In this document: positions 1-31,815 of the stretch, in pieces
How positions within the stretch are numbered: position 1 is the first letter of the stretch
How the letters are laid out: each line of letters starts with the position of its first letter
The notes under the pieces: model-generated
What the model saw: the letters and a program-made list of their open reading frames with translations, nothing else
Told to the model about the DNA's origin: nothing
Database searches by the model: none
Source of the DNA: a virus
Lineage: Duplodnaviria; Heunggongvirae; Uroviricota; Caudoviricetes
Virus record (IMG/VR): IMGVR_UViG_2872152978_000007
Reading direction: 5' to 3' (one strand)
DNA length: 31,815 bases
Made by a program: the position numbers and the translations under genes

Positions 1-381
1 ATGCAGAAAAATGTGAATCCCGGCAGGCGAAAAGGCTGCCCTAATTATCCTCCCGAATTTAAACAGCAGCTCGTTGCTGCCTCCTGTGAACCCGGGATAT
101 CCATCTCAAAACTTGCTCTTGAAAATGGCATTAACGCCAATCTGTTGTTCAAATGGCGACAACAATGGCGCGAGGGAAAGCTGCTATTACCTTCTTCAGA
201 GAGCCCCCAGCTACTTCCTGTGACTCTCGATGCAGCTGCCGAACAGCCAGAATCGCTCGCAGAGGATCCGGAAACCCTCAGTATCAGCTGTGAGGTAACG
301 TTCCGGCACGGGACGCTCCGCTTCAATGGCAATGTCAGCGAAAAGCTCCTGACTCTGCTGATACAGGAACTGAAGCGATGA
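1..381 (+). CDS. tnpA: IS66-family accessory protein TnpA (start may lie upstream of window)
   Basis: 126-aa ORF MQKNVNPGRRKGCPNYPPEFKQQLVAAS...; identical to copy-2 ORF 19801..20202 apart from the latter's 7 extra N-terminal residues. Confidence 0.85.
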   Translation: MQKNVNPGRRKGCPNYPPEFKQQLVAASCEPGISISKLALENGINANLLFKWRQQWREGKLLLPSSESPQLLPVTLDAAAEQPESLAEDPETLSISCEVTFRHGTLRFNGNVSEKLLTLLIQELKR

Positions 382-725
382 TCCCGTTACCTTCCGGGAC
401 CAAAATTTGGCTGGTTGCCGGTATCACCGATATGAGAAATGGCTTCAACGGCCTGGCGGCAAAGGTGCAGACGACGCTGAAAGACGATCCGATGTCAGGT
501 CACGTTTTTATCTTCCGTGGGCGTAATGGCAGTCAGGTAAAGCTCCTCTGGTCTACCGGCGATGGACTGTGTCTGCTGACCAAACGGCTGGAGCGCGGCC
601 GCTTCGCCTGGCCGTCAGCCCGGGATGGCAAAGTGTTCCTCACACCGGCACAGCTGGCGATGCTCCTTGAAGGTATCGACTGGCGGCAGCCTAAAAGACT
701 GCTTACGTCCCTGACTATGTTGTAA
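378..725 (+). CDS. tnpB: IS66-family TnpB
   Basis: 115-aa ORF MIPLPSGTKIWLVAGITDMRNGFNGLAAKV..., ATGA overlap with tnpA, identical to copy-2 ORF 19457..19804. Confidence 0.9.
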   Translation: MIPLPSGTKIWLVAGITDMRNGFNGLAAKVQTTLKDDPMSGHVFIFRGRNGSQVKLLWSTGDGLCLLTKRLERGRFAWPSARDGKVFLTPAQLAMLLEGIDWRQPKRLLTSLTML

Positions 726-773
726 GCCTCTTTATCCTGGTCGACGCTGAATGAGCCTGGTAATATACCCGGT

Positions 774-2311
774 ATGAGCAGCTCACTTCCTGACGATATC
801 AATGCACTGAAACGTCTCCTTGCCGAACAGGAGGCGCTGAACCGTGCCCTGCTGGAAAAGCTGAACGAGCGTGAACGCGAAATAGACCATCTGCAGGCAC
901 AGCTGGATAAGCTGCGCCGGATGAACTTCGGCAGCCGCTCCGAAAAAGTCTCCCGTCGTATCGCACAGATGGAAGCTGACCTGAAGGCACTTCAGAAAGA
1001 AAGTGATACCCTTACCGGTCGGGTTGACGACCCGGCCGTGCAGCGCCCGCTGCGTCAAACCCGCACCCGCAAACCGTTCCCCGAATCACTCCCCCGCGAT
1101 GAAAAACGGCTGCTGCCGGCAGCGTCATGCTGCCCGGAATGTGGAGGCTCACTGAGCTATCCGGGTGAGGATGCCGCCGAACAGCTGGAGTTGATGCGCA
1201 GCGTCTTCCGGGTTATCCGGACTGTACGTGAAAAGCATGCCTGTACTCAGTGCGATGCCATCGTGCAGGCCCCGCGCCTTCACGGCCCATCGAGCGGGGT
1301 ATCGCAGGACCGGGGCTGCTGGCCCGCGTGCTGATCTCAAAGTATGCAGAGCACACCCCGCTGTACCGCCAGTCTGAAATGTACGGCCGCCAGGGCGTGG
1401 AGCTGAGTCGTTCACTGCTGTCGGGCTGGGTGGATGCATGCTGCCGGCTACTGTCACCGCTGGAAGAAGCGCTTCAGGATTATGTGCTGACTGACGGTAA
1501 GCTCCATGCTGATGACACGCCTGTCCCGGTGCTGTTGCCAGGCAATAAGAAAACGAAGACCGGGCGGTTATGGACCTACGTTCGTGACGACCGTAACGCC
1601 GGGTCAACGCTGGCGCCGGCGGTGTGGTTCGCTTACAGCCCGGACAGAAAAGGCATCCATCCGCAGACCCATCTTGCGGGGTTCAGTGGTGTACTGCAGG
1701 CGGATGCATACGCCGGGTTCAACGAGCTGTACCGGGATGGCCGGATAACGGAAGCCGCCTGTTGGGCTCACGCCCGCCGTAAAATCCACGATGTGCACGT
1801 TCGCACCCCGTCAGCCCTGACGGAGGAAGCGCTGAAACGGATCGGCGAACTGTACGCCATCGAGGCAGAGATAAGGGGAATGACGGCGGAGCAGCGCCTT
1901 GCCGAACGTCAGTTGAAAACGAAACCGCTGCTGAAATCCCTGGAAAGCTGGCTGCGTGAAAAGATGAAAACCCTGTCGCGACACTCAGAACTGGCGAAAG
2001 CGTTCGCATACGCCCTGAACCAGTGGCCGGCGCTGACGTACTATGCAGATGATAGCTGGGCTGAGGCGGACAATAACATCGCTGAAAATGCGTTGCGGAT
2101 GGTCAGTCTGGGCCGCAAAAACTACCTGTTCTTCGGTTCGGATCATGGAGGAGAGCGGGGAGCGCTGCTGTACAGCCTGATCGGGACGTGCAAACTGAAC
2201 GGAGTGGAGCCAGAAAGCTACCTCCGCTATGTCCTTGACGTCATAGCCGACTGGCCGATAAACCGGGTCGGCGAACTGCTCCCCTGGCGCGTAGCACTGC
2301 CGACTGAATAA
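774..2311 (+). pseudogene. tnpC: IS66-family transposase TnpC, frameshifted
   Basis: Split into ORFs 774..1334 and 1250..2311; copy 2 has one intact 512-aa ORF (17870..19408). Copy 1 has a run of 4 C at 1270..1273 where copy 2 has 5 (G5 at 18908..18912 on the plus strand). Confidence 0.85.
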
Positions 2312-2348
2312 CACATCCCCGTCAATACGGTTCTTGCTGCACGCTTAC

Positions 2349-3492
2349 GCTGATGCTGAGTATTAACGGGAAAAGCGTCAGCATTGAAGTGAATTTTAAC
2401 GGTGTCGCCAGCTTCGCCGCTGCTGCAACGGCACTACAGACAGCGCTGACCGCAGCAGTGGCTACAGTGGTATTCGATACCACACAGAATGCTTTTGTCA
2501 TTACTGTCGCCGGGGCGAAACCCGGGAGTACCACGATAACGTTCGGCAGTGGATCGGCAGCAGAACTCCTGAAGATGACCAGTAACACCGGTGCGGTGAT
2601 ATCCCGGGGCGCGCCTGTATCTGATGTCCCTGACACAATGGCAGCCATTAAGGCCGCTTCCCAGCAATGGGCGGGTTTTTCCACGGTATCTGAGGTCACT
2701 GACGAGCAACACCTGGCGTTTTCTGCATGGGCAAACGGGCAGGGCAAGCGTTACTTTAATGTGGCATGGACAACCAGCGGCAACGCCAGAGTAAAAGGCA
2801 GTACTGAACACATCGCTTACCAGATAATTGCTGTCAATAACTACAGCTCTGTTGTACCTGTTTTCGCGACTGATGGTAACCGGGCTGCAGCGGTACTGGG
2901 GTATGCAGCGTGCCTTGATTTTATCCGACCAGAGGGGCGTGTATCATTCAAGTTCCGCGAGTATGAGGGGCTGGCCGCTGATGTTACCAGTGGCAGCGAT
3001 TATGATGCGCTGATCGCCGCAGGTTACAATTTCTACGGAAAATATGCGGAAAACAGTGTGGTGGAAGATTACTGGGCGGATGGCACTATTACCGGTGATT
3101 TTAAATGGCTGGACAGTTTCTGCGGGCAAATCTGGCTGAATGCCAGTTTGCAGGGGGCGGTGATCGCATTATTCAAGTCAAACCAGACGGTCCCCTACAA
3201 CAATGAAGGGCGGGCGCTGGTTGCAGCGTCAATGAGTGACGTTATCCAGCAGTACAAACGCTGGGGAGGGATCCGTGAAGGGGTGACACTGACGGAGGCG
3301 CAGAAGAAACAGATTAACAATGTTGTGGAGGCAGATGTTTCTTCAACGTTGTTTGCCACCGGCTATTACCTGTATATCGGCGATATGCTTCCCTCTTTGC
3401 GGGCAACCCGTAGCAGTCCGTCCTGTACGCTCTGGTACTGTGACGGCGGTAGTATCCAGAAACTTGTTATTGCATCCACGGAGGTCCAGTAA
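2349..3492 (+). pseudogene. Contractile tail sheath protein, C-terminal 378 codons (Mu gpL-like), separated from its N-terminus by IS66 insertion and inversion
   Basis: ORF begins immediately after the IS66 end; joins in frame through the 8-bp duplication GCTGATGC with the minus-strand N-terminal fragment 20274..20622, reconstructing a 494-aa protein; followed by a tube gene as in sheath-tube operons. Confidence 0.8.
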
Positions 3493-3677
3493 ATGTCGGG
3501 TAACAACAACACCATCACTGCGGCGGATGCCATTATCACGCTGACAGTGAATAATCTGTATCCCTCCGGCGTACGACTTCAGGGATTTGCAACAGATAAC
3601 GTTTATGGCACCGATCCACTGGTACTGGCGGAAACTGCCCGCGGTATTGACGGTAAACTGTCGGTAATGACTCCAAC

Positions 3678-4073
3678 TTACTGATAGTGTTTTATGTTCA
3701 GATAATGCCCGATGACCTTGTCATGCAGCTCCACCGATTTTGAGAACGACAGTGACTTCCGTCCCAGCCTTGCCAGATGTTGTCTCAGATTCAGATTATG
3801 TCGCTCAATGCGCTGAGTGTAACGCTTGCTGATAACGTGCAGCTTTCCCTTCAGGCGTGATTCATACAGCGGCCAGCCATCCGTCATCCATACCACGACC
3901 TCAAAGGCCGACAGCAGGCTCAGAAGACGCTCCAGTGTGGCCAGAGTGCGTTCACCGAAGACGTGCGCCACAACCGTCCTCCGTATCCTGTCATACGCGT
4001 AAAACAGCCAGCGCTGACGTGATTTAGCACCGACGTAGCCCCACTGTTCGTCCATTTCAGCGCAGACAATCAC
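3678..4073 (-). CDS. insB: IS1 InsB
   Basis: [31 protein letters not shown]...KHYQ. Confidence 0.9.
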
Positions 4074-4099
4074 ATCACTGCCCGGTTGTATGCGCGAGG

Positions 4100-4375
4100 T
4101 TACCGACTGCGGCCTGAGTTTTTTAAGTGACGGAAAACCGTGTTGAGGTCAACGCCCATAATGCGTGCACTGGCGCGACATCCGACGCCATTCATGGCCA
4201 TATCAATGATTTTCTGGTGCGTACCGGGCTGAGAGGCGGTGTAAGTGAACTGTAGTTGCCATGTTTTACGGCAATGAGAGCAGAGATAGCGCTGATGTCC
4301 GGCAGTGCTTTTGCCGTTACGCACCACGCCTTCAGTAGCGGAGCAGGAAGGACATCTGATGGAAATGGAAGCCAC
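4100..4375 (-). CDS. insA: IS1 InsA
   Basis: [43 protein letters not shown]... Confidence 0.9.
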
Positions 4376-4713
4376 GCAAGCACCTTAAAATCACCATCAT
4401 ACACTAAATCAGTAAGTTGGCAGCATTACCAAACTGTCCGCGGGATTTGTGTACAGCAACATTATCCAGACGTTTCATATCATGCCGGATTCCCCCAGCC
4501 GGGATATTTTTGATACCTGGTCAACCACATCCGGGCCAGTCGGGCTGTATTCCGTTGTAACGCTGTCGTCCTGCTTCCGGCGATTGGCCGTAAATATACC
4601 TGCGTGAATGGCGTACTCAAACAATGGAAAGCGCTGCCTGATGCAGCTCGTACGTTGCAGCCAGGGCAGGCGGTTATTGAGTGGGAAACCATTACTCCGG
4701 AGGTTTTTAACTG

Positions 4714-5118
4714 ATGGCCCGTAAAGAGAAATTTATCACTATTGAAGGTCAGGGACGGGATAAGGGCAAGGTATTTCATCTTACCGAAATGTCTGCCTCA
4801 CAGGCGGAATGGTGGGCGATGCGTGCCATTATGGCAATGGGGCGTGGTGGCGTGGAGTTACCGGATGATGTTCGTAGTCTGGGGATGGCTGCGCTTGCCC
4901 TTGAAGGGCTGAAAGCATTATCGAAAATTCCGCCTGATGAGGCGCGTCCGTTGATGGATGAAATGATGGACTGTGTGCAGTTTGTTCCCGATCCGAAAAA
5001 ACGCAGCATCCGGAGACCGCTTGTTGAAGAGGATATTGAAGAAATCATTACCCGTCTTAATCTGCGTGCGGAGGTCTTTAAGCTGCATGTGGATTTTTTC
5101 GCTACCGTCGTCAGCTAG
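4714..5118 (+). CDS. Tail assembly chaperone (between tube and tape measure)
   Basis: 134-aa ORF; start overlaps the upstream stop (TGATG); position and size fit the conserved chaperone of contractile/long-tailed phages. Confidence 0.55.
   Translation: MARKEKFITIEGQGRDKGKVFHLTEMSASQAEWWAMRAIMAMGRGGVELPDDVRSLGMAALALEGLKALSKIPPDEARPLMDEMMDCVQFVPDPKKRSIRRPLVEEDIEEIITRLNLRAEVFKLHVDFFATVVS
5094..5100 (+). other. Candidate -1 programmed ribosomal frameshift slippery heptamer T_TTT_TTC
   Basis: Zero-frame codons GAT TTT TTC; the -1 frame is open from here to 5342 (about 83 codons) and overlaps the tape-measure start, the G/GT-type arrangement. Confidence 0.45.
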
Positions 5119-5325
5119 ATATCCCCCCGCGTTATCTCGACCCCGACAGACCGTTCGGGGTGGTGGATTACGTTAATGTTCCCCGTACCATTGCGACCGT
5201 TATCTCCTCCGGTAAGGCTTCAAAAGCTGAACTGGATTCTGTCCTTGGTGTGCAGGACTTATGGGATCTGCTGGAAATAATTCATGTGGATGCCCATAAC
5301 GAACAGGTGATACAGGAGAACAGAA

Positions 5326-7346
5326 ATGGCGCAGGTACTTGATGAGCTTGTTCTGTCCCTCGGGATTGATGACAGGGACTTTACTGCCGGGGAACAGGCA
5401 GTACATGCTGCCCTTAACCGGCTCACGACGGTGATGGAAGGTGTCGCTGACACATTCAGTCAGGGACAGAAGAAAACCAGTGAATCACTGGAAAAAACCG
5501 GAAAAGATGCTGATAAAACGGCCCGTCGAATGGAAGATGCCGGGAAACGGGCGTCCCGTTTTTTTTCAGGAATCCGTAGCGAGATTCTGGCTCTTGCGGG
5601 TGTCAGTCTGACGCTGGGGGGGCTGAAGAACCTGGTAACAGGTTTTGCCCGTGATCTGAACCGTCTGTCCGTGGAATCCGATGCTTTTGGCATGAAGGCC
5701 AGAAATCTGGACGGATGGTTACGGGCTGCGCGGGCAAATAATGTTGATGAAGGGGAAATGTCTGGGGCATTTTCCCGGCTTGCAAATGCAAAAGCGGCCT
5801 TCAGAGCCGGAAGGTCCTTTGATCCTGTGTTACAGGATTTGTTTCAGGTTGCAGCCAGGGCGGGCATTAGTGTTGATTTAAATACTGACAGCACTGAAGC
5901 CATCATGCGCAAGCTGGCGGTTATTTTTCCGCGACTGACAAAGTCCGAACAAACTGCCTACGGCAACGCGCTGGGCTTCAGTTATGCCGGACAGCAGTTT
6001 CTTGGCTCCGGTCATGCGCTGAAAGATGTGGACGAATTTACTTCCCGTTCGCAGGTTACGCCGGGGCGTACAGCGCTGGCCCGTAAGCTACGAAAAGAGC
6101 TTGTTGAGCTCGATCAGACCTGGTCCGGCATCGGGATGACGATTAGCACCGCGTTGATGCCGTACGCGCTGAAGCTCAGCCACTGGCTGGAGACACTCGG
6201 TGACTGGATGCAGCAACATCCGGAGGAAGTGAACAGGTTTATCACCACATTTCTGAATGACGTTGAGTCAGTGGCCTCCCTAGCGAATAAGGCTGCCGGA
6301 GAACTGGGGGCTGGCAGAATGTCATTATTACGCTGATCGGGCTGAAAGTGGCGTCATGGGTGCGGGGGCTGACAAAAGCCCTCAGTGGCCCCGGAGGCCT
6401 TCTTTTTGCGATAACGGCGCTTTACCCGGTTGTTGACGGATTACTGACATCCATTGTTGGCAGGGAAAATAAGGACTGGCTGGATTCACATGGTTTTTTC
6501 TGGGCTTCAGACGGGACTTTCTTTTTCAATAAGAAAGAGATGGAGACGTATCAGACAAAACTGGATGCCGGAGAAAAGCCTGGCAACATCACCCGGGCAC
6601 AATCACCCACAGTATGGCAGCAGGGCATGCTGGATACTCAGGCTTCTCAGGCAACCGGGAGGGAAGCAGCCTTCGGTGAATCCTGGCTACAGGGTATGCG
6701 TGCGACGCAGGAAAAACTCGGTAATGCCATGCAAAACCGCCAGCGACCGACGAAGACCGGGGAAGCCCTGTTAGGCTGGCTGCAACCGAAACTGTCTCAA
6801 CTGGAGGAAAAATATAACCTGCCGCCCGGACTGCTGCGCAGCGTTGCGATCACCGAATCCCGTGGTAATCAGTTTGCCGTCTCACCTGCTGGTGCGATGG
6901 GACTGTTTCAGTTCATGCCGAAGACGGCCAGTGAATTTGGTCTGAGGGGGAACGATGCCTTTGATCCCGAAAAAGCCGCTGATGCCGCCGCGAGAAAACT
7001 TGGTGGCCTGATACGTTTTTTTCATGGCGATCTGGCTAAGGCTCTGGCGGCATATAACTGTGGAGAGGGAAATGTTCAGCGTAAGGGACTGGCTGCTGCT
7101 CCGGAGGAGACCCGCAACTATATTCCGCGGGTGCTGGCGAACCTGCCTTATCCGGGTGCGGCAATGGCCATACGGTCGCTCCATCCTGCGCCTGTATCGC
7201 AGTCCACCGTAACGGAAACCACGCATATCGGGACACTGAATGTCACCACAACGTCGGACAATGTGAAGGGTATTACCGATGACGCACGTCGGCGTATCAC
7301 GAATTCGGCGCTTGTGTCGGTTTATTCCAGCGGGGTAACAGGATGA
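5326..7346 (+). pseudogene. Tail tape measure protein with C-terminal lytic transglycosylase (SLT) domain; frameshifted near 6290..6320
   Basis: ORFs 5326..6336 and 6348..7346 in different frames; downstream frame is open back to a stop at 6288..6290; G5 run at 6306..6310; SLT motif LLRSVAITESRGNQFAVSPAGAMGLFQFMP...AYNCGEGNV in the second part. Confidence 0.65.
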
Positions 7347-8080
7347 GTTTTTCTTTCGATAATATTTCCCTGAATAACTTTTCGCTCAGTGAAAGTAACG
7401 TACTGAGTGCAGTTCGTGGCGGCTGTGTCCTGGGACTCATTAATAGTGTACTGGCACCGTCATTCGGTATTTATTACGCACGGAATGATCCGGCAGGTGC
7501 CCATCAGAAGGGTGGCAAACCTTTCTCCCCGGATTCTTTTGTTGTCGTTGAGGTGGGCGCGGAGGCTTCTGTTTCCACCGTCCCCGTGGAGCAGGGGGCT
7601 TATACCACCTTTAATAAAATCCAGAGATCGCCGGAACTGCATGTGACTTTCACTGTAGAGGGGTGGACGGCCTTTTCCGGATCCGTCCCGAACCTGACAA
7701 ATTTTTCCACCACCTCGCGGACGAATGTGCTGGAAACGCTTGAAAGGATGCGTACCACGGCAGGACTCTACGATATTGAGACGCCGGACAAGACATGGAC
7801 ATCCTGCGACCTTGTGAAATATGACTACCGAATGCGAAGTAATAATGGTCCGACCTTACTGACGGTTACTGCGGTATTTCAGACCGTAATGAATACAGGA
7901 GAGGTGTCAGTGGGAAGTACGGATAAGTCGTCTCCCACGGACAACGATAAAGCAAAAGGGGCCGCATCGGTTAAAACGCAGCCAGTTACGGCGTCGGTGA
8001 CACAACCGTCAGACGCTGACAGACGAAGCGCCACGAACAGGGGATCACCTGATGCTGGAAATTGTTTTATCTCCCGTTAA
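7343..8080 (+). CDS. Phage tail/baseplate protein (unassigned)
   Basis: 245-aa ORF, ATGA overlap with tape measure; position after tape measure in a Mu-like tail module. Confidence 0.45.
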
Positions 8081-8354
8081 AGCCCAGCAGTTTACGGTGA
8101 CACTGGGCGCTCAGGTCTGCACCATTCGCCTGAATCAGCGTACTACGGGGATGTATATCGATATCATTGTTAATGGTGAACCGTGCCTGTATGGCGTGCT
8201 GTGTCTGAATAATAACCGGATTGTCCGGTACGGATACCTGCCGTTTCAGGGGGACCTGTTTTTTACCGACACGGAGGGGAATAGTGACCCTGACTGGCGG
8301 GGGCTCGGATCCCGGTACCGGCTCTACTGGCTGTTACCTGAGGAACTGATATGA
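8052..8354 (+). CDS. Phage tail/baseplate protein (small, unassigned)
   Basis: 100-aa ORF overlapping its neighbours, typical phage operon packing. Confidence 0.4.
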
Positions 8355-9220
8355 GCTACAGACAACGTAAAATAACGGTGGAGTTCACTCTTTCAGACGG
8401 ACGAACGTTTGGTAATGGCCAGGGCAATATGCTGACCATTACCGACGCAAGCTGTTTTGCCAGTATTGCCGTATATGGAGGGGTGGCTGGTACACAAATC
8501 ACGCTGTATATCTGGGGAATGTCACCGGCGCATATGACGAATTTAAGCTGGCGCGGTGTGTGGCGACAGGAGCAGAGTACCGAAAATAAAATGCGGCTGT
8601 GGGCCGACGGGCGGCTTATTTTTGAAGGTGATATTACTGATGCATACGCCGACTACAACCAGGCGCCGGATATTCCGCTCATTCTGACAGGACAGATTCA
8701 TTTTAATCTGCGTAATCAGCCGGCGGCAGATTTCAGCGCAAAGGGCGATGTTGCGGTTGCAGATATTATCCGTGCGCTGGCGTCAACTGTCGGGCTTGGA
8801 TTTGAAAACCAGGGGGTCAGCCGCAGTCTGTCTGACCCGCATTTTTCCGGTAATGTTGTACAACAAATGCTGGATGTCGCTTCAGCCGCCGATATTAACA
8901 TTGATCTGGGGAATGTGGAGAAAGTCACCATCTGGCCGAAAGGGCAGAACCGGAATATTCCGCCGGTACTGATTTCGCCGGATCACGGACTGACTGGCTA
9001 TCCGGTTTACACCATGACCGGACTCAGCGCCACCACGATATTCTGCCCCGATCTCTTTACTGGCAGGCCAGCGCATCTGGAATCGTCACTGCCTGATATG
9101 ACGGGCGATTATACGATCACAGGGGTGATACACACCATTACTTCGCGAACCGTGGGCGGTCCGTGGAGTTCCAACTGTACCATGATGAGGGCTGAAGAAA
9201 ATGGCACAACCACTCAGTAA
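8351..9220 (+). CDS. Phage baseplate protein (unassigned)
   Basis: 289-aa ORF with ATGA overlap upstream; precedes the gpV-like spike gene. Confidence 0.5.
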
Positions 9221-9790
9221 CCCGACAGACGTGAACAGCGAAATCAATGCACAGGACTTTATGCTGCGGCAGTTTCTCGGACGTCATGCGTTTATCACTC
9301 TGGGACGGGTGGTAGCCGTGGAAGAGGGATTTATTGAGGCCCGACCGATGGTAATGGGCGTTGCAGCAGACGGTTCCCCGGTTGAACATGAGGTGATTTA
9401 TAACATTCCCGTATGGCGACTACAGGGGGGCGGTAATGCGGTGATTATCCCGCCACATGTGGGGGATATCGGTTTTCTTGCCATCTGGCTGGGTGGCGTG
9501 CTCAACGGTGATCCCGTCCAGTTTGTGGTATTTGATGACAACCAGATACGGATTGTATCTCCCTGGAAAGTGGAGATATCCGCGCCTGAGGGGGTGATTA
9601 ATGCGCCGAAAAGCTTCACCGTTAACTCACCACAAATTGCGCTGAACGGCGATACCGCCGTCAGTAAGGGGCTTGACGTTACCGGGCAGTCCAGGCTTTC
9701 CGGCGGTTCGAACATCGGGGTATTGATTTTGGAAACCACGTTCACGGCGGCGTTGAGTCCGGCGGCTCAACCACGCAGGGATCCCGGTAA
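9201..9790 (+). pseudogene. Baseplate spike/assembly protein V-like (Mu gp45 / P2 gpV family), frameshifted
   Basis: N-terminal frame runs from 9201; the C-terminus ...IDFGNHVHGGVESGGSTTQGSR (resembling the gpV C-terminal H-x-H...SGG..TG motif) is in another frame ending at the TAA at 9788..9790; switch point is the G4 run at 9717..9720. Confidence 0.6.
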
Positions 9791-9802
9791 ACAGGAGAAA
9801 AC

Positions 9803-10158
9803 ATGCAGTCACGATCACTTCTTCTTGACACCGGGACATGGGATATCCTGCTTGATGATACCGGAAATCTTGCCATTACTGATAATCCCCATGCGGTAGC
9901 TCAGGATGTGGCGTGTGCGTGCAGTACTTTTCTGGGGAGTGCTGGTACGACTCAACGGCTGGCATACCTTACTGGCCACGCATCCTCGGACACTGGCCCG
10001 GCACACAACTGGTGAATGCCACTCTGCAACAGGAAGCACTTAAACTGCCGACCGTGAGCGCCGCTGTCTGCCAGGTCACAGCTGATCAAACCCGGACAGT
10101 AACAGGTGTGCTGCGTATTACAGATACCAATAATGACATTTTTACGGTACTGCTATGA
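9803..10158 (+). pseudogene. Mu gp46-like baseplate protein, probably frameshifted
   Basis: ATG at 9803 with AGGAG upstream; ORFs 9803..10015 and 9913..10158 in different frames cover one gene-sized interval. Confidence 0.45.
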
Positions 10159-11392
10159 GTGAAAATAAATCTTTTTCTACCGCAGTGCCCGCTGTACAGA
10201 TTTCGGATAGCGGGCTGAATGTGCCGGATGAAGCGGATATTCTGAGCGGCAGGCTTGCTGATTTTTCGGCGGCGCTGGGCGGGGCCATGAGTACCAGTCT
10301 GAGCAGTCCGCAGGGACAACTTGCATCCAGCGAAAGCGCCATTATTGCGGATAAAAACGATCAGTTGCTGTATATCGTTAACCAGATCAACCCTGACTTT
10401 TCCAGTGGTCGCTTTCAGGATGCAATAGGCAGGATTTATTTCCTGGAGCGCCGTGGGGCCACAGGTACGACAGTAACAGCGACCTGTACCGGGCTGGTTG
10501 GCACGCTGATCCCGGCGGGCAGTATGGGGCAGGATGAGGCCGGTTATAAGTATGTCAGTCAGACGTCACTATCGGCGCATCAGGGCAGGTTGATGCGGTA
10601 TTTCTGAATTTGTCCACCGGCCCCGTCGGCTGTCCTGTGGGGACGCTGAATAAAATTTATAAGGCAATACCTGGCTGGTCAGGTGTCACTAACGCCCGTG
10701 CCGGTGTGCCGGGCAGCGATGAGGAAACCCGTGCGGACTTTGAAAACCGCCGACGTAATTCAGTTGCCCGTAATGCCCGGAATATTCTGGAAGCCATCCG
10801 GGGTGAAATACTCTCCACGGTAGAAAACGTGGTGGATGTTTACGTCACCCATAATCCGAAAAAAACAGAACAAAAAGCCGGAGTCAGTCAGTATCCATTA
10901 ACACCCGGTTCGCTTTATGTTGGCGTGTACGGCGGCAGCCCGGCAGATATCGCGGCGGCCATCTGGCGTAAGGCTCCGCCGGGTATTGATATGAATGGCA
11001 ACACAACGTTCACTGTTGCAGATAAGGAGTACGATCCGCCGTATCCTGAATACGTAATCAGCTGGCAGACACTCAAACCCGTCAGTCTGCATGTCAGTGT
11101 GACGCTGAAAAAAAGTGACTACCTGCCTTCAGATATTACCCGACAGGTACAGCAATCCGTGCTGGACGCATTTAATGGTACAGATGGTGGTCTGCGGGCA
11201 AGGGTTGCCTCTGTTGTCTCTGCCGGGCGCTACTATGCCGGCATTTACAAAACCGATCCGGAACATATTGATATTCTGGGCCTTACTGTGAGCCGTGACG
11301 GTTCGTCATGGACAACGGCTGTCACTTTCGGGATAGATGAGATTCCGGTTCTGGATGTGTCGGATATCAGTGTGAAACTCCAGGAGGCATAA
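10155..11392 (+). pseudogene. Baseplate J-like protein (Mu gp47 family), probably frameshifted near 10550..10610
   Basis: ORFs 10155..10607 and 10610..11392 abut in different frames; second frame is open back to a stop at 10547..10549. Confidence 0.55.
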
Positions 11393-11688
11393 CGTGCAGA
11401 ATGTGGCTGCCACTGTGCTTGCGCAGTATGCTGCCAGCCCCGACTCAATGCCCTCATTAACAGCTTTAACGCAGCGCTTTCCCCCGACAGTTTTATCAGT
11501 GATTTTTATGGTCTTATCTGGAACATCGATACCGCAGAAAAGTATGGTCTTGATGTCTGGGGAAAGATTGTGGGTGTCAGTCGCCGGCTGACGGTAAAGG
11601 ACGATTTTAATTACCTGGGCTTCAGCGAGTCCAGGATGGACACCCCGGTAATGGATGATCCCTGTCCGTTTAATCAGTGGATTTGCCC

Positions 11689-12594
11689 CTATATTTCCAG
11701 ACATCTGTTATCACTTAACCCATTACAAGCCCGCTGCCGCAGATATTCCCGTGGCGAGCGATAACCCAGCGCACTATGCGGATGCCATTCGTTATAATGC
11801 TCGAACGCCTCTGCAAGGTTCTTTGCTGCCGTTAACCCGTCTGGTTTGGGCATGATACTGATGTAGTCACGCTTTATCGTTTTCACGAAGCTCTCTGCTA
11901 TTCCGTTACTCTCCGGACTCCGCACCGCCGTGTTCTTCGGTTCAAGTCCCAACATCCGGGCGAACTGGCGTGTTTCATTAGCCCGGTAGCATGAACCATT
12001 ATCCGTCAGCCACTCCACTGGAGACGACGGAAGATCGTTGCCGAAGCGGCGTTCCACCGCTCCCAGCATGACGTCCTGTACTGTTTCACTGTTGAAGCCG
12101 CCGGTAGTCACCGCCCAGTGCAGTGCCTCACGATCACAGCAGTCCAGCGCGAACGTGACACGCAGTCTCTCTCCGTTATCACAGCAGAACTCGAACCCGT
12201 CAGAGCACCATCGCTGATTGCTTTCTTTCACGGCCACTCTGCCTGTATGTGCCCGTTTCGATGGCGGTACAGCAGGCTTTCGCTCAAGCAACAGCGCATT
12301 CTGGCGCATGATCCGGTAAACACGTTTGGCATTGATCGCAGGCATACCATCAAGTTCTGCCTGTCTGCGAAGCAGCGCCCATACCCGACGATAACCATAC
12401 GTGGGCAGCTCTCCGATAACATGGTGTATACGGAGAAGCACATCCGTATCATCAGTGTGACGACTGCGGCGGCCATCCATCCAGTCATCAGTTCGTCTGA
12501 GAATGACGTGCAACTGCGCACGCGACATCCGGAGACAACGGCTGACTAAGCTTACTCCCCATCCCCGGGCAATAAGGGCGCGTGCGCTATCCAC
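11689..12594 (-). CDS. insD: IS2 transposase InsD (orfB)
   Basis: 301-aa ORF ...[39 protein letters not shown]... Confidence 0.9.
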
Positions 12595-12917
12595 TTTTTT
12601 GCCCGTCCATATTCAACGGCTTCTTTGAGGTGTTCATTTTCCATCGTTTTCTTGCCGAGCAGGCGCTGGAGTTCTTTAATCTGCTTCATGGCGGCAGCAA
12701 GTTCAGAGGCAGGAACAACCTGTTCTCCGGCGGCCACAGCAGTAAGACTTCCTTCCTGGTATTGCTTACGCCAGAGAAATAACTGGCTGGCTGCTACACC
12801 ATGTTGCCGGGCAACGAGGGAGACCGTCATCCCCGGTTCAAAGCTCTGCTGAACAATTGCGATCTTTTCCTGTGTGGTACGCCGTCTGCGTTTCTCCGGC
12901 CCTAAGACATCAATCAT
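12552..12917 (-). CDS. insC: IS2 InsC (orfA)
   Basis: [56 protein letters not shown]... Confidence 0.9.
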
Positions 12918-13320
12918 CTGTACCCCAATGACTAGTCTAAAAACTAGTATTAAGACTATCACTTATTTAAGTGATACTGGTTGTCTGGAGATTCAGGGGG
13001 CCAGTCTAATCAGGCACCGTTTTACAACGGAAAATCGGATACCCGGACTGTTGACCTGTCTGATGCTGTATACCGGCGGCTGATACTGATGAAAGCCATG
13101 TCGAACATTACTGACTGTTCCGTTCCGGATATTAACCGGATGCTGAGATTTATGTTCGGAAAAAAACGGCGGGCTTATGTTCTGAATAATGGTGGGCTGA
13201 GGATGAGTTACATCTTTGAGTCCGCGCTCTCGTTGGCAGAACTGGCGATTATCCAGTCGTCGGGTGCACTGCCGTCCCCGCCGGGTGTTTATGTTTCAGT
13301 AGTTTTAAAGGAGTCCCGTA

Positions 13321-14706
13321 ATGAAGGCCAGTGATAAACCCCGCCAGCTGGCGGTCCCCTTTGCGAGTACCGGAGATAAAAACCGTATCCCGGACAAGGC
13401 GACACAGCAGACCAGAGAGAGCGGTAATGCTGCGTATGATTCAGGTTTTCCTCCGGTGACCATGACAGCGGTCTCAGCGGGAGGTATACCGCCACACGGC
13501 AAGGATTTTAACGGTCTGATGTACGATATTACCGCAGCAATACGGTTCGCCCAAGCTGGCGGTTTGTACACGTATAATGCCGGTTTTGCGGGGGCCATTG
13601 GTGGATATGCAAAAGGAGCCATTCTCGCCGGAGTCGCAACAACAGCGGTCTGGCTGAATACCACAGACGATAACCTGACCGATCCTGAAGGCTCCGACAG
13701 TGCGGGCTGGGTAAATCTTCTTGAGGATCCGAAAAGGATATTCCTGCGGCAGAAGAACAATCTGTCAGACCTTCAGAATAAAGGGACGGCACGGGATAAT
13801 CTTCAGGTTTACAGTAAAGAGCAGTCAGATCAACGCTATGTTCATCGGGAAGGCGATAAAATAACCGGAGAGCTGAAAATCCGTGGTGTTAATGCGCTGA
13901 GGATTTTCAACGAAGCTTTTGGCCTGATTTTTCGTCGTTCGGAAGAGTGCCTGCACCTTATTCCCACCAGTGAAGGTCAGGGGGAAAATGGCGATATTGG
14001 TCCCCTGCGCCCGTTCACCATTAATTTGCGGACGGGTGAAATATCCATGTCGCATAAAGTGTCTGTTGGCGGTGGTTCGCAGGTCAATGGTGCGCTGGGT
14101 ATCGGCGTTCAGAACGCCCTGGGGGGGAATTCAATTGTTCTTGGTGATAATGACACCGGATTTAAACAGAATGGAGACGGTATTCTGGATGTTTATGCTA
14201 ATAGTCAGCGTGTATTCCGCTTTCAGAATGGAGTGGCTATTGCTTTTAAGAATATTCAGGCCGGAACTGCCAGAAAATTCACGTTATCCAGCGCCAACAA
14301 CTCCACGAAAAATGCAGCGTTTTATTTGTGGGGTAATCCATCCTGGTCTGTTGTTGCAGAGCTTGGCGATGATTCAGGCTGGCATTTTTTCAGCCAGAGG
14401 AATACAGATAACAGCATCACGTTCGCCGTAAACGGACAGGTAATTCCGTTAAATTACGGAAACTTCGATGCCCGCTATAAATATCGAACAGAGGGGGTAC
14501 AGGATGTACGGTATGGCCATGAAATGTATTACAGCCCCGGCAGTAACACCGTTTCGTGGAGATTTCGCGCACCTTCGGGACACGGGCTGTCAGGGATAGC
14601 GATATCGGATACCGGCCGTGACTCAGCGGATAACGTCAACGGCGTGTATTACCGCCCGCTTCAGAAACTGATTAATGGCACCTGGTATAACGTGGCGAGT
14701 GTTTAA
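13321..14706 (+). CDS. Tail fibre protein
   Basis: 461-aa ORF with AAAGGAG ribosome-binding site; follows the gp48-like gene and precedes a tail-fibre assembly gene. Confidence 0.7.
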
Positions 14707-14884
14707 CAATGTTGCATTTAAAAAATATTACTGCGGGCAATCCGAAAACCGTGGAACAATATCAGCTGACAAAACAATATGATGTCACCTGGCTTTTTTC
14801 GGAAGACGGAAAAAACTGGTATGAAGAGCGGTGATGCTGCCAACTTACTGATTTAGTGTATGATGGTGTTTTTGAGGTGCTCCA

Positions 14885-15160
14885 GTGGCTTCTGTTTCTA
14901 TCAGCTGTCCCTCCTGTTCAGCTACTGACGGGGTGGTGCGTAACGGCAAAAGCACTGCCGGACATCAGCGCTATCTCTGCTCTCACTGCCGTAAAACATG
15001 GCAACTGCAGTTCACTTACACCGCTTCTCAACCCGGTACGCACCAGAAAATTATTGATATGGCCATGAATGGCGTTGGATGCCGGGCAACTGCACGCATT
15101 ATGGGCGTTAGCCTCAACACGATTTTACGTCACTTAAAAAACTCAGGCCGCAGTCGGTAA
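14885..15160 (+). CDS. insA: IS1 InsA
   Basis: [40 protein letters not shown]... Confidence 0.9.
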
Positions 15161-15204
15161 CCTCGCGCATACAGCCGGGCAGTGACGTCATCGTCTGCGC
15201 GGAA

Positions 15205-15582
15205 ATGGACGAACAGTGGGGATACGTCGGGGCTAAATCGCGCCAGCGCTGGCTGTTTTACGCGTATGACAGGCTCCGGAAGACGGTTGTGGCGCACGTC
15301 TTCGGTGAACGCACTATGGCGACGCTGGGGCGTCTTATGAGCTTGCTGTCACCCTTTGACGTGGTGATATGGATGACGGATGGCTGGCCACTGTATGAAT
15401 CCCGCCTGAAGGGAAAGCTGCACGTAATCAGCAAGCGATATACGCAGCGAATTGAGCGGCATAACCTGAATCTGAGGCAGCACCTGGCACGGCTGGGACG
15501 GAAGTCGCTGTCGTTCTCAAAATCGGTGGAGCTGCATGACAAAGTCATCGGGCATTATCTGAACATAAAACACTATCAATAA
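15205..15582 (+). CDS. insB: IS1 InsB
   Basis: [65 protein letters not shown]... Confidence 0.9.
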
Positions 15583-16053
15583 GTTGGAGTCATTACCTGA
15601 AGAGCTGAAGAATTTCGCCAGCGACACAATTAAAATAACTTACACCGGAGACGGTCGCGTGGTGTGGGTCGGTAAGGATGTGACAGGCATTGAACCCCGT
15701 AACGCCAGTGTTATTGAAGTTCCTGATATTACCGCCAACCGCCGCATTACCGCGCCGGGTTACTGGTTTTACCGCAATGATGAATTTGTCTTTGACTACA
15801 GACTCAAAGCGGAAGATGAGCGTGATGCCCTTCTGGCTCAGGTCAGTGCCCGGACAGGGGAATGGGAAGAAGACCTGCTGCTGGGGCTAATCAGCGACGA
15901 AGACCGGGAAAAACTGAAAGCGTACCGCATTTACGCGAAATCGCTGCAGGCGATGGATTTCAGTGTCATCACTGATAAAACCTCATACAACGCCATTGAA
16001 TGGCCCGCCTCTCCGGAAATTTCTTCCTGATTTAATTTATCGCGAGAAAAACT

Positions 16054-17466
16054 ATGTCTGTAGTGATATCAGGTGCGCTGACTGATGGCGCAGGTATCCC
16101 CATGTCCGGATACCATATTATTCTGAAATCCCGGGTAAACACCCCGGAAGTGGTGATGCACACTGTTGCTGATGTGATGACAGGAAACGATGGTGAATAC
16201 TGTTTCCATGCGCGGACTGGAAAATATGGTGTGTATCTGAAACCGGGCTGGCACAACGAGTACAACGTTGGCGACATTGCTGTATATGAGGACTCAAAGC
16301 CCGGCACGCTGAATGACTTTCTGATTGCTCCTGATGAGGGCGACCTGAAACCGGATGTCGTCAAACGCTTTGAGGAAATGGTGGTGCAGGCGCAGCAGAG
16401 CGCCGGGGCCGCAGCCGGAAACGCACAGCAGACGGCGCAGGATGTGGCGGCAGCCGCAACGGCCCGTGATGATGCACAACGTTTTGCGGAGAATGCCAGA
16501 CAGGATGCAACCGTCACAGCTGAGGACAGAAAGGCCACTGCGGAAGATGTGACAAGCACAGGAGCAAATGCAGCCGCAGCCGGACAGAGCGCACAGGATG
16601 CCGCAGGTTATGCCCGCGCAGCAGAACAGGCCAAAAATGACATTGATGCTGCGCTTACCGGCACTCTGAAAATGGCTAACCATCTGTCAGAAATCGCAGC
16701 AGCAGGCGAAAAGGCACAACAGAAGTCCCGGGATAATCTGGGGCTGAAAAGTGCGGCCACGATGGAAGCACAGAGCGACATTTACGACCGGACAAAAGGC
16801 CGTCTGGCGATACCCGGCGCATTCGGCTTTGGGTGTGCTTTTCTGCCTGAAGATGTTATCCGTTTTGACACTAAGAGTGATTTCCTGGCCTGGGTAAGGA
16901 ATGCGCTGCCAGGTGAGTATTCCGTTGCTGGCCGCCTGGGCATCATACCCGACACACGGTTTGAAGGGGTGCTCAGCATCCGGTGGACTGATGCACGCCC
17001 TGAGACAACAGAACCGCGGTACAGAGCCAAATCCCTTACTTTTTACGGCATTAACGGCCCCATTTATCACACCCGCTACTGCTACTGGCCCATATCCAGA
17101 CTGACTGACTGGGTGAAAATAAATATAACCACAGAAGATATTATTTACAGAATCGTGGCGAGCTCTGTCCGCAACAGATGGGGAGCCCCTGACATTGGCG
17201 GGCTGATTATTGCTGCGTACCAGGGAGACGCTGACGGTGATAAAGTCATCAGACTTGTCAGGGGGCAGTCATACAGAGGCTCACGACTGGGACCGGTGGG
17301 GATTTCAGTGCCCAGTACTCCCACCGGAACGTATATAGCATCCCCACAATTTTTCATTACGGGATGTTCAGAGCATTCATTACCGGGGTCATATTGCGCC
17401 CTGTCCGGGGTGCCGGATGCACATGTCTCTGGCGCAATGCCCGGGCTTTTTATTCGCACATCGTGA
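16054..17466 (+). CDS. Second tail fibre protein with lambda Stf-like N-terminal domain and Ala/Gln-rich shaft
   Basis: 470-aa ORF MSVVISGALTDGAGIPMSGYHIILKSRVNTPEVVMHTV...GDIAVYEDSKPGTLNDFL... resembling the prophage side-tail-fibre N-terminal domain. Confidence 0.65.
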   Translation: MSVVISGALTDGAGIPMSGYHIILKSRVNTPEVVMHTVADVMTGNDGEYCFHARTGKYGVYLKPGWHNEYNVGDIAVYEDSKPGTLNDFLIAPDEGDLKPDVVKRFEEMVVQAQQSAGAAAGNAQQTAQDVAAAATARDDAQRFAENARQDATVTAEDRKATAEDVTSTGANAAAAGQSAQDAAGYARAAEQAKNDIDAALTGTLKMANHLSEIAAAGEKAQQKSRDNLGLKSAATMEAQSDIYDRTKGRLAIPGAFGFGCAFLPEDVIRFDTKSDFLAWVRNALPGEYSVAGRLGIIPDTRFEGVLSIRWTDARPETTEPRYRAKSLTFYGINGPIYHTRYCYWPISRLTDWVKINITTEDIIYRIVASSVRNRWGAPDIGGLIIAAYQGDADGDKVIRLVRGQSYRGSRLGPVGISVPSTPTGTYIASPQFFITGCSEHSLPGSYCALSGVPDAHVSGAMPGLFIRTS

Positions 17467-17476
17467 GGAATGCACC

Positions 17477-17832
17477 GTGGAAATTAAAAAAATCATTAAT
17501 CCCCGTTATACCGAAAGTGGCGCAGTAGACTGTGACGTTTTTTTTGACGACAGGGACCAGGCAGTCCCCTACACAGCCACCGCTGATGATGTCGCTCCGA
17601 CGGGTCAGCAAATCTGGCAGGAACTGCAAAGCGGCAAATGGGGTGAGATAGCCCCATTCACTGTGACACCAGAAATGCAGGAAGCGGCCAGAGAGGCCAG
17701 ACGTCAGGAAATTGAAGCATGGCGCGCAGAACAGGAGGCGAAGCCGTTCACGTTTGAATGGAACGGTCGTATCTGGAATGCTGGTCCCGACTCACTGGGC
17801 CGCCTGTCCCCGGTAGTCATGCTGGCAAAATC
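17477..17832 (+). pseudogene. Tail-fibre-associated/assembly-like protein, 3' end truncated by IS66 copy 2
   Basis: GTG start with GAGG upstream; ORF runs into the IS66 terminal repeat where the IS-derived TAA terminates it. Confidence 0.4.
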
Positions 17833-17869
17833 GTAAGCGTGCAGCAAGAACCGTATTGACGGGGATGTG

Positions 17870-19408
17870 TTATTCAGTCGGCAGTGCTACGCGCCAGGGG
17901 AGCAGTTCGCCGACCCGGTTTATCGGCCAGTCGGCTATGACGTCAAGGACATAGCGGAGGTAGCTTTCTGGCTCCACTCCGTTCAGTTTGCACGTCCCGA
18001 TCAGGCTGTACAGCAGCGCTCCCCGCTCTCCTCCATGATCCGAACCGAAGAACAGGTAGTTTTTGCGGCCCAGACTGACCATCCGCAACGCATTTTCAGC
18101 GATGTTATTGTCCGCCTCAGCCCAGCTATCATCTGCATAGTACGTCAGCGCCGGCCACTGGTTCAGGGCGTATGCGAACGCTTTCGCCAGTTCTGAGTGT
18201 CGCGACAGGGTTTTCATCTTTTCACGCAGCCAGCTTTCCAGGGATTTCAGCAGCGGTTTCGTTTTCAACTGACGTTCGGCAAGGCGCTGCTCCGCCGTCA
18301 TTCCCCTTATCTCTGCCTCGATGGCGTACAGTTCGCCGATCCGTTTCAGCGCTTCCTCCGTCAGGGCTGACGGGGTGCGAACGTGCACATCGTGGATTTT
18401 ACGGCGGGCGTGAGCCCAACAGGCGGCTTCCGTTATCCGGCCATCCCGGTACAGCTCGTTGAACCCGGCGTATGCATCCGCCTGCAGTACACCACTGAAC
18501 CCCGCAAGATGGGTCTGCGGATGGATGCCTTTTCTGTCCGGGCTGTAAGCGAACCACACCGCCGGCGCCAGCGTTGACCCGGCGTTACGGTCGTCACGAA
18601 CGTAGGTCCATAACCGCCCGGTCTTCGTTTTCTTATTGCCTGGCAACAGCACCGGGACAGGCGTGTCATCAGCATGGAGCTTACCGTCAGTCAGCACATA
18701 ATCCTGAAGCGCTTCTTCCAGCGGTGACAGTAGCCGGCAGCATGCATCCACCCAGCCCGACAGCAGTGAACGACTCAGCTCCACGCCCTGGCGGCCGTAC
18801 ATTTCAGACTGGCGGTACAGCGGGGTGTGCTCTGCATACTTTGAGATCAGCACGCGGGCCAGCAGCCCCGGTCCTGCGATACCCCGCTCGATGGGCCGTG
18901 AAGGCGCGGGGGCCTGCACGATGGCATCGCACTGAGTACAGGCATGCTTTTCACGTACAGTCCGGATAACCCGGAAGACGCTGCGCATCAACTCCAGCTG
19001 TTCGGCGGCATCCTCACCCGGATAGCTCAGTGAGCCTCCACATTCCGGGCAGCATGACGCTGCCGGCAGCAGCCGTTTTTCATCGCGGGGGAGTGATTCG
19101 GGGAACGGTTTGCGGGTGCGGGTTTGACGCAGCGGGCGCTGCACGGCCGGGTCGTCAACCCGACCGGTAAGGGTATCACTTTCTTTCTGAAGTGCCTTCA
19201 GGTCAGCTTCCATCTGTGCGATACGACGGGAGACTTTTTCGGAGCGGCTGCCGAAGTTCATCCGGCGCAGCTTATCCAGCTGTGCCTGCAGATGGTCTAT
19301 TTCGCGTTCACGCTCGTTCAGCTTTTCCAGCAGGGCACGGTTCAGCGCCTCCTGTTCGGCAAGGAGACGTTTCAGTGCATTGATATCGTCAGGAAGTGAG
19401 CTGCTCAT
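17870..19408 (-). CDS. tnpC: IS66-family transposase TnpC (intact, 512 aa)
   Basis: Single [52 protein letters not shown]... Confidence 0.9.
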
Positions 19409-19456
19409 ACCGGGTATATTACCAGGCTCATTCAGCGTCGACCAGGATAAAGAGGC

Positions 19457-19804
19457 TTACAACATAGTCAGGGACGTAAGCAGTCTTTTAGGCTGCCGCC
19501 AGTCGATACCTTCAAGGAGCATCGCCAGCTGTGCCGGTGTGAGGAACACTTTGCCATCCCGGGCTGACGGCCAGGCGAAGCGGCCGCGCTCCAGCCGTTT
19601 GGTCAGCAGACACAGTCCATCGCCGGTAGACCAGAGGAGCTTTACCTGACTGCCATTACGCCCACGGAAGATAAAAACGTGACCTGACATCGGATCGTCT
19701 TTCAGCGTCGTCTGCACCTTTGCCGCCAGGCCGTTGAAGCCATTTCTCATATCGGTGATACCGGCAACCAGCCAAATTTTGGTCCCGGAAGGTAACGGGA
19801 TCAT
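19457..19804 (-). CDS. tnpB: IS66-family TnpB
   Basis: 115-aa ORF identical to 378..725. Confidence 0.9.
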   Translation of the reverse strand: MIPLPSGTKIWLVAGITDMRNGFNGLAAKVQTTLKDDPMSGHVFIFRGRNGSQVKLLWSTGDGLCLLTKRLERGRFAWPSARDGKVFLTPAQLAMLLEGIDWRQPKRLLTSLTML

Positions 19805-20202
19805 CGCTTCAGTTCCTGTATCAGCAGAGTCAGGAGCTTTTCGCTGACATTGCCATTGAAGCGGAGCGTCCCGTGCCGGAACGTTACCTCACAGCTGATA
19901 CTGAGGGTTTCCGGATCCTCTGCGAGCGATTCTGGCTGTTCGGCAGCTGCATCGAGAGTCACAGGAAGTAGCTGGGGGCTCTCTGAAGAAGGTAATAGCA
20001 GCTTTCCCTCGCGCCATTGTTGTCGCCATTTGAACAACAGATTGGCGTTAATGCCATTTTCAAGAGCAAGTTTTGAGATGGATATCCCGGGTTCACAGGA
20101 GGCAGCAACGAGCTGCTGTTTAAATTCGGGAGGATAATTAGGGCAGCCTTTTCGCCTGCCGGGATTCACATTTTTCTGCATATCTGACACTTTGGTTCCC
20201 AC
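19801..20202 (-). CDS. tnpA: IS66-family TnpA
   Basis: 133-aa ORF MGTKVSDMQKNVNPGRRKGCPNYPPEFKQQL... Confidence 0.85.
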   Translation of the reverse strand: MGTKVSDMQKNVNPGRRKGCPNYPPEFKQQLVAASCEPGISISKLALENGINANLLFKWRQQWREGKLLLPSSESPQLLPVTLDAAAEQPESLAEDPETLSISCEVTFRHGTLRFNGNVSEKLLTLLIQELKR

Positions 20203-20273
20203 TACTTATTTGGTGGACACCACTTTGTCTAATTCGTCAGATTCTGACCAGACGGTTCAGGCTGTACGCTTAC

Positions 20274-20622
20274 GCATCAGCGTGCCGGAAAGTTTTTGTA
20301 GCTGTTCAACAGTCGCGCCCTTAAACGAACCGCTACGTAACCAGGCCGCCGATGGGGCAGGACTGAAACGGGAAAACAACAATTGCCCCGGCGTCCTGGT
20401 GGCATTTTTGAAGCCCTGGAAATAAAGCTGAGCGCGTGCGTACTCATCGGATAATGCACCAAAATACGCGGCCACATCATCCGGAGAGGAAAACGGAACC
20501 ACAGTGCCGACCGGAAGTAACGGATTACTGGTCAACAGCAGGCCGTTAAGATCGACGGCATTACCCGCCACAGCCAGCACACCGGGATTTATCTGTACAT
20601 CTTTACTGAGTGGAATTGGCAT
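20274..20622 (-). pseudogene. Contractile tail sheath protein, N-terminal 116 codons
   Basis: ATG at 20622 with GGAGG upstream; MPIPLSKDVQINPGVLAVAGNAVDLNGLL...KLSGTLM reads directly into the IS66 terminus; the 8 bp at 20274..20281 (GCATCAGC) are the exact reverse complement of 2349..2356. Confidence 0.8.
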
Positions 20623-21148
20623 TATCAGCCTCCGTTGTCCGGGTGATCACGTTGTCAAAAAACATCAGGGAAGTTGTGACCACAGGGTTAATCTGCATCT
20701 GAATATCAAGCGTCCAGCGCGGTTCATACTGTTGCTGACCGTTGGGGAATGTGGTGTTAAAGGGCTCTGAGCAATACAGCGGGGAAATCAGCCCACCGCC
20801 CTGCCGGAAAAGCCGTACGGAAAATTCAGACCGGAAAAGCGTTGCCAGCACCTGAGCGTTATCTGCCGCGTGAGGGCCGTAGAAATCAAGCTGGCAACGC
20901 CATTTTGTGGTACGGGTGATATGCTGAGAGCCCTCACCAGCCTGCGCTGGCGCAGAATATGCCACTACCGCAGTGGATAATCCGGTAACATCAATGCCCG
21001 TCATGGTGATGAAATTCCCCTGAGGCATCGGGACCTGGTTCTGCTGCGTTCGTTCAATCCCGGCATCAGAAAAAAGCCCCCGGTGATAATCACCGAGGGC
21101 CTGATAAAGAGCGCTTTCCGTAACGGAGAGGGTCACACCTGAAGGCAT
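20603..21148 (-). CDS. Phage morphogenesis-module protein immediately upstream of sheath
   Basis: 181-aa ORF overlapping the sheath start, same strand and operon. Confidence 0.5.
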   Translation of the reverse strand: MPSGVTLSVTESALYQALGDYHRGLFSDAGIERTQQNQVPMPQGNFITMTGIDVTGLSTAVVAYSAPAQAGEGSQHITRTTKWRCQLDFYGPHAADNAQVLATLFRSEFSVRLFRQGGGLISPLYCSEPFNTTFPNGQQQYEPRWTLDIQMQINPVVTTSLMFFDNVITRTTEADNANSTQ

Positions 21149-21498
21149 ACAATAACCCTCGTCCAGTCAGGCCAGATTTCCAGTACCTCAATCACCAGCC
21201 ACGTTTCATCGCCAATAACAAATTTATCGCCTCCCTGTTGCCGGGCACGGTTAAGCCCGCACCAGTTACCATCGGTATACAATGTGGCGAAAACTCCCTG
21301 CTGGTTAAGATTATCAAGATGACGTAAATCAGCCTGGGTGACAGCCTGCTTTTGCCCCCTGACGGAAACCGGATCTTCATACTCAGGTACGCGGGAATAA
21401 TCTGCCTGCTGTGTACTCCCGCGGGAACGATAAACCAGCGCGTCTGTAAAGGGATTTACCCGACGTACTGCGCCGGAAACAATACCGTGAAAGTTCAT
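21133..21498 (-). CDS. Phage structural-module protein (unassigned)
   Basis: 121-aa ORF overlapping both neighbours. Confidence 0.45.
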   Translation of the reverse strand: MNFHGIVSGAVRRVNPFTDALVYRSRGSTQQADYSRVPEYEDPVSVRGQKQAVTQADLRHLDNLNQQGVFATLYTDGNWCGLNRARQQGGDKFVIGDETWLVIEVLEIWPDWTRVIVCLQV

Positions 21499-21749
21499 TT
21501 TTTGCCCCCGTCTACAGAATAATCAACGCTGTCCATCATATGTCCGGTTTCAATAAGCGGGTTGTTAAAACCCTTTTGCCGGGCAGTGGATGCAGCGTTG
21601 GACGGACTTTCCCAGTCGCGAACAGACATCTGCAACTGCCCTTTGATATGTTCTCCCATACACACCAGAGCGGTCGCAGTATCAAAATCATTCGCCCGTA
21701 ATAAGGTCGCCATTTTTTCGCCCCATTCGGGACTTTTATGTTCGATCAT
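21495..21749 (-). CDS. Phage structural-module protein (unassigned)
   Basis: 84-aa ORF with ATGA-type overlap. Confidence 0.45.
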   Translation of the reverse strand: MIEHKSPEWGEKMATLLRANDFDTATALVCMGEHIKGQLQMSVRDWESPSNAASTARQKGFNNPLIETGHMMDSVDYSVDGGKK

Positions 21750-22078
21750 CTTACGGAAGAACGGACGGGGGGAATGGTGACCGTGTGCTCAGGAATAACC
21801 ACATCCTGAACAAAATTCCCTTTACCGGCTTTGACAAAGCGGTGCCCGGTTTCTCCCGTTTTTTCGTTATAGCGAAAGTGGAGCGTCTGCTCACGGGCGG
21901 GTATGACCGCTCTTCCACCAAACTCCTGAACTGCGGCAATATAAGCCACTGACGTACCGTCAGGGTAAGTTGCTCCCTCAAGAAAACCCACTTTGAGTTT
22001 TTTACCCAATGAAAGGTTCGCGGCAACCTGTTTCAGCTTCTGCCGGAACTGTTTGCCACCTGTGACTTTATTTACCAT
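21746..22078 (-). CDS. Phage virion morphogenesis / head-tail joining-like protein
   Basis: Likely start [41 protein letters not shown]... at 22078; the longer track ORF (to 22366) is an upstream out-of-frame extension. Confidence 0.45.
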
Positions 22079-22544
22079 CGACGCCCCCTCCCGTATCCCC
22101 GGTAATAATGCCCCGGATATCGCGAAGGTGCCCCCCGGAATGATACTGCATTGAGCGGTATGGCGCTGTCGCCTGCCAGTAGTCAGCACCCCAGGGGGTC
22201 TGGAGATACCACCACGACGCATCATTACTGCCGCTATTATCCACCGATACCGATACCGATACCGATACCGATACAGAACCTTCCGACGCACTGGTGATAC
22301 GCCCCACCAGACCAGCCTGCCCGTCTCTCCCGTTTCCCAGCCCCCGCAATGCGCACAGATGCGCAACCAGCAGGAACAGAAGCTGTTCCCGCTCCTTCAG
22401 GTCGGTAACCGGACTGTCGTCCGTGTTATCCAGGTACAACGCGGTCGCCCGGTTAAACACCGCCGTCAGTAGCTCCGGTGTCACCGTGGAAAACTCCGGG
22501 TACAGACTGACAAACATCCGACAGTCAAACGTCACCGTACCCAT
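22068..22544 (-). CDS. Phage protein carrying an internal (Ser-Val)n repeat
   Basis: 158-aa ORF; ...[19 protein letters not shown]... encoded by the hexanucleotide tandem repeat at 22244..22273. Confidence 0.5.
22244..22273. repeat. Perfect hexanucleotide tandem repeat (CCGATA)5 within a coding sequence
   Basis: ccgataccgataccgataccgataccgata read directly from the sequence; in frame, so copy-number change keeps the reading frame. Confidence 0.95.
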
Positions 22545-22549
22545 AGCGT

Positions 22550-23841
<1,292 letters not shown>

Positions 23842-24133
23842 AGCCTCACCTCCGCAAATAACGGATGGCGTAGTTTTACACTGAGAAATGAAAGGGATTT
23901 GAAAAGAAAAAAACGCAAAAGCGGGCGAAACGATATATACAGTAAGGAAAGCACTCTATCCAACAAACCACCCACAGTTAATCGGAATAAAAGCAGAGTG
24001 CTTATGAATGATCGCACGCCCGAAGGTTAGTATTTCTGCACAGCAATTTTGCAAAAAAAGGCGATCATTCATAACTTAAACGTCTTTCAGTCACTCCGGG
24101 ATTTCCCATCATCGCAGACTGAAAGACTCTGAC

Positions 24134-24208
<75 letters not shown>

Positions 24209-24211
24209 ATA

Positions 24212-24287
<76 letters not shown>

Positions 24288-24289
24288 GC

Positions 24290-24366
24290 TGGCCCACCAC
24301 CGAGGACTCGAACCTCGCACCGTCAACTTAGAAGGTTGATGCTCTATCCGGATGAGCTAGTGGTGG
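24290..24366 (-). tRNA. tRNA-Arg (anticodon UCU)
   Basis: Reverse complement CCACCACTAGCTCATCCGGATAGAGCATCAACCTTCTAAGTTGACGGTGCGAGGTTCGAGTCCTCGGTGGTGGGCCA; 7-bp acceptor stem, anticodon loop CTTCTAA; unusual C1-G72 first pair. Confidence 0.75.
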
Positions 24367-24367
24367 T

Positions 24368-24444
24368 TGGTGGCCCTTGCTGGACTTGAACCAGCGACCT
24401 GGCGATTATGAGTCGCTCGCTCTGACCAACTGAGCTAAAGGGCC
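24368..24444 (-). tRNA. tRNA-Ile2/Met-like (anticodon CAU; ileX/ileZ-like)
   Basis: Reverse complement GGCCCTTTAGCTCAGTTGGTCAGAGCGAGCGACTCATAATCGCCAGGTCGCTGGTTCAAGTCCAGCAAGGGCCACCA; anticodon loop CTCATAA; resembles chromosomal ileX. Confidence 0.8.
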
Positions 24445-24532
24445 GGAGGCAGAATAATAACCATATGTCATCACATCTGCAAACTCATCTGACCACCAGC
24501 ACGTTTAACGTCCTGTGCCGTTTTTCAGGTAT

Positions 24533-24554
24533 AAAAAAACCCGCATAAAGCGGG
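24533..24554 (-). terminator. Rho-independent terminator, minus strand (tR'-like position upstream of tRNAs and holin)
   Basis: Minus strand reads CCCGC-TTTAT-GCGGG followed by 7 T (plus-strand aaaaaaacccgcataaagcggg). Confidence 0.6.
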
Positions 24555-24580
24555 CTCTTTCAAATGTCCATGTGAAGTGG

Positions 24581-25749
<1,169 letters not shown>

Positions 25750-25821
25750 TGGAGCACCTGTGTTGTTCTGAGGTGAGCATATCACCTCTGTTCAGGTGGC
25801 CAAATTCAGTGTGCCACTTCA

Positions 25822-26159
25822 CTGATAAAAGCGCCCTGTACTGGTTAGCAATAGCAAATTTACTTCCAGCTGCTCTGATTTCAAGAAAGCTGTACACCTC
25901 CCTTATGCCTATATTTTTAACCGGAACACCACCAAAGTATTCACTTATGATTTTCAACCTCTGGTTGTGTCTTTTCATGGTGTTTGTGCTTAATTGTCTA
26001 CGCTCTATTTCATTTCTGAAATTTAATATCAGCTCGCAGAATAATGTTACGCTATTACCTTTTATTCTATCCAGTAAGCTTATATGTTGCGTGGATAATA
26101 ATTCCATATTTGCCGCAATAGCCTCATTAACTGCAATTCTTTTGTCTCTTCCGATTCCA
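25822..26159 (-). pseudogene. AT-rich internal fragment of an integrase/recombinase-like gene, truncated at both ends by IS911 and IS1
   Basis: Open frame ...LSTNTMKRHNQRLKIISEYFGGVPVKNIGIREVYSFLEIRA... resembles the N-terminal core-binding domain of tyrosine recombinases; no start or stop of its own. Confidence 0.3.
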
Positions 26160-26174
26160 GGTGATGACTCCAAC

Positions 26175-26570
26175 TTACTGATAGTGTTTTATGTTCAGAT
26201 AATGCCCGATGACCTTGTCATGCAGCTCCACCGATTTTGAGAACGACAGTGACTTCCGTCCCAGCCTTGCCAGATGTTGTCTCAGATTCAGATTATGTCG
26301 CTCAATGCGCTGAGTGTAACGCTTGCTGATAACGTGCAGCTTTCCCTTCAGGCGTGATTCATACAGCGGCCAGCCATCCGTCATCCATACCACGACCTCA
26401 AAGGCCGACAGCAGGCTCAGAAGACGCTCCAGTGTGGCCAGAGTGCGTTCACCGAAGACGTGCGCCACAACCGTCCTCCGTATCCTGTCATACGCGTAAA
26501 ACAGCCAGCGCTGACGTGATTTAGCACCGACGTAGCCCCACTGTTCGTCCATTTCAGCGCAGACAATCAC
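26175..26570 (-). CDS. insB: IS1 InsB
   Basis: Same protein as copy A InsB; the track ORF extends upstream in the InsAB' frame. Confidence 0.85.
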
Positions 26571-26596
26571 ATCACTGCCCGGTTGTATGCGCGAGG

Positions 26597-26872
26597 TTAC
26601 CGACTGCGGCCTGAGTTTTTTAAGTGACGTAAAACCGTGTTGAGGCCAACGCCCATAATGCGTGCACTGGCGCGACATCCGACGCCATTCATGGCCATAT
26701 CAATGATTTTCTGGTGCGTACCGGGCTGAGAGGCGGTGTAAGTGAACTGTAGTTGCCATGTTTTACGGCAATGAGAGCAGAGATAGCGCTGATGTCCGGC
26801 AGTGCTTTTGCCGTTACGCACCACGCCTTCAGTAGCGGAGCAGGAAGGACATCTGATGGAAATGGAAGCCAC
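26597..26872 (-). CDS. insA: IS1 InsA
   Basis: [40 protein letters not shown]... Confidence 0.9.
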
Positions 26873-27251
26873 GCAAGCACCTTAAAATCACCATCATACA
26901 CTAAATCAGTAAGTTGGCAGCATTACCCCATTGCTGGCATAAATTCAGTTTCGAATATTCAGTTAATTAAAGTTCGTGTGCCATCTTGTCTTTTTCGGCA
27001 CAAGCTGCACCGCAATATTTTCGTTTCTTTCTGGCAATCATGTTTCCATGCATATAAATAAGCTCGCCAGTAAAAGCTTTTTCAGGTAAAAACTGTTTAT
27101 TGCAGAGATGGTAATCACATTGTATTAAATCCGGGTCACCTTTTTGCTGGAGAATTTTTCTGATTCTCCACAGCCATTTTTTAATCCCGGTATGACTGAT
27201 GGTCTGCCTGAGGTGTACTGGCAATAGCGGACACTACCATTTGTTCTTTTT

Positions 27252-28070
27252 TTAAGCAGCCATCTGATGATATTTTTCCCTGAAGGCTGCCGGGGAGATA
27301 TTCCCCAGACGAGAGTGACGACGCTGACGATTGTAGAAAATCTCAATGTATTCCCGTATTACTGAGATGGCTTCATCCCGGTTATTAAAACGATAGTGGC
27401 TCAGGCTCTCATTTTTCAGCGTTCCCCAGAAGCTTTCCATCGGAGCGTTGTCGTAACAGTGACCTTTACGCGACATTGATGTTTTCAGACCAGACTGCTC
27501 CTGTATGACCCGGTAATCGTATGCGCAGTACTGTGAACCTCGATCAGAGTGGTGGATTAGCCCGGCAGGTGGGCGCTGGCTCCTGAGCGCCATAAACAGG
27601 GCTTTACCTGTCAGCTCTTTTGTCATGCGCTCTCCCATGGCGTAGCCGACAATTTCGCACGTATAAACATCTTTGATGCCAGCGAGGTACAACCATCCCT
27701 CCTGTGTGGCAACATACGTCAGGTCCGCCACCCAGACCTGATTTGGTGCTGTAGGAGCGAACGTCTGGTTCAGCAGATTTGGCGCAACTGGCAGATTGTG
27801 GTTCGGGTTCGTAGTCGCTCTGAACTTGCGTTTCTGCTTACAGCGTAGCCTTAGCTCCTTACGAAGACGTGCCAGTCGGTCACGACCAACGATGATGCCA
27901 TTCTCTGCCAGCTCCGTCTGGAGCCGCCGGGTTCCATATGTTTCGCGAGTGCGGATATGTGCCACCTTAATCTCCAGTTTTAGCCGCTCATCACTTTGTT
28001 TTCTGTCTGAGGGTTCATGCTGTACCCAGTTGTAATAACCGCTCCTGGATACACCAAATACCTGACACAT
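27252..28070 (-). CDS. IS600 transposase OrfB
   Basis: 272-aa ORF ...NQVWVADLTYVATQEGWLYLAGIKDVYTCEIVGYAMGERMTKEL...HSDRGSQYCAYDY... Confidence 0.9.
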   Translation of the reverse strand: MCQVFGVSRSGYYNWVQHEPSDRKQSDERLKLEIKVAHIRTRETYGTRRLQTELAENGIIVGRDRLARLRKELRLRCKQKRKFRATTNPNHNLPVAPNLLNQTFAPTAPNQVWVADLTYVATQEGWLYLAGIKDVYTCEIVGYAMGERMTKELTGKALFMALRSQRPPAGLIHHSDRGSQYCAYDYRVIQEQSGLKTSMSRKGHCYDNAPMESFWGTLKNESLSHYRFNNRDEAISVIREYIEIFYNRQRRHSRLGNISPAAFREKYHQMAA

Positions 28071-28105
28071 CGCTTCAATGGGAAATTGTTGTCGCCATTG
28101 TTCGA

Positions 28106-28408
28106 TTAACGCGTATTTTTCAGCGACTCCTGTGCAAAATACGCTGTTGCTTTTTTTAATATATCTCGCTCAAGGCGAGCTTCATTTAACGCCTTACGCA
28201 GTTGCAGAATTTCAGATTCCAGTTCAGCCACCGTGCGGGAACCAGGAGTACCGAGCCCTTTTCTGGCGGCGGTAACCCATTGTCCTAAAGTGCCTTCAGG
28301 AAGGGATAATCGGGAAGCGCCTTCACTGATCGAAAGTTGATTTTCAAGAACCGTTCTGACAGCTTCGGCTTTGAACTCTTTAGAGTAACGTTGGTTTTTT
28401 CTGCTCAT
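28106..28408 (-). CDS. IS600 OrfA
   Basis: MSRKNQRYSKEFKAEAVRTVLENQLSISEGASRLSLPEGTLGQWVTAARKGLGTPGSRTVAELESEILQLRKALNEARLERDILKKATAYFAQESLKNTR. Confidence 0.9.
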   Translation of the reverse strand: MSRKNQRYSKEFKAEAVRTVLENQLSISEGASRLSLPEGTLGQWVTAARKGLGTPGSRTVAELESEILQLRKALNEARLERDILKKATAYFAQESLKNTR

Positions 28409-28531
28409 TATTAGCTCCTTCTGATGCCATTCTATTTCAGGAAGGAGTGTCCGTTAAACTCAGGCTACCTCAGCCTGAGGGCAGGTGTAAAACAATAATC
28501 AAGCATGGGGTTCATATCCATAGCTCCATTT

Positions 28532-29077
28532 TTATTTTAAGGAAAGCAACTGCTCTACGGTCATGTTTTTAATTGCGCCCCGGTTTACAAGAGTCCAGCC
28601 CTGTTTTTCCAGATAAAACCAGAAAGTCTCCAGGGTACAGACCAGTGCGCCATCAGGAACGGTTTCGGTGAATTCGACATTGCCGAATTTGTCGAAGTGA
28701 ACAACCAGAGTGCGACCATCACCCGGAATCATCTTGTCAGCAGGTGGGGTGTTATTCTGGCGCAGTTCGGCCTCCATGCGGTCGAACTCAGCAATGTAGG
28801 CTTCCTTGAATGTGGCGGCTTTTTTGCCCGTGAAGCCCATCACCAGGAAAACGAAGCCGTTTTTGGTGATTTGGTAGGCGTTATAAGAATTGCCGCGGTG
28901 TTCGAATTTAACCCGCGAAAAGTTGCTGGTTAAAAATAGTTCAGAACATTCGAGGGATTCTATTTTTTGAACAACATGGTGATGCTGCTTGCCAAAAAAC
29001 TCAGCAATCGAAATAGAAGTAGTGACGGCGCGACCATTTTCGATGGTTACGTCAGGGTGAGAAAGGGTGGTAGCCAT
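28532..29077 (-). CDS. Rha-family phage regulatory protein (antirepressor-like)
   Basis: Likely start MATTLSHPDVTIENGRAVTTSISIAEFFGKQHHHVVQKIESL... (track ORF extends upstream to 29236); Rha-type N-terminal motif. Confidence 0.55.
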   Translation of the reverse strand: MATTLSHPDVTIENGRAVTTSISIAEFFGKQHHHVVQKIESLECSELFLTSNFSRVKFEHRGNSYNAYQITKNGFVFLVMGFTGKKAATFKEAYIAEFDRMEAELRQNNTPPADKMIPGDGRTLVVHFDKFGNVEFTETVPDGALVCTLETFWFYLEKQGWTLVNRGAIKNMTVEQLLSLK

Positions 29078-29243
29078 AATGACATCCTCAAGTGATAAGT
29101 TAATTAACTCACCAGCAGAGGTGCTAATCTCATGGGTGGTGAGACGCACAGGGTTAGCACTACCGGTCACTCGAGAACCCGGCCAGCCTTGCGGCTGCCC
29201 CGCACGCCTCACCATAATTTGAATGTGGCTGTGCATTACGCAT

Positions 29244-29268
29244 AAAAAAAAACCGCTTCAGCGCGGTT
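29244..29268 (-). terminator. Rho-independent terminator, minus strand
   Basis: Minus strand reads AACCGC-GCTGAA-GCGGTT followed by a T run (plus-strand aaaaaaaaaccgcttcagcgcggtt). Confidence 0.5.
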
Positions 29269-29395
29269 ATGCGCTCGAGTAACTTTCGGGGTGCTAATCC
29301 CGGCGCCCGTTTTATGAGGTGCAGGTGCATTATAATTCCACCCGTTCTGGTTTTCAATAGCTACATTCAACATTTTCTCTTTCCTTTCATCACCG

Positions 29396-29560
29396 AAGTG
29401 AATTTTGTGATGCGGTGCCTAGTGCCTCCAGGTGACGTTAACCAGTTAACAATTACAGTCGGCTTTCCCACCCAAACCAATAAGGACTAACATGACTTTT
29501 AACTGTGCCGCGTGCGCTTAGCCGCATTCACCGCATCACAAAATTCACTTTAAAAAGGGC
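29396..29560. repeat. 22-bp perfect inverted repeat pair separated by 121 bp
   Basis: AAGTGAATTTTGTGATGCGGTG at 29396..29417; exact reverse complement CACCGCATCACAAAATTCACTT at 29539..29560. Confidence 0.9.
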
Positions 29561-29794
29561 GGACATCAGCCAGCAATTAAACCGATGCCGCCAACTGGTA
29601 CTTCACACAGCAATGTCGTTATTTACAACCGGAAGCGCACTCCCACCATTTAAATTTCACAGACAAGACCGACTCTTTATGAATACCGGAAATGCGCCTT
29701 CGTGTTGTGCCCGGTTTTATTTCACCACCTCCGGGCTTTGGTGGCCTCGGCTATACCTCTACAGCGAGAATATTGAATTAATCCAATAAATGGA

Positions 29795-30001
29795 TTAGCT
29801 GGTATTTTTGGCAAGCCAGCGACGTGCGCCAGCTTCGGTTTTAAACGTTTTGCTTTTGGTATACGTCATGGCGGTGAATGTGCCGTCCTGATTGGGAAAC
29901 ACGCCACACACTAGGGATTCGTTGTTGCCAAGATCGATAGTATCCATGCTGACCTCATTTCCCCTTAACGCCGGGGTAGCGGAACTGTTTGCTGAGAACA
30001 C
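29795..30001 (-). CDS. Small hypothetical protein of the dicA-side operon
   Basis: 68-aa ORF; probable core MDTIDLGNNESLVCGVFPNQDGTFTAMTYTKSKTFKTEAGARRWLAKNTS. Confidence 0.35.
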   Translation of the reverse strand: MFSANSSATPALRGNEVSMDTIDLGNNESLVCGVFPNQDGTFTAMTYTKSKTFKTEAGARRWLAKNTS

Positions 30002-30149
30002 CGTGCGGTGTCTTGATGAATGAAATTTAGAATAACCTAAGGTGTTGGGTTAAGATTTTATGTAGAAAAACCTAAGTTTTTTTGATGTAAAAAACACAAG
30101 TGTTTGAAAGTTTGTGCTTTTTATTGCAGGGTGTGGAGAAAAAAGGGGA

Positions 30150-30557
30150 TTATTTGTTTGCGCTTCTTTTGCGAGCTTTGAGTAGTTCTTCAAAAAGTTT
30201 GTTGAAATTTTCAACTCGAGCACGCATCTCTGACAACAGGGCCTTTTGCTCTGACTCAGGCAGTGCGTCGAACAGTTGAAGTAACTCTTTTTGATCTTCT
30301 GTCAGAATGGCTGGCTGATTATCCGGGATCGGTTCGCCTGGTTGTTTATCTTCATCCCCAAAAAGAAGCCAAGTCGGTGAGCACTGAAGCGCTTGGCTCA
30401 GTGCGAATAATCTTTTCCCCGCCGGCTGTGTTTCATCTCTTTCCCATTGAGAAATTGTTACGTGAGCCACTTTGACCAGCTTACCTAATGCGGCCTGAGA
30501 CAGTTTTAATTTTTTACGCCTATGTAAGAGGCGAGCACCGAAGGTTTCGTTTTTCAT
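30150..30557 (-). CDS. dicA: DicA-like helix-turn-helix prophage repressor
   Basis: 135-aa ORF MKNETFGARLLHRRKKLKLSQAALGKLVKVAHVTISQWERDETQPAGKRLFALSQALQCSPTWLLFGDEDKQ...PESEQKALLSEMRARVENFNKLFEELLKARKRSANK, closely recalling E. coli Qin DicA. Confidence 0.8.
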   Translation of the reverse strand: MKNETFGARLLHRRKKLKLSQAALGKLVKVAHVTISQWERDETQPAGKRLFALSQALQCSPTWLLFGDEDKQPGEPIPDNQPAILTEDQKELLQLFDALPESEQKALLSEMRARVENFNKLFEELLKARKRSANK

Positions 30558-30633
30558 ATTAGGGAATTCTAATTTTTCTTGACTTAGGTTTCTCTACGAT
30601 CTAGTTTCCTTAGGAAAATCTAAGGAGCTCGAT
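30558..30633. promoter_or_regulatory. Divergent promoter/operator region between the dicA-like and dicC-like genes
   Basis: TTGACT at 30579..30584; dyad CCTTAG-gaaaat-CTAAGG at 30608..30625; CTTAGG/CCTAAG cores recur at 30583..30590 and downstream of dicA at 30035..30042 and 30069..30076. Confidence 0.5.
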
Positions 30634-30862
30634 ATGTTGAAAATTGATGCTATAGCGTTTTTTGGCAGCAAAACAAAGCATTGCCAATGCCGCAGGAGTT
30701 AGGCTGGCAAGCATTGCTGCATGGGGGGAACTGGTTCCTGAAGGTCGCGCGATGCGCCTGCAAGAGGCATCTGGCGGGGAACTTCAGTACGACCCCAAAG
30801 TTTATGACGAATATCGTAAGGCAAAACGACCTGGGAAGGTGATTCATGAAAATCAGGCATGA
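30634..30862 (+). pseudogene. dicC: DicC-like Cro-type regulator, frameshifted near 30679
   Basis: ATG at 30634 with AAGGA upstream gives MLKIDAIAFFGSKTK then stops; the next frame continues ...ANAAGVRLASIAAWGELVPEGRAMRLQEASGGELQYDPKVYDEYRKAKRPGKVIHENQA. Confidence 0.6.
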
Positions 30863-31268
30863 GCACATCGAATCAGTGCTGTTAGCCCTGGCAGCCGAAA
30901 AAGGGCAGGCGTGGGTCGCTAACGCAATTACTGAAGAATATCTGCGGCAGGGGGGCGGCGAATTGCCTCTGGTACCAGGCAAGGACTGGAACAATCAGCA
31001 GAATATCTATCACCGTTGGTTGAAAGGTGAAACGAAAGCGCAAAGGGAAAAAATTCAGAAACTGATCCCTGCGGTTCTGGCAATTCTTCCGCGTGAGCTG
31101 CGTCACCGACTCTGTATCTTCGATACCCTGGAACGCCGTGCATTACTGGCGGCGCAGGAAGCGTTGAGTACGGCAATTGATGCGCATGATGACGCAGTTC
31201 AGGCCGTTTACCGGAAAGCACATTTCAGCGGTGGTGGGTCGTCCGACGATTCTGTCGTTGTGCATTGA
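30846..31268 (+). CDS. ydaT: YdaT-like prophage protein
   Basis: 140-aa ORF MKIRHEHIESVLLALAAEKGQAWVANAITEEYLRQGGGELPLVPGKDWNNQQNIYHRWLKGET..., recalling E. coli Rac YdaT; overlaps the dicC-like stop. Confidence 0.6.
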   Translation: MKIRHEHIESVLLALAAEKGQAWVANAITEEYLRQGGGELPLVPGKDWNNQQNIYHRWLKGETKAQREKIQKLIPAVLAILPRELRHRLCIFDTLERRALLAAQEALSTAIDAHDDAVQAVYRKAHFSGGGSSDDSVVVH

Positions 31269-31359
31269 TGTTTATGCCGAACCTCCTCTGGTTCTGTTGA
31301 TTGGGGAATCACAGATTATATCCGGAGGAAGGTTCGGCACCAGACGAGGTTTCTATATA

Positions 31360-31440
31360 TGAGCATGAAACTAATGGCAAAAGCAATGGAAATTAAAGTG
31401 GGTAATCCATTGCGTAAGCTGGTTCTGATTAAGCTGGCTG
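31360..31440 (+). pseudogene. Start of a prophage helix-turn-helix / replication-initiation-like gene, truncated by IS911
   Basis: MSMKLMAKAMEIKVGNPLRKLVLIKLA reads directly into the IS911 left terminal repeat at 31441. Confidence 0.4.

Positions 31441-31815
<375 letters not shown>

Follow-up and report, generated by a model that had tools for sequence, protein, structure and literature searches.

Recombination between inverted repeats yields inversions, and in Shigella those produced by homologous recombination between inverted copies of insertion sequences (IS) have been catalogued, S. dysenteriae being noted as an inversion-rich lineage and the IS1, IS3, IS4 and IS91 families as enriched in all Shigella (PMC8072062). 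In phages, a case of a tail-gene segment bordered by inverted repeats, and found in two orientations among strains, is that of the programmed invertible Mu G and P1 C segments (Gin/Cin invertases). As for the IS66 family, it reportedly consists of tnpA-tnpB-tnpC elements that generate 8-bp target duplications, and GTAAGCG is its typical terminal motif.

The DNA under study (the window, i.e. the whole stretch of 31,815 nt that was analysed) belongs to the chromosome of a Shigella dysenteriae ATCC strain, CP026840.1 (organism name from PMC12679885), with which positions 1..13492 share 100% identity (13,492 bases compared); a look-up of its 461-aa tail-fibre protein returned this source genome only. 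It is an IS-riddled remnant of an ipaH-type, E217-like myovirus prophage, which has lost its head genes (terminase, portal and capsid are gone) and has IS1, IS2, IS600 and IS66 insertions in its decayed tail module. The features that matter here are the following.

1..2348, plus strand: ISEc22-like IS66-family element, copy 1, an inverted-repeat arm delimited by direct reading, with its left end in the source genome (L005); tnpA 1..381, tnpB 378..725, tnpC in two pieces, 774..1334 and 1250..2311
2349..2356, plus strand: GCTGATGC, one copy of the sheath-insertion target duplication
2349..3492, plus strand: tail-sheath C-terminal fragment, codons about 117-494
2349..17832, plus strand: inverted segment of 15,484 bp with the sheath C-terminus, tube, tape measure, baseplate, tail fibres and a truncated DUF4376 gene
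3663..4430: IS1, in the inverted segment
11678..13008: IS2, in the inverted segment
14830..15597: IS1, in the inverted segment, private to the CP026840.1 strain when compared with its relatives
17423..17832, plus strand: N-terminal part of a DUF4376 gene of the tail-fibre region, cut off by IS66 copy 2
17825..17832, plus strand: GCAAAATC, target octamer of the second IS66 site (site 'a')
17833..20273, minus strand: ISEc22-like IS66-family element, copy 2, complete (2441 bp); tnpC 17870..19408, tnpB 19457..19804, tnpA 19801..20181/20202
20274..20281, minus strand: GCATCAGC, the other copy of that sheath-insertion duplication, now inverted and the exact reverse complement of GCTGATGC
20274..20622, minus strand: tail-sheath N-terminal fragment, 116 codons plus 1 nt
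20603..22888, minus strand: genes preceding the sheath (tail terminator, E217 gp28-like, gp27-like and one small ORF), in their original orientation

Two IS66 copies and a sheath gene in two halves

Copy 2 has consecutive tnpA (HTH), tnpB and DDE tnpC genes, the three-ORF organisation of the IS66 family, with the corresponding Pfam matches (PF01527, PF05717 and PF03050 + PF13817 + PF13007 + PF13005). Both of its termini start with GTAAGCG and form imperfect inverted repeats (IRL GTAAGCGTACAGCC..., IRR GTAAGCGTGCAGCA...), and over 2441 bp the element shares 99.7% identity with copies that PGAP labels 'IS66-like element ISEc22 family transposase'. Copy 1 is short of its first 92 nt solely because the window begins there; these lie just beyond the edge, and the left end is seen in the source genome. 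Over the 2348 nt in common in the window, the two copies differ by a single C that is missing from a C5 run of copy 1 (at about window position 1270), which splits its tnpC and is possibly a sequencing error. The arm ends given by the repeat tool (2356/17825) lie 8 bp beyond the true ends of the IS; on direct reading, only 5/8 of these positions match.

The octamers that abut the inner end of copy 1 (2349..2356) and the outer end of copy 2 (20274..20281), which an earlier note had described as exact reverse complements, proved to be so on direct reading, a match expected by chance at two pre-specified positions with a frequency of 4^-8 (about 1.5e-5). These ends lie in the two halves of one gene. 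Once the reverse complement of 20274..20622 is joined to 2357..3492, the result is an open, in-frame sequence of 494 codons, and the rejoined product is a full-length contractile-tail sheath of the E217-gp31 type: residues 6-491 match positions 2-492 of the 493 in the Pfam profile PF11863 (DUF3383 / E217_gp31_N; E = 2e-138), and solved sheaths, i.e. phage E217 gp31 (8env, 8fuv, 8fvg) and 9b42 gp32, are matched with E about 1e-15. The 494-aa reading of the earlier note thus stands, both by translation and by this end-to-end match. The called ORF of the N-terminal half (20257..20622) runs 17 nt into the IS; similarly, a called 137-aa ORF (17423..17836) is the remnant of the DUF4376 gene.

Comparison with uninterrupted sheath genes, which had been proposed as a check, gave a clear answer. 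In EIEC prophages (L001 and L002, two genomes), the homologues show 99.6% identity in a comparison of the C-terminal 1144 nt, and their intact gene, flanked by those of the tail terminator and the tube (Pfam names of neighbours), has a single GCTGATGC exactly at the join.

Linkage of the IS copies in related genomes

The ancestral interrupted state, sheathN-GCTGATGC-(IS66, tnpA tnpB tnpC)-GCTGATGC-sheathC on one strand, is found in 9/10 long assemblies listed, and the loci with this simple sheath insertion between GCTGATGC direct repeats are L003, L004 and L016-L025. That an IS66 element entered the sheath gene and duplicated 8 bp, as originally claimed, is therefore directly visible in nine other long assemblies. 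To the left of the sheath IS66, three different partners are seen, namely the sheath N-terminus, zitB and the interior of an IS3-family element (CDC 74-1112).

The second site is equally well documented. It is empty in the intact EIEC prophage L001, where GCAAAATC occurs once, and in CP026842.1 (L029) the second IS is a simple insertion with GCAAAATC on both sides (in full, gctgGCAAAATC-(IS, inverted)-GCAAAATCtgtc, beyond which come the C-terminal part of DUF4376 and an ipaH NEL domain). The 8-bp direct duplication is thus confirmed at two independent sites (GCTGATGC and GCAAAATC), each octamer being single in its empty site, so that this property of IS66 is demonstrated directly from genomes. 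Two un-inverted relatives (L003+L011 and L004+L012) have, besides the sheath IS, another IS66 in inverted orientation at the tail-fibre site GCAAAATC. In these closest un-inverted relatives the flanks of the partner IS are already unlike, with GCAAAATC on one side and the region upstream of zitB on the other: L011 and L012 read DUF4376N-GCAAAATC-(437-nt fragment)(complete IS)-AGTTAAGT-zitB. The corresponding empty site lies in the zitB-ybgS spacer of K-12 (...ctcACTTAACT/ttatgac).

The window differs from this arrangement by its linkage, which reads zitB-ACTTAACT-(IS)-GCTGATGC-sheathC ... DUF4376N-GCAAAATC-(IS)-GCATCAGC-sheathN. The claim that 2349..17832 had been flipped, with breakpoints inside two inverted IS copies, is upheld by two alignments. 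Against the intact EIEC prophage L001, 2349..17832 is colinear with 19999..33273 on the plus strand and the flank 20274..22895 on the minus strand; against an un-inverted relative, the window with its left flank aligns as a middle block on the plus strand and two flanks on the minus strand, with the switches within the IS copies. By contrast, the prediction that the 8 bp left of copy 1 would read GATTTTGC failed when the upstream flank was read in the source genome. This flank is ACTTAACT, located 33 bp upstream of chromosomal zitB, and is neither GATTTTGC nor GCTGATGC, because the partner IS had ceased to be a simple insertion before the flip took place. All four octamers (ACTTAACT, GCTGATGC, GCAAAATC and GCATCAGC) read alike in the inverted and un-inverted arrangements, and only linkage across the IS is swapped.

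Among the ten long assemblies listed, inverted linkage is found in CP026840.1 alone, and the evidence for it is that of one long-read assembly correctly spanning two 2.4-kb repeats, since a crossover inside the IS leaves every junction unchanged and short-read drafts cannot confirm it. Nor can the crossover point be mapped, because the SNPs at IS positions 579, 1573, 2147 and 2326 are common to both copies of a genome and vary from one genome to the other (the window and the complete copies of GCA_002968215.1), a pattern that reflects either gene conversion or repeat-blind polishing. Finally, the window has no counterpart of the 437-nt IS right-end fragment that adjoins the second copy in its closest relatives. 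Recombination between tandem direct repeats presumably removed it, and, since it is not eliminated by any single crossover, one must assume either a further small event or an ancestor that differed slightly.

A proposed stepwise history and its alternatives

A four-step history, which we consider probable, would account for this arrangement. (i) An ISEc22-like IS66 entered the tail-sheath gene at codon about 117, duplicating GCTGATGC, as is seen in relatives, and (ii) a second copy entered the DUF4376 gene about 15.5 kb downstream in the opposite orientation, duplicating GCAAAATC, as is likewise seen. (iii) An earlier IS66-associated rearrangement may then have swapped the outer flank of the second copy for the zitB-ybgS intergenic region (octamer ACTTAACT), which would have joined the tail end of the prophage to zitB-pnuC-nadA-tolB; the junction is observed, and the event is deduced from it. 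(iv) In the lineage of the CP026840.1 strain, one homologous-recombination crossover between the 2.4-kb inverted IS copies would have flipped 2349..17832, leaving the four IS/flank junctions intact and exchanging their linkage, an arrangement that is observed and from which the mechanism is deduced. The history proposed in the earlier note, a sheath insertion followed by inversion between inverted copies, is retained in these two respects; its simple GCAAAATC-flanked partner is not, and with the zitB-side step the history has at least one IS66-mediated step more than was proposed.

What points to inversion by recombination is the combination of long near-identical inverted repeats, the prior existence of both copies in genomes of the opposite orientation, and junctions that are kept while their linkage is swapped. 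Since un-inverted relatives have both IS copies at the same two sites, homologous recombination is sufficient and transposition is not needed; the flip would presumably have depended on host recombination (RecA) and not on the transposase. It is conceivable, if unlikely, that the two IS66 copies form a reversible and often-used recombination joint, with orientations maybe coexisting in culture and the sheath IS66 acting as a multiply re-linked hotspot, in which case linkage states could offer strain typing a quick structural marker.

Alternatively, the flip might have come first, with a simple GCAAAATC-flanked IS and leaving GATTTTGC, and recombination of copy 1 with a zitB IS66 might have brought ACTTAACT later. 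The precursor that this order requires does exist in CP026842.1, where both IS are simple insertions in inverted orientation with their own 8-bp duplications, and the GCAAAATC-site IS of that genome is, like copy 1 of the window, without one C in the same C5 run. However, this shared absence is weak evidence, as the sheath IS of CP026842.1 is also without the same C and the assembly is indel-rich. Above all, the GCAAAATC-IS-zitB linkage is already present in un-inverted relatives, so that a flip-first order would require two independent recruitments of the zitB junction, which makes it distinctly improbable. The one-base tnpC deletion of copy 1 was also considered as a lineage marker in its own right and rejected, since every single-base indel that separates the window from the relative is a loss from a run of G or C, which looks like long-read homopolymer error.

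Those same homopolymer deletions, which are many in CP026840.1 and indicate that the assembly was not carefully polished, could be held to favour an artefact or a mixed culture, in which the true or majority genome would be un-inverted and reads misjoined across identical 2.4-kb IS copies; that only 1/10 long assemblies listed has the linkage goes in the same direction. Yet long reads able to close an IS-rich chromosome of 4.7 Mb easily span a 2.4-kb repeat, the 437-nt fragment is missing at the same junction and would not be deleted by a simple mis-join, and the strain has a private IS1 (14830..15597). We therefore regard an artefact as very improbable.

Barely credible is a one-step intramolecular replicative transposition, by which a single IS66 would make a second, inverted copy together with the inversion and split a new duplication in inverted form. 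It predicts the same junctions, with an octamer at the inner end of one copy and its reverse complement at the outer end of the other, but un-inverted genomes hold both copies at both sites, either site is known in simple-insertion form with its 8 bp directly repeated, and no new IS copy is therefore required at the flip. A programmed switch of the Gin/Cin/Hin type was rejected outright, as the end repeats are the IS copies alone and no serine or tyrosine recombinase gene was found among the called genes in and beside 1..20622, whose Pfam families are phage structural and IS transposase ones.

Meaning and comparison with known systems

Returning to the stepwise history, the inversion is a real but ordinary rearrangement for Shigella, and the flip is functionally without consequence because it affects a sheath gene that had been inactivated beforehand, in a prophage with no terminase, portal or capsid genes left. 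It has little biological weight, and its value is that of a clean, fully documented case of stepwise IS-driven decay, for which different sequenced strains still show every stage, from empty sites through simple insertions and a hybrid-flank intermediate to the final inversion. Two cautions follow: reverse-complement target octamers identify two IS ends as the former borders of one insertion and are silent on what adjoins the other end of either IS copy, and inversions of this type are invisible to short-read assemblies.

The element itself is a regular member of the ISEc22 group of the IS66 family, alike in size, ORFs, termini and 8-bp duplications, with no notable difference. The tail module of Pseudomonas phage E217 (gp27, gp28, terminator, sheath gp31, tube gp32 and gp41 hub) shares its order and Pfam families with the intact EIEC prophage and with the fragments in the window; unlike it, the Shigella version is a decayed prophage remnant with IS insertions and deleted head genes. 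What the window has in common with Mu G and P1 C is the bordered tail-gene segment and its two orientations, whereas it has neither an invertase gene nor short crossover sites, its repeats are whole IS elements, and its flip swaps no alternative gene ends but merely parts the halves of a dead gene. A further parallel is with the catalogued Shigella inversions (PMC8072062), with which the window shares a segment bounded by identical inverted IS copies, octamers that are kept and re-paired, and strain specificity within S. dysenteriae. It departs from them in scale, since it covers 15.5 kb wholly between a prophage remnant and zitB instead of the usual replichore-scale segments, in being mediated by an IS66-family (ISEc22-like) element and not by the enriched IS1/IS3/IS4/IS91, and in having one partner copy whose flanks were unlike beforehand.

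An IS66 pair and the two halves of a sheath gene

Over positions 1..13492 the window is identical to chromosome CP026840.1 (GCA_002950155.1, 4,716,399 bp), an assembly that a paper assigns, with this length, to an ATCC strain of Shigella dysenteriae (PMC12679885). A repeat scan of the window found a long inverted repeat with arms 1..2356 and 17825..20181, within which the true limits of the insertion sequence (IS), read directly from its ends, are 2348 and 17833; the outward 8 bp agree at only 5/8 positions.

IS66 copies, flanking octamers and sheath fragments
1..2348: IS66 copy 1, same element as copy 2, its first 92 nt cut by the window start
2349-2356: octamer GCTGATGC, beside the inner end of copy 1
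2349..3492, plus: C-terminal sheath fragment
17825-17832: octamer GCAAAATC, beside copy 2
17833..20273: IS66 copy 2, complete element, 2441 bp
20274-20281: octamer GCATCAGC, reverse complement of GCTGATGC
20274..20622, minus: N-terminal sheath fragment

Copy 2, which is 99.7% identical to Escherichia coli elements annotated as ISEc22 family, has three ORFs with IS66-family Pfam domains (tnpA, tnpB and tnpC) and two termini that both start with GTAAGCG; copy 1 is one C short within a C5 run, and its tnpC is split as a result. Direct reading of the window gave the octamers at 2349-2356 and 20274-20281 just as the earlier note had described them, the second being the reverse complement of the first. 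That note had also taken the two sheath fragments to be halves of one gene, and so they are. The reverse complement of 20274..20622 joined to 2357..3492 is an open frame of 494 codons. Its full length matches Pfam PF11863 (DUF3383, also E217_gp31_N; E = 2e-138), and it also matches tail-sheath proteins of known structure from phage E217 and a relative (E about 1e-15). In the collection searched, the whole 1144-nt C-terminal fragment occurs at 99.5-99.6% identity in seven E. coli genomes, including enteroinvasive E. coli (EIEC) CFSAN029787, and in both of the two whose annotation was read the sheath gene is intact, sitting between the tail-terminator and tube genes of an ipaH-carrying prophage. 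The intact EIEC prophages L001 and L002 give the comparison with an uninterrupted gene that the note had proposed: in each, a single GCTGATGC sits precisely at the sheath join.

Un-inverted relatives and the partner copy

Contigs in the ancestral state were drawn from exact-protein look-ups with the C-terminal sheath ORF, and in the long contigs of related strains (L003 and L004) the N-terminal fragment, a complete IS66 and the C-terminal fragment all lie on one strand, with GCTGATGC as a direct repeat flanking the IS. A look-up of the 121-aa N-terminal sheath protein found this arrangement in nine of ten long assemblies among the matches listed, the tail-fibre genes lying across the IS from the N-terminal fragment only in CP026840.1. 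The insertion into the sheath gene is hence an old, shared one, and the flipped arrangement, seen in that one assembly, is private to its strain. Short-read drafts cannot test the flip, since all four junctions are unchanged by it.

When the window and its left flank are aligned with an un-inverted relative, the IS through 2349..17832 is colinear, whereas the tolB-zitB-IS block and the block running from the IS through the N-terminal sheath fragment and upstream are both reversed, with the switches inside the IS copies; comparison with the intact EIEC prophage gives the same inversion. The core of the earlier interpretation, an IS66 insertion into the sheath gene followed by recombination between inverted copies, is thus right and documented by comparator genomes. 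Its prediction for the octamer on the left of copy 1 was wrong: GATTTTGC was expected, and the source genome reads ACTTAACT, which precedes the start codon of zitB by 33 bp. The prediction failed because the partner IS was no longer a simple insertion at the time of the flip, owing to an earlier IS66-associated rearrangement.

The junction left by this rearrangement is visible in the closest un-inverted relatives, GCA_002968215.1 and GCA_002968235.1, whose tail genes continue to a truncated DUF4376 gene followed by GCAAAATC, a 437-nt IS66 right-end fragment, a complete IS66 oriented opposite to the sheath copy, AGTTAAGT and zitB, then pnuC, nadA, cpoB, pal and tolB. The DUF4376 site of CP026842.1 holds a simple IS66 insertion with GCAAAATC on either side, the remainder of the gene and an ipaH NEL domain lying beyond the second octamer. 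The empty sites carry a single octamer each, GCAAAATC in the EIEC prophage and ACTTAACT in the zitB-ybgS spacer of K-12. Had the sheath IS recombined in one crossover with the zitB-linked IS seen in the relatives, the outcome would be exactly the ACTTAACT/zitB flank found left of copy 1.

The 437-nt fragment (L011 11780..12216 and L012 11780..12216, the relatives' DUF4376-IS-zitB loci) lies between zitB and the GCAAAATC site, abutting the right end of the complete IS66, and is absent from both IS66 copies of the window. No single crossover removes it; the simplest extra step would be that recombination between tandem direct repeats deleted this short piece, unless it was gained by the relatives alone. 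It bears the window's SNP alleles, unlike the complete IS66 copies adjoining it, and looks like what is left of a nested insertion or of an event targeted at the IS end.

Decay of the prophage

No functional consequence of the flip is evident, because the sheath gene was already interrupted, other tail genes carry ISs (IS1 in the tube gene, IS2 in the baseplate wedge gene, IS1 in the tail-fibre assembly gene) and head genes are missing. The loss, next to IS600 copies, amounts to ~9-10 kb that in the EIEC prophage runs from the IS600 position to L001 17404 and holds the lysis, terminase, portal and capsid genes.

Other features of the window
3663..4430: IS1 in the tube gene, flanks AAACTGTC, common to relatives
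11678..13008: IS2-type element, 1331 bp, two minus-strand ORFs (121 aa and 301 aa), 5-bp duplication ATCAG within the DUF2612/wedge baseplate gene, common to relatives
14830..15597: IS1 in the tail-fibre assembly gene, flanks TGAAGAGC, lacking in the closest relatives
22898..25292: two partial IS3-family copies, inverted, about 720 nt each
24134..24444, minus: four tRNA genes (ARAGORN: Gly-TCC, Thr-TGT, Arg-TCT, CAT)
25447..25822 and 31440..31815: inverted repeat, 376 nt, 99%, extending to the window end
26160..26927: IS1, flanks without match
about 27209..28473: complete IS600
28532..29236: Rha/Ash regulator
30150..30557: cI-like HTH repressor
30846..31268: YdaT-like protein

The IS1 at 14830..15597 is a different isoform, since it shares only 91% identity with the others, and that at 26160..26927 is probably rearranged, given its unmatched flanks. 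The partial IS3-family copies, at whose equivalent positions un-inverted relatives have rve-domain ORFs, enclose a 956-bp piece with a phage holin gene and the four tRNA genes. As the 376-nt repeat is the orfA end (HTH_Tnp_1) of an IS3-family element, another inverted IS pair brackets 25823..31439. Lambdoid early-region and integrase remnants, including an integrase N-terminal fragment, occupy 25730..26173 and 28532..31268. In S. dysenteriae CDC 74-1112 (L006 1..1229, a draft contig homologous to window 25417..25821), the left flank of the IS66 linked to the C-terminal sheath fragment is of yet another, third type and lies within an IS3-family element (octamer TCCTGTGG); this IS66 may have been re-linked again, or the contig may be chimeric.

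All single-base indels between the window and a relative are deletions in G or C runs of the window (about 1270, 6306, 8040, 9717, 9934, 11438, 21773, 22137 and 23551), the one behind the 'frameshift' in the tnpC of copy 1 among them, and may reflect errors in the long-read consensus, not genuine pseudogenes. Such deletions are probably behind the split tape-measure gene (5326..6336 and 6348..7346; 673 aa in relatives) and other split ORFs. Larger differences are ~78 bp deleted at 9479..9487 in the spike gene (9201..9899), relative to the EIEC prophage and a related strain, and 18 extra nt of CGATAC hexamer repeats at 22257..22274 in a gp27-like gene, relative to a related strain.

Mechanism of the inversion

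In un-inverted genomes IS66 copies pre-exist at both sites, and each site also occurs with a simple insertion bounded by its direct 8-bp duplication. Homologous recombination between the 2.4-kb inverted repeats, which we infer to depend on RecA, is therefore enough to explain the flip. One-step intramolecular transposition, which would be expected to leave the same octamer pattern, is unnecessary here and contradicted by the relatives. The crossover point is not mappable, because at the four SNP positions of the IS the copies of one genome carry the same alleles and those of another genome different ones, a pattern that could come from gene conversion or from repeat-blind polishing. Recombination between inverted IS copies is the standard route to inversions in IS-rich genomes, and a survey places IS66 among the IS families specific to some Shigella lineages (PMC8072062); the process is well known, and this inversion is an ordinary case of it.

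Follow-up and report, generated by a model that had tools for sequence, protein, structure and literature searches.

Frame breaks in a defective Shigella dysenteriae prophage: shared decay and probable long-read errors at G/C runs

The window analysed here, 31,815 nucleotides of the Shigella dysenteriae chromosome CP026840.1 (GCA_002950155.1), contains a defective E217/Pam3-like contractile-tail prophage and an adjoining Rac-like lambdoid remnant, and is riddled with IS elements. Its frame breaks are of two classes, single-base deletions in G or C runs and real lesions inherited by descent. The eight or nine single-base G/C-run frameshifts are almost certainly long-read sequencing errors, and the full picture is, with high probability, one of shared Shigella prophage decay overlaid with long-read consensus errors at G/C runs. 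The original prediction had put forward decay and homopolymer error as alternatives; each holds, at different sites, the G/C-run breaks being private to this assembly and the other breaks shared. The run lengths in the strain's own DNA are deduced from the assemblies of other strains. We see no new biology in the window: the remaining lesions are ordinary, already known Shigella prophage decay.

The features concerned are the following (strand in brackets).

1-2349 (+): IS66-family copy 1 (ISEc22-like); C4 at 1270-1273 breaks tnpC into 774-1334 and 1250-2311
2353-3492 (+): tail sheath, C-terminal part (E217_gp31-like); real lesion, cut from the N-terminal part by IS66 and an inversion
3663-4430 (-): IS1 in the tail tube gene; real lesion
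4714-5342 (+): tail assembly chaperone pair (134 aa and 60 aa); slippery site T TTT TTC at 5094-5100
5326-7346 (+): tape measure / lytic transglycosylase; frame broken at G5 (6306-6310), giving products of 336 aa and 332 aa
7343-8080 (+): Dit-like baseplate gene; G4 at 8040-8043, C-terminus altered, 245 aa vs. 236
9201-9899 (+): spike (gpV-like) gene; 87-bp in-frame deletion at about 9479-9487, G4 at 9717-9720
9803-10158 (+): sheath initiator (gp46-like); split by G4 at 9934-9937
10155-11392 (+): baseplate J (gp47-like); split into 150 aa and 260 aa, one GTCA unit missing at 10554-10561
11394-13334 (+): DUF2612 / wedge (gp48-like); C4 at 11438-11441, IS2 insertion at 11677-13000
14830-15599 (+): IS1 variant in the tail fibre assembly gene; real lesion
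17832-20273 (-): IS66 copy 2; intact 512-aa TnpC, C5; other end of the tail-module inversion
20257-20622 (-): tail sheath, N-terminal part; other side of the IS66/inversion break
21495-22078 (-): head-proximal gene for a 194-aa protein; G6 at 21767-21772 (G7 elsewhere) leaves products of 110 aa and 84 aa
22068-22544 (-): DUF4054 gene (E217_gp27-like); C6 at 22131-22136 (C7 or C8 in relatives)
22898-23627 (+): IS3-family (IS911-like) fragment; C4 at 23547-23550
28532-29371 (-): Rha-family regulator; frame break at the A run 29244-29252
30634-30862 (+): Cro-like gene (P22_Cro; dicC-like); extra A at 30680, frameshift after codon 15

Distribution of the frame breaks

Nine single-base deletions, all in G/C runs with a deduced real length of at least 5, were located at 1270, 6306, 8040, 9717, 9934, 11438, 21767-72, 22131-36 and 23547. 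The homopolymers at which the original prediction had placed frame breaks are all present, with one correction of position: the gp48-like run lies at 11438-11441, one base downstream of the 11437-11440 given there. The further breaks it had noticed in the gp46-like, gp47-like and dicC-like genes were also found, and consist of G4 at 9934-9937, the loss of GTCA and the extra A, respectively. Missing from its list were G4 at 8040-8043, G6 at 21767-21772, C6 at 22131-22136, C2 at 4531-4532 and A9 at 29244-29252.

The association of the frame breaks with homopolymers is far beyond chance. Once the missing bases are restored, the 21.8 kb of comparable sequence contain 39 G/C runs of five or more bases, of which nine are shortened; no shortening is seen among the 93 A/T runs of that length or the 475 G/C runs of 3-4 (Fisher p = 8e-6). 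The G/C runs of five or more bases make up only 0.96% of the compared sequence, and the change is a deletion at all nine shortened runs, a local density of about 0.4 per kb. Such runs are unusually frequent in the prophage (1.8 per kb vs. 0.64 per kb in the phn region); 4.66 kb of the phn operon of the same chromosome showed no G/C-run indel, but contain only three such runs and are hence uninformative. The G7, C7/C8 and A7-A9 tracts are long enough for genuine length variation.

Eight of the nine deletions are private to CP026840.1, and at these eight sites the deletion was not found in any short-read-like assembly of the lineage. The ninth (21767-72) occurs otherwise only in long-read assemblies, with the exception of two Logan assemblies from other lineages.

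Comparison with related prophages

Nine independent drafts (L004-L012), which are probably short-read assemblies since their contigs end at IS elements, differ from the window by 0-1 substitutions over 6.7-10.4 kb. At 6306, 8040, 9717, 9934 and 11438 all nine have one extra base, which restores the frame. Relative to these drafts the window has no private substitutions in 4431-11676 (about 7.2 kb), against five private indels. Intact relatives in EIEC and S. dysenteriae have these genes as single ORFs, of 673, 236, 225/196, 118 and 201 aa. Comparing homopolymer lengths with related prophages, which had been suggested as a check, gave a divided answer: relatives have the longer run at the listed G/C sites, consistent with an artefact, whereas the gp47-like and dicC-like breaks, which lie outside homopolymers, also occur in independent assemblies and are real.

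The tape measure run is G6 in the nine drafts and in both EIEC loci, and the exact intact 673-aa protein occurs on 132 contigs, the 336-aa fragment on CP026840.1 only. The 236-aa form of the Dit-like protein is found on 40 contigs and the 245-aa form on CP026840.1 only. The drafts encode a 196-aa spike product (19 contigs), while the window's 232-aa product is restricted to CP026840.1. The sheath initiator has G5 and an intact 118-aa product in all nine drafts, and the exact 118-aa protein was counted on 825 contigs vs. 1 for the window's form; elsewhere the 70-aa product was seen only on a single 1.3-kb Logan contig, which belongs to another lineage and has further run deletions of its own. 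The gp48-like run is C5 in all 16 relatives covering the site. On these comparisons we judge the G5 in the tape measure gene (real length G6), the G4 in the Dit-like, spike (private) and sheath initiator genes (real length G5) and the C4 in the gp48-like gene (real length C5) to be artefacts.

In the head-proximal region the intact 194-aa protein is present on 109 contigs, against eight for the 110-aa fragment, which is carried by CP0268xx assemblies, by UGDX01 and by two Logan runs from other lineages; G6 at 21767-21772 is probably an artefact. At 22131-36, as at 23547, the window differs from all nine long-read relatives. A 151-aa DUF4054 product was detected on 77 contigs, no contig of the collection encodes the 158-aa product of the window, and the C8 form of the tract is present in one sublineage with Logan support. 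The private C6 is likely to be an artefact. The DUF4054 gene also has a private in-frame 18-bp expansion of an ACCGAT repeat (about 22239-22274), which is probably real.

The two IS66 copies (1-2349 and 20181-17832) differ by a single gap, with 0 mismatches over 2350 bp, as the original prediction had stated, and its leaning towards an artefact in this case is borne out. The exact 186-aa fragment of tnpC encoded by the C4 form was found only in seven CP0268xx chromosomes, at different IS66 loci, and the IS66 in the sheath gene of relatives has C5 in L013, L014 and L022, among the matches listed. We therefore judge the C4 of this tnpC to be an artefact. For the IS911-like copies the same prediction had taken the divergence as real. 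This applies to the two substitutions between them, which are real polymorphisms, but not to the run length: C4 is private, and the orthologous fragment has C5 in all nine relatives, hence the C4 (real length C5) is likewise judged an artefact. The full IS3-family copy has G5 (C5 on the other strand) at 24639-24643, and at that position the run is shortened in two sister assemblies, L019 and L021.

The lesions of the other class are found in relatives as well. The real, inherited and inactivating lesions comprise the IS1, IS2, IS66, IS3-family and IS600 insertions, the inversion of the tail module between the IS66 copies, small deletions of 87 bp, 4 bp and 1 bp, and the additional A of the cro-like gene. 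All S. dysenteriae long-read relatives have the IS66 insertion in the sheath gene. The tube remnant has C2 at 4531-4532 where EIEC has C3, and the window allele occurs in all 18 S. dysenteriae loci; this change, too, is a real lesion. The 87-bp spike deletion, flanked by 9-bp direct repeats and common to the nine drafts, is real, and so is the 4-bp deletion in the gp47-like gene, the exact 150-aa product of which was found on 150 contigs from many sources, with no relative differing from the window there. IS2 in the gp48-like gene, common to L005, L055 and others, is also a real lesion, and CP045784 (L057) has an IS1 somewhere within its tail fibre assembly gene. The extra A at 30680 is outside any homopolymer; it is present also in UYIT01 (L035) and CP026834 (L043), two assemblies from two centres, and is absent from eight more distant loci; it is a real lesion. 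The A run in the Rha gene is A9 in the window and A8 in its two closest relatives, while eight relatives with an intact 279-aa gene have A7. The frame break in the chaperone pair, on the other hand, is a natural programmed -1 frameshift and no lesion: from the slippery site the -1 frame continues without a stop into the ORF at 5160-5342, and the two-ORF layout is found in intact EIEC prophages, too.

Origin of the short G/C runs

Counts of G/C-run deletions in the tail module differ widely between assemblies. There are none in CP026807, four in CP026805, five in the window, about nine in CP026815, about 12 in CP026823 and more than 20 in CP026842; the nine drafts, UYIT01, CP045784 and PSSQ01 have none and PSST01 has two. 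Sharing of the deletions among the CP0268xx assemblies is a patchwork that fits no tree, and the load varies by assembly. A load that differs by assembly, non-phylogenetic sharing and a single accession series together form the signature of uncorrected PacBio consensus error. According to this interpretation the single-base deletions at eight or nine G or C runs (real length 5 to 8) would be absent from the organism's DNA, and would have arisen because an unpolished long-read (PacBio RS II-type) assembly under-calls the length of G/C homopolymers, leaving errors in the consensus. That the platform of CP026840.1 was PacBio is suggested by its accession block, and the error mechanism is presumed likewise; CP026832, in the same block, is a PacBio sequence from Kim et al. 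2018 (PMC10132075). The artefact reading follows from deletions that are private, one-directional and confined to G/C runs, that are not accompanied by private substitutions and that recur in a patchwork within the same series.

Homopolymer slippage is the commonest natural source of indels, and one could suppose that all the frameshifts, those in G/C runs included, arose by genuine replication slippage in an unselected prophage of this strain. The prophage is truly defective and neutral, as the IS insertions and shared deletions indicate, and Shigella is rich in pseudogenes, M90T having 769, of which 406 are frameshifted (PMC7132871). Nevertheless, we consider this explanation very improbable: slippage would have to account for five private indels against zero private substitutions in the tail module of about 7.2 kb, for nine of nine events being deletions in G/C runs with none in 93 A/T runs of at least 5, for the same sites being hit patchily in more distant strains of the series and spared in the nearest relatives, and for similar hits in multicopy IS66 and IS3-family elements outside the prophage. 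Somewhat less probable still is that the short runs were truly present in the sequenced culture as a result of a strain-specific -1 frameshift process, such as mismatch-repair deficiency or the activity of stationary-phase Pol IV (DinB) during storage. In E. coli, Pol IV overproduction and adaptive-mutation systems yield mainly -1 deletions in short G:C runs, and the strain would be historical if this accession is one of those from Kim et al. 2018. If true, this would mean a burst of -1 frameshifts at neutral sites over decades of storage of historical Shigella, with the loads of the sister strains reflecting their storage histories. However, a process that shortens 23% of the G/C runs of at least 5 without substitutions would frameshift the whole genome, more than 20 deletions per 10.9 kb in CP026842 are implausible for a viable culture, and UYIT01, an NCTC historical strain of the same lineage, shows none. 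Loss of mismatch repair would be expected to leave many transitions and A/T-run indels, and none were seen in the window comparison.

The suggestion that the G/C tracts have a function in recoding or phase variation has hardly any probability left. A programmed frameshift does exist in the window, at the T TTT TTC site of the chaperone genes, and the RefSeq annotation of a related E. coli locus gives its IS600 and IS1 transposases as programmed frameshifts; the genes affected here, however, are single uninterrupted ORFs with the longer run in intact relatives, and the tracts are mostly 5-6 bases long, are found in structural genes, either mid-gene or at the 3' end, and vary in a single direction. 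More than 100 independent contigs show the single-ORF state, which effectively refutes both variants. As candidates for a phase-variable contingency locus the tracts were rejected on account of their location inside phage structural genes, with deletions only and no variation among more than 100 short-read contigs. Programmed ribosomal frameshifting at G/C runs was rejected as well, a conserved two-ORF arrangement being found only in the chaperone pair (4714-5342).

Known parallels and consequences for annotation

Long-read consensus error, our preferred explanation for the G/C-run deletions, has close precedents. Errors of long-read sequencing are mainly homopolymer indels, mostly false deletions (PMC12007338), and an HGAP3 plus Quiver consensus showed 561 single-base homopolymer deletions when checked against Illumina reads (PMC4888979). 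The deletions in the window resemble such residual deletions of PacBio CLR (HGAP/Quiver) assemblies in being homopolymer-confined and deletion-only, in creating false frameshifts and in being absent from short-read assemblies, and their density is of the order reported for that 3.2-Mb Enterococcus genome. They differ in being limited to G/C runs of at least 5 and in their higher local density, the platform of the window being presumed.

Shigella genome decay provides the parallel for the other class: multiple insertions of IS1, IS2, IS3-family, IS600 and IS66 elements, a rearrangement involving pairs of IS copies, and short stretches lost between direct repeats, every one of them inherited across S. 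dysenteriae assemblies. It explains the non-homopolymer lesions and the change from C3 to C2 at 4531-32, but not the private G/C-run deletions. Programmed -1 frameshifts, as in the lambda G/GT chaperones and in IS1 and IS3-family transposases, have their likeness in the slippery-site breaks within the window, namely T TTT TTC at 5094-5100 and the two-ORF transposase genes of IS1, IS2, IS3-family and IS600 elements. Such frameshifts are functional and are conserved in intact relatives, whereas the G/C-run breaks are unconserved and disrupt genes that elsewhere consist of one ORF.

False frameshifts at G/C runs of at least 5 in this chromosome and in several sister records would be an issue of data quality. 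They inflate pseudogene counts in Shigella, where such counts serve as evidence of genome decay, and studies of gene loss that use these records should polish the sequences first or mask G/C homopolymer indels. Among the truncated products, at least two, WP_134807481.1 and WP_134807482.1, have RefSeq accessions occurring in this assembly only.

Layout of the window and its natural frame breaks

According to exact-protein look-ups, the window lies in the 4,716,399-bp Shigella dysenteriae chromosome CP026840.1 (GCA_002950155.1) and starts at about position 3,399,389. It is composed of the following parts.

Layout of the window
1-2349: IS66-family copy 1
2350-17831: tail module of an E217/Pam3-like contractile-tail prophage
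17832-20273: IS66 copy 2, inverted
20274-22897: head-proximal genes of the same E217/Pam3-like prophage, in inverted orientation
Beyond the head genes: IS3-family (IS911-like) fragment, holin gene, full IS3-family copy, IS1, IS600
Rac-like immunity region: rha, cI-like gene, cro-like gene, ydaT

Intact versions of the prophage (98-99% identity) are carried by enteroinvasive E. coli (EIEC) strains, e.g. CFSAN029787 and RMDEC465. In the window (1-20273) the head module and the 15.5-kb tail module have opposite relative orientations, the tail module being flipped between two IS66 copies that are inverted but otherwise identical. Nine other long-read assemblies of S. dysenteriae have both modules collinear, with one IS66, in the sheath gene, between them. 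The two window copies have the same bases at 2054 and 2233, unlike the IS66 of the relatives. The inversion is either a real strain-specific event with homogenised IS66 copies, or an effect of assembly or polishing. At 24528, in the interval that separates the holin gene from the full IS3-family copy, 5 bp (one TTTCA direct-repeat unit) are deleted; this deletion was found only in PSSQ01 and PSST01, thus these two are the closest long-read relatives of the window in that region.

Some of the frame breaks are natural and are not lesions. In the tail assembly chaperone pair (4714-5342), a T TTT TTC slippery heptamer (5094-5100) lies at the end of the chaperone gene, and beyond it the -1 frame is open into a 60-aa ORF overlapping the start of the tape measure gene, the classic arrangement of a programmed -1 frameshift. 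The same holds for the IS1 and IS3-family elements, whose transposase genes consist of two ORFs; in a related locus RefSeq labels the IS600 and IS1 transposases as programmed frameshifts. A C6 run inside the chaperone -1 extension (5123-5128) is shortened in five sister long-read assemblies.

Tail-module frameshifts in near-identical assemblies

All homopolymers named in the original prediction were found in the window; only the C4 of the gp48-like gene lies one base away from where it had been placed, at 11438-11441. Compared with the intact EIEC prophages, the window has 1-bp deletions at 4531-32, 6306, 8040, 9717, 9934, 11438, 21767-72 and 22131, a 1-bp insertion at 22084, a missing GTCA (4 bp) at 10554-61, an in-frame loss of 87 bp at about 9479-9487 and a repeat expanded by 18 bp. 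This comparison by itself revealed the indels without telling lineage-specific mutations apart from errors, and close S. dysenteriae relatives were used instead. Nine assemblies were chosen by their identical baseplate hub protein (window 8351-9220): the NCBI drafts PUGT01, AERM01, PUGV01, LAIG01, QXHW01 and ACBQES01, and the Logan runs SRR8186610, ERR6005832 and SRR28424797, whose sequencing platforms we infer. Aligned to window 4157-14828, each differs from the window by 0-1 substitutions, and all share with it IS1, IS2, the 87-bp and GTCA deletions and the C2 at 4531-32.

The original prediction had proposed comparing run lengths with related prophages. In all nine assemblies the runs at 6306, 8040, 9717, 9934 and 11438 are one base longer, and all five frames are restored. 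Gene calls are 673, 236, 196 and 118 aa in the nine assemblies, versus 336+332, 245, 232 and 70+81 aa in the window. In exact-sequence counts the intact proteins occurred in 132 (tape measure), 40 (Dit-like), 19 (spike) and 825 (sheath initiator) contigs, and the truncated window form of each in one. The product of the gp47-like gene with the GTCA deletion occurred, as an exact sequence, in 150 contigs.

Two apparent parallels were rejected. A lone Logan contig with the exact 70-aa gp46 fragment was not accepted as independent support for G4 at 9934, because in the alignment it represents a different lineage: it differs by three substitutions, has G5 at 9717 and carries its own deletion in a C run. 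Nor did we accept P0124, a 332-aa C-terminal tape-measure fragment found in 91 E. coli and S. flexneri contigs, as evidence for a widespread G6 to G5 change. P0124 differs from the window at two residues, and P0017, a partial N-terminal tape-measure fragment of S. flexneri, stops about 15 codons ahead of the G run; these fragments probably reflect a contig break or an insertion and not a frameshift.

Distribution of the shortened runs

After the nine missing bases had been restored, nine of the 39 G/C runs with a length of 5 or more proved to be shortened, versus 0 of 93 among A/T runs of the same length class and 0 of 475 among G/C runs of 3-4 (Fisher p = 8e-6). All nine changes are deletions.

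G/C-run deletions in the tail module, relative to the majority allele
Nine drafts, UYIT01 (NCTC), CP045784, PSSQ01, CP026807: 0
PSST01: 2
CP026805: 4
Window: 5
CP026815: about 9
CP026823: about 12
CP026842: more than 20

Other assemblies with the deletions of the window
6306: CP026823, CP026842, CP026815
8040: CP026823 only
9717: CP026815 only
9934: CP026823, CP026805, CP026815
11438: none (private to the window)

The full-length 225-aa spike is kept in CP026823, CP026805, CP026815 and CP026842 (split in the last), thus these four are without the 87-bp deletion and represent a different sublineage. None of the frameshifts is present in the nearest relatives of the window. The patchwork of deletions fits no tree and is accounted for by recurrent, context-dependent consensus error. 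The phn operon of the same assembly (4.66 kb) has no G/C-run indel, but with only three G/C runs of at least 5 it is uninformative.

According to PMC10132075, CP026832, from the same accession block, is a PacBio sequence that comes from Kim et al., and CP026840 presumably belongs to the same set; our literature search found no mention of CP026840 or GCA_002950155. An HGAP3 and Quiver consensus checked against Illumina reads contained 561 single-base homopolymer deletions (PMC4888979), and the errors of long reads are chiefly homopolymer indels, with false deletions predominating (PMC12007338).

The original prediction had left the choice between prophage decay and sequencing artefact open, and both have a share. 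The inserted IS elements, the C2 at 4531-32 and the losses of 87 bp (in frame) and 4 bp (GTCA) are real and shared by descent; we regard the G/C-run frameshifts as artefact. Phase variation and programmed frameshifting were also considered for the G/C-run breaks and rejected. The prophage itself is truly decayed, in keeping with known Shigella biology; eight or nine long-read homopolymer deletions lie on top of this decay, and the homopolymer frameshifts that prompted the analysis are very probably an artefact.

RefSeq reports a frameshifted tape measure gene also in CFSAN029787 (NZ_CP011416.1, locus 8202-10222). The cause lies in the run corresponding to window 5616-5622, which is one base short (G6, not G7). 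This run is also shortened in five S. dysenteriae long-read assemblies, thus the unrelated CFSAN029787 record likely contains an artefact of the same kind.

Head-side, insertion sequence and Rac-like sites

The two IS66 copies of the window are, as predicted, near-identical, with one gap only across 2350 bp. At the 1270 site the sheath-gene IS66 has C5 in three relative loci (L013, L014 and L022) among the matches listed, as does copy 2 of the window itself; the exact 186-aa C4 tnpC fragment occurred only in seven CP0268xx chromosomes, with differing IS66 insertion sites. In L014, L020, L021 and L022, which include the later independent assembly CP176669, a single T deletion outside any homopolymer (equivalent of window 1510) splits the tnpC of the sheath-gene IS66 into 324 aa and 143 aa. 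Unlike the C4, which occurs sporadically, this lesion looks real and inherited.

At 23547, all nine long-read relatives (coverage 20274-26300) have C5 in the IS3-family fragment. At 22131-36, in the DUF4054 gene, the window has C6, seven of the nine relatives C7 and two C8. For the run at 21767-72, six long-read relatives keep G7; apart from the window, G6 is confined to three assemblies from its own accession series. The 110-aa product encoded with G6 occurred in 8 contigs, versus 109 for the intact protein; the carriers that could be located are nearly all UGDX01 or records of the CP0268xx series, together with two Logan runs of other lineages. An ACCGAT hexamer repeat in the DUF4054 gene (22239-22274) has five units in the window and two in all nine S. 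dysenteriae relatives and both EIEC loci; this private 18-bp expansion keeps the frame and adds six residues.

In the cro-like gene an extra A at 30680, outside any homopolymer, truncates the protein after codon 15; it is common to the window, UYIT01 and CP026834, and we regard it as a real lesion. Three other relative loci (L037, L038 and L042) have a C-to-T change at 30785; two of these loci have a gene call of only 50 aa, in our reading an independent truncation. Close to its 5' end, the Rha-family regulator gene has a poly-A tract (29244-29252) that is A9 in the window and A8 in the two closest relatives of the window (UYIT01 and CP026834); eight more distantly related loci have A7 and an intact gene of 279 aa. 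These changes are insertions in an A/T run, in contrast to the deletions at G/C runs. The G7, C7/C8 and A7-A9 tracts could represent real length variation. Compared with all ten relatives, the Rac-like region has three private substitutions (28621, 29069 and 30126), as against zero in 7.2 kb of the tail module. The histories of the two prophage remnants may differ, e.g. by recombination with another lambdoid prophage.

What the first reader, a model, noticed from the sequence alone, without database searches (positions are those of the whole stretch)
4714..5342. Candidate programmed -1 frameshift (G/GT-type) in the tail assembly chaperone
Between tube and tape measure, the chaperone ORF (4714..5118) contains the slippery heptamer T_TTT_TTC in the correct register at 5094..5100. 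The -1 frame is open from there for about 83 codons to 5342 and overlaps the tape-measure start at 5326. This is the conserved arrangement of tail-chaperone frameshifting in dsDNA phages, apparently retained despite the surrounding decay.
Basis: partly seen in the sequence, partly recalled or inferred. Interest (0 to 1): 0.45.

Follow-up and report, generated by a model that had tools for sequence, protein, structure and literature searches.

The report
Tail chaperone programmed -1 frameshift site
The gene between the tail-tube and tape-measure genes of this decayed prophage carries a real, deeply conserved ribosome slip site (T_TTT_TTC) that should make a longer second protein, as in phages lambda and P2; the mechanism is textbook, but databases annotate this gene family wrongly.

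Summary
ORF 4714..5118 (134 aa) is a tail assembly chaperone (phrog_1932, E=3e-59; model fold nearest to HK97 TAC, YqbN and PLE ORF19). It lies between the sheath/tube genes and an SLT-domain tape measure.

T_TTT_TTC sits in register at 5094..5100. The zone where the 0 and -1 frames are both open is only 34 nt. The -1 frame then runs 80 codons to 5342 and predicts a 209-aa G-T fusion.

In 56 of 59 non-redundant related loci (32-100% protein identity; Enterobacterales, Pseudomonas, Aeromonas, Acinetobacter, Vibrio, Burkholderia, Acetobacteraceae) an in-register X_XXY_YYZ heptamer lies at the homologous codons. GAT TTT is invariant in 67 of 69 distinct genes, while neighbouring codons vary synonymously.

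The -1 product is conserved from its first codon. dN/dS is 0.20 in the stretch annotated as intergenic. No start codon or Shine-Dalgarno is conserved for the downstream ORF. No stimulatory RNA structure was found, as reported for P2.

Verdict: a lambda G/GT- and P2 E/E+E'-type programmed -1 frameshift, not annotated in any record examined. In this window it is a relic: identical to an intact relative, but tube, sheath and tape measure are broken. Interest is low.

The parts
4714..5118 (+). Tail assembly chaperone gene (G-like), 134 aa, the 0-frame product. Its ATG overlaps the tube stop TGA (4712..4714). GGAGG Shine-Dalgarno at 4699..4703.
   Evidence: phrog_1932, E=3e-59; TAC-like fold; SD pairing -10.2 kcal/mol
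5094..5100 (+). Slippery heptamer T_TTT_TTC, in register. TTT is the P-site codon and TTC the A-site codon, both read by tRNA-Phe.
   Evidence: Homologous heptamer in 56 of 59 non-redundant loci. GAT TTT invariant in 67 of 69 genes. U_UU.U_UU.C belongs to the H_HH.U_UU.Y class, among the most efficient motifs in E. coli (PMC4066793).
5082..5115 (+). The only zone where the 0 and -1 frames are both open (34 nt). A shift must happen here to join them.
5100..5342 (+). -1 frame extension (T-like domain): 80 codons plus TGA. C5100 is read twice. Predicted G-T fusion is residues 1-129 of G plus 80 aa, 209 aa in all, with junction ...HVDFF/RYRRQLDIPP...
   Evidence: phrog_3976, E=5e-32; conserved from the first codon; dN/dS 0.20 for codons 7-20
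5160..5342 (+). The 60-aa GTG ORF that PGAP annotates as a separate gene in intact relatives; other NCBI records name it 'transcription elongation factor GreA'. Here it is reinterpreted as the 3' part of the extension.
   Evidence: No Shine-Dalgarno (+0.4 kcal/mol).
5326..7346 (+). Tape measure / lytic tail protein with an SLT domain. A pseudogene here: a 1-nt deletion in a G-run at about 6306 splits it into 5326..6336 and 6348..7346.
3493..4714 (+). Tail tube gene (E217_Gp32 family), broken by IS1 (3663..4430, 8-bp target duplication AAACTGTC) and by a 1-nt deletion at about 4531.
2353..3492 (+). Tail sheath gene (DUF3383), missing its 5' 339 nt next to an IS66-family transposase gene (1250..2311).

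Best explanation
This is the programmed -1 ribosomal frameshift site of a myovirus tail assembly chaperone, of the lambda G/GT and P2 E/E+E' type.

Most ribosomes read 4714..5118 and release the 134-aa chaperone. A minority shift back one base, with tRNA-Phe on UUU in the P site and tRNA-Phe on UUC in the A site. Both re-pair with UUU UUU, and reading resumes at CGC (5100). This yields a 209-aa protein: the first 129 residues of the chaperone plus an 80-residue C-terminal domain.

No RNA stimulator is involved, so the shift is probably low-level and constitutive.

By analogy with lambda (inferred, not shown here), the short form and the shared N-terminal part coat the tape measure protein. The extension recruits the tube protein. 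Neither ends up in the virion.

- **Shown:** the sequence anatomy, its deep conservation, coding constraint in the -1 frame, absence of an independent start, and a TAC-like fold.
- **Inferred:** the shift itself, its efficiency, and the roles of the two products.

In this window the site is a recently orphaned relic, because tube, sheath and tape measure are disrupted.
For: **Anatomy.** In-register T_TTT_TTC lies inside a 34-nt two-frame overlap, followed by an 80-codon -1 extension that ends 17 nt into the tape-measure gene. About 0.05 such heptamers are expected by chance, and the same scan otherwise finds only IS3-family frameshift sites.

**Conservation.** Twelve phage records, 12 bacterial genome loci and 80 viral contigs were examined. 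In 56 of 59 non-redundant loci an in-register heptamer lies at the homologous codons: TTTTTTC 43, TTTTTTA 7, TTTTTTT 3, TTTTTTG 1, GGGTTTT 2.

**Synonymous constraint.** GAT TTT is invariant in 67 of 69 distinct genes. Elsewhere in these genes GAT is 69% of Asp codons and TTT 45% of Phe codons. The flanking His and Val codons vary freely.

**The -1 frame is coding from the slip site.** The motif [RQH]xRRxLDIPP is conserved from its first codon. dN/dS is 0.20 in the 14 codons between the G stop and the annotated GTG, against 0.145 further downstream.

**No independent start.** No start codon is conserved. Shine-Dalgarno pairing is weak or absent, median -1.85 kcal/mol against -5.9 and -7.4 for the flanking genes. 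Database entries start the ORF at inconsistent places, giving 47-100 aa.

**Literature.**
- U_UU.U_UU.C falls in the most efficient E. coli motif class (PMC4066793).
- P2 shifts at TTTTTTG without a downstream structure (PMC3091744).
- G-T frameshifting is widespread in long-tailed phages (PMC5009743).
Against: - No expression, proteomic or reporter data exist for this family or this copy.
- No stimulatory element was found, so efficiency is unknown and could be very low.
- Neither ORF matches any Pfam or NCBIfam family, including the Pfam tail-chaperone families.
- A few relatives have a plausible start with a good Shine-Dalgarno in the -1 ORF: Aeromonas phage 56 at -9.3 and Pantoea PA-1 at -8.1 kcal/mol.
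- One Klebsiella prophage has a degenerate site, GCT TTT GTA.
- In this window the partner genes are broken, so the site cannot serve tail assembly here.
Confidence: 0.88

Rival explanations
1. The downstream ORF is a separate small gene translated from its own start (GTG 5160, as PGAP annotates it). The heptamer is then an incidental consequence of the Asp-Phe-Phe codons.
For: RefSeq annotates 5160..5342 (equivalent) as a 60-aa CDS. Many database entries exist for it as a stand-alone protein. Aeromonas phage 56 and Pantoea PA-1 have in-frame starts with good Shine-Dalgarno pairing.
Against: - GTG 5160 has no Shine-Dalgarno (+0.4 kcal/mol).
- Nine of 36 arrangements have no start codon in the stretch, and called starts are inconsistent.
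- The stretch upstream of every putative start is under purifying selection in the -1 frame (dN/dS 0.20) and is conserved up to the heptamer.
- No -1-frame stop interrupts it, apart from a few loci with indels (L026, L052, L094).
- Synonymous positions of GAT TTT are frozen.
Confidence: 0.04
2. The same G-T protein is made by transcriptional slippage. RNA polymerase would add one U in the U6 run, giving an mRNA that encodes ...DFFRYRR... in a single frame. A non-frameshifting mechanism has been suggested for T4-like chaperone genes (title of Vladimirov et al. 2022, cited in PMC12846349; paper not read here).
For: The site is a homopolymer (T6, or T7 in some relatives). The protein product would be identical to the ribosomal one, so protein data cannot separate the two (inference). 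Homopolymer indels at this run and at the nearby C6 run appear in database sequences.
Against: The conserved feature is the heptamer register, not the run length. Burkholderia phiE131 has G_GGT_TTT with only four T, and Aeromonas phage 56 has five T. Efficient polymerase slippage usually needs runs of about 8-9 (own knowledge). In 67 of 69 genes the run starts exactly at a third codon position, a constraint that matters only to the ribosome.
Confidence: 0.06
3. Chance: an accidental heptamer and an accidentally open frame with no function.
For: Heptamers of this form occur at about 0.5% of codon positions.
Against: About 0.05 are expected in the overlap zone. The arrangement recurs in 56 of 59 non-redundant loci down to 32% protein identity, with a conserved -1 protein.
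Confidence: 0.01

Closest known systems
Phage P2 E / E+E' tail chaperone frameshift (Christie et al. 2002; Xu, Hendrix & Duda 2004)
   Same: Contractile-tail phage. [quoted passage not shown] No downstream RNA structure (PMC3091744). One relative here even uses TTTTTTG (L102).
   Different: No detectable sequence similarity to P2 E. The sizes differ: 134/209 aa here, 91/142 aa in P2. The sheath and tube belong to other families (DUF3383 / E217_Gp32). The usual Z base is C, so both tRNAs are tRNA-Phe.
Phage lambda G / G-T (Levin, Hendrix & Casjens 1993; Xu et al. 2013, 2014)
   Same: Same logic. An abundant short chaperone and a rare frameshift-extended form share an N-terminus. The extension ends at the tape-measure start. 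The heptamer acts without a stimulator. Products are expected to be absent from virions (PMC5009743).
   Different: Lambda is a siphovirus and slips on G_GGA_AAG with tRNA-Lys in the A site. There is no sequence similarity. The G:GT ratio and the binding partners are measured for lambda and only inferred here.
TAC-N / TAC-NC -1 frameshift proposed for Vandenendeviridae and Andersonviridae (Pseudomonas phage Adele paper, PMC12846349, 2025)
   Same: The same kind of comparative argument for myoviruses: a conserved GTTTTT motif at the end of the short chaperone gene, an uninterrupted -1 frame across regions annotated as intergenic, and a downstream 'hypothetical protein' reinterpreted as the C-terminal domain.
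   Different: Different phage families and a different protein family. That paper does not cover the family studied here (phrog_1932/phrog_3976: AP22-like Obolenskvirus, GF-2, Aeromonas phage 56, PA-1, enterobacterial prophages).
IS3-family orfA-orfB -1 frameshift (three copies in this same window)
   Same: In-register heptamer (A_AAA_AAG or A_AAA_AAA) near the end of the upstream ORF, with a long -1 extension.
   Different: IS3 sites normally rely on a downstream hairpin or pseudoknot, and the fusion product is the active enzyme. The chaperone site has no structure, and both products are expected to be needed.

Membership tests
G/GT-type tail assembly chaperone with programmed -1 frameshift (Xu, Hendrix & Duda 2004) | Gene pair lies between the major tail/tube gene and the tape measure gene | tested here: met
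   Order is sheath (DUF3383/phrog_205), tube (PF22764/phrog_1964), chaperone, extension, SLT-domain tape measure (phrog_2013/2276). Seen in the window and in the intact relative L001.
G/GT-type tail assembly chaperone with programmed -1 frameshift (Xu, Hendrix & Duda 2004) | Downstream ORF overlaps the 3' end of the upstream ORF in the -1 frame | tested here: met
   -1 frame open 5082..5342, 0-frame stop at 5116.
G/GT-type tail assembly chaperone with programmed -1 frameshift (Xu, Hendrix & Duda 2004) | Slippery X_XXY_YYZ heptamer in 0-frame register inside the overlap | tested here: met
   T_TTT_TTC at 5094..5100, codons GAT TTT TTC.
G/GT-type tail assembly chaperone with programmed -1 frameshift (Xu, Hendrix & Duda 2004) | Arrangement and slip site conserved among divergent relatives | tested here: met
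   56 of 59 non-redundant loci, 32-100% identity. Synonymous positions frozen.
G/GT-type tail assembly chaperone with programmed -1 frameshift (Xu, Hendrix & Duda 2004) | Downstream ORF lacks its own translation start and is coding right up to the slip site | tested here: met
   No conserved start, weak Shine-Dalgarno. -1 protein conserved from its first codon, dN/dS 0.20 upstream of the annotated start. A few relatives have a possible internal start.
G/GT-type tail assembly chaperone with programmed -1 frameshift (Xu, Hendrix & Duda 2004) | Both the short and the frameshifted protein are made, at a fixed ratio, and both are needed for tail assembly | not testable with these tools
   Needs proteomics, a reporter assay or genetics in an intact relative.
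Tail assembly chaperone fold (HK97 TAC 2OB9-like) | Structural similarity of the short product to solved chaperones | tested here: met
   [not shown]
Pfam / NCBIfam tail assembly chaperone sequence families | Significant profile match | tested here: not met
   No Pfam or NCBIfam family at E<=0.1 for either ORF. No PDB sequence match. Membership rests on PHROGs only: phrog_1932, with the extension in phrog_3976 'unknown function'.
Stimulated -1 frameshift signals (dnaX, IS3, retroviral type) | Stable hairpin or pseudoknot 5-9 nt downstream, or an SD-like element 6-17 nt upstream of the heptamer | tested here: not met
   Folding z-scores are -0.3 and -0.9, and the nearest hairpin starts 28 nt downstream. 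RNAalifold predicts 0 conserved pairs in 15 relatives. GGAGG at 5071..5075 lies 18 nt upstream and is not conserved.
Transcriptional slippage sites | A long conserved homopolymer (about 8-9 or more), with run length rather than codon register conserved | tested here: not met
   The run is T6 here, and T4 and T5 in phiE131 and Aeromonas phage 56, where the heptamer becomes G_GGT_TTT in the same register.

The most novel reading that the evidence does not exclude
A whole, widely distributed chaperone family (phrog_1932 plus phrog_3976) uses an unannotated, stimulator-free U6-type -1 frameshift. The family includes Acinetobacter Obolenskvirus phages (some cited in phage-therapy literature), Edwardsiella GF-2, Aeromonas phage 56, Pantoea PA-1 and prophages of Enterobacterales, Burkholderia and Acetobacteraceae. 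Its second ORF is systematically mis-called, often as 'transcription elongation factor GreA'. A stronger version would be that the product arises wholly or partly by polymerase slippage on the T-run rather than by the ribosome. That would link this family to the open question raised for T4-like chaperone genes.
Probability: 0.45. Interest if true: 0.3.

Novelty: new member of a known kind. Interest (0 to 1): 0.2.

Why it matters
The main value is for annotation. A 209-aa G-T protein should replace the separate 'hypothetical protein' or 'GreA' entry in this prophage type and in more than 100 related phage genomes. These include Acinetobacter Obolenskvirus phages, a genus that appears in phage-therapy literature.

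It also adds a clean, deeply conserved case of a U_UUU_UUY heptamer working without a stimulator. The natural variants (TTTTTTC/A/T/G, GGGTTTT, and one degenerate site) could be compared in a reporter assay.

It does not change our understanding of tail assembly. In this window the site is a non-functional relic.

Tried and rejected
- **Pfam and NCBIfam searches of both ORFs:** no hits.
- **PDB sequence search with a 20-sequence profile:** only noise.
- **Near-identity search of the phage collection:** found only IS1. Relatives had to be reached by protein search.
- **Downstream stimulatory structure:** single-sequence folds were not better than shuffles, and the consensus fold of 15 relatives gave zero pairs. 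Rejected.
- **Upstream SD-like stimulator:** GGAGG at 5071..5075 is 18 nt away and is just the Ala-Glu-Val codons, not conserved in relatives. Rejected.
- **AF2 model of the 209-aa fusion from a single sequence:** pLDDT 39.5, unusable. No structural statement is made about the extension.
- **Natural in-frame G-T fusions or annotated joins:** none among the 120 best chaperone homologues (all 107-140 aa), the 34 extension homologues (47-100 aa) or the 12 phage records examined.
- **phrog_18181:** this 170-aa family matches the extension at its C-terminal end. It may be a fused form but could not be inspected.
- **Literature search for a prior description in this family** (DUF3383, Obolenskvirus, AP22, Bcep781): nothing found in the held library. 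This is not proof of absence.
- **Ribosome collision at the stop codon 15 nt downstream:** considered and set aside, because 6 codons is shorter than a ribosome footprint (inference).
Full report
**1. Observation**

The sequence is exactly as described.
- An ATG at 4714, preceded by GGAGG at 4699..4703, opens a 134-codon ORF that stops at TAG 5116..5118.
- Near its end the 0-frame codons are GAT TTT TTC (5092..5100), so T_TTT_TTC at 5094..5100 is in the X_XXY_YYZ register.
- The -1 frame has a TAA at 5079..5081 and is open from 5082 to TGA 5340..5342.
- The two frames can therefore be joined only within a 34-nt zone, and the heptamer sits in it.
- After a slip the next codon is CGC at 5100. 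This predicts a 209-aa fusion with junction ...KLHVDFF/RYRRQLDIPP...
- The extension ends 17 nt inside the next gene (ATG 5326, AGGAG at 5314..5318).

In-register heptamers occur at about 0.5% of codon positions in long ORFs of this window, so about 0.05 are expected in the overlap zone.

I scanned the whole window for an in-register heptamer near an ORF end with a -1 extension of at least 50 codons. It returned four sites: this one and three IS3-family orfA/orfB sites on the minus strand (A_AAA_AAG at 25492..25498 and 12594..12600, A_AAA_AAA at 28151..28157). These serve as positive controls.

**2. Context**

The window is an IS-riddled prophage.
- The upstream genes are a DUF3383 sheath (2353..3492, missing its 5' end next to an IS66-family transposase gene) and a tube gene of the E217_Gp32 family (3493..4714).
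- The tube gene is interrupted by IS1 (3663..4430, 8-bp target duplication) and carries a 1-nt deletion at about 4531.
- The downstream gene is a 673-aa-type tape measure / lytic tail protein with an SLT domain. It is split here by a 1-nt deletion in a G-run at about 6306.

Eight complete E. coli genomes carry the region over at least 80% of the query at 99.7-99.8% identity. One of them, FDAARGOS_943 (locus L001), was examined in detail and holds the intact module, next to ipaH3.

The stretch 4714..5342 is nucleotide-identical to that intact copy. The site is 'retained' because decay is recent, not because this copy is under selection.

In the intact relative, PGAP annotates the chaperone as 'hypothetical protein' and the extension as a separate 60-aa GTG ORF (equivalent to 5160..5342).

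**3. Identity of the short protein**

There is no Pfam, NCBIfam or PDB sequence match. The protein does match phrog_1932 'tail assembly chaperone' end to end (E=3e-59). The extension matches phrog_3976, of unknown function (E=5e-32).

Foldseek against viral models gives proteins named tail assembly chaperone, and AB1gp01 of an Acinetobacter phage (E down to 7e-8). The fold evidence is modest but consistent.

**4. Comparative test**

Relatives were collected from three sources:
- 12 phage records out of 116 with a match: Pantoea PA-1, Burkholderia phiE131, Pseudomonas Amjad_SA and Orisa01, Aeromonas phage 56, a Klebsiella prophage, Edwardsiella GF-2, Acinetobacter AP22 and phiAC-1, a Vibrio phage, a faecal contig and Ralstonia Bakoly;
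- 12 bacterial genome loci: Serratia, Xenorhabdus, Pantoea, Winslowiella, Burkholderia and Acetobacteraceae;
- 80 viral contigs.

Of 59 non-redundant loci, 56 have an in-register slippery heptamer at the homologous codons, inside the zone where both frames are open. The counts are TTTTTTC 43, TTTTTTA 7, TTTTTTT 3, TTTTTTG 1 and GGGTTTT 2. The -1 extension is usually 56-80 codons (34-41 in the Acetobacteraceae loci, and shorter in a few loci with indels).

The three exceptions are:
- a locus with a truncated chaperone gene;
- a Klebsiella prophage with GCT TTT GTA but an open, conserved -1 frame;
- the most distant relative, Ralstonia Bakoly, which has a different layout.

The codons GAT TTT are invariant in 67 of 69 distinct genes, and the other two have G_GGT_TTT. 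The adjacent His and Val codons vary synonymously. Elsewhere in the same genes GAT is 69% of Asp codons and TTT 45% of Phe codons. The nucleotide sequence itself is under selection, not only the peptide.

**5. Is the downstream ORF a gene of its own?**

No, for four reasons.
- The -1 frame protein is conserved from its very first codon after the heptamer ([RQH]xRRxLDIPP...), well upstream of any annotated start.
- For the 14 codons between the chaperone stop and the PGAP GTG, Nei-Gojobori dN/dS is 0.20. It is 0.145 for the annotated ORF (synonymous sites are near saturation, so the values are rough).
- Nine of 36 distinct arrangements have no ATG, GTG or TTG in that stretch. Where one exists, pairing to the anti-Shine-Dalgarno is weak: median -1.85 kcal/mol against -5.9 for the chaperone and -7.4 for the tape measure, and +0.4 for GTG 5160.
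- Database entries begin the ORF at many different places (47-100 aa), and many are named 'transcription elongation factor GreA', a name with no domain support.

Two relatives, Aeromonas phage 56 and PA-1, do have a start with a good Shine-Dalgarno. Some independent initiation cannot be excluded there.

**6. Mechanism**

No stimulatory structure exists.
- The 90 nt downstream fold no better than shuffles (z=-0.3, and z=-0.9 for 181 nt), and the nearest hairpin starts 28 nt away.
- RNAalifold finds no conserved pair in 15 relatives.
- The GGAGG 18 nt upstream is not conserved.

The absence of a downstream structure matches P2, whose site is TTTTTTG (PMC3091744). From my own knowledge lambda also needs none.

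U_UU.U_UU.C belongs to the H_HH.U_UU.Y class, among the most efficient heptamers in E. coli, and shifts above 0.1% without a stimulator (PMC4066793).

The best explanation is a tandem slip of two tRNA-Phe from UUU UUC to U UUU UU. This would give a low, fixed proportion of the 209-aa G-T protein.

The roles of the two products are inferred from lambda (PMC5009743). There the chaperone body binds the tape measure and the extension recruits the tube protein.

**7. Rival explanations**

*Transcriptional slippage* on the T-run would give the same protein. It is disfavoured because the conserved feature is the codon register, not run length. phiE131 keeps only four T and Aeromonas phage 56 five T, both as G_GGT_TTT. 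Only cDNA sequencing can settle it.

*Independent initiation* and *chance* are addressed above.

**8. Comparison with the known, and novelty**

This is the classic conserved chaperone frameshift of long-tailed phages (Xu, Hendrix & Duda 2004). It is closest in form to P2 E/E+E'.

In the records examined (12 phage records, RefSeq E. coli, 154 database proteins) the fusion is never annotated. I found no paper describing it for this family. An analogous proposal was made in 2025 for Vandenendeviridae and Andersonviridae (PMC12846349).

I therefore class it as a new member of a known kind. Interest is low: the finding is correct, but its value is mainly for annotation.

**9. Dead ends**

The single-sequence AF2 model of the fusion was unusable (pLDDT 39.5). 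No natural in-frame fusions were found. phrog_18181, a 170-aa family that matches the extension at its C-terminus, could not be inspected.

Noticed in passing
window 3663..4430 (and 3655..3662 / 4431..4438): A 768-bp IS1 sits inside the tail tube gene, flanked by an 8-bp target duplication AAACTGTC. Two more IS1 copies lie at 14830..15597 and 26160..26928. Each contains an A_AAA_AAC heptamer, the motif of the known IS1 insA-insB' frameshift (4118 -, 15136 +, 26615 -).
   Followed up: partly
window ~6306 and ~4531: There are single-base deletions relative to the intact E. coli prophage. One, in a G-run, splits the SLT-domain tape measure into 5326..6336 and 6348..7346. The other is in the 3' part of the tube gene.
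   Followed up: yes
window 25492..25498 (-), 12594..12600 (-), 28151..28157 (-): Three IS3-family orfA/orfB pairs carry in-register A_AAA_AAG or A_AAA_AAA heptamers with -1 extensions of about 300 codons. Apart from the chaperone site, they were the only sites that the frameshift scan returned.
   Followed up: partly
window 5160..5342 and database proteins P0002, P0005-P0016 and others: The extension ORF is deposited in NCBI as 'transcription elongation factor GreA' in many Escherichia, Salmonella and Serratia records, with starts that give 47-100 aa. No Pfam domain supports the name. It looks like a propagated misannotation.
   Followed up: partly
L001 11839..12285 (window 3493..4714): PGAP names the 148-aa gene directly after the sheath 'phage tail fiber protein', via Pfam PF22764 E217_Gp32. 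By position and size it is the tail tube.
   Followed up: partly
window 5123..5128 (C6 run) and 5094..5099 (T6 run): Database variants have C5 (P0001) or C7 (L026) in the linker, or T5 in the slip run (Sodalis, P0003). Each puts the extension in a different frame relative to the chaperone. They are either sequencing errors at homopolymers or real inactivating mutations in prophages.
   Followed up: no
L003 2114..2605; L007 864..1421: Burkholderia phiE131 carries an HNH homing endonuclease between the extension and the tape measure. The Klebsiella prophage ST15-VIM1phi2.1 has a Rha regulator gene between tube and chaperone, a split tape measure, and a degenerate slip site (GCT TTT GTA).
   Followed up: no
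window 20274..22895 (-) and 17870..20202: Head and neck genes of the same prophage (L001 8098..10702) lie inverted about 17 kb downstream, next to a complete IS66 element. The prophage has been rearranged, probably by IS-mediated inversion.
   Followed up: no
[not shown]
   Followed up: no
L022-L025 (Acetobacteraceae loci): In Acetobacter, Komagataeibacter and Gluconobacter prophages the 0-frame continues 81-102 nt past the heptamer, against 15 nt in most others. The short product there has a long extra tail, while the -1 product stays conserved.
   Followed up: no

Follow-up and report, generated by a model that had tools for sequence, protein, structure and literature searches.

Two tandem tail-fibre genes, each with its own helper gene, form a decayed copy of a common two-fibre phage module

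Our analysis of a 31,815-nucleotide viral DNA stretch (Caudoviricetes; IMGVR_UViG_2872152978_000007), hereafter the window, revealed that its two tail-fibre genes, each accompanied by its own helper gene, are a real, decayed copy of a common and previously annotated two-fibre phage module. The region is ordinary and already known, the same module being annotated in other phages. Taken as a whole, it is very probably best explained as the 3'-terminal part of a tail operon, from a decayed temperate myovirus of the XM1/E217 type that belongs to the Shigella/EIEC ipaH-prophage family and carries a conserved, horizontally mobile two-fibre module for host recognition. The features are given in Table 1. 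The four genes of the module recur, with order and strand unchanged, in phiP27 (L54-L57), Rac-SA53 (tail1-4), pPE4 (gp67-70) and the EIEC prophages L001 and L002, and DNA homology to these relatives extends over the whole cassette. Chance is not an issue here, because the homology matches reach E-values of 1e-26 to 1e-219.

Table 1. Features of the two-fibre region and its insertion elements (window coordinates).
Feature	Position	Strand	Evidence
IS66-family element, second copy, in inverted orientation to the one at 17833-20273 and cut by the window edge	1..2348	+	
IS2 in DUF2612 baseplate-wedge gene, directly upstream of fibre 1	11678..13008	-	ORFs, end read
Fibre 1, baseplate-type tail fibre, intact ORF, 461 aa	13321..14706	+	ORF; phrog_6859
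Tfa1 (Caudo_TAP/P2 gpG type), 5' fragment, codons 1-40	14709..14829	+	sequence; phrog_136
IS1, 768 bp, within Tfa1	14830..15597	+	ends read; 98% identity to IS1 in phage records
Tfa1, 3' fragment, TGA stop 16028-16030	15598..16030	+	Pfam PF02413 Caudo_TAP, E=9.3e-26
Fibre 2, Stf-type, intact ORF, 470 aa	16054..17466	+	PF08400; phrog_2636; lambda orf-401; PDB matches; AF2
Putative DUF4376 fibre-chaperone-type gene (likely start), 5' fragment, residues 1-119 of 187, IS66-truncated	17477..17832	+	tblastn; Pfam; phrog_1141
IS66-family element, tnpA/tnpB/tnpC, truncating the DUF4376 gene	17833..20273	-	ORFs, ends read

A sequence-only reading had described two tandem cassettes of fibre plus assembly gene, of different type, on one strand. 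The elements were found where it had placed them or a few bases away, and Pfam and PHROG matches identified both ORFs as fibre genes and both downstream genes as fibre-helper genes. Fibre 1 has no similarity to fibre 2, and the same is true of Tfa1 and the DUF4376 protein (E>1). The proposed recombinational mosaic was likewise borne out: the segments of fibre 1 track different phages, and in fibre 2 the N-terminal ~200 aa are conserved and the C-terminus varies among relatives. The module genes are separated by gaps of 2 and 23 nt and then by an overlap or a 10-nt gap, and no promoter or terminator signal between them rose above shuffles; all four genes would share one late transcript in the intact phage. 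In our census of 80 related IMG/VR loci, Tfa1 immediately preceded fibre 2 in 72 and was 6.5 kb upstream of it in 7; a DUF4376 gene followed in all 21 loci that left 4 kb or more of room downstream. The Tfa1-to-fibre 2 junction was present in 87 of 5,426 complete E. coli genomes.

Fibre 1 matched the PHROG tail-fibre family phrog_6859 (E=2.6e-124), its N-terminal part matched phrog_11982, and its orthologue in EIEC prophages is annotated as 'phage tail fiber protein'. BLASTP and blastn resolved it into an anchor (residues 1 to ~140), a shaft (~140-304) and a tip (305-461). The anchor is specific to the XM1/E217-like tail backbone, the shaft is 80-90% common to phiP27 L54, Rac-SA53 tail1 and a P2-like gpH, and a lambdoid Stf is 91% identical over residues 255-461. 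Cassette 1 specifies a baseplate fibre, which would sit on the baseplate wedge; its N-terminus suits this baseplate, and its shaft and tip are exchangeable with P2-, Mu- and lambda-like phages. The Tfa1 start codon (ATG, 14709) lies two bases past the fibre 1 stop. Insertion of IS1 into Tfa1 duplicated an 8-bp target, TGAAGAGC (14822-14829 and 15598-15605), and the two flanks overlap at positions 14503-14510 of L001. When IS1 and one duplication copy are removed, Tfa1 reads as a 181-aa protein that phrog_136 ('tail fiber assembly') matches over its full length (E=1.3e-59), and the DNA of the 3' Tfa1 fragment is 96% identical to that of the EIEC orthologue and 85% identical to that of phiP27 and pPE4. 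The partner of fibre 1 is a Caudo_TAP assembly protein of the P2 gpG / lambda Tfa type.

In fibre 2, the Pfam domain PF08400 ('Prophage tail fibre N-terminal') spans residues 1-131 (E=3.4e-67), phrog_2636 matches the protein (E=2.3e-219), and lambda orf-401/Stf is 44.5% identical to residues 1-110 (E=1e-17), confirming the resemblance to the lambdoid side tail fibre that had been noticed at its N-terminus. The protein consists of a collar or anchor domain (1 to ~95), a predicted long helical coiled coil (~100-235) and a C-terminal alpha/beta head (~265-470). AF2 modelled it with modest confidence (mean pLDDT 63.6, above 70 in the N- and C-terminal domains only), and Foldseek aligned the model with the Ur-lambda Stf structure 9e7m_Ta at a TM of 0.83. 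By phmmer, the anchor matched the same PDB entry (E=3.6e-15) and residues 1-190 matched XM1 gp40 (E=3.2e-8, ~25% identity). The C-terminus shares ~32% identity with the fibre of Av-05 and 29% with stf of SerU-LTIIb, and in both of these it is also paired with a DUF4376 gene. Furthermore, cassette 2 appears autonomous, as it follows gpD in P2-like prophages, and in a lambdoid one it comes behind Stf-Tfa. It encodes an additional, independent fibre, whose collar domain leads into a coiled coil and then a receptor-binding head, with the gene of a putative DUF4376-type chaperone behind it.

The second assembly-like gene, earlier read as cut by IS66, is this DUF4376 gene, and the IS66-family element breaks it at 17832/17833. 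A tblastn search with the intact EIEC orthologue recovered the remaining residues at 92% identity, phrog_1141 matched the gene (E=2e-87), and the Pfam DUF4376 score was 23.2 bits for the fragment vs 59.3 bits for the intact orthologue; the 68 C-terminal residues lost to IS66 include most of the DUF4376 domain. The gene likely starts at GTG 17477 rather than ATG 17417, as suggested by the GAGGA preceding the GTG and by phiP27 homology, which starts at 17463 across this region. DUF4376 proteins were required as fibre chaperones in experiments on Alteromonas V22 and Campylobacter CJIE1 (PMC7289586, PMC7882524), and by analogy the gene of this module is a putative fibre chaperone.

The prophage is a Shigella/EIEC-style remnant, with five IS copies and an IS66-mediated inversion. 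The two IS66 copies are 99.96% identical and inverted; the inner end of the copy at 1-2348 adjoins the 3' part of the sheath gene (2347-3492), and the far end of the other adjoins the 5' 349 nt of the same gene (20274-20622, minus strand). Together they explain the inversion of 2349-17832: recombination between them has flipped the whole tail segment. Nothing is visible downstream of the second cassette in the window, since this inversion carried that DNA past the window edge. The flanks of the IS2 map to 12679 and 12670 of L001, and the C-terminal DUF2612 fragment is still recognizable at 12981-13334 (E=2.3e-31). With Tfa1 split by IS1 and the DUF4376 protein truncated by IS66, the module is dead in the window. 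The host prophage is an XM1/E217-type myovirus and not Mu-type: the proteins for sheath, baseplate J and DUF2612 all match those of the former type (baseplate J vs XM1 gp16, E=6e-10; DUF2612 vs XM1 gp17, E=2e-7).

The anchor of fibre 2 is a homologue of collar domains whose structures have been solved, in Ur-lambda Stf and in the XM1 collar spike; fibre 2 is therefore probably an extra collar or side fibre, mounted alongside the one on the baseplate. In Ur-lambda, twelve gpStfN domains make a collar at the gpV/gpM ring junction (PMC12617516), and in XM1 six gp40 trimers attach to the neck (PMC10457771). Fibre 2 would form such a collar round a hexameric ring, in a myovirus most likely at the neck, a docking site suggested by one solved relative, XM1 gp40, that is only ~25% identical; the neck terminator of the prophage family had no sequence match among solved structures. 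Both fibres would then be carried by the same virion at different sites, giving two receptor specificities at once rather than alternately and with no involvement of DNA inversion. Since we found no experimental work on fibre 2 of phiP27, Rac-SA53 or pPE4 in the literature, we infer this simultaneous display. However, prophages whose tail backbones differ can share residues 1-110 of fibre 2 with 100% identity, which fits poorly with a tight, specific interface. Among the loci with an identical anchor are some decayed Shigella prophages, in which the function may have escaped selection.

Such identical anchors on unrelated baseplates would also be expected if fibre 2 docked on distal fibre 1 or on a tip-retained Tfa1, making the four genes one structural unit with a branched fibre. 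Distal fibre 1, Tfa1 and the fibre 2 N-terminus indeed form a single conserved DNA block (74-99% identity across backbones), and a Tfa1 homologue occurred in 79 of the 80 loci, also where it was not adjacent. We nevertheless regard this arrangement as unlikely. Both solved anchor homologues bind hexameric rings of tail or neck proteins and not fibres, lambda Stf carries the same domain with no preceding fibre, one locus (L079) has fibre 2 with no detectable Tfa1-type gene, and the co-occurrence may be mere shared descent of the close relatives sampled. Somewhat less likely again, cassette 2 would be no virion component at all in these myoviruses, but a remnant of a lambdoid side-fibre module that hitch-hikes at the cargo end of the prophage, by ipaH or the attachment site. 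Its constant position at the extreme end of the tail operon, adjoining cargo or att, the same anchor on backbones that look incompatible, and the many broken Shigella copies are consistent with this. However, both ORFs are intact in phiP27, pPE4, Rac-SA53 and most of the 80 loci, the conserved N-terminus and variable C-terminus are the pattern expected of a receptor-binding protein under selection, and the homologous collar spike is a proven virion component of an XM1-type myovirus.

Behind a single shared N-terminus, an invertible segment holds interchangeable C-termini for the fibre, together with assembly genes that are paralogues of each other, the two sets facing opposite ways. That the cassettes once alternated through Gin/Pin inversion (as in Mu G, P1 C and e14 P) and were fixed in tandem when the invertase was lost is highly improbable, being contradicted on every defining feature tested. 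Both arrangements do hold two pairs of fibre and helper, and the absence of an invertase claimed for the window was upheld (best tblastn match of a PinE-type protein, E=4); the L002 relative has a pinE pseudogene 4.3 kb downstream of the fibre 2 start, after ipaHb, and a 12-nt exact inverted repeat (13314-13325 / 17353-17364) lies close to the outer borders. However, this pair occurs on this backbone only, its right arm standing alone on other backbones with the same module. The cassettes lie on one strand, neither fibre borrows its start codon or N-terminal anchor from the other, and fibres and helpers alike are mutually unrelated, unlike the S/S' variable parts and U/U'. Moreover, at least four tail backbones carry the identical tandem order, and in P2-like prophages 6.5 kb can separate the two cassettes. 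No Pin/Gin-like gene was present in the complete phiP27 and Rac-SA53 genomes, and no Pin-like gene in any of the 80 loci. The residual crossover-site repeats that the sequence-only reading had proposed to look for were not seen: the cassette region holds no gix-like core (AAACC-NN-GGTTT), and its inverted repeats are at chance level (the longest exact one, 14 nt, was matched by 28% of shuffles) and are not conserved along with the module. The idea of a resolved or frozen invertible segment is thus contradicted by the unrelated fibres and helpers, the lack of invertase and gix-like sites, and the co-linear phages; co-linearity with a single known phage, named beforehand by the sequence-only reading as counting against it, was found three times over, in phiP27, Rac-SA53 and pPE4.

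Like Mu G (Gin), P1 C (Cin) and e14 P (Pin), the two-fibre module ends a myovirus tail operon with two specificities for the fibre and two genes of assembly type, and its Tfa1 belongs to the broad Caudo_TAP family that also includes Mu U / P2 G. Unlike these invertible segments, it has no invertase, crossover sites, opposite-strand layout, shared constant N-terminus or paralogous sets, and its two specificities would act simultaneously whereas theirs alternate. The closest known systems are those of phiP27 (Stx2e phage), Rac-SA53 (LT-II prophage) and pPE4, where the order of fibre, Caudo_TAP protein, PF08400 fibre and ~188-aa DUF4376 protein is the same and the module also ends the tail operon. 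Four stretches are 74-89% identical in DNA between them and the window: the shaft of fibre 1, Tfa1, the N-terminal part of fibre 2 and the DUF4376 gene. At the N-terminus and tip of fibre 1 and at the C-terminus of fibre 2 they carry other alleles (33-46% identity). Their tail backbones also differ from that of the window, the phiP27 baseplate being Mu-like and baseplate J of pPE4/Rac-SA53 only ~23% identical, and the window copy is inactivated by IS1 and IS66. Alteromonas V22 gp27, A5 gp9 and the H-fibre partner of Campylobacter CJIE1 are similar to the module's DUF4376 protein in length (~190 aa), C-terminal DUF4376 and a gene directly 3' of the fibre gene, a likeness at the family level only; PHROGs and GenBank label the module's subfamily 'tail fiber protein'.

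For fibre 2, Ur-lambda Stf with Tfa (PDB 9e7m; PMC12617516) offers a homologous N-terminal domain (44% identity) followed by an Ala-rich coiled coil, in an accessory fibre that gives a second receptor specificity, as fibre 2 would. However, lambda is a siphovirus with its collar at the tube/gpM junction, its Stf is followed by a Caudo_TAP Tfa and not by a DUF4376 protein, and the C-terminal heads are unrelated. Vibrio myophage XM1 shares the simple baseplate type of the host prophage, and the N-terminal Ig-like domain and Ala-rich helix of its gp40 (PDB 7kjk; PMC10457771) are homologous to fibre 2. Although gp40 is longer (839 aa) and numbered apart from the tail and baseplate genes gp5-gp18, this neck-bound trimeric fibre is the best model for the position of fibre 2 on a myovirus.

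Our analysis revealed that the two fibre cassettes form a four-gene module that is already known. With the order fibre, Caudo_TAP, PF08400 fibre and DUF4376 gene, all on the same strand where the tail operon ends, the window conforms to the phiP27 / Rac-SA53 type. The genes L54-L57 of phiP27, gp67-gp70 of pPE4 and tail1-tail4 of Rac-SA53 were co-linear with both window cassettes, namely cassette 1 (fibre 1 and its assembly gene Tfa1) and cassette 2 (fibre 2 and the downstream DUF4376 gene), and DNA homology with these phages extended from the shaft of fibre 1 across Tfa1 and the N-terminus of fibre 2 into the DUF4376 gene. GenBank has contained this arrangement since the phiP27 genome, its annotation is routine in RefSeq genomes of E. 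coli and Shigella, and the components of the module are members of known families. The tandem cassettes are real but ordinary. A sequence-only reading had described tandem fibre plus helper cassettes with IS1 and IS66 breaks and a Stf-type N-terminus on fibre 2, and this description was accurate. The cassettes were also of different type, as it had claimed: no similarity was found between fibre 1 and fibre 2, or between Tfa1 and the DUF4376 protein.

Features of the fibre module and of the surrounding prophage in the window
Feature	Position	Strand or orientation	Remarks
IS66-family copies	1-2348 and 17833-20273	inverted	99.96% identical; flank the whole tail segment
DUF3383 sheath gene, nt 340-1485	2347-3492	+	split by IS66 inversion
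Second IS1	3663-4430		in tail tube gene
IS2	11678-13008		in DUF2612 gene
Fibre 1	13321-14706	+	461 aa; ORF map
Tfa1 start ATG	14709	+	2 nt past fibre 1 stop; P2 gpG / lambda Tfa type
IS1 in Tfa1	14830-15597		ends and 8-bp target duplication (TGAAGAGC) read directly in the sequence
Fibre 2	16054-17466	+	470 aa; ORF map
DUF4376 gene fragment	ends 17832	+	residues 1-119 of 187 survive; IS66-family element cuts at 17832/17833
DUF3383 sheath gene, nt 1-349	20622-20274	-	split by IS66 inversion

Fibre 1 matched the PHROG tail-fibre family phrog_6859 (E=2.6e-124). Its residues 1-~140 were particular to the present baseplate type, residues ~140-304 showed 80-90% identity to phiP27 L54, Rac-SA53 tail1 and a P2-like gpH, and residues 255-461 were 91% identical to a lambdoid Stf. 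Fibre 1 is therefore a classical mosaic, and this part of the sequence-only reading, which spoke of a recombinational mosaic, stands. The H-G junction of the P2-like phage Wphi resembles the 3' end of the fibre 1 gene with the start of Tfa1. When IS1 and one duplication copy were removed, Tfa1 became a 181-aa protein that matched phrog_136 'tail fiber assembly' over its full length (E=1.3e-59), and Pfam Caudo_TAP (PF02413) was found in its 3' fragment (E=9.3e-26). PF02413 and the position directly after the fibre gene place Tfa1 in the Caudo_TAP family of lambda Tfa, P2 gpG and Mu U. In cassette 2, Pfam PF08400 'Prophage tail fibre N-terminal' covered fibre 2 residues 1-131 (E=3.4e-67, 225 bits, cut-off 26.6), residues 1-110 were 44.5% identical to lambda orf-401/Stf, and the closest protein relatives came from Shigella sonnei, flexneri, dysenteriae and boydii. 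The DUF4376 gene, which lies directly after the fibre gene, probably starts at GTG 17477 behind GAGGA rather than at ATG 17417, given the sequence and the point where phiP27 homology begins. PF14301 (DUF4376) scored 23.2 bits on the window fragment, under the cut-off of 25, because IS66 deletes most of the domain; intact orthologues reached 46-66 bits. Experiments in Alteromonas phage V22 and on the H-fibre of Campylobacter CJIE1 have shown that DUF4376 proteins encoded straight after fibre genes are needed there as fibre chaperones (PMC7289586, PMC7882524; a further source is PMC10579305). The partner of fibre 2 is a putative DUF4376 chaperone. Homologues of the C-terminal head of fibre 2 are also paired with DUF4376 proteins of ~190 aa in SerU-LTIIb and the Vequintavirinae phage Av-05.

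The best complete-genome matches to the window were enteroinvasive E. coli (EIEC) strains, in which the tail operon runs through baseplate J, DUF2612, fibre, Tfa, PF08400 fibre and DUF4376 protein and is followed by an ipaH effector gene and host DNA. When IMG/VR was scanned with the N-terminus of fibre 2, 153 relatives came up, from which 80 loci were kept. At 72 of the 80, a Tfa1 homologue lay directly upstream of fibre 2 on the same strand, and at 7 it lay 6.5 kb upstream. The DUF4376 gene followed fibre 2 at every locus reaching at least 4 kb downstream (21/21). Among complete E. coli genomes, 87 of 5,426 carried the Tfa1-to-fibre 2 junction. As an autonomous unit, cassette 2 also occurs in other positions: P2-like prophages (L080-L086) have it after gpD, 6.5 kb from H-G, the order being H, G, FI, FII, E, T, U, D and then the PF08400 fibre and DUF4376 gene (for example, L081 2271-12567). 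A lambdoid locus (L009, 6639-13830) had two PF08400 fibres in tandem: Lom, Stf (PF08400), Tfa, a second, broken PF08400 fibre, the DUF4376 gene and an ipaH-type NEL E3 ligase gene, with Tfa, fibre 2 and DUF4376 proteins 90-97% identical to those of the window. A remnant was also observed at the Rac site (ttcA-intR ... uspF) of E. coli O121 (NZ_CP119441.1, 15811-20850), consisting of a tail protein fragment, Tfa, PF08400 fibre and DUF4376; there, too, an IS66-family element comes after DUF4376, followed by sitABCD, and the Tfa1-fibre 2 junction was 98.9% identical to that of the window.

In an invertible segment, alternative versions of the fibre C-terminus and paralogous assembly genes lie oppositely oriented behind one common N-terminus, and inverted 26-bp crossover sites with the core AAACC-NN-GGTTT flank the segment. 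In the window, fibre 1 and fibre 2 are complete ORFs on the + strand, each with its own anchor. The suggestion that the tandem cassettes represent a resolved or frozen invertible segment was not supported, as every test run came out negative, and the co-linearity with phiP27, pPE4 and Rac-SA53, each a single phage carrying both cassettes, is what the sequence-only reading itself had named as evidence against its proposal. It was right that no invertase is present: the best tblastn hit of a PinE-type protein in the window had E=4, although the IS66 inversion has moved the DNA beyond cassette 2 out of the window. Furthermore, at a threshold of E<=1e-3 no Gin/Cin/Pin/Hin-family invertase was detected in the complete genomes of phiP27 and Rac-SA53 or in the 3' 17.5 kb of pPE4, and a Pin-like gene was found in 0 of the 80 IMG/VR loci at E<=1e-5. 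Close to the related loci, just one invertase was seen, a pinE pseudogene with an internal stop in the EIEC prophage L002 (19793-20347). It lies beyond the ipaHb cargo gene at the prophage end, with no inverted fibre or Tfa fragments beside it, and was judged unrelated.

A search for residual crossover sites revealed no gix/hix-type core near the cassettes, and inverted repeats in 13000-17832 were at chance level. With the gix/hix core consensus and one mismatch allowed, the one match appeared at 30068, a long way from the cassettes and no more than chance would give. Among exact inverted repeats in 13000-17832, the longest was 14 nt, a length equalled or exceeded in 28% of shuffles. The number of 10-mer inverted-repeat pairs was nominally high (23 vs 11.8 +/- 4.4), a count inflated by k-mers that overlap within the same few repeats, and repeat scans of the window and four related loci gave only short, low-identity inverted repeats. 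Two candidates were considered individually. A 12-nt exact inverted repeat (TCCCGTAATGAA, 13314-13325 / 17353-17364) lies near both outer borders, its left arm covering the fibre 1 start codon and its right arm ~100 nt ahead of the fibre 2 stop. It is neither palindromic nor gix-like, 12-mer counts were equalled or exceeded in 8% of shuffles, and the pair occurs on the window backbone only, with the right arm alone on other backbones; it was rejected as chance. A 19-nt inverted repeat between DUF2612 and fibre 2 in the orthologous EIEC prophages L001 and L002 has 2 mismatches and is absent from phiP27 and pPE4; by our estimate, roughly 0.3-0.5 such repeats are expected by chance in 9.5 kb, and it was likewise discarded.

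The comparison with Mu-type phages did not hold for the backbone either, which matches E217 and XM1. Baseplate J matched gp44 of Pseudomonas phage E217 (E=1.8e-24) and gp16 of Vibrio phage XM1 (E=6e-10), the DUF2612 protein matched XM1 gp17 (E=1.9e-7) and the sheath matched E217 gp31 (E=1e-15). With a wedge pair like XM1 gp16/gp17 and an E217-type sheath, the baseplate is of the simple XM1/E217 type. The prophage in the window is heavily decayed and of the kind found in Shigella and enteroinvasive E. coli. The sheath gene is divided between the inverted IS66 copies, and therefore recombination between these copies inverted 2349-17832. Because of this inversion nothing is visible downstream of cassette 2; the lost 3' part of the DUF4376 gene, together with the DNA that came after it, is expected to the left of the window. 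A frameshift was found in each of the tape-measure/lytic transglycosylase gene and baseplate J, the spike gene is ~78 nt shorter than in L001, and a premature stop precedes the IS2 insertion in the DUF2612 gene region, the ORF ending at 11591. Taken jointly, the decay sites are 3663-4430, 5326-7346, ~9487, 10155-11392 and 11394-13334. The copy of the module in the window is inactivated. Prophage homology stops at 22895; 22896-31815 matches IS600 and other IS3-family elements in E. coli genomes, as well as Rac-type early genes (RecE, Rha, YdaT and replicative helicase).

The AlphaFold2 model of fibre 2 (mean pLDDT 63.6; N- and C-terminal domains 70-89) showed a beta-sandwich at 1-~90, a long helical region at 100-235 and an alpha/beta head at 265-470. 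The N-terminal domain matched residues 1-94 of Ur-lambda Stf (PDB 9e7m, 9e7m_Ta; phmmer E=3.6e-15, Foldseek TM 0.83) and, over residues 1-190, the N-terminus of the XM1 collar spike gp40 (PDB 7kjk; phmmer E=3.2e-8). Both homologues are known from cryo-EM to form collars round tail or neck rings (PMC12617516, PMC10457771). In Ur-lambda, twelve such Stf domains surround the gpV/gpM ring junction and bear four trimeric side fibres (PMC12617516), and the neck proteins gp4 and gp5 of XM1 have six gp40 trimers bound to them (PMC10457771). From this homology, fibre 2 is predicted to form a collar round a hexameric tail or neck ring. The most likely mechanism suggested by the similarity to Ur-lambda Stf and XM1 gp40 is a baseplate fibre together with a collar fibre: fibre 1 would be the baseplate fibre, and fibre 2 an extra fibre forming a collar, located at the neck in a myovirus or at the tube/tip junction in a siphovirus. 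Both would come from one late transcript, since only 2 and 23 nt separate the genes, with an overlap or a 10-nt gap at the remaining junction, and the promoter and terminator scan gave no signal above shuffles. Displayed together, they could confer two receptor specificities at once; we infer this simultaneous display, and the docking site, from homology. Our literature search found no functional work on Rac-SA53 and PF08400 fibres and no experiment on fibre 2-type proteins.

The first 110 residues of fibre 2 were 100% identical on differing tail backbones, both between a phiP27-type and a pPE4-type locus (L062 vs L069) and between a lambdoid and a window-type locus (L009 vs L016). A PDB sequence search with the neck terminator of the prophage family gave no match. 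The collar may tolerate different enclosed rings, a reading favoured by the solved homologues of the anchor. The pair of PF08400 fibre and DUF4376 gene was seen on XM1/E217-like, pPE4-like, Mu-like (phiP27), P2-like and lambdoid backbones. This pair may, although less likely than not, be a self-contained, portable collar-fibre kit that fits structurally unrelated tails, its anchor ringing any hexamer of tube or neck size and needing no specific partner surface; such a kit would account for both the identity of the anchor across backbones and its place at the recombination-prone cargo end beside ipaH. Fibre 2 may instead be part of a branched fibre and dock on the distal region of fibre 1, with which it is co-transferred, or on Tfa1. 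Some of the prophages sharing the identical anchor may also be non-functional chimeras.

The window locus itself is of little consequence, being a dead copy within a prophage remnant full of IS elements. Its value is corrective: tandem fibre cassettes without an invertase should not be taken for a relic of a Mu-type switch, and where a myovirus tail operon ends with a PF08400 fibre, collar/side fibre with a DUF4376 chaperone is the better annotation. One anchor domain occurs on five tail architectures, and if it truly docks on all of them, it would offer a convenient handle for adding further receptor specificities to phages and tailocins. In Mu G, P1 C and e14 P, an invertase gene is adjacent and oppositely oriented alternatives lie behind one N-terminus, whereas in the window no such gene was found and two complete, unrelated fibre genes share one strand. 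Lambda Stf is followed by a Caudo_TAP (Tfa) gene, but fibre 2 by a DUF4376 gene instead. XM1, in contrast to lambda, is a myovirus that shares its baseplate type with the window prophage.

Follow-up and report, generated by a model that had tools for sequence, protein, structure and literature searches.

A 22-nt inverted repeat in a prophage early-left operon forms the helix that closes a conserved, pseudoknotted RNA of most E. coli prophages

Introduction

The window analyzed here is a 31,815-nt stretch of DNA from a Caudoviricetes virus record. Beside its dicA-like repressor gene, in the early-left position, lies an interval of about 560 bp (29237-29794) in which a first-pass annotation had seen no convincing coding frame, a minus-strand terminator, and a pair of perfect 22-bp inverted repeats. 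It had suggested that the repeat unit could be a miniature inverted-repeat element (MITE), a structured small RNA (sRNA), or a large regulatory hairpin. The question raised by this locus is whether the repeat belongs to mobile DNA, to a site that acts as DNA, or to an RNA, and, if it belongs to an RNA, how that RNA is transcribed and what its long stem may do.

Results

An inverted repeat in an interval lacking convincing genes

The lack of a convincing coding frame was borne out, in that none of five ORFs tested in the interval reached a Pfam family cut-off. The sole match up to E = 1 was to DUF919 (E = 0.013, 15.8 bits vs. a cut-off of 21), a chance-level match belonging to a 94-aa plus-strand ORF. 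A 45-aa minus-strand ORF (29373..29236) spans the promoter and the entire sRNA of IsrK (see below). Two small ORFs in the spacer of the repeat (MLVLIGLGGKADCNC in the window and MGGFSVSGVNC in the copy found in the K-12 prophage Qin) were considered as genes and rejected, as no Enterobacter counterpart was seen by eye, and the indels of the spacer insert, which are not multiples of three, also argue against them. The flanking genes are those that had been named, a DUF1391/YdfA-like ORF (PF07151, E = 2e-29) and a Rha-domain ORF (PF09669, E = 5e-26).

The perfect 22-nt arms exist, at 29396-29417 and 29529-29550, separated by a spacer of 111 nt. The right arm had been placed at 29539-29560, and the span of the unit is accordingly 155 bp rather than 165 bp. 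No other perfect inverted repeat in the window is as long, and the length is far above chance expectation: in 40 dinucleotide-preserving shuffles of the window the longest perfect repeat had a mean of 11.9 and a maximum of 14 nt. A near-palindrome reported inside the spacer, GTTAACCAGTTAAC, was found at 29437-29450, where it forms the 3′ strand and loop of the helix that we call P4.

Surrounding elements and transcription by read-through

The ORF-poor interval is a string of minus-strand RNA elements together with the Rha antirepressor gene. The elements around the repeat unit are, in the direction of transcription:

29795..29947, minus strand: YdfA/YdaF-like small gene (DUF1391), within ORF 29795..30001, PF07151 match at residues 20-66
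29552..29646, minus strand: KilS/DicF-type sRNA module, with a Rho-independent terminator (stem 29589..29562, U-tract 29556..29552)
29371..29395, minus strand: linker after the unit, with a UCAC-UUCG-GUGA mini-hairpin overlapping the base of P1, the Shine-Dalgarno (SD)-like stretch AAGGAAAGAG, and an ATG at 29373
29329..29357, minus strand: sigma-70-type promoter of IsrK, TTGAAA, 17-nt spacer, TATAAT, 11 of 12 consensus matches
29246..29322, minus strand: IsrK Hfq-binding sRNA with its terminator, full-length match to Rfam RF01394 (63.8 bits vs. gathering score 50)
29132..29219, minus strand: C4-type antisense RNA (P1/P7 immI-like), full-length match to RF01695 (78.6 bits vs. gathering score 45)
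28532..29078, minus strand: Rha-family antirepressor-type gene, PF09669 match at residues 72-155 of a 234-aa ORF

The YdfA/YdaF-like gene, which likely starts at the Met of MDTIDLG, is the first of the early-left operon and lies upstream of the RNA cluster. K-12 KilS, an sRNA confirmed by northern blotting (PMC8175672), aligns with the sRNA module after it along its full 98 nt at 83% identity (85/102), and the module has the KilS-like GGCGG...CCGCC terminator with its U-tract; the Rfam DicF model scored 28.6 bits at 29607..29557, under its gathering score of 48. In the linker, AAGGAAAGAG is purine-rich and was read as SD-like from the sequence. The IsrK promoter was placed directly upstream of the IsrK match, and the minus-strand terminator that had been noted in this region was confirmed (stem 29268..29251 plus a T-run) and is the terminator of the IsrK sRNA. 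The C4 antisense RNA precedes the antirepressor gene, the true start of which is probably the ATG of MATTLSH, with GAGGA before it; a longer Rha ORF, extending back to 29236, overlaps the C4 RNA. The operon is truncated by an IS element.

In a promoter and terminator scan, no promoter was found between the upstream terminator and the 5′ arm of the unit, and no terminator after the 3′ arm, the next one being that of IsrK about 130 nt downstream. The unit would be transcribed only by RNA polymerase that reads through the upstream KilS/DicF-type sRNA terminator in the prophage early-left operon.

The repeat closes a covarying, pseudoknotted RNA core

The inverted repeat is helix P1, which closes a conserved RNA core of about 135 nt transcribed from the minus strand. 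The core comprises five helices (P1, P2, P3 with a variable insert, P4, and P5) and one pseudoknot:

29529..29550, minus strand: 5′ strand of P1 (right arm); the inner 9 bp covary, and the outer part pairs in all lineages with differing sequences
29513..29526, minus strand: P2 hairpin UGCG[GCUAAG]CGCA; 4 pairs, invariant in 37 sequences, which is partly due to sampling because the copies were retrieved with a search pattern spanning this hairpin
29460..29510, minus strand: P3 (29510..29507 with 29463..29460; helix 3 of the model); 95.9% paired, 2 pairs changed on both sides
29435..29459, minus strand: P4 hairpin with loop UUGUUAACUGG (helix 5 of the model); 6 of 7 pairs changed on both sides
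29418..29432, minus strand: P5 hairpin CCUGG[AGGCA]CUAGG; U-A replaced by G-C in 11 of 37 sequences
29396..29417, minus strand: 3′ strand of P1 (left arm), from the repeat search, duplex energies, and pair counts

P3 encloses the 5′ pseudoknot strand CAGUUAA (29505..29499) and an insert that varies in length and sequence, and the loop of P4 bears the 3′ pseudoknot strand UUAACUG (29449..29443). Unguided RNAalifold on 39 non-redundant copies recovered P1, P2, P3, and P5. When the full model, including P4 and the pseudoknot, was evaluated on 37 non-redundant copies, 96.9% of the cells were paired, compared to 27-38% in slid controls with partners shifted by 1-3 columns, and 17 of the 36 model pairs were changed on both sides. 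No observed pairing measure was reached by any of 500 shuffles. The pseudoknot (helix 4 of the model) was 98% paired, with three pairs changed on both sides in the 37 copies, and two subtypes show full compensation (AAGGUUG/CAACCUU and UGGUUAU/AUAACCA). The window copy has two non-canonical pairs in P4, and three GUUAA repeats in the core permit alternative pairings.

Because a 1-nt bulge shift made the MAFFT columns for outer P1 unreliable, this part of the helix was tested alignment-free by duplex energies, and the formal pair counts cover the inner 9 bp. Both the sequence and the length of the arms vary from lineage to lineage with the pairing kept, which is a signature of selection on RNA; for example, the long P1 stems of Citrobacter and Klebsiella have unrelated sequences. 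For arms that depart from perfect Watson-Crick pairing, the duplex was 6-11 kcal/mol more stable on the minus strand than on the plus strand, and the unit was assigned to the minus strand because of these G·U pairs. Conservation is higher in the inner core than in the arms. Of the earlier suggestion of a structured sRNA or large regulatory hairpin, the part that stands is a covarying, pseudoknotted minus-strand RNA domain; it is embedded in an operon transcript and does not form an RNA with a promoter and terminator of its own.

The unit is widespread at a few positions in prophage operons

A search for further copies, which had been proposed as a check on mobility, found many: the unit is present in 4642 of 5426 complete E. 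coli genomes (about 85%), at a median of 2 and up to 9 places per genome, or roughly 10,000 E. coli copies in all. It is also present in Citrobacter, Enterobacter, Klebsiella, E. albertii, and E. ruysiae, in lambdoid phages and in P7 and D6, and in 187 plasmid records, nearly all of phage-plasmid size. It is found in most E. coli prophages, including Rac and Qin of K-12. The unit is thus multi-copy with conserved pairing, and not the single-copy leader without conserved pairing that had been named as the case against a structured element.

The copies examined recur at a few syntenic places in the operons of prophages and P1-like phage-plasmids and have the same orientation as the downstream gene; the exception is one set of Enterobacter copies that adjoins ordinary chromosomal genes. 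In K-12, the Qin copy lies between dicF and dicB (NC_000913.3, 1649435-1649608), and the Rac copy between kilS (b4833 in MG1655) and kilR (1418230-1418404), where the 3′ end of KilS is the last U before the 5′ arm of the unit. These two spacers (155-165 nt) are 82-95% identical to the window unit, and they carry no annotation in the RefSeq records examined. In most copies an ORF begins 14-30 nt after P1. The downstream genes are varied, encoding DicB (PF05358), KilR, TerB-like TciA (PF05099), or small membrane proteins, and the small genes are often toxic. The Qin unit is followed by dicB and the Rac unit by kilR, and that of the window by the IsrK-C4-Rha module. A tRNA-like element, suggested by the copies in the tRNA operons of P7 and D6, was rejected, as ARAGORN found nothing in 29200-29800.

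These distributions bear on two readings at the level of DNA. Terminal inverted repeats, lack of coding capacity, and several copies per genome are what would be expected of a MITE or other mobile DNA repeat. However, the flanking direct repeats that were looked for are absent (the flanks read TGTCCGCCCTTTTTA and CGGTGATGAAAGGAA, with no target-site duplication), the copies lie at few recurring operon positions in a single orientation, the arms vary between lineages with retention of pairing, including the strand-favoring G·U pairs, and the core is better conserved than the arms, which is the opposite of the MITE pattern. For practical purposes the suggestion of a miniature inverted-repeat element is refuted. 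The second reading, that the unit acts as DNA (as a cruciform, an operator for a protein, or a linker for recombination) and is kept only by module exchange among lambdoid prophages, draws on the mosaic nature of the copies: the 5′ half of the window copy is of the Rac type and the 3′ half of the majority type, so that the copy is a recombinant, and the type of 3′ arm tracks the downstream gene. Compensatory changes in five helices and a pseudoknot and the G·U strand asymmetry would not be expected of such a site, and the unit is conserved into P1-like phage-plasmids and other genera in which the flanks are unrelated. We consider a DNA-level site highly improbable.

The core is related to the STnc100 family of sRNAs

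The proposed comparison with RNA family models gave a match to Rfam STnc100 (RF02076), albeit a sub-threshold one: 30.7 bits vs. the gathering score of 47 (E = 2.9e-4, model positions 21-154 of 206). At the gathering threshold STnc100 has no match in the whole window, and no other family fits the unit either in permissive searches of 28400-30700 or at gathering thresholds over the whole window. In the reverse direction, a model derived from the unit without STnc100 sequences (R1) matched a genuine STnc100, which itself scores 207.7 bits with the Rfam model, over its full length with 53.1 bits (E = 2.6e-13). Judged by helices and junction motifs, the unit is a sister branch of STnc100, the family that includes PasD (PasD1/PasD2 in EPEC) and EcOnc27 (O157 Sakai). 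In both, P1 ends in ...GGUG and is followed by AAU, P2, a short P3, P4, and P5. The P4 loops (UGGUACCAGG in STnc100 and UUGUUAACUGG in the unit) both pair with the strand right after P2/P3. P5, of the form CCNGG[AGGCA]CCNGG, abuts the 3′ strand of P1 in both, and its loop and closing pairs are shared, the STnc100 version being CCGGG[AGGCA]CCCGG. Both are carried by lambdoid prophages.

The two also differ. The unit lacks the 5′ leader of about 30 nt and the 3′ terminator module of STnc100 (an sRNA of ~206-247 nt), its P2 is UGCG..CGCA as opposed to CCCCC..GGGG, and its P1 is 22 bp long compared to 8 bp. STnc100 is a late-region element that follows Q, stx, or a moron, whereas the unit belongs to the early-left operon, with an sRNA terminator on one side and an ORF on the other.

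Given this common architecture, the unit might be the body of a stand-alone, trans-acting, Hfq-dependent sRNA with a seed that pairs with host or phage mRNAs, like STnc100, PasD, and EcOnc27, of which EcOnc27 and PasD are discrete and Hfq-stabilized on northern blots (PMC8550237). About 30 copies of another subtype run directly into a DicF/KilS-like module with a terminator, and in the window an RNA of about 300 nt consisting of the core plus IsrK is conceivable, given the IsrK terminator downstream. Against this, there is no promoter-like site ahead of the 5′ arm and no terminator behind the 3′ arm, the part of the STnc100 model left unmatched includes its terminator, and in most copies an ORF starts shortly after P1. 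There is also no Hfq peak at the copy in prophage Sp10 of O157 Sakai in the Hfq-CRAC table of Tree et al., although this is weak evidence as the operon is repressed in lysogens. We consider a stand-alone sRNA an unlikely description of the unit.

P1 is long where the unit separates a terminator from an ORF

The length of P1 depends on context. Each of the 92 copies that precede dicB, kilR, or the Rha module has a P1 of 21-29 bp, and each of the 35 copies that are followed by an sRNA with a terminator or by terB/tciA has one of 8-10 bp. The 22 perfect pairs of the window copy are within the length of RNase III substrates (~20 bp or more, about two helical turns). The presence of a long P1 where the unit parts a terminator from an ORF, and of a P1 of about 9 bp elsewhere, suggests an RNase III processing stem. 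Our tentative proposal, to which we give somewhat less than even odds, is that P1 serves as such a stem and uncouples the sRNA from the downstream mRNA.

Published data touch on this proposal at one position. In Table S1 of Gordon et al. 2017 (PMC5371410), position 1649470 of NC_000913.3 (dicF-dicB) has 0 and 0 reads in the wild type and 26 in the rnc deletion. This position falls inside the Qin copy; the count is one of many low-count rows, from libraries that are apparently unstranded, and sites less than 400 bp apart were merged, so that some of the signal could come from the known RNase III site that lies upstream of dicF at a distance of about 225 nt. That mapped site of the dicBF transcript was itself considered as the element described here and rejected, as it is not in the dicF-dicB spacer.

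It was also asked in silico whether the unit occludes the SD sequence of the next gene. For the dicB SD, the predicted probability of being unpaired rose from 0.23 in the read-through RNA to 0.80 once the 5′ part was removed; for the window SD region the values were 0.58 and 0.78, whereas the kilR SD of Rac was open in the read-through RNA (0.79) and fell to 0.41 after removal. A general SD-occlusion model was rejected, since it holds for dicB, weakly for the window, and fails for kilR.

These predictions also bear on the possibility that the core is a sensor, riboswitch-like or protein-binding, that controls translation or stability of the next gene. Five helices, a covarying pseudoknot, and long conserved junctions are typical of aptamer-like RNAs, the unit is located 14-30 nt before the start codons of small, often toxic genes, and both the alternative pairings among the GUUAA repeats and the occlusion predicted for dicB would suit a switch. 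Yet the unit precedes genes of differing kinds, no ORF adjoins STnc100 or the L008-type copies, occlusion of the SD in Qin, weakly in the window, and not in Rac leaves no consistent expression platform, and the Rfam riboswitch and ribozyme families gave no match to the unit even at E ≤ 10. We regard a sensor as improbable.

Another cis-acting role would be in elongation: put-like processive antitermination or protection from Rho, such that polymerase reaches the distal early-left genes. The unit sits in long phage operons with terminators, and kilR is reportedly silenced by Rho/NusG-dependent termination (PMC5793797). The put RNAs of HK022 are likewise cis-acting structured RNAs inside phage early operons; they are about 70 nt long, consist of two stem-loops with a triplex, and lie just downstream of the promoter (PMC9378689). 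The unit was rejected as a put RNA, as it has a core of ~135 nt with five helices and a pseudoknotted multi-helix junction that put lacks, and is located after an sRNA terminator. Furthermore, a position after the KilS/DicF terminator rather than before it does not fit antitermination, the unit is also present in phages that carry N (POCJ13), and STnc100 is in late operons controlled by Q. A role in elongation is very unlikely.

Discussion

The results are best accounted for by a structured minus-strand RNA that is made by read-through of an sRNA terminator and that has, in its long form, a P1 stem that may be processed by RNase III. We assign a probability of about 0.6 to this account. P1 is lengthened to about two helical turns exactly where a copy parts a terminator from a downstream ORF, and in the mechanism that we propose an RNase III cut in P1 would split the read-through transcript between the sRNA and the downstream mRNA. 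Cleavage would free the core with a P1 stub of about 10 bp, which is the P1 length of the other subtypes, and may undo pairing of the terminator tail CCCUUUUU with the purine-rich ribosome-binding region of the next gene. The amount of the downstream, often toxic, product would then be set by cleavage.

The in-operon copies of P7 and D6 have a P1 of just 9 bp, and thus the long stem is not needed for the role of the core. The strong conservation of the core, including a P2 stem invariant in the copies examined, points to a specific partner, which RNase III processing leaves unexplained. It is possible, although we think it doubtful, that the part common to the unit, STnc100/PasD, and P1-type phage-plasmids (P2, the junctions, the pseudoknot, and P5) is a functional RNA of a new class. 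By the same doubtful reading, this RNA might bind a ligand or protein or be catalytic, would be sited by sRNA modules and host-killing genes, and would be coupled to RNase III by the long P1. If this were true, the unannotated dicF-dicB and kilS-kilR spacers would offer a model-organism entry to a widespread phage riboregulator.

The unit appears to be undescribed as a structured RNA so far, as no such description was found in the literature that we searched; the OxyS/kilR paper and an O157 machine-learning paper give no structure for the kilR leader. Two K-12 spacers beside the well-studied dicF/dicB and kilS/kilR genes are found to be one covarying, pseudoknotted RNA, which connects sRNAs known from separate studies in Salmonella, EPEC, EHEC, and K-12. 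This suggests that the structured body of STnc100/PasD/EcOnc27 is a phage module of ancient origin and not an sRNA peculiar to one lineage. It also provides a testable idea, namely that in read-through transcripts a division-inhibiting sRNA is separated by a split from a gene for a division inhibitor or antirepressor. Annotation pipelines miss the unit RNA, and the 'Rha family' CDS has been extended over the IsrK and C4 RNA genes.

Among the closest known systems are the dicBF operon (Qin) and the kilS-kilR region (Rac) of K-12, which have the same element in the same position as the window. They differ in that the K-12 units are directly followed by a division inhibitor, whereas the window unit precedes the IsrK-C4-Rha module. 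The published RNase III site of dicBF is upstream of dicF rather than in the spacer that contains the unit.

The downstream module of the window has the same set of IsrK, C4 RNA, and antirepressor as the immI region of P1/P7 and the isrK-anrP region of Gifsy-1. This module is a neighbor of the unit and not part of it, and the unit occurs without it in Qin, Rac, and P7.

Stems processed by RNase III include those flanking rRNA, that of the lambda N leader, and the early intercistronic sites of T7. They are helices of about two turns, formed by sequences that flank a structured RNA or lie between the cistrons of a phage operon, and the cut in the lambda N leader removes a structure that restricts how the following gene is translated. 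In the unit, for which cleavage is a proposal, the helix closes a conserved multi-helix core instead of a simple loop.

An array of RNA elements containing an inverted repeat

The region at 29237-29794, flanked by a DUF1391/YdfA-like ORF and a Rha-domain ORF, had been described in the first-pass annotation as lacking a convincing coding frame, and this description holds: none of the five ORFs tested reached the Pfam cut-off, and the sole match up to E = 1 was to DUF919, at chance level. The 22-nt perfect inverted repeat described there is real and is the longest in the window (the maximum in 40 dinucleotide-preserving shuffles of the window was 14 nt), with arms at 29396-29417 and 29529-29550 separated by 111 nt, the right arm having been placed 10 nt too far right. 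The near-palindrome GTTAACCAGTTAAC was found at 29437-29450, and the minus-strand terminator (stem 29268..29251 followed by a T-run) is that of IsrK. All of the informative features of this interval are carried by the minus strand, the one that also encodes the dicA-side early-left operon. They are, 5′ to 3′:

first (-), YdfA/YdaF-like gene
about 29646..29552 (-), KilS/DicF-type sRNA, with identity to KilS, a sub-threshold DicF match, and a terminator hairpin with U-tract
29550..29396 (-), inverted-repeat unit, beginning directly past that U-tract
between the unit and the IsrK promoter (-), short linker with a purine-rich Shine-Dalgarno (SD)-like stretch and an ATG at 29373
29357..29329 (-), near-consensus sigma-70 promoter
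29322..29246 (-), IsrK (Rfam 63.8 bits, gathering score 50)
29219..29132 (-), C4 antisense RNA (Rfam 78.6 bits, gathering score 45)
last (-), Rha-domain gene

Therefore, the "ORF-poor" interval is densely packed with RNA elements. The KilS/DicF-type sRNA was identical to K-12 KilS at 85 of 102 positions over the full length of KilS, and its Rfam DicF score was 28.6 bits relative to a threshold of 48.

Several smaller features were seen in and around the array. A mini-hairpin, UCAC-UUCG-GUGA (29386-29397, minus strand), competes with the base of the helix formed by the repeat arms because it starts within the last bases of the 3′ arm; its stem is kept in all Rha-type contexts, with a variable loop (UUCG, UUCA, or UCAG). 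A long imperfect hairpin is predicted at 29625-29708 (minus strand), just upstream of the KilS-like sRNA and overlapping its 5′ end; the RNase III site from which the 190-nt DicF precursor arises in the K-12 prophage Qin has a similar position. Another inverted repeat joins 29633-29659 to 29493-29519. Within the KilS-like sRNA, the 5′ part (GUGCGCUU) has complementarity to the 3′ half of helix P2 of the unit (AAGCGCAC), and the two could pair, although the palindromic nature of UGCGCA may make this match trivial.

Structure of the inverted-repeat RNA

The 143 instances of the unit yielded 73 distinct variants. Unguided RNAalifold analysis of 39 non-redundant sequences recovered the inner 9 bp of P1 (the helix formed by the two repeat arms), P2, P3, and P5, with compensatory changes. 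P2 is an invariant hairpin, UGCG[GCUNAG]CGCA, but the search pattern used to collect the copies covered the 5′ core, P2 included, and so conservation there is partly a sampling effect. P3 encloses a variable insert, and P5 is CCUGG[AGGCA]CCAGG. Two elements were added by inspection: P4, GCGUUAA[UUGUUAACUGG]UUAACGU, the stem sequences of which differ among the Rac-type, Enterobacter, Klebsiella, and Citrobacter copies, and a pseudoknot between CAGUUAA, just past the P3 5′ strand, and UUAACUG in the P4 loop. Both pseudoknot strands are swapped together in two divergent subtypes (AAGGUUG/CAACCUU and UGGUUAU/AUAACCA).

Over 36 pairs in 37 sequences, 96.9% of cells held standard pairs, compared to 27-38% when the 3′ partners were slid by 1-3 columns; changes on both sides occurred in 17 of the 36 pairs and in every helix except the invariant P2, and none of 500 shuffles reached any of the observed pairing measures. 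The outer part of P1, assessed without an alignment, pairs in each lineage despite unrelated sequences (for example, CUUUAAGGUGCGGUG/CACUGCACCUUAAAG in Citrobacter and ACCUUGCAAUGCAAGUG/CACUGCAUUGCAAGGU in Klebsiella), and in copies with G·U pairs or a bulge in P1 the duplex of the minus strand exceeds that of the complementary strand in stability by 6-11 kcal/mol. Therefore, the element is selected as a minus-strand RNA. This covariation and strand asymmetry contradict the readings of the unit as a MITE or as a site acting at the DNA level. The proposal of a structured RNA or large hairpin was right in spirit, and that of a mobile element was not: there are no flanking direct repeats indicative of target-site duplication, the copies occupy a few recurring operon positions in a single orientation, and the core (the conserved RNA of about 135 nt closed by P1) is conserved above the arms. 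A tRNA-like element was also considered and rejected.

Taken together, these results give good support to the interpretation that the inverted repeat is the closing helix of a conserved, pseudoknotted RNA, and we place the probability of this identity and structure at roughly 0.9.

The window has one copy (134 bits with R1, a covariance model that we built from copies of the unit). Its P4 (29435-29459) contains two non-canonical pairs absent from either parental type, because the 5′ half of the copy is Rac-type and the 3′ half is of the majority type: the 5′ strand of P4 reads ACUGUAA, as in Rac-type copies, and the 3′ strand reads UUAACGU, as in the majority. The window copy thus looks like a recombinant.

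Distribution and genomic neighbors

Further copies, for which a search had been suggested, were found: a 167-nt query around the unit matched 4642 of 5426 complete E. coli genomes, at a median of 2 and a maximum of 9 places per genome. Matches were also found in lambdoid phages, the P1-like phages P7 and D6, 187 plasmid records (nearly all of phage-plasmid size), and Citrobacter, Enterobacter, Klebsiella, E. albertii, and E. ruysiae. In K-12, the unit fills the spacer between the dicF 3′ end and the dicB start in Qin and the kilS-kilR spacer in the prophage Rac, and the examined RefSeq records contain no RNA annotation in either spacer. The kilS gene (b4833) encodes a 98-nt sRNA that associates with Hfq and has been verified by northern blot (PMC8175672), and the Rac 5′ arm is directly preceded by its last U, the KilS 3′ end at 1,418,405. 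The gap from P1 to the start of the downstream neighbor was 14-30 nt across all instances, and these neighbors were:

DicB (PF05358), about 55 copies
KilR, about 26 copies
ORF leading into IsrK-C4-Rha, about 11 copies
TerB-like TciA, in P7, D6, and related contigs
small membrane proteins and a few other ORFs

In a second subtype of about 30 copies, the core is followed directly by a KilS/DicF-like sRNA with a terminator (locus L008, 1427-1586, minus strand; L029, L030, L031; and about 26 IMG/VR loci). Here, a 9-bp P1 is followed by UUUAU and then the sRNA, which is the reverse of the order in the window and an STnc100-like layout. The upstream motif ACCACCGAGCCUGAAGUGGUGAAAAGACAGGCA is common to this subtype and the Klebsiella copy (L024). 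The core copies in P7 (2481-2636), D6 (2481-2641), and the 187 plasmid records also have a 9-bp P1; in P1-like phages and phage-plasmids, the core lies in the ban operon, under C1 control, past a tRNA gene cluster and about 38 nt upstream of tciA/terB. Two Enterobacter copies (L021, 4807-4961, minus strand; L023, 727-881, plus strand) precede a 186-aa ORF, whose match to Pfam GerE (LuxR-type HTH) is weak and sub-threshold; their P1 is divided into 6 + 10 bp, and its sequences are entirely different. The L021 context does not look prophage-like, because the neighboring ORFs resemble, as judged from sequence, cytochrome b561 and GAPDH.

The heterogeneity of the adjoining genes and the absence of a consistent expression platform weigh against a leader that senses a ligand or protein, although the architecture is compatible with one. 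A put-like or anti-Rho element would have a different architecture and position, and the unit is not put-like. The complexity of the core and the conservation of its junction sequences argue for a specific partner.

P1 length and possible processing

P1 was 21-29 bp in 92 of 92 copies that have a terminator on one side and dicB, kilR, or the Rha-module ORF on the other, and 8-10 bp in 35 of 35 copies preceding terB/tciA or an sRNA with a terminator; the STnc100 P1 is 8 bp. The Citrobacter and Klebsiella stems are also long, with unrelated sequences. RNase III sites need a helix of about two turns, as in the rRNA flanking stems, the lambda N leader, and the T7 intercistronic sites, and selection on the length of P1 (about two helical turns) but not its sequence would match this need. 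Cleavage in the outer half of P1 would part the sRNA from the downstream mRNA, remove the 5′ arm, and leave the core with a stub of about the P1 length of the short-stem subtypes.

Folding of read-through transcripts predicted an extension of P1 through pairing of the terminator tail, CCUU(UUU), with the purine-rich ribosome-binding region. The predicted probability that the SD sequence is unpaired rose from 0.23 to 0.80 for dicB once the 5′ part was removed and from 0.58 to 0.78 for the window, whereas the Rac SD was predicted to be already open (0.79). The one experimental hint found that bears on the unit comes from Gordon et al. 2017 (PMC5371410, Table S1): at position 1649470, which falls within the Qin copy, the wild type gave 0 and 0 reads and the rnc deletion 26, a low count from apparently unstranded libraries with sites within 400 bp merged. 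In Rac, the same study lists rnc dependence at 1418510, which is 8 nt upstream of where KilS begins. It is conceivable, at somewhat less than even odds, that P1 is an RNase III processing stem that insulates the sRNA from the downstream gene.

Rha gene annotation and the wider prophage

The RefSeq "Rha family" CDS of 279-284 aa (L001, 2296-3135; L002, 2287-3135) starts at the ATG just past the unit and continues across the IsrK promoter, the IsrK gene, and the C4 RNA. In the window (29078-29373, minus strand), this frame is split in two (45 aa and 234 aa, overlapping at TAATG), apparently through a difference of one base near the T-run of the IsrK terminator, which has 9 T in the window; this was judged from translations rather than from an alignment at base level. 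Pfam Phage_ASH (PF10554) matches residues 5-60 of the 234-aa ORF, and because the same DNA scores as C4 RNA, the Rha N-terminal extension, and possibly the Phage_ASH family too, may be translated RNA genes.

Within the prophage-like window, four tandem tRNA genes are present at 24137-24444 (minus strand; Rfam tRNA, 56-70 bits). Translations inspected by eye revealed IS3-family orfA/orfB-like ORFs just downstream of the Rha gene (27252-28408, minus strand), where relatives carry kilR or dicB, ydaE, and recE, and a second IS-like orfA (31477-31815, plus strand) runs off the window end. On this basis, the prophage looks truncated and degraded.

Relationship to STnc100

In a scan against RNA family models, as had been proposed, the sole Rfam family resembling the unit was STnc100 (30.7 bits, E = 2.9e-4, model positions 21-154 of 206), under the gathering score of 47 bits. 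A genuine STnc100 (207.7 bits) is located downstream of stx2B in strain Sakai; this copy is EcOnc27, of about 235-247 nt, and is destabilized without Hfq. Its helix order is identical to that of the unit: P1 (GCAUGGUG/CACCAUGC) is followed by AAU, P2, and a short P3; the P4 loop UGGUACCAGG could pair with the upstream CUGGUG; and P5 is CCGGG[AGGCA]CCCGG. The R1 model, which had no STnc100 sequences in its training, matched the Sakai STnc100 over its full length (53.1 bits, E = 2.6e-13). The shared helix order and this match indicate that the unit is a sister branch of the STnc100 family; a 2026 preprint independently drew a link between STnc100 and PasD of EPEC. The unit might instead be a stand-alone Hfq sRNA like STnc100, but it has neither a promoter nor a terminator of its own. 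As a sister branch, it differs from STnc100 in falling below the gathering score, in lacking its own 3′ terminator, and in its location in the early-left operon, in contrast to the late region for STnc100. The unit is an unannotated phage RNA of the STnc100 kind, a variant with a very wide distribution.

Follow-up and report, generated by a model that had tools for sequence, protein, structure and literature searches.

The dicA-dicC / dicBp immunity locus of the Qin cryptic prophage of Escherichia coli K-12 was reportedly described by Bejar et al. in 1986 and 1988. Work on the same locus (Yun et al. 2012, PMC3441716; Ragunathan et al. 2023, PMC10448788) counts three operators at dicA-dicC and as many at dicBp (PMC10448788). 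In vivo, DicA binds the operator Oc, and an A-to-C change in its CTAA core (CTAA to CTCA) abolishes the binding; the sites Om and Oa, in contrast to Oc, did not bind DicA when tested singly (PMC3441716). Deletion of dicC in K-12 lowers the spontaneous switching of dicBp from 1.16% to 0.04% and blunts its induction by urea and heat (PMC10448788).

Related immunity regions have been described in E. coli O157:H7. DicA and DicC of O157:H7 and of the PPompW-type prophages of EHEC are of the same immunity type as the locus analysed here (Pan et al. 2019, PMC6915034; GenBank LC5678xx); in O157:H7, dicB expression is lower in a ΔdicC strain, overexpression of DicC represses dicA, and the operators are neither defined nor mentioned (PMC6915034). 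In the PaaR2/YdaS/YdaT region of CP-933P (Jurenas et al. 2021, PMC8630535), the repressor and a Cro analogue diverge, and YdaT, a CII analogue, comes after the latter. Several 18-bp palindromes lie between the divergent genes, over ~97 bp, and others at a PL-like promoter; the switch is bistable, with a leaderless mRNA for the repressor (PMC8630535).

Here we analyse a locus in a 31,815-nt stretch of viral DNA (IMG/VR record IMGVR_UViG_2872152978_000007; hereafter the window). The region is a prophage immunity switch of the DicA/DicC type, an ordinary kind that has been described before. Considering (i) its homology to known modules, (ii) the positions of its sites, (iii) the non-random clustering of their motif, (iv) its conservation, and (v) a genuine frameshift, it is very probably a lambdoid Qin/dic-type immunity module that has become a repressor-dominated, decaying remnant, with repressor sites flanking the repressor gene and dicC reduced to a pseudogene.

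Gene content and prophage context

The order ydfA-dicA-dicC-ydaT is syntenic with related E. coli prophages annotated as dicA/dicC and, as in K-12 Qin, ydfA is followed by dicA and then by a divergent dicC. The dicA-like gene (30150..30557, minus strand) encodes a repressor of 135 amino acids that is 61% identical to K-12 DicA over its full length and, like the K-12 protein, has no cleavage domain. Its Pfam matches are confined to HTH families (residues 6-72), with HTH_3 in the N-terminal domain (E 8e-14). Pfam gave no match to a peptidase S24 or RecA-cleavage domain in the repressor, which is not of the SOS-inducible lambda cI / P22 C2 type; the last part of the 135-residue chain is a C-terminal segment specific to DicA. 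The N-terminal domain of the repressor matches C2 of Salmonella phage P22 at residues 2-69 (PDB 1ADR, 2R1J; E 1e-21), and the Cro protein is homologous to that of P22 immC, but P22 C2 carries a C-terminal, RecA-cleavable oligomerisation domain that the DicA-type repressor of the window lacks. Helix 2 of the HTH starts with SQA in the window repressor and with TQR in K-12 DicA. Directly after the dicA stop codon lies an A/U-rich 12-bp hairpin (30088..30123, minus strand; inverted repeat I6; fold −9.2 kcal/mol, z −3.4), which is possibly a weak terminator.

On the plus strand, a dicC-like gene of the P22 Cro family (30634..30862) starts at ATG 30634, leaving a dicA-dicC intergenic region of 76 bp (30558-30633). 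An extra A at 30680 has made it a pseudogene by a +1 frameshift: the frame from the ATG ends after 22 codons, and an out-of-frame remnant ORF of 66 amino acids is left at 30662-30862. A ydaT-like gene in the position of a CII regulator (30846..31268, plus strand; Pfam YdaT_toxin, E 2e-11) overlaps the end of dicC, whereas the fragments ydfX and ydfW follow dicC in K-12. To the left of dicA, a ydfA-like gene (29795..29950, minus strand; 51 amino acids, MDTIDLG...; Pfam DUF1391, E 8e-30) is the first gene of a leftward operon of the PL/dicBp type, and its position equals that of ydfA in K-12 Qin and five related E. coli loci.

The module appears to have been left as an island of ~3 kb in a Shigella dysenteriae-like genome, with an IS600-like element on one side and IS911 on the other, and dicA, ydfA and ydaT would be its only intact parts. 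Both operons are cut short by these elements, and the replication genes and part of rha have been lost to IS elements in the same remnant. The stretch from ydfA to the IS600-like element showed no dicB and holds only DicF-like, STnc100-like, isrK and C4 RNA matches and a truncated rha; the DicF match is sub-threshold (28.6 bits versus a gathering score of 48). Rfam gave no RNA family in the control regions. The YdaT box TTGATT-N6-AATCAA was matched 12 times at up to three mismatches versus 14 expected, which is not significant, and a YdaT-box-like match at the dicC/ydaT junction is suggestive by position only.

This immunity type is present in 751 of 5,426 complete E. coli genomes (~14%) and is carried by many Shigella too. 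The exact repressor protein was found in contigs from more than 10,000 blocks of a public assembly collection, the sources of which are given as Shigella and Enterobacteriaceae.

Control regions and operator-like sites

The initial annotation had described a DicA-like and a DicC-like gene diverging over 76 bp, with a TTGACT −35 box and the dyad CCTTAG-gaaaat-CTAAGG between them, all of which are present. The PR/dicCp-like promoter (30579..30607, plus strand), as read from the sequence, consists of the −35 hexamer TTGACT (30579-30584), a 17-nt spacer and the −10 hexamer TAGTTT (30602-30607), and its TTGACT and geometry are conserved with K-12 dicCp (TTGACT-17-TATCTT). It matches the consensus at 8 of 12 positions, which is under the scanner threshold: a consensus promoter scan of 29750-30900 found neither PR nor its leftward counterpart PL; together with the terminator search it returned one promoter-like and one terminator-like site, both inside dicA, with no excess over shuffles. 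The promoter assignments are thus based on the alignment with K-12 and on hexamer geometry.

The dyad constitutes an OR1-like operator (30608..30625), perfect in its 6+6 arms, that aligns column for column with K-12 Oc (TTGTTAGTCATAACTAACAA). It is placed directly after the PR −10 hexamer, over the expected start site, and takes in the dicC Shine-Dalgarno sequence AAGGAG (30622-30627). The position and length of the dyad and its TTAG-N6-CTAA core are those of Oc, but its outer bases are not (CC/GG in CCTTAG-N6-CTAAGG versus TG/CA in TGTTAG-N6-CTAACA), a difference in immunity specificity. The OR2-like site ACTTAG-gtttct-CTACGA (30582..30599) overlaps the PR −35 hexamer and spacer, is positionally equivalent to K-12 Om, and is a 94% inverted match to the OL2-like site described below (repeat family I2). 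The OR3-like site TATTAG-ggaatt-CTAATT (30557..30574), which the initial annotation had missed along with the 18-bp dyad as the true repeat unit, abuts the dicA start codon, contains an exact TTAG-N6-CTAA (repeat I1) and aligns with K-12 Oa. Within OR3, a −10-like TAGAAT (30571 to 30566, minus strand) lies 8 nt before the dicA ATG, and a TAnnnT hexamer 8-10 nt before this codon recurs in 16 of 16 family loci, whatever their operator type; TAGAAT could be a PRM-like promoter that gives a leaderless or near-leaderless dicA mRNA.

On the other side of the repressor gene, the putative PL/dicBp-like promoter has the −35 hexamer TTAACC (30048..30053, minus strand), which is TTGACC in related E. coli loci; the aligned place in K-12 reads TTGACC-17-TAATCT. 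The OL1-like operator ATTTAG-aataac-CTAAGG (30025..30042; repeat families D1, I1 and I3), again with an exact TTAG-N6-CTAA, overlaps the spacer and −10 hexamer (TAAATT, 30029 to 30024, minus strand) of this promoter and is positionally equivalent to K-12 TGTTAGTCATGGCTAATC at dicBp. The OL2-like operator ATGTAG-aaaaac-CTAAGT (30060..30077) lies just upstream of the PL −35 hexamer and has a 15-mer in common with OR2. Two operators 35 bp apart that bracket the leftward promoter are also a feature of K-12 Qin, and the OL1-OL2 spacing is 35 bp in 10 of 12 DicA-family loci (the window and 9 of 11 others). A third OL site at 30084-30101 was rejected: its arm match is poor, its right arm varies among strains, and it is located inside the A/U hairpin. 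When the PL leader was considered as a structured RNA, a pattern scan of viral contigs returned only near-identical E. coli-type copies and chance matches, and the leader of the window folds no better than shuffles (z −0.27); an alignment fold of 10 sequences gave a weak signal, with compensatory changes in 3 of 7 pairs.

We infer by homology that a repressor dimer would bind these 18-bp dyads, the core of which is TTAG-N6-CTAA, and that CCTTAG-N6-CTAAGG would be the best operator form for this immunity type. OR1, OR2 and OR3 would cover the rightward promoter of dicC, ydaT and the replication genes, as well as the start of a weak, probably repressor-activated, near-leaderless dicA promoter. 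OL1 and OL2 would bracket the leftward promoter of the ydfA operon, which in intact relatives encodes the division inhibitors DicF and DicB. With the operators occupied, both outward promoters would be held off. The normal role of DicC, the Cro analogue, would be to turn dicA off and to make the 'on' state stable. This OL-repressor-OR-cro layout is the classical lambdoid one, already described for Qin.

Clustering and conservation of the operator motif

Copies of the core on both sides of the repressor gene had been noted in the initial annotation as suggestive of operators; they are found within 1-2 nt of the positions given there (CTTAGG at 30583-30588, CCTAAG at 30036-30041 and 30071-30076). 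CCTAAG/CTTAGG occurs five times in 31.8 kb versus 10.1 expected, and four of the five copies lie within 580 bp around the repressor gene. All three occurrences of TTAG-N6-CTAA in the window are here (30027, 30559 and 30610) versus 0.20 expected, a number reached by 0 of 100 shuffles, and all three matches to the 15-mer GTAGARAAACCTAAG at up to two mismatches are here as well, versus 0.03 expected. An unbiased repeat search recovers the five sites (families D1 and I1-I3). The clustering of the core is beyond chance. Furthermore, operators on both sides are a known arrangement, with OR and OL/dicBp in Qin (PMC10448788). In 12 DicA-family loci with hand-checked dyads of the CCTTAG, TGTTAG, TGTTGAG and TATTGAG types, further copies of the dyad next to dicC number 20 in the 1,620 nt just downstream of dicA versus 13 in 38,065 nt elsewhere, a 36-fold higher density.

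OR2, OL2 and OR3 differ from the perfect dyad at 3-4 of 12 arm positions, and a degenerate dyad with up to three mismatches is not rarer than chance in 31.8 kb (~12 expected by a binomial estimate). As such, these three sites were judged on their position, mutual similarity and conservation. The core half-sites have 0 of 16 positions variable versus 31 of 148 columns in the OL region, the exceptions among 19 loci of this immunity type being L031 and L032. In these 19 loci, 17 of the 18 positions of OR1 are invariant, with a T for the outermost C30608 in two; the core half-sites of OL1 are invariant except for a T-to-C change at 30027 (L032), while its spacer varies; and the sole change in OL2 is an indel with a G-to-A change at 30064-30065 (L031). 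In five related E. coli loci of the same type, the TAG/CTAAG core of OL2 does not vary. The operators of P22 are likewise dyads of 18 bp in which TTA keeps the same register (ATTTAAG...CTTAAAT), in a tripartite OR and OL, and their half-site reads TTAAG where that of the window reads TTAG.

Recurrent lesions in the Cro arm

Ten of the 19 loci had been fetched by exact DicA protein identity. Lesions of dicC recur independently in this set as three different events: the extra A at 30680 (the window, L007 and L008), C30785T, which turns Gln51 into a stop (L032 and L036), and the loss of one G at 30723 (L035). Changes in and around PR comprise G30581A in the −35 hexamer (L008), TAGTTT to TGGTTT in the −10 hexamer together with two neighbouring bases (L028-L030), T30600G (L007), and C30608T in OR1 (L032 and L036). 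The G-to-A change in the PL −35 hexamer (T at 30051) is confined to the window, L007 and L008.

The tally amounts to three dicC null alleles, at least three separate PR −35/−10/OR1 changes and a PL −35 down-mutation, and it raises the possibility that the Cro arm has been repeatedly and independently silenced in Shigella and E. coli by selection, not by random pseudogene decay, while an invariant dicA was kept. The dicC lesion of the window would then be one of several selected silencings of the PR/Cro arm, and the product a domesticated, repressor-only module, no longer able to flip, that provides stable immunity or represses homo-immune prophages in trans. The separate changes in the PR region beside the three dicC null events agree with this proposal, as do the 408-bp dicA, identical throughout the 98-99% identity group, and the K-12 and O157:H7 data, in which DicC expression derepresses the toxic dicB. 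However, the sample is small, the choice of ten loci by DicA identity biases the conservation of dicA, and the loss of G at 30723, which affects a G6 run, might be an artefact of assembly. Shigella genomes generally gather pseudogenes and IS insertions, and the same remnant has also lost its replication genes and part of rha. We regard selected silencing as tentative and rather doubtful. Ordinary decay of the remnant would include the PL −35 change (TTGACC to TTAACC) and the IS truncation of both operons.

Operator or promoter elements

Some core copies, especially CTTAGG at 30583-30588 and the site at 30557-30574, may be promoter-associated or DicC-specific elements instead of DicA operators, in which case their TTAG/CTAA would be coincidental. 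The CCTAAGTCAAG block (the 30583 copy, in OR2) is conserved also in loci with a TGTTAG-type OR1, so that this copy may in part be a promoter element or one related to DicC. The CCTAAGTCAAGAAAAATTAGAATTnnCTAAnTATG block, which holds the PR −35 hexamer and the −10-like TAGAAT of dicA, recurs almost unchanged in loci of E. albertii and E. ruysiae and in closely similar form in those of Citrobacter and Rahnella, all with TGTTAG-type OR1 and OL dyads; the conservation of the OR2/OR3/−35 block may reflect promoter function, not repressor specificity. Moreover, since Oc alone bound DicA in K-12, and Om and Oa did not (PMC3441716), binding of DicA at OR2 and OR3 may be weak or cooperative, or the two may be sites for DicC. 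On the other hand, OR2 equals OL2 at 15 of 16 positions in the inverted orientation, a match for which promoter function is a poor explanation, as OL2 is located upstream of the PL −35 hexamer and not within it. An overlap of OR2 and OR3 with promoter hexamers is typical of lambdoid phages, so that operator and promoter roles are not exclusive. We consider a non-operator nature of these copies unlikely and retain their reading as putative DicA operators.

Nature of the dicC lesion

The frameshift that the initial annotation had located near 30679 is one extra A at 30680 (AAAGCATTGCC versus AAAGC-TTGCC), first seen against FDAARGOS_943 and K-12. With this A removed, the gene encodes a 75-amino-acid protein that is 100% identical to the intact homologue in FDAARGOS_943 and 75% identical to K-12 DicC; with it, the first helix of the DicC HTH fold and half of the second are destroyed. 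The extra A is missing in 16 of the 18 other same-type loci, common only to L007 and L008 in the 19-locus set, and absent from all 5,426 complete E. coli genomes.

Assembly errors most often take the form of a one-base indel in a single sequence, and the E. coli relatives all have an intact dicC. However, the inserted A has no homopolymer context (GC-A-TT), and the identical allele is found in two other assemblies of S. dysenteriae type, GCA_000193895.2 (S. dysenteriae CDC 74-1112) and GCA_000268105.1, each of which has 4-7 other substitutions relative to the window over about 3.6 kb. As both carry substitutions of their own, they are independent sequences of one shared lineage. The dicC frameshift is real and inherited, and an error that hides an intact gene is highly improbable.

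That dicC and ydaT form a YdaS/YdaT toxin-antitoxin pair, with the frameshift killing a toxin-antitoxin partner and not Cro, has just as little to recommend it: the Pfam YdaT_toxin match, the RefSeq label 'toxin YdaT family protein' and a weak YdaS_toxin match of the repaired DicC (20.4 bits, under the cutoff of 30) are set against a P22_Cro match above cutoff (E 3e-13; 49.7 bits versus 30.2), an alignment with the P22 Cro structure (1RZS, residues 1-58), a gene position between the repressor and replication genes that is that of cro-cII, and experiments in which YdaS and YdaT homologues proved to be analogues of Cro and CII and do not form a toxin-antitoxin system (PMC8630535, PMC9986795).

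Discussion

The O157:H7-type copies are 93% identical to the window over dicA, both flanks and dicC, and their OR1, OR2 and OR3 equal those of the window but for one spacer base. The primers published for O157:H7 match this same immunity type (PMC6915034) and, together with the ΔdicC homology arm, contain the OR2-OR1 sequence of the window. Unlike the window, these copies have an intact dicC, an intact PL −35 hexamer TTGACC and usually a full ydfABC-dicF-dicB operon. The locus shares its gene order, the rightward −35 hexamer TTGACT and the paired leftward operator-like sites with K-12 Qin, but the window has a frameshift in dicC, no dicB, and DicF only below threshold. CP-933P resembles it in layout, with the repressor and Cro analogue diverging ahead of YdaT and with palindromes at both control regions, but its repressor PaaR2 has an unrelated sequence and is followed by an inserted toxin-antitoxin pair, and the operator consensus differs (GTTTAGTAA).

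As dicC is a pseudogene, the circuit should fall back to the repressed state after any transient derepression. We predict a switch biased towards repression, as the initial annotation did when it spoke of a lock in the repressed state. The published ΔdicC phenotypes in K-12 and O157:H7 agree with this step, which is drawn by analogy. However, with both operons truncated by IS elements, little is left for the switch to control, and with dicB absent and DicF sub-threshold, a 'locked switch' is without obvious output in cis.

The gain from this analysis is a set of operator and promoter coordinates for an immunity type found in about 14% of complete E. coli genomes; its genes have names in published work, but the operator sequence CCTTAG-N6-CTAAGG is not defined there. 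Significance beyond annotation is little. In the S. dysenteriae lineage, the module is a Cro-less, IS-truncated remnant in which the repressor is still intact, and the retained repressor could confer homo-immunity or repress dicB prophages of the same type in trans. If upheld in a population survey, the repeated lesions of dicC and PR would offer a small, testable case of the domestication of a prophage repressor.

A divergent DicA/DicC-like gene pair

The repressor-like gene dicA (135 codons, minus strand, 30150–30557) and the short Cro-like gene dicC (plus strand, ATG at 30634), both read from the sequence, diverge from a 76-bp intergenic region (30558–30633). In it, TTGACT (30579–30584) is followed after 17 nt by TAGTTT (30602–30607) and then at once by the perfect dyad CCTTAG-gaaaat-CTAAGG (30608–30625), the right arm of which runs into the plus-strand Shine-Dalgarno sequence AAGGAG. 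The initial annotation had described this pair and its control region accurately, and the further copies of the core that it reported are also present, as CTTAGG at 30583–30588 and as CCTAAG at 30036–30041 and 30071–30076, downstream of dicA.

Pfam searches place a ydfA homolog (DUF1391, 29795–29950) downstream of dicA and a YdaT-family gene (30846–31268) after dicC. The order ydfA, dicA, divergent dicC, ydaT is that annotated in related E. coli prophages and is found in the EHEC ‘PPompW’ prophages, in which the divergent pair carries the names dicA and dicC. The DicA-like protein shares 61% identity with K-12 DicA across the full length, and its residues 2–69 align with the N-terminal domain of the P22 C2 repressor (1ADR, 2R1J; E 1e-21); HTH_3 is its sole Pfam match, and a peptidase S24 domain was not found in the Pfam search. 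The DicC-like product, once its reading frame is repaired, is 75% identical to K-12 DicC, scores above threshold for Pfam P22_Cro and, in residues 1–58, matches P22 Cro (1RZS). Homologs of YdaS and YdaT are Cro and CII analogs, not a toxin-antitoxin pair (PMC8630535, PMC9986795). The region comprising dicA and both flanks (30002–30660) is present at 93–99% identity in 751 of 5,426 complete E. coli genomes, and the locus also occurs in sequenced EHEC prophage records (query 30002–30870).

Operator-like sites on both sides of the repressor gene

A whole-window search found the core concentrated at the dicA locus, where its clustering exceeds chance. The window has only five copies of CCTAAG/CTTAGG, fewer than the 10.1 expected, and four of the five lie within 580 bp at this locus. 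The gapped form TTAG-N6-CTAA is present in three copies across 31.8 kb, all of them here, versus 0.20 expected (0 of 100 shuffles reached three), and a 15-mer common to two sites has three matches at ≤2 mismatches versus 0.03 expected. A model-free repeat search recovered five related sites of 16–18 nt: OL1 (30025–30042, ATTTAGaataacCTAAGG) and OL2 (30060–30077, ATGTAGaaaaacCTAAGT) downstream of dicA, and OR3 (30557–30574, TATTAGggaattCTAATT), OR2 (30582–30599, ACTTAGgtttctCTACGA) and OR1 (30608–30625, CCTTAGgaaaatCTAAGG) between dicA and dicC. OL2 and OR2 are 94% complementary across 16 nt.

In the K-12 promoter region between dicA and dicC, Yun et al. (PMC3441716) identified the inverted repeat Oc, 5′-TTGTTAGTCATAACTAACAA, as the site that DicA binds; replacing one A by C within the CTAA core of Oc eliminates binding in vivo, and the sequence-predicted sites Om and Oa showed no binding when tested alone. 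In a three-way alignment, the window dyad coincides exactly with Oc, OR2 with Om and OR3 with Oa, and the −35 TTGACT is conserved. TTAG-N6-CTAA is common to both dyads, whereas the outer two bases are CC..GG in the window and TG..CA in K-12. In the Qin prophage, the dicA-dicC and dicA-dicBp regions contain three operators each, analogous to λ OR and OL, DicA taking the role of CI and DicC that of Cro (Ragunathan et al., PMC10448788). The predicted sites on both sides of the window repressor gene, as the initial annotation had suggested, thus reproduce the classical lambdoid arrangement.

DicA homologs from other species were retrieved and their flanks read; each locus has its own dyad next to dicC. 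The dyad is TGTTAG-N6-CTAACA in E. albertii, E. ruysiae, two Citrobacter genomes and Rahnella, of the TGTTGAG type in C. braakii and Superficieibacter, and TATTGAG-N4-CTCAAT in two metagenome-assembled genomes, with a related form in Buttiauxella. For 12 loci with hand-checked dyads, allowing ≤3 mismatches in the 12 arm positions, the dicC-proximal dyad recurs 20 times in the 1,620 nt directly downstream of dicA versus 13 in the remaining 38,065 nt, which makes it 36-fold enriched downstream. The downstream sites form a pair 35 bp apart, flanking a CTTGxC −35-like hexamer, at 10 of the 12 loci, the window included. Helix 2 of the HTH starts with TQR in all TGTTAG-type repressors and with SQA in the CCTTAG-type repressor, a single lineage contrast whose correspondence to dyad type is only suggestive.

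Across six loci of the window's immunity type, 31 of 148 OL-region columns vary, compared with 0 of the 16 TTAG/CTAA core positions; the variable bases fall in spacers, at outermost positions and in a hypervariable patch. This five-base patch (30043–30047), between OL1 and the −35 element of the leftward promoter, is different in almost every related locus, next to invariant operator cores.

Predicted promoters of the switch

From hexamer geometry, we infer a rightward dicC promoter (PR), a leftward ydfA-operon promoter (PL) and a dicA promoter, all three of which score below threshold in a consensus promoter scanner. PR reads TTGACT-17-TAGTTT (TTGACT-17-TATCTT in K-12); OR2 would cover its −35 element and spacer, and OR1 its start site. 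PL, on the minus strand, consists of TTAACC (30053 to 30048), an 18-nt spacer and TAAATT (30029 to 30024), compared with TTGACC-17-TAATCT in K-12; OL1 would cover its spacer and −10 element, with OL2 just upstream of the −35. The −35 element is TTGACC in five aligned E. coli relatives of this type as well as in K-12, and the G-to-A change (30048–30053) is found, among 19 same-type loci, only in the window and in two Shigella dysenteriae-type loci (L007 and L008). It is likely a promoter-down mutation, in a lineage that also carries the dicC frameshift.

A −10-like TAGAAT (30571 to 30566, minus strand) lies inside OR3, 8 nt before the dicA ATG, and a TAnnnT hexamer is found at a similar distance in 16 of 16 family loci of any operator type, which suggests a weak, PRM-like promoter and a leaderless or near-leaderless dicA mRNA. 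Leaderless repressor mRNAs are described for λ cI and paaR2 (PMC8630535). The block CCTAAGTCAAGAAAAATTAGAATTnnCTAAnTATG, from the PR −35 element to the dicA ATG (30557–30590), is conserved even where OR1 is of the TGTTAG type; part of the conservation of OR2 and OR3 may therefore be promoter- or DicC-related and not DicA-specific. The same stretch is conserved across comparison loci L009, L010, L013, L015, L019 and L024, the main operator dyads of which differ; the dicA promoter, a site preferred by DicC and separate from the DicA-specific dyads, or both may lie within it.

An inherited frameshift in dicC

The frameshift near 30679 noted in the initial annotation is caused by insertion of a single A at 30680 (AAAGC-A-TTGCC), initially detected by comparison with FDAARGOS_943 and K-12 and absent from 16 of the 18 other loci in the same-type set. 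Translation from ATG 30634 would end after 22 codons; deletion of the A in silico restores a 75-aa protein identical to the intact E. coli FDAARGOS_943 product. The lesion falls after Lys15, and alignment with P22 Cro shows that all of residues 1–58 would be needed. A 66-aa remnant ORF (TTG 30662) has no Shine-Dalgarno sequence and lacks the first 15 native residues, which, judging by the secondary structure of P22 Cro, would comprise helix 1 and half of helix 2.

The inserted A lies outside any homopolymer. The same 66-aa ORF is annotated in S. dysenteriae CDC 74-1112 (GCA_000193895.2) and in GCA_000268105.1, assemblies that are 99.8–99.9% identical to the window and have the IS911 junction in common with it, yet each carries 4–7 substitutions of its own; the allele is found in none of the 5,426 complete E. 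coli genomes searched. We therefore conclude that the frameshift is genuine and has been passed on within a Shigella lineage.

Among the 19 loci of this immunity type, dicC has been inactivated by three different events: the extra A (window, L007, L008), C30785T, which turns Gln51 into a stop (L032, L036), and loss of one G at 30723 (L035). Independent changes also affect PR: G30581A in the −35 element (L008), TAGTTT to TGGTTT in the −10 element (L028–L030), T30600G (L007) and, within OR1, C30608T (L032, L036). Alongside these lesions, dicA DNA is identical throughout the 98–99% identity group. Such a pattern could reflect selection against the Cro arm or plain pseudogene decay. Since Shigella genomes decay generally and an exact DicA match was the criterion by which ten of the loci were fetched, selective silencing of that arm, which we consider rather unlikely, is treated as a lead only.

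Leftward operon and neighboring elements

A C4 antisense RNA (78.6 bits) and isrK (63.8 bits) immediately precede a Rha/Ash-family regulatory gene truncated by an IS600-like element (29132–29322, 28532–29236, minus strand). Together they constitute a P1-immI/Gifsy-like antirepressor module in the leftward operon, a plausible inducer of a non-cleavable DicA-type repressor. Two sub-threshold RNA matches lie between ydfA and isrK (minus strand; 29557–29607 / 29404–29545), one DicF-like (28.6 bits, E 0.001; gathering score 48) and one STnc100-like (30.7 bits versus 47).

The leader from the PL start to the ydfA ATG (29961–30014, minus strand) contains hairpins ACACCGCACGGTGT and CCCCGGCGTTAAGGGG and, between them, a conserved CTCAG...GTTCCGCT. 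The hairpins are kept in divergent family loci, with compensatory changes in 3 of 7 pairs, and a second locus class has a boxB-like GAAAGA-loop hairpin at this position. The leader has no Rfam match and its fold is no stabler than shuffles (z −0.27); it may be a nut/put-like or leader element. Directly after the dicA stop, a 12-bp A/U-rich hairpin with a terminal U-run (30088–30123, minus strand; −9.2 kcal/mol, z −3.4) could be a weak terminator insulating dicA from the leftward operon.

The sequence GTGATTcatgaaAATCAG (30839–30856), placed exactly where dicC meets ydaT, has two mismatches to the published YdaT box TTGATT-N6-AATCAA, a match not statistically significant alone; a PRE-like promoter has been reported at this position in CP-933P (PMC8630535, PMC9986795). 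The 90-nt gap between ydaT and the O-like fragment contains a long inverted repeat, GCCGAACCTCC ... GGAGGAAGGTTCGGC (31276–31338), read from the sequence.

Consequence for the switch

The frequency of spontaneous switching at dicBp in K-12 drops from 1.16% to 0.04% when dicC is deleted, and urea and heat become weaker inducers (PMC10448788). In O157:H7, dicB is expressed less in a ΔdicC background, and overexpressed DicC induces dicB while repressing dicA (PMC6915034); the primers and homology arm published in that study match the window sequence, so the O157:H7 locus is of the same immunity type. The system, its logic, the K-12 operators and the O157:H7 behavior of this type are all published, and its explicit operator sequence, not found in the literature consulted, follows directly by homology; the finding is thus already known.

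Prophage fragments and IS copies make up the window as a mosaic, in which the immunity module forms an island of ~3 kb. On the left, the Rha/Ash-family gene is cut by an IS600-like element (27252–28408); on the right, a 57-codon fragment of an O-like replication gene (31359–) is cut by an IS911-type IS3 element (within 31359–31815; orfA start 31513). A four-tRNA gene cluster lies at 24137–24444 (minus strand); such clusters are often seen in lambdoid late regions. By analogy with the K-12 and O157:H7 deletions, the window circuit should be biased to the repressed state. No dicB was found between ydfA and the IS600-like element, and the switch has almost no targets left in cis; the intact DicA-like repressor could still act in trans.
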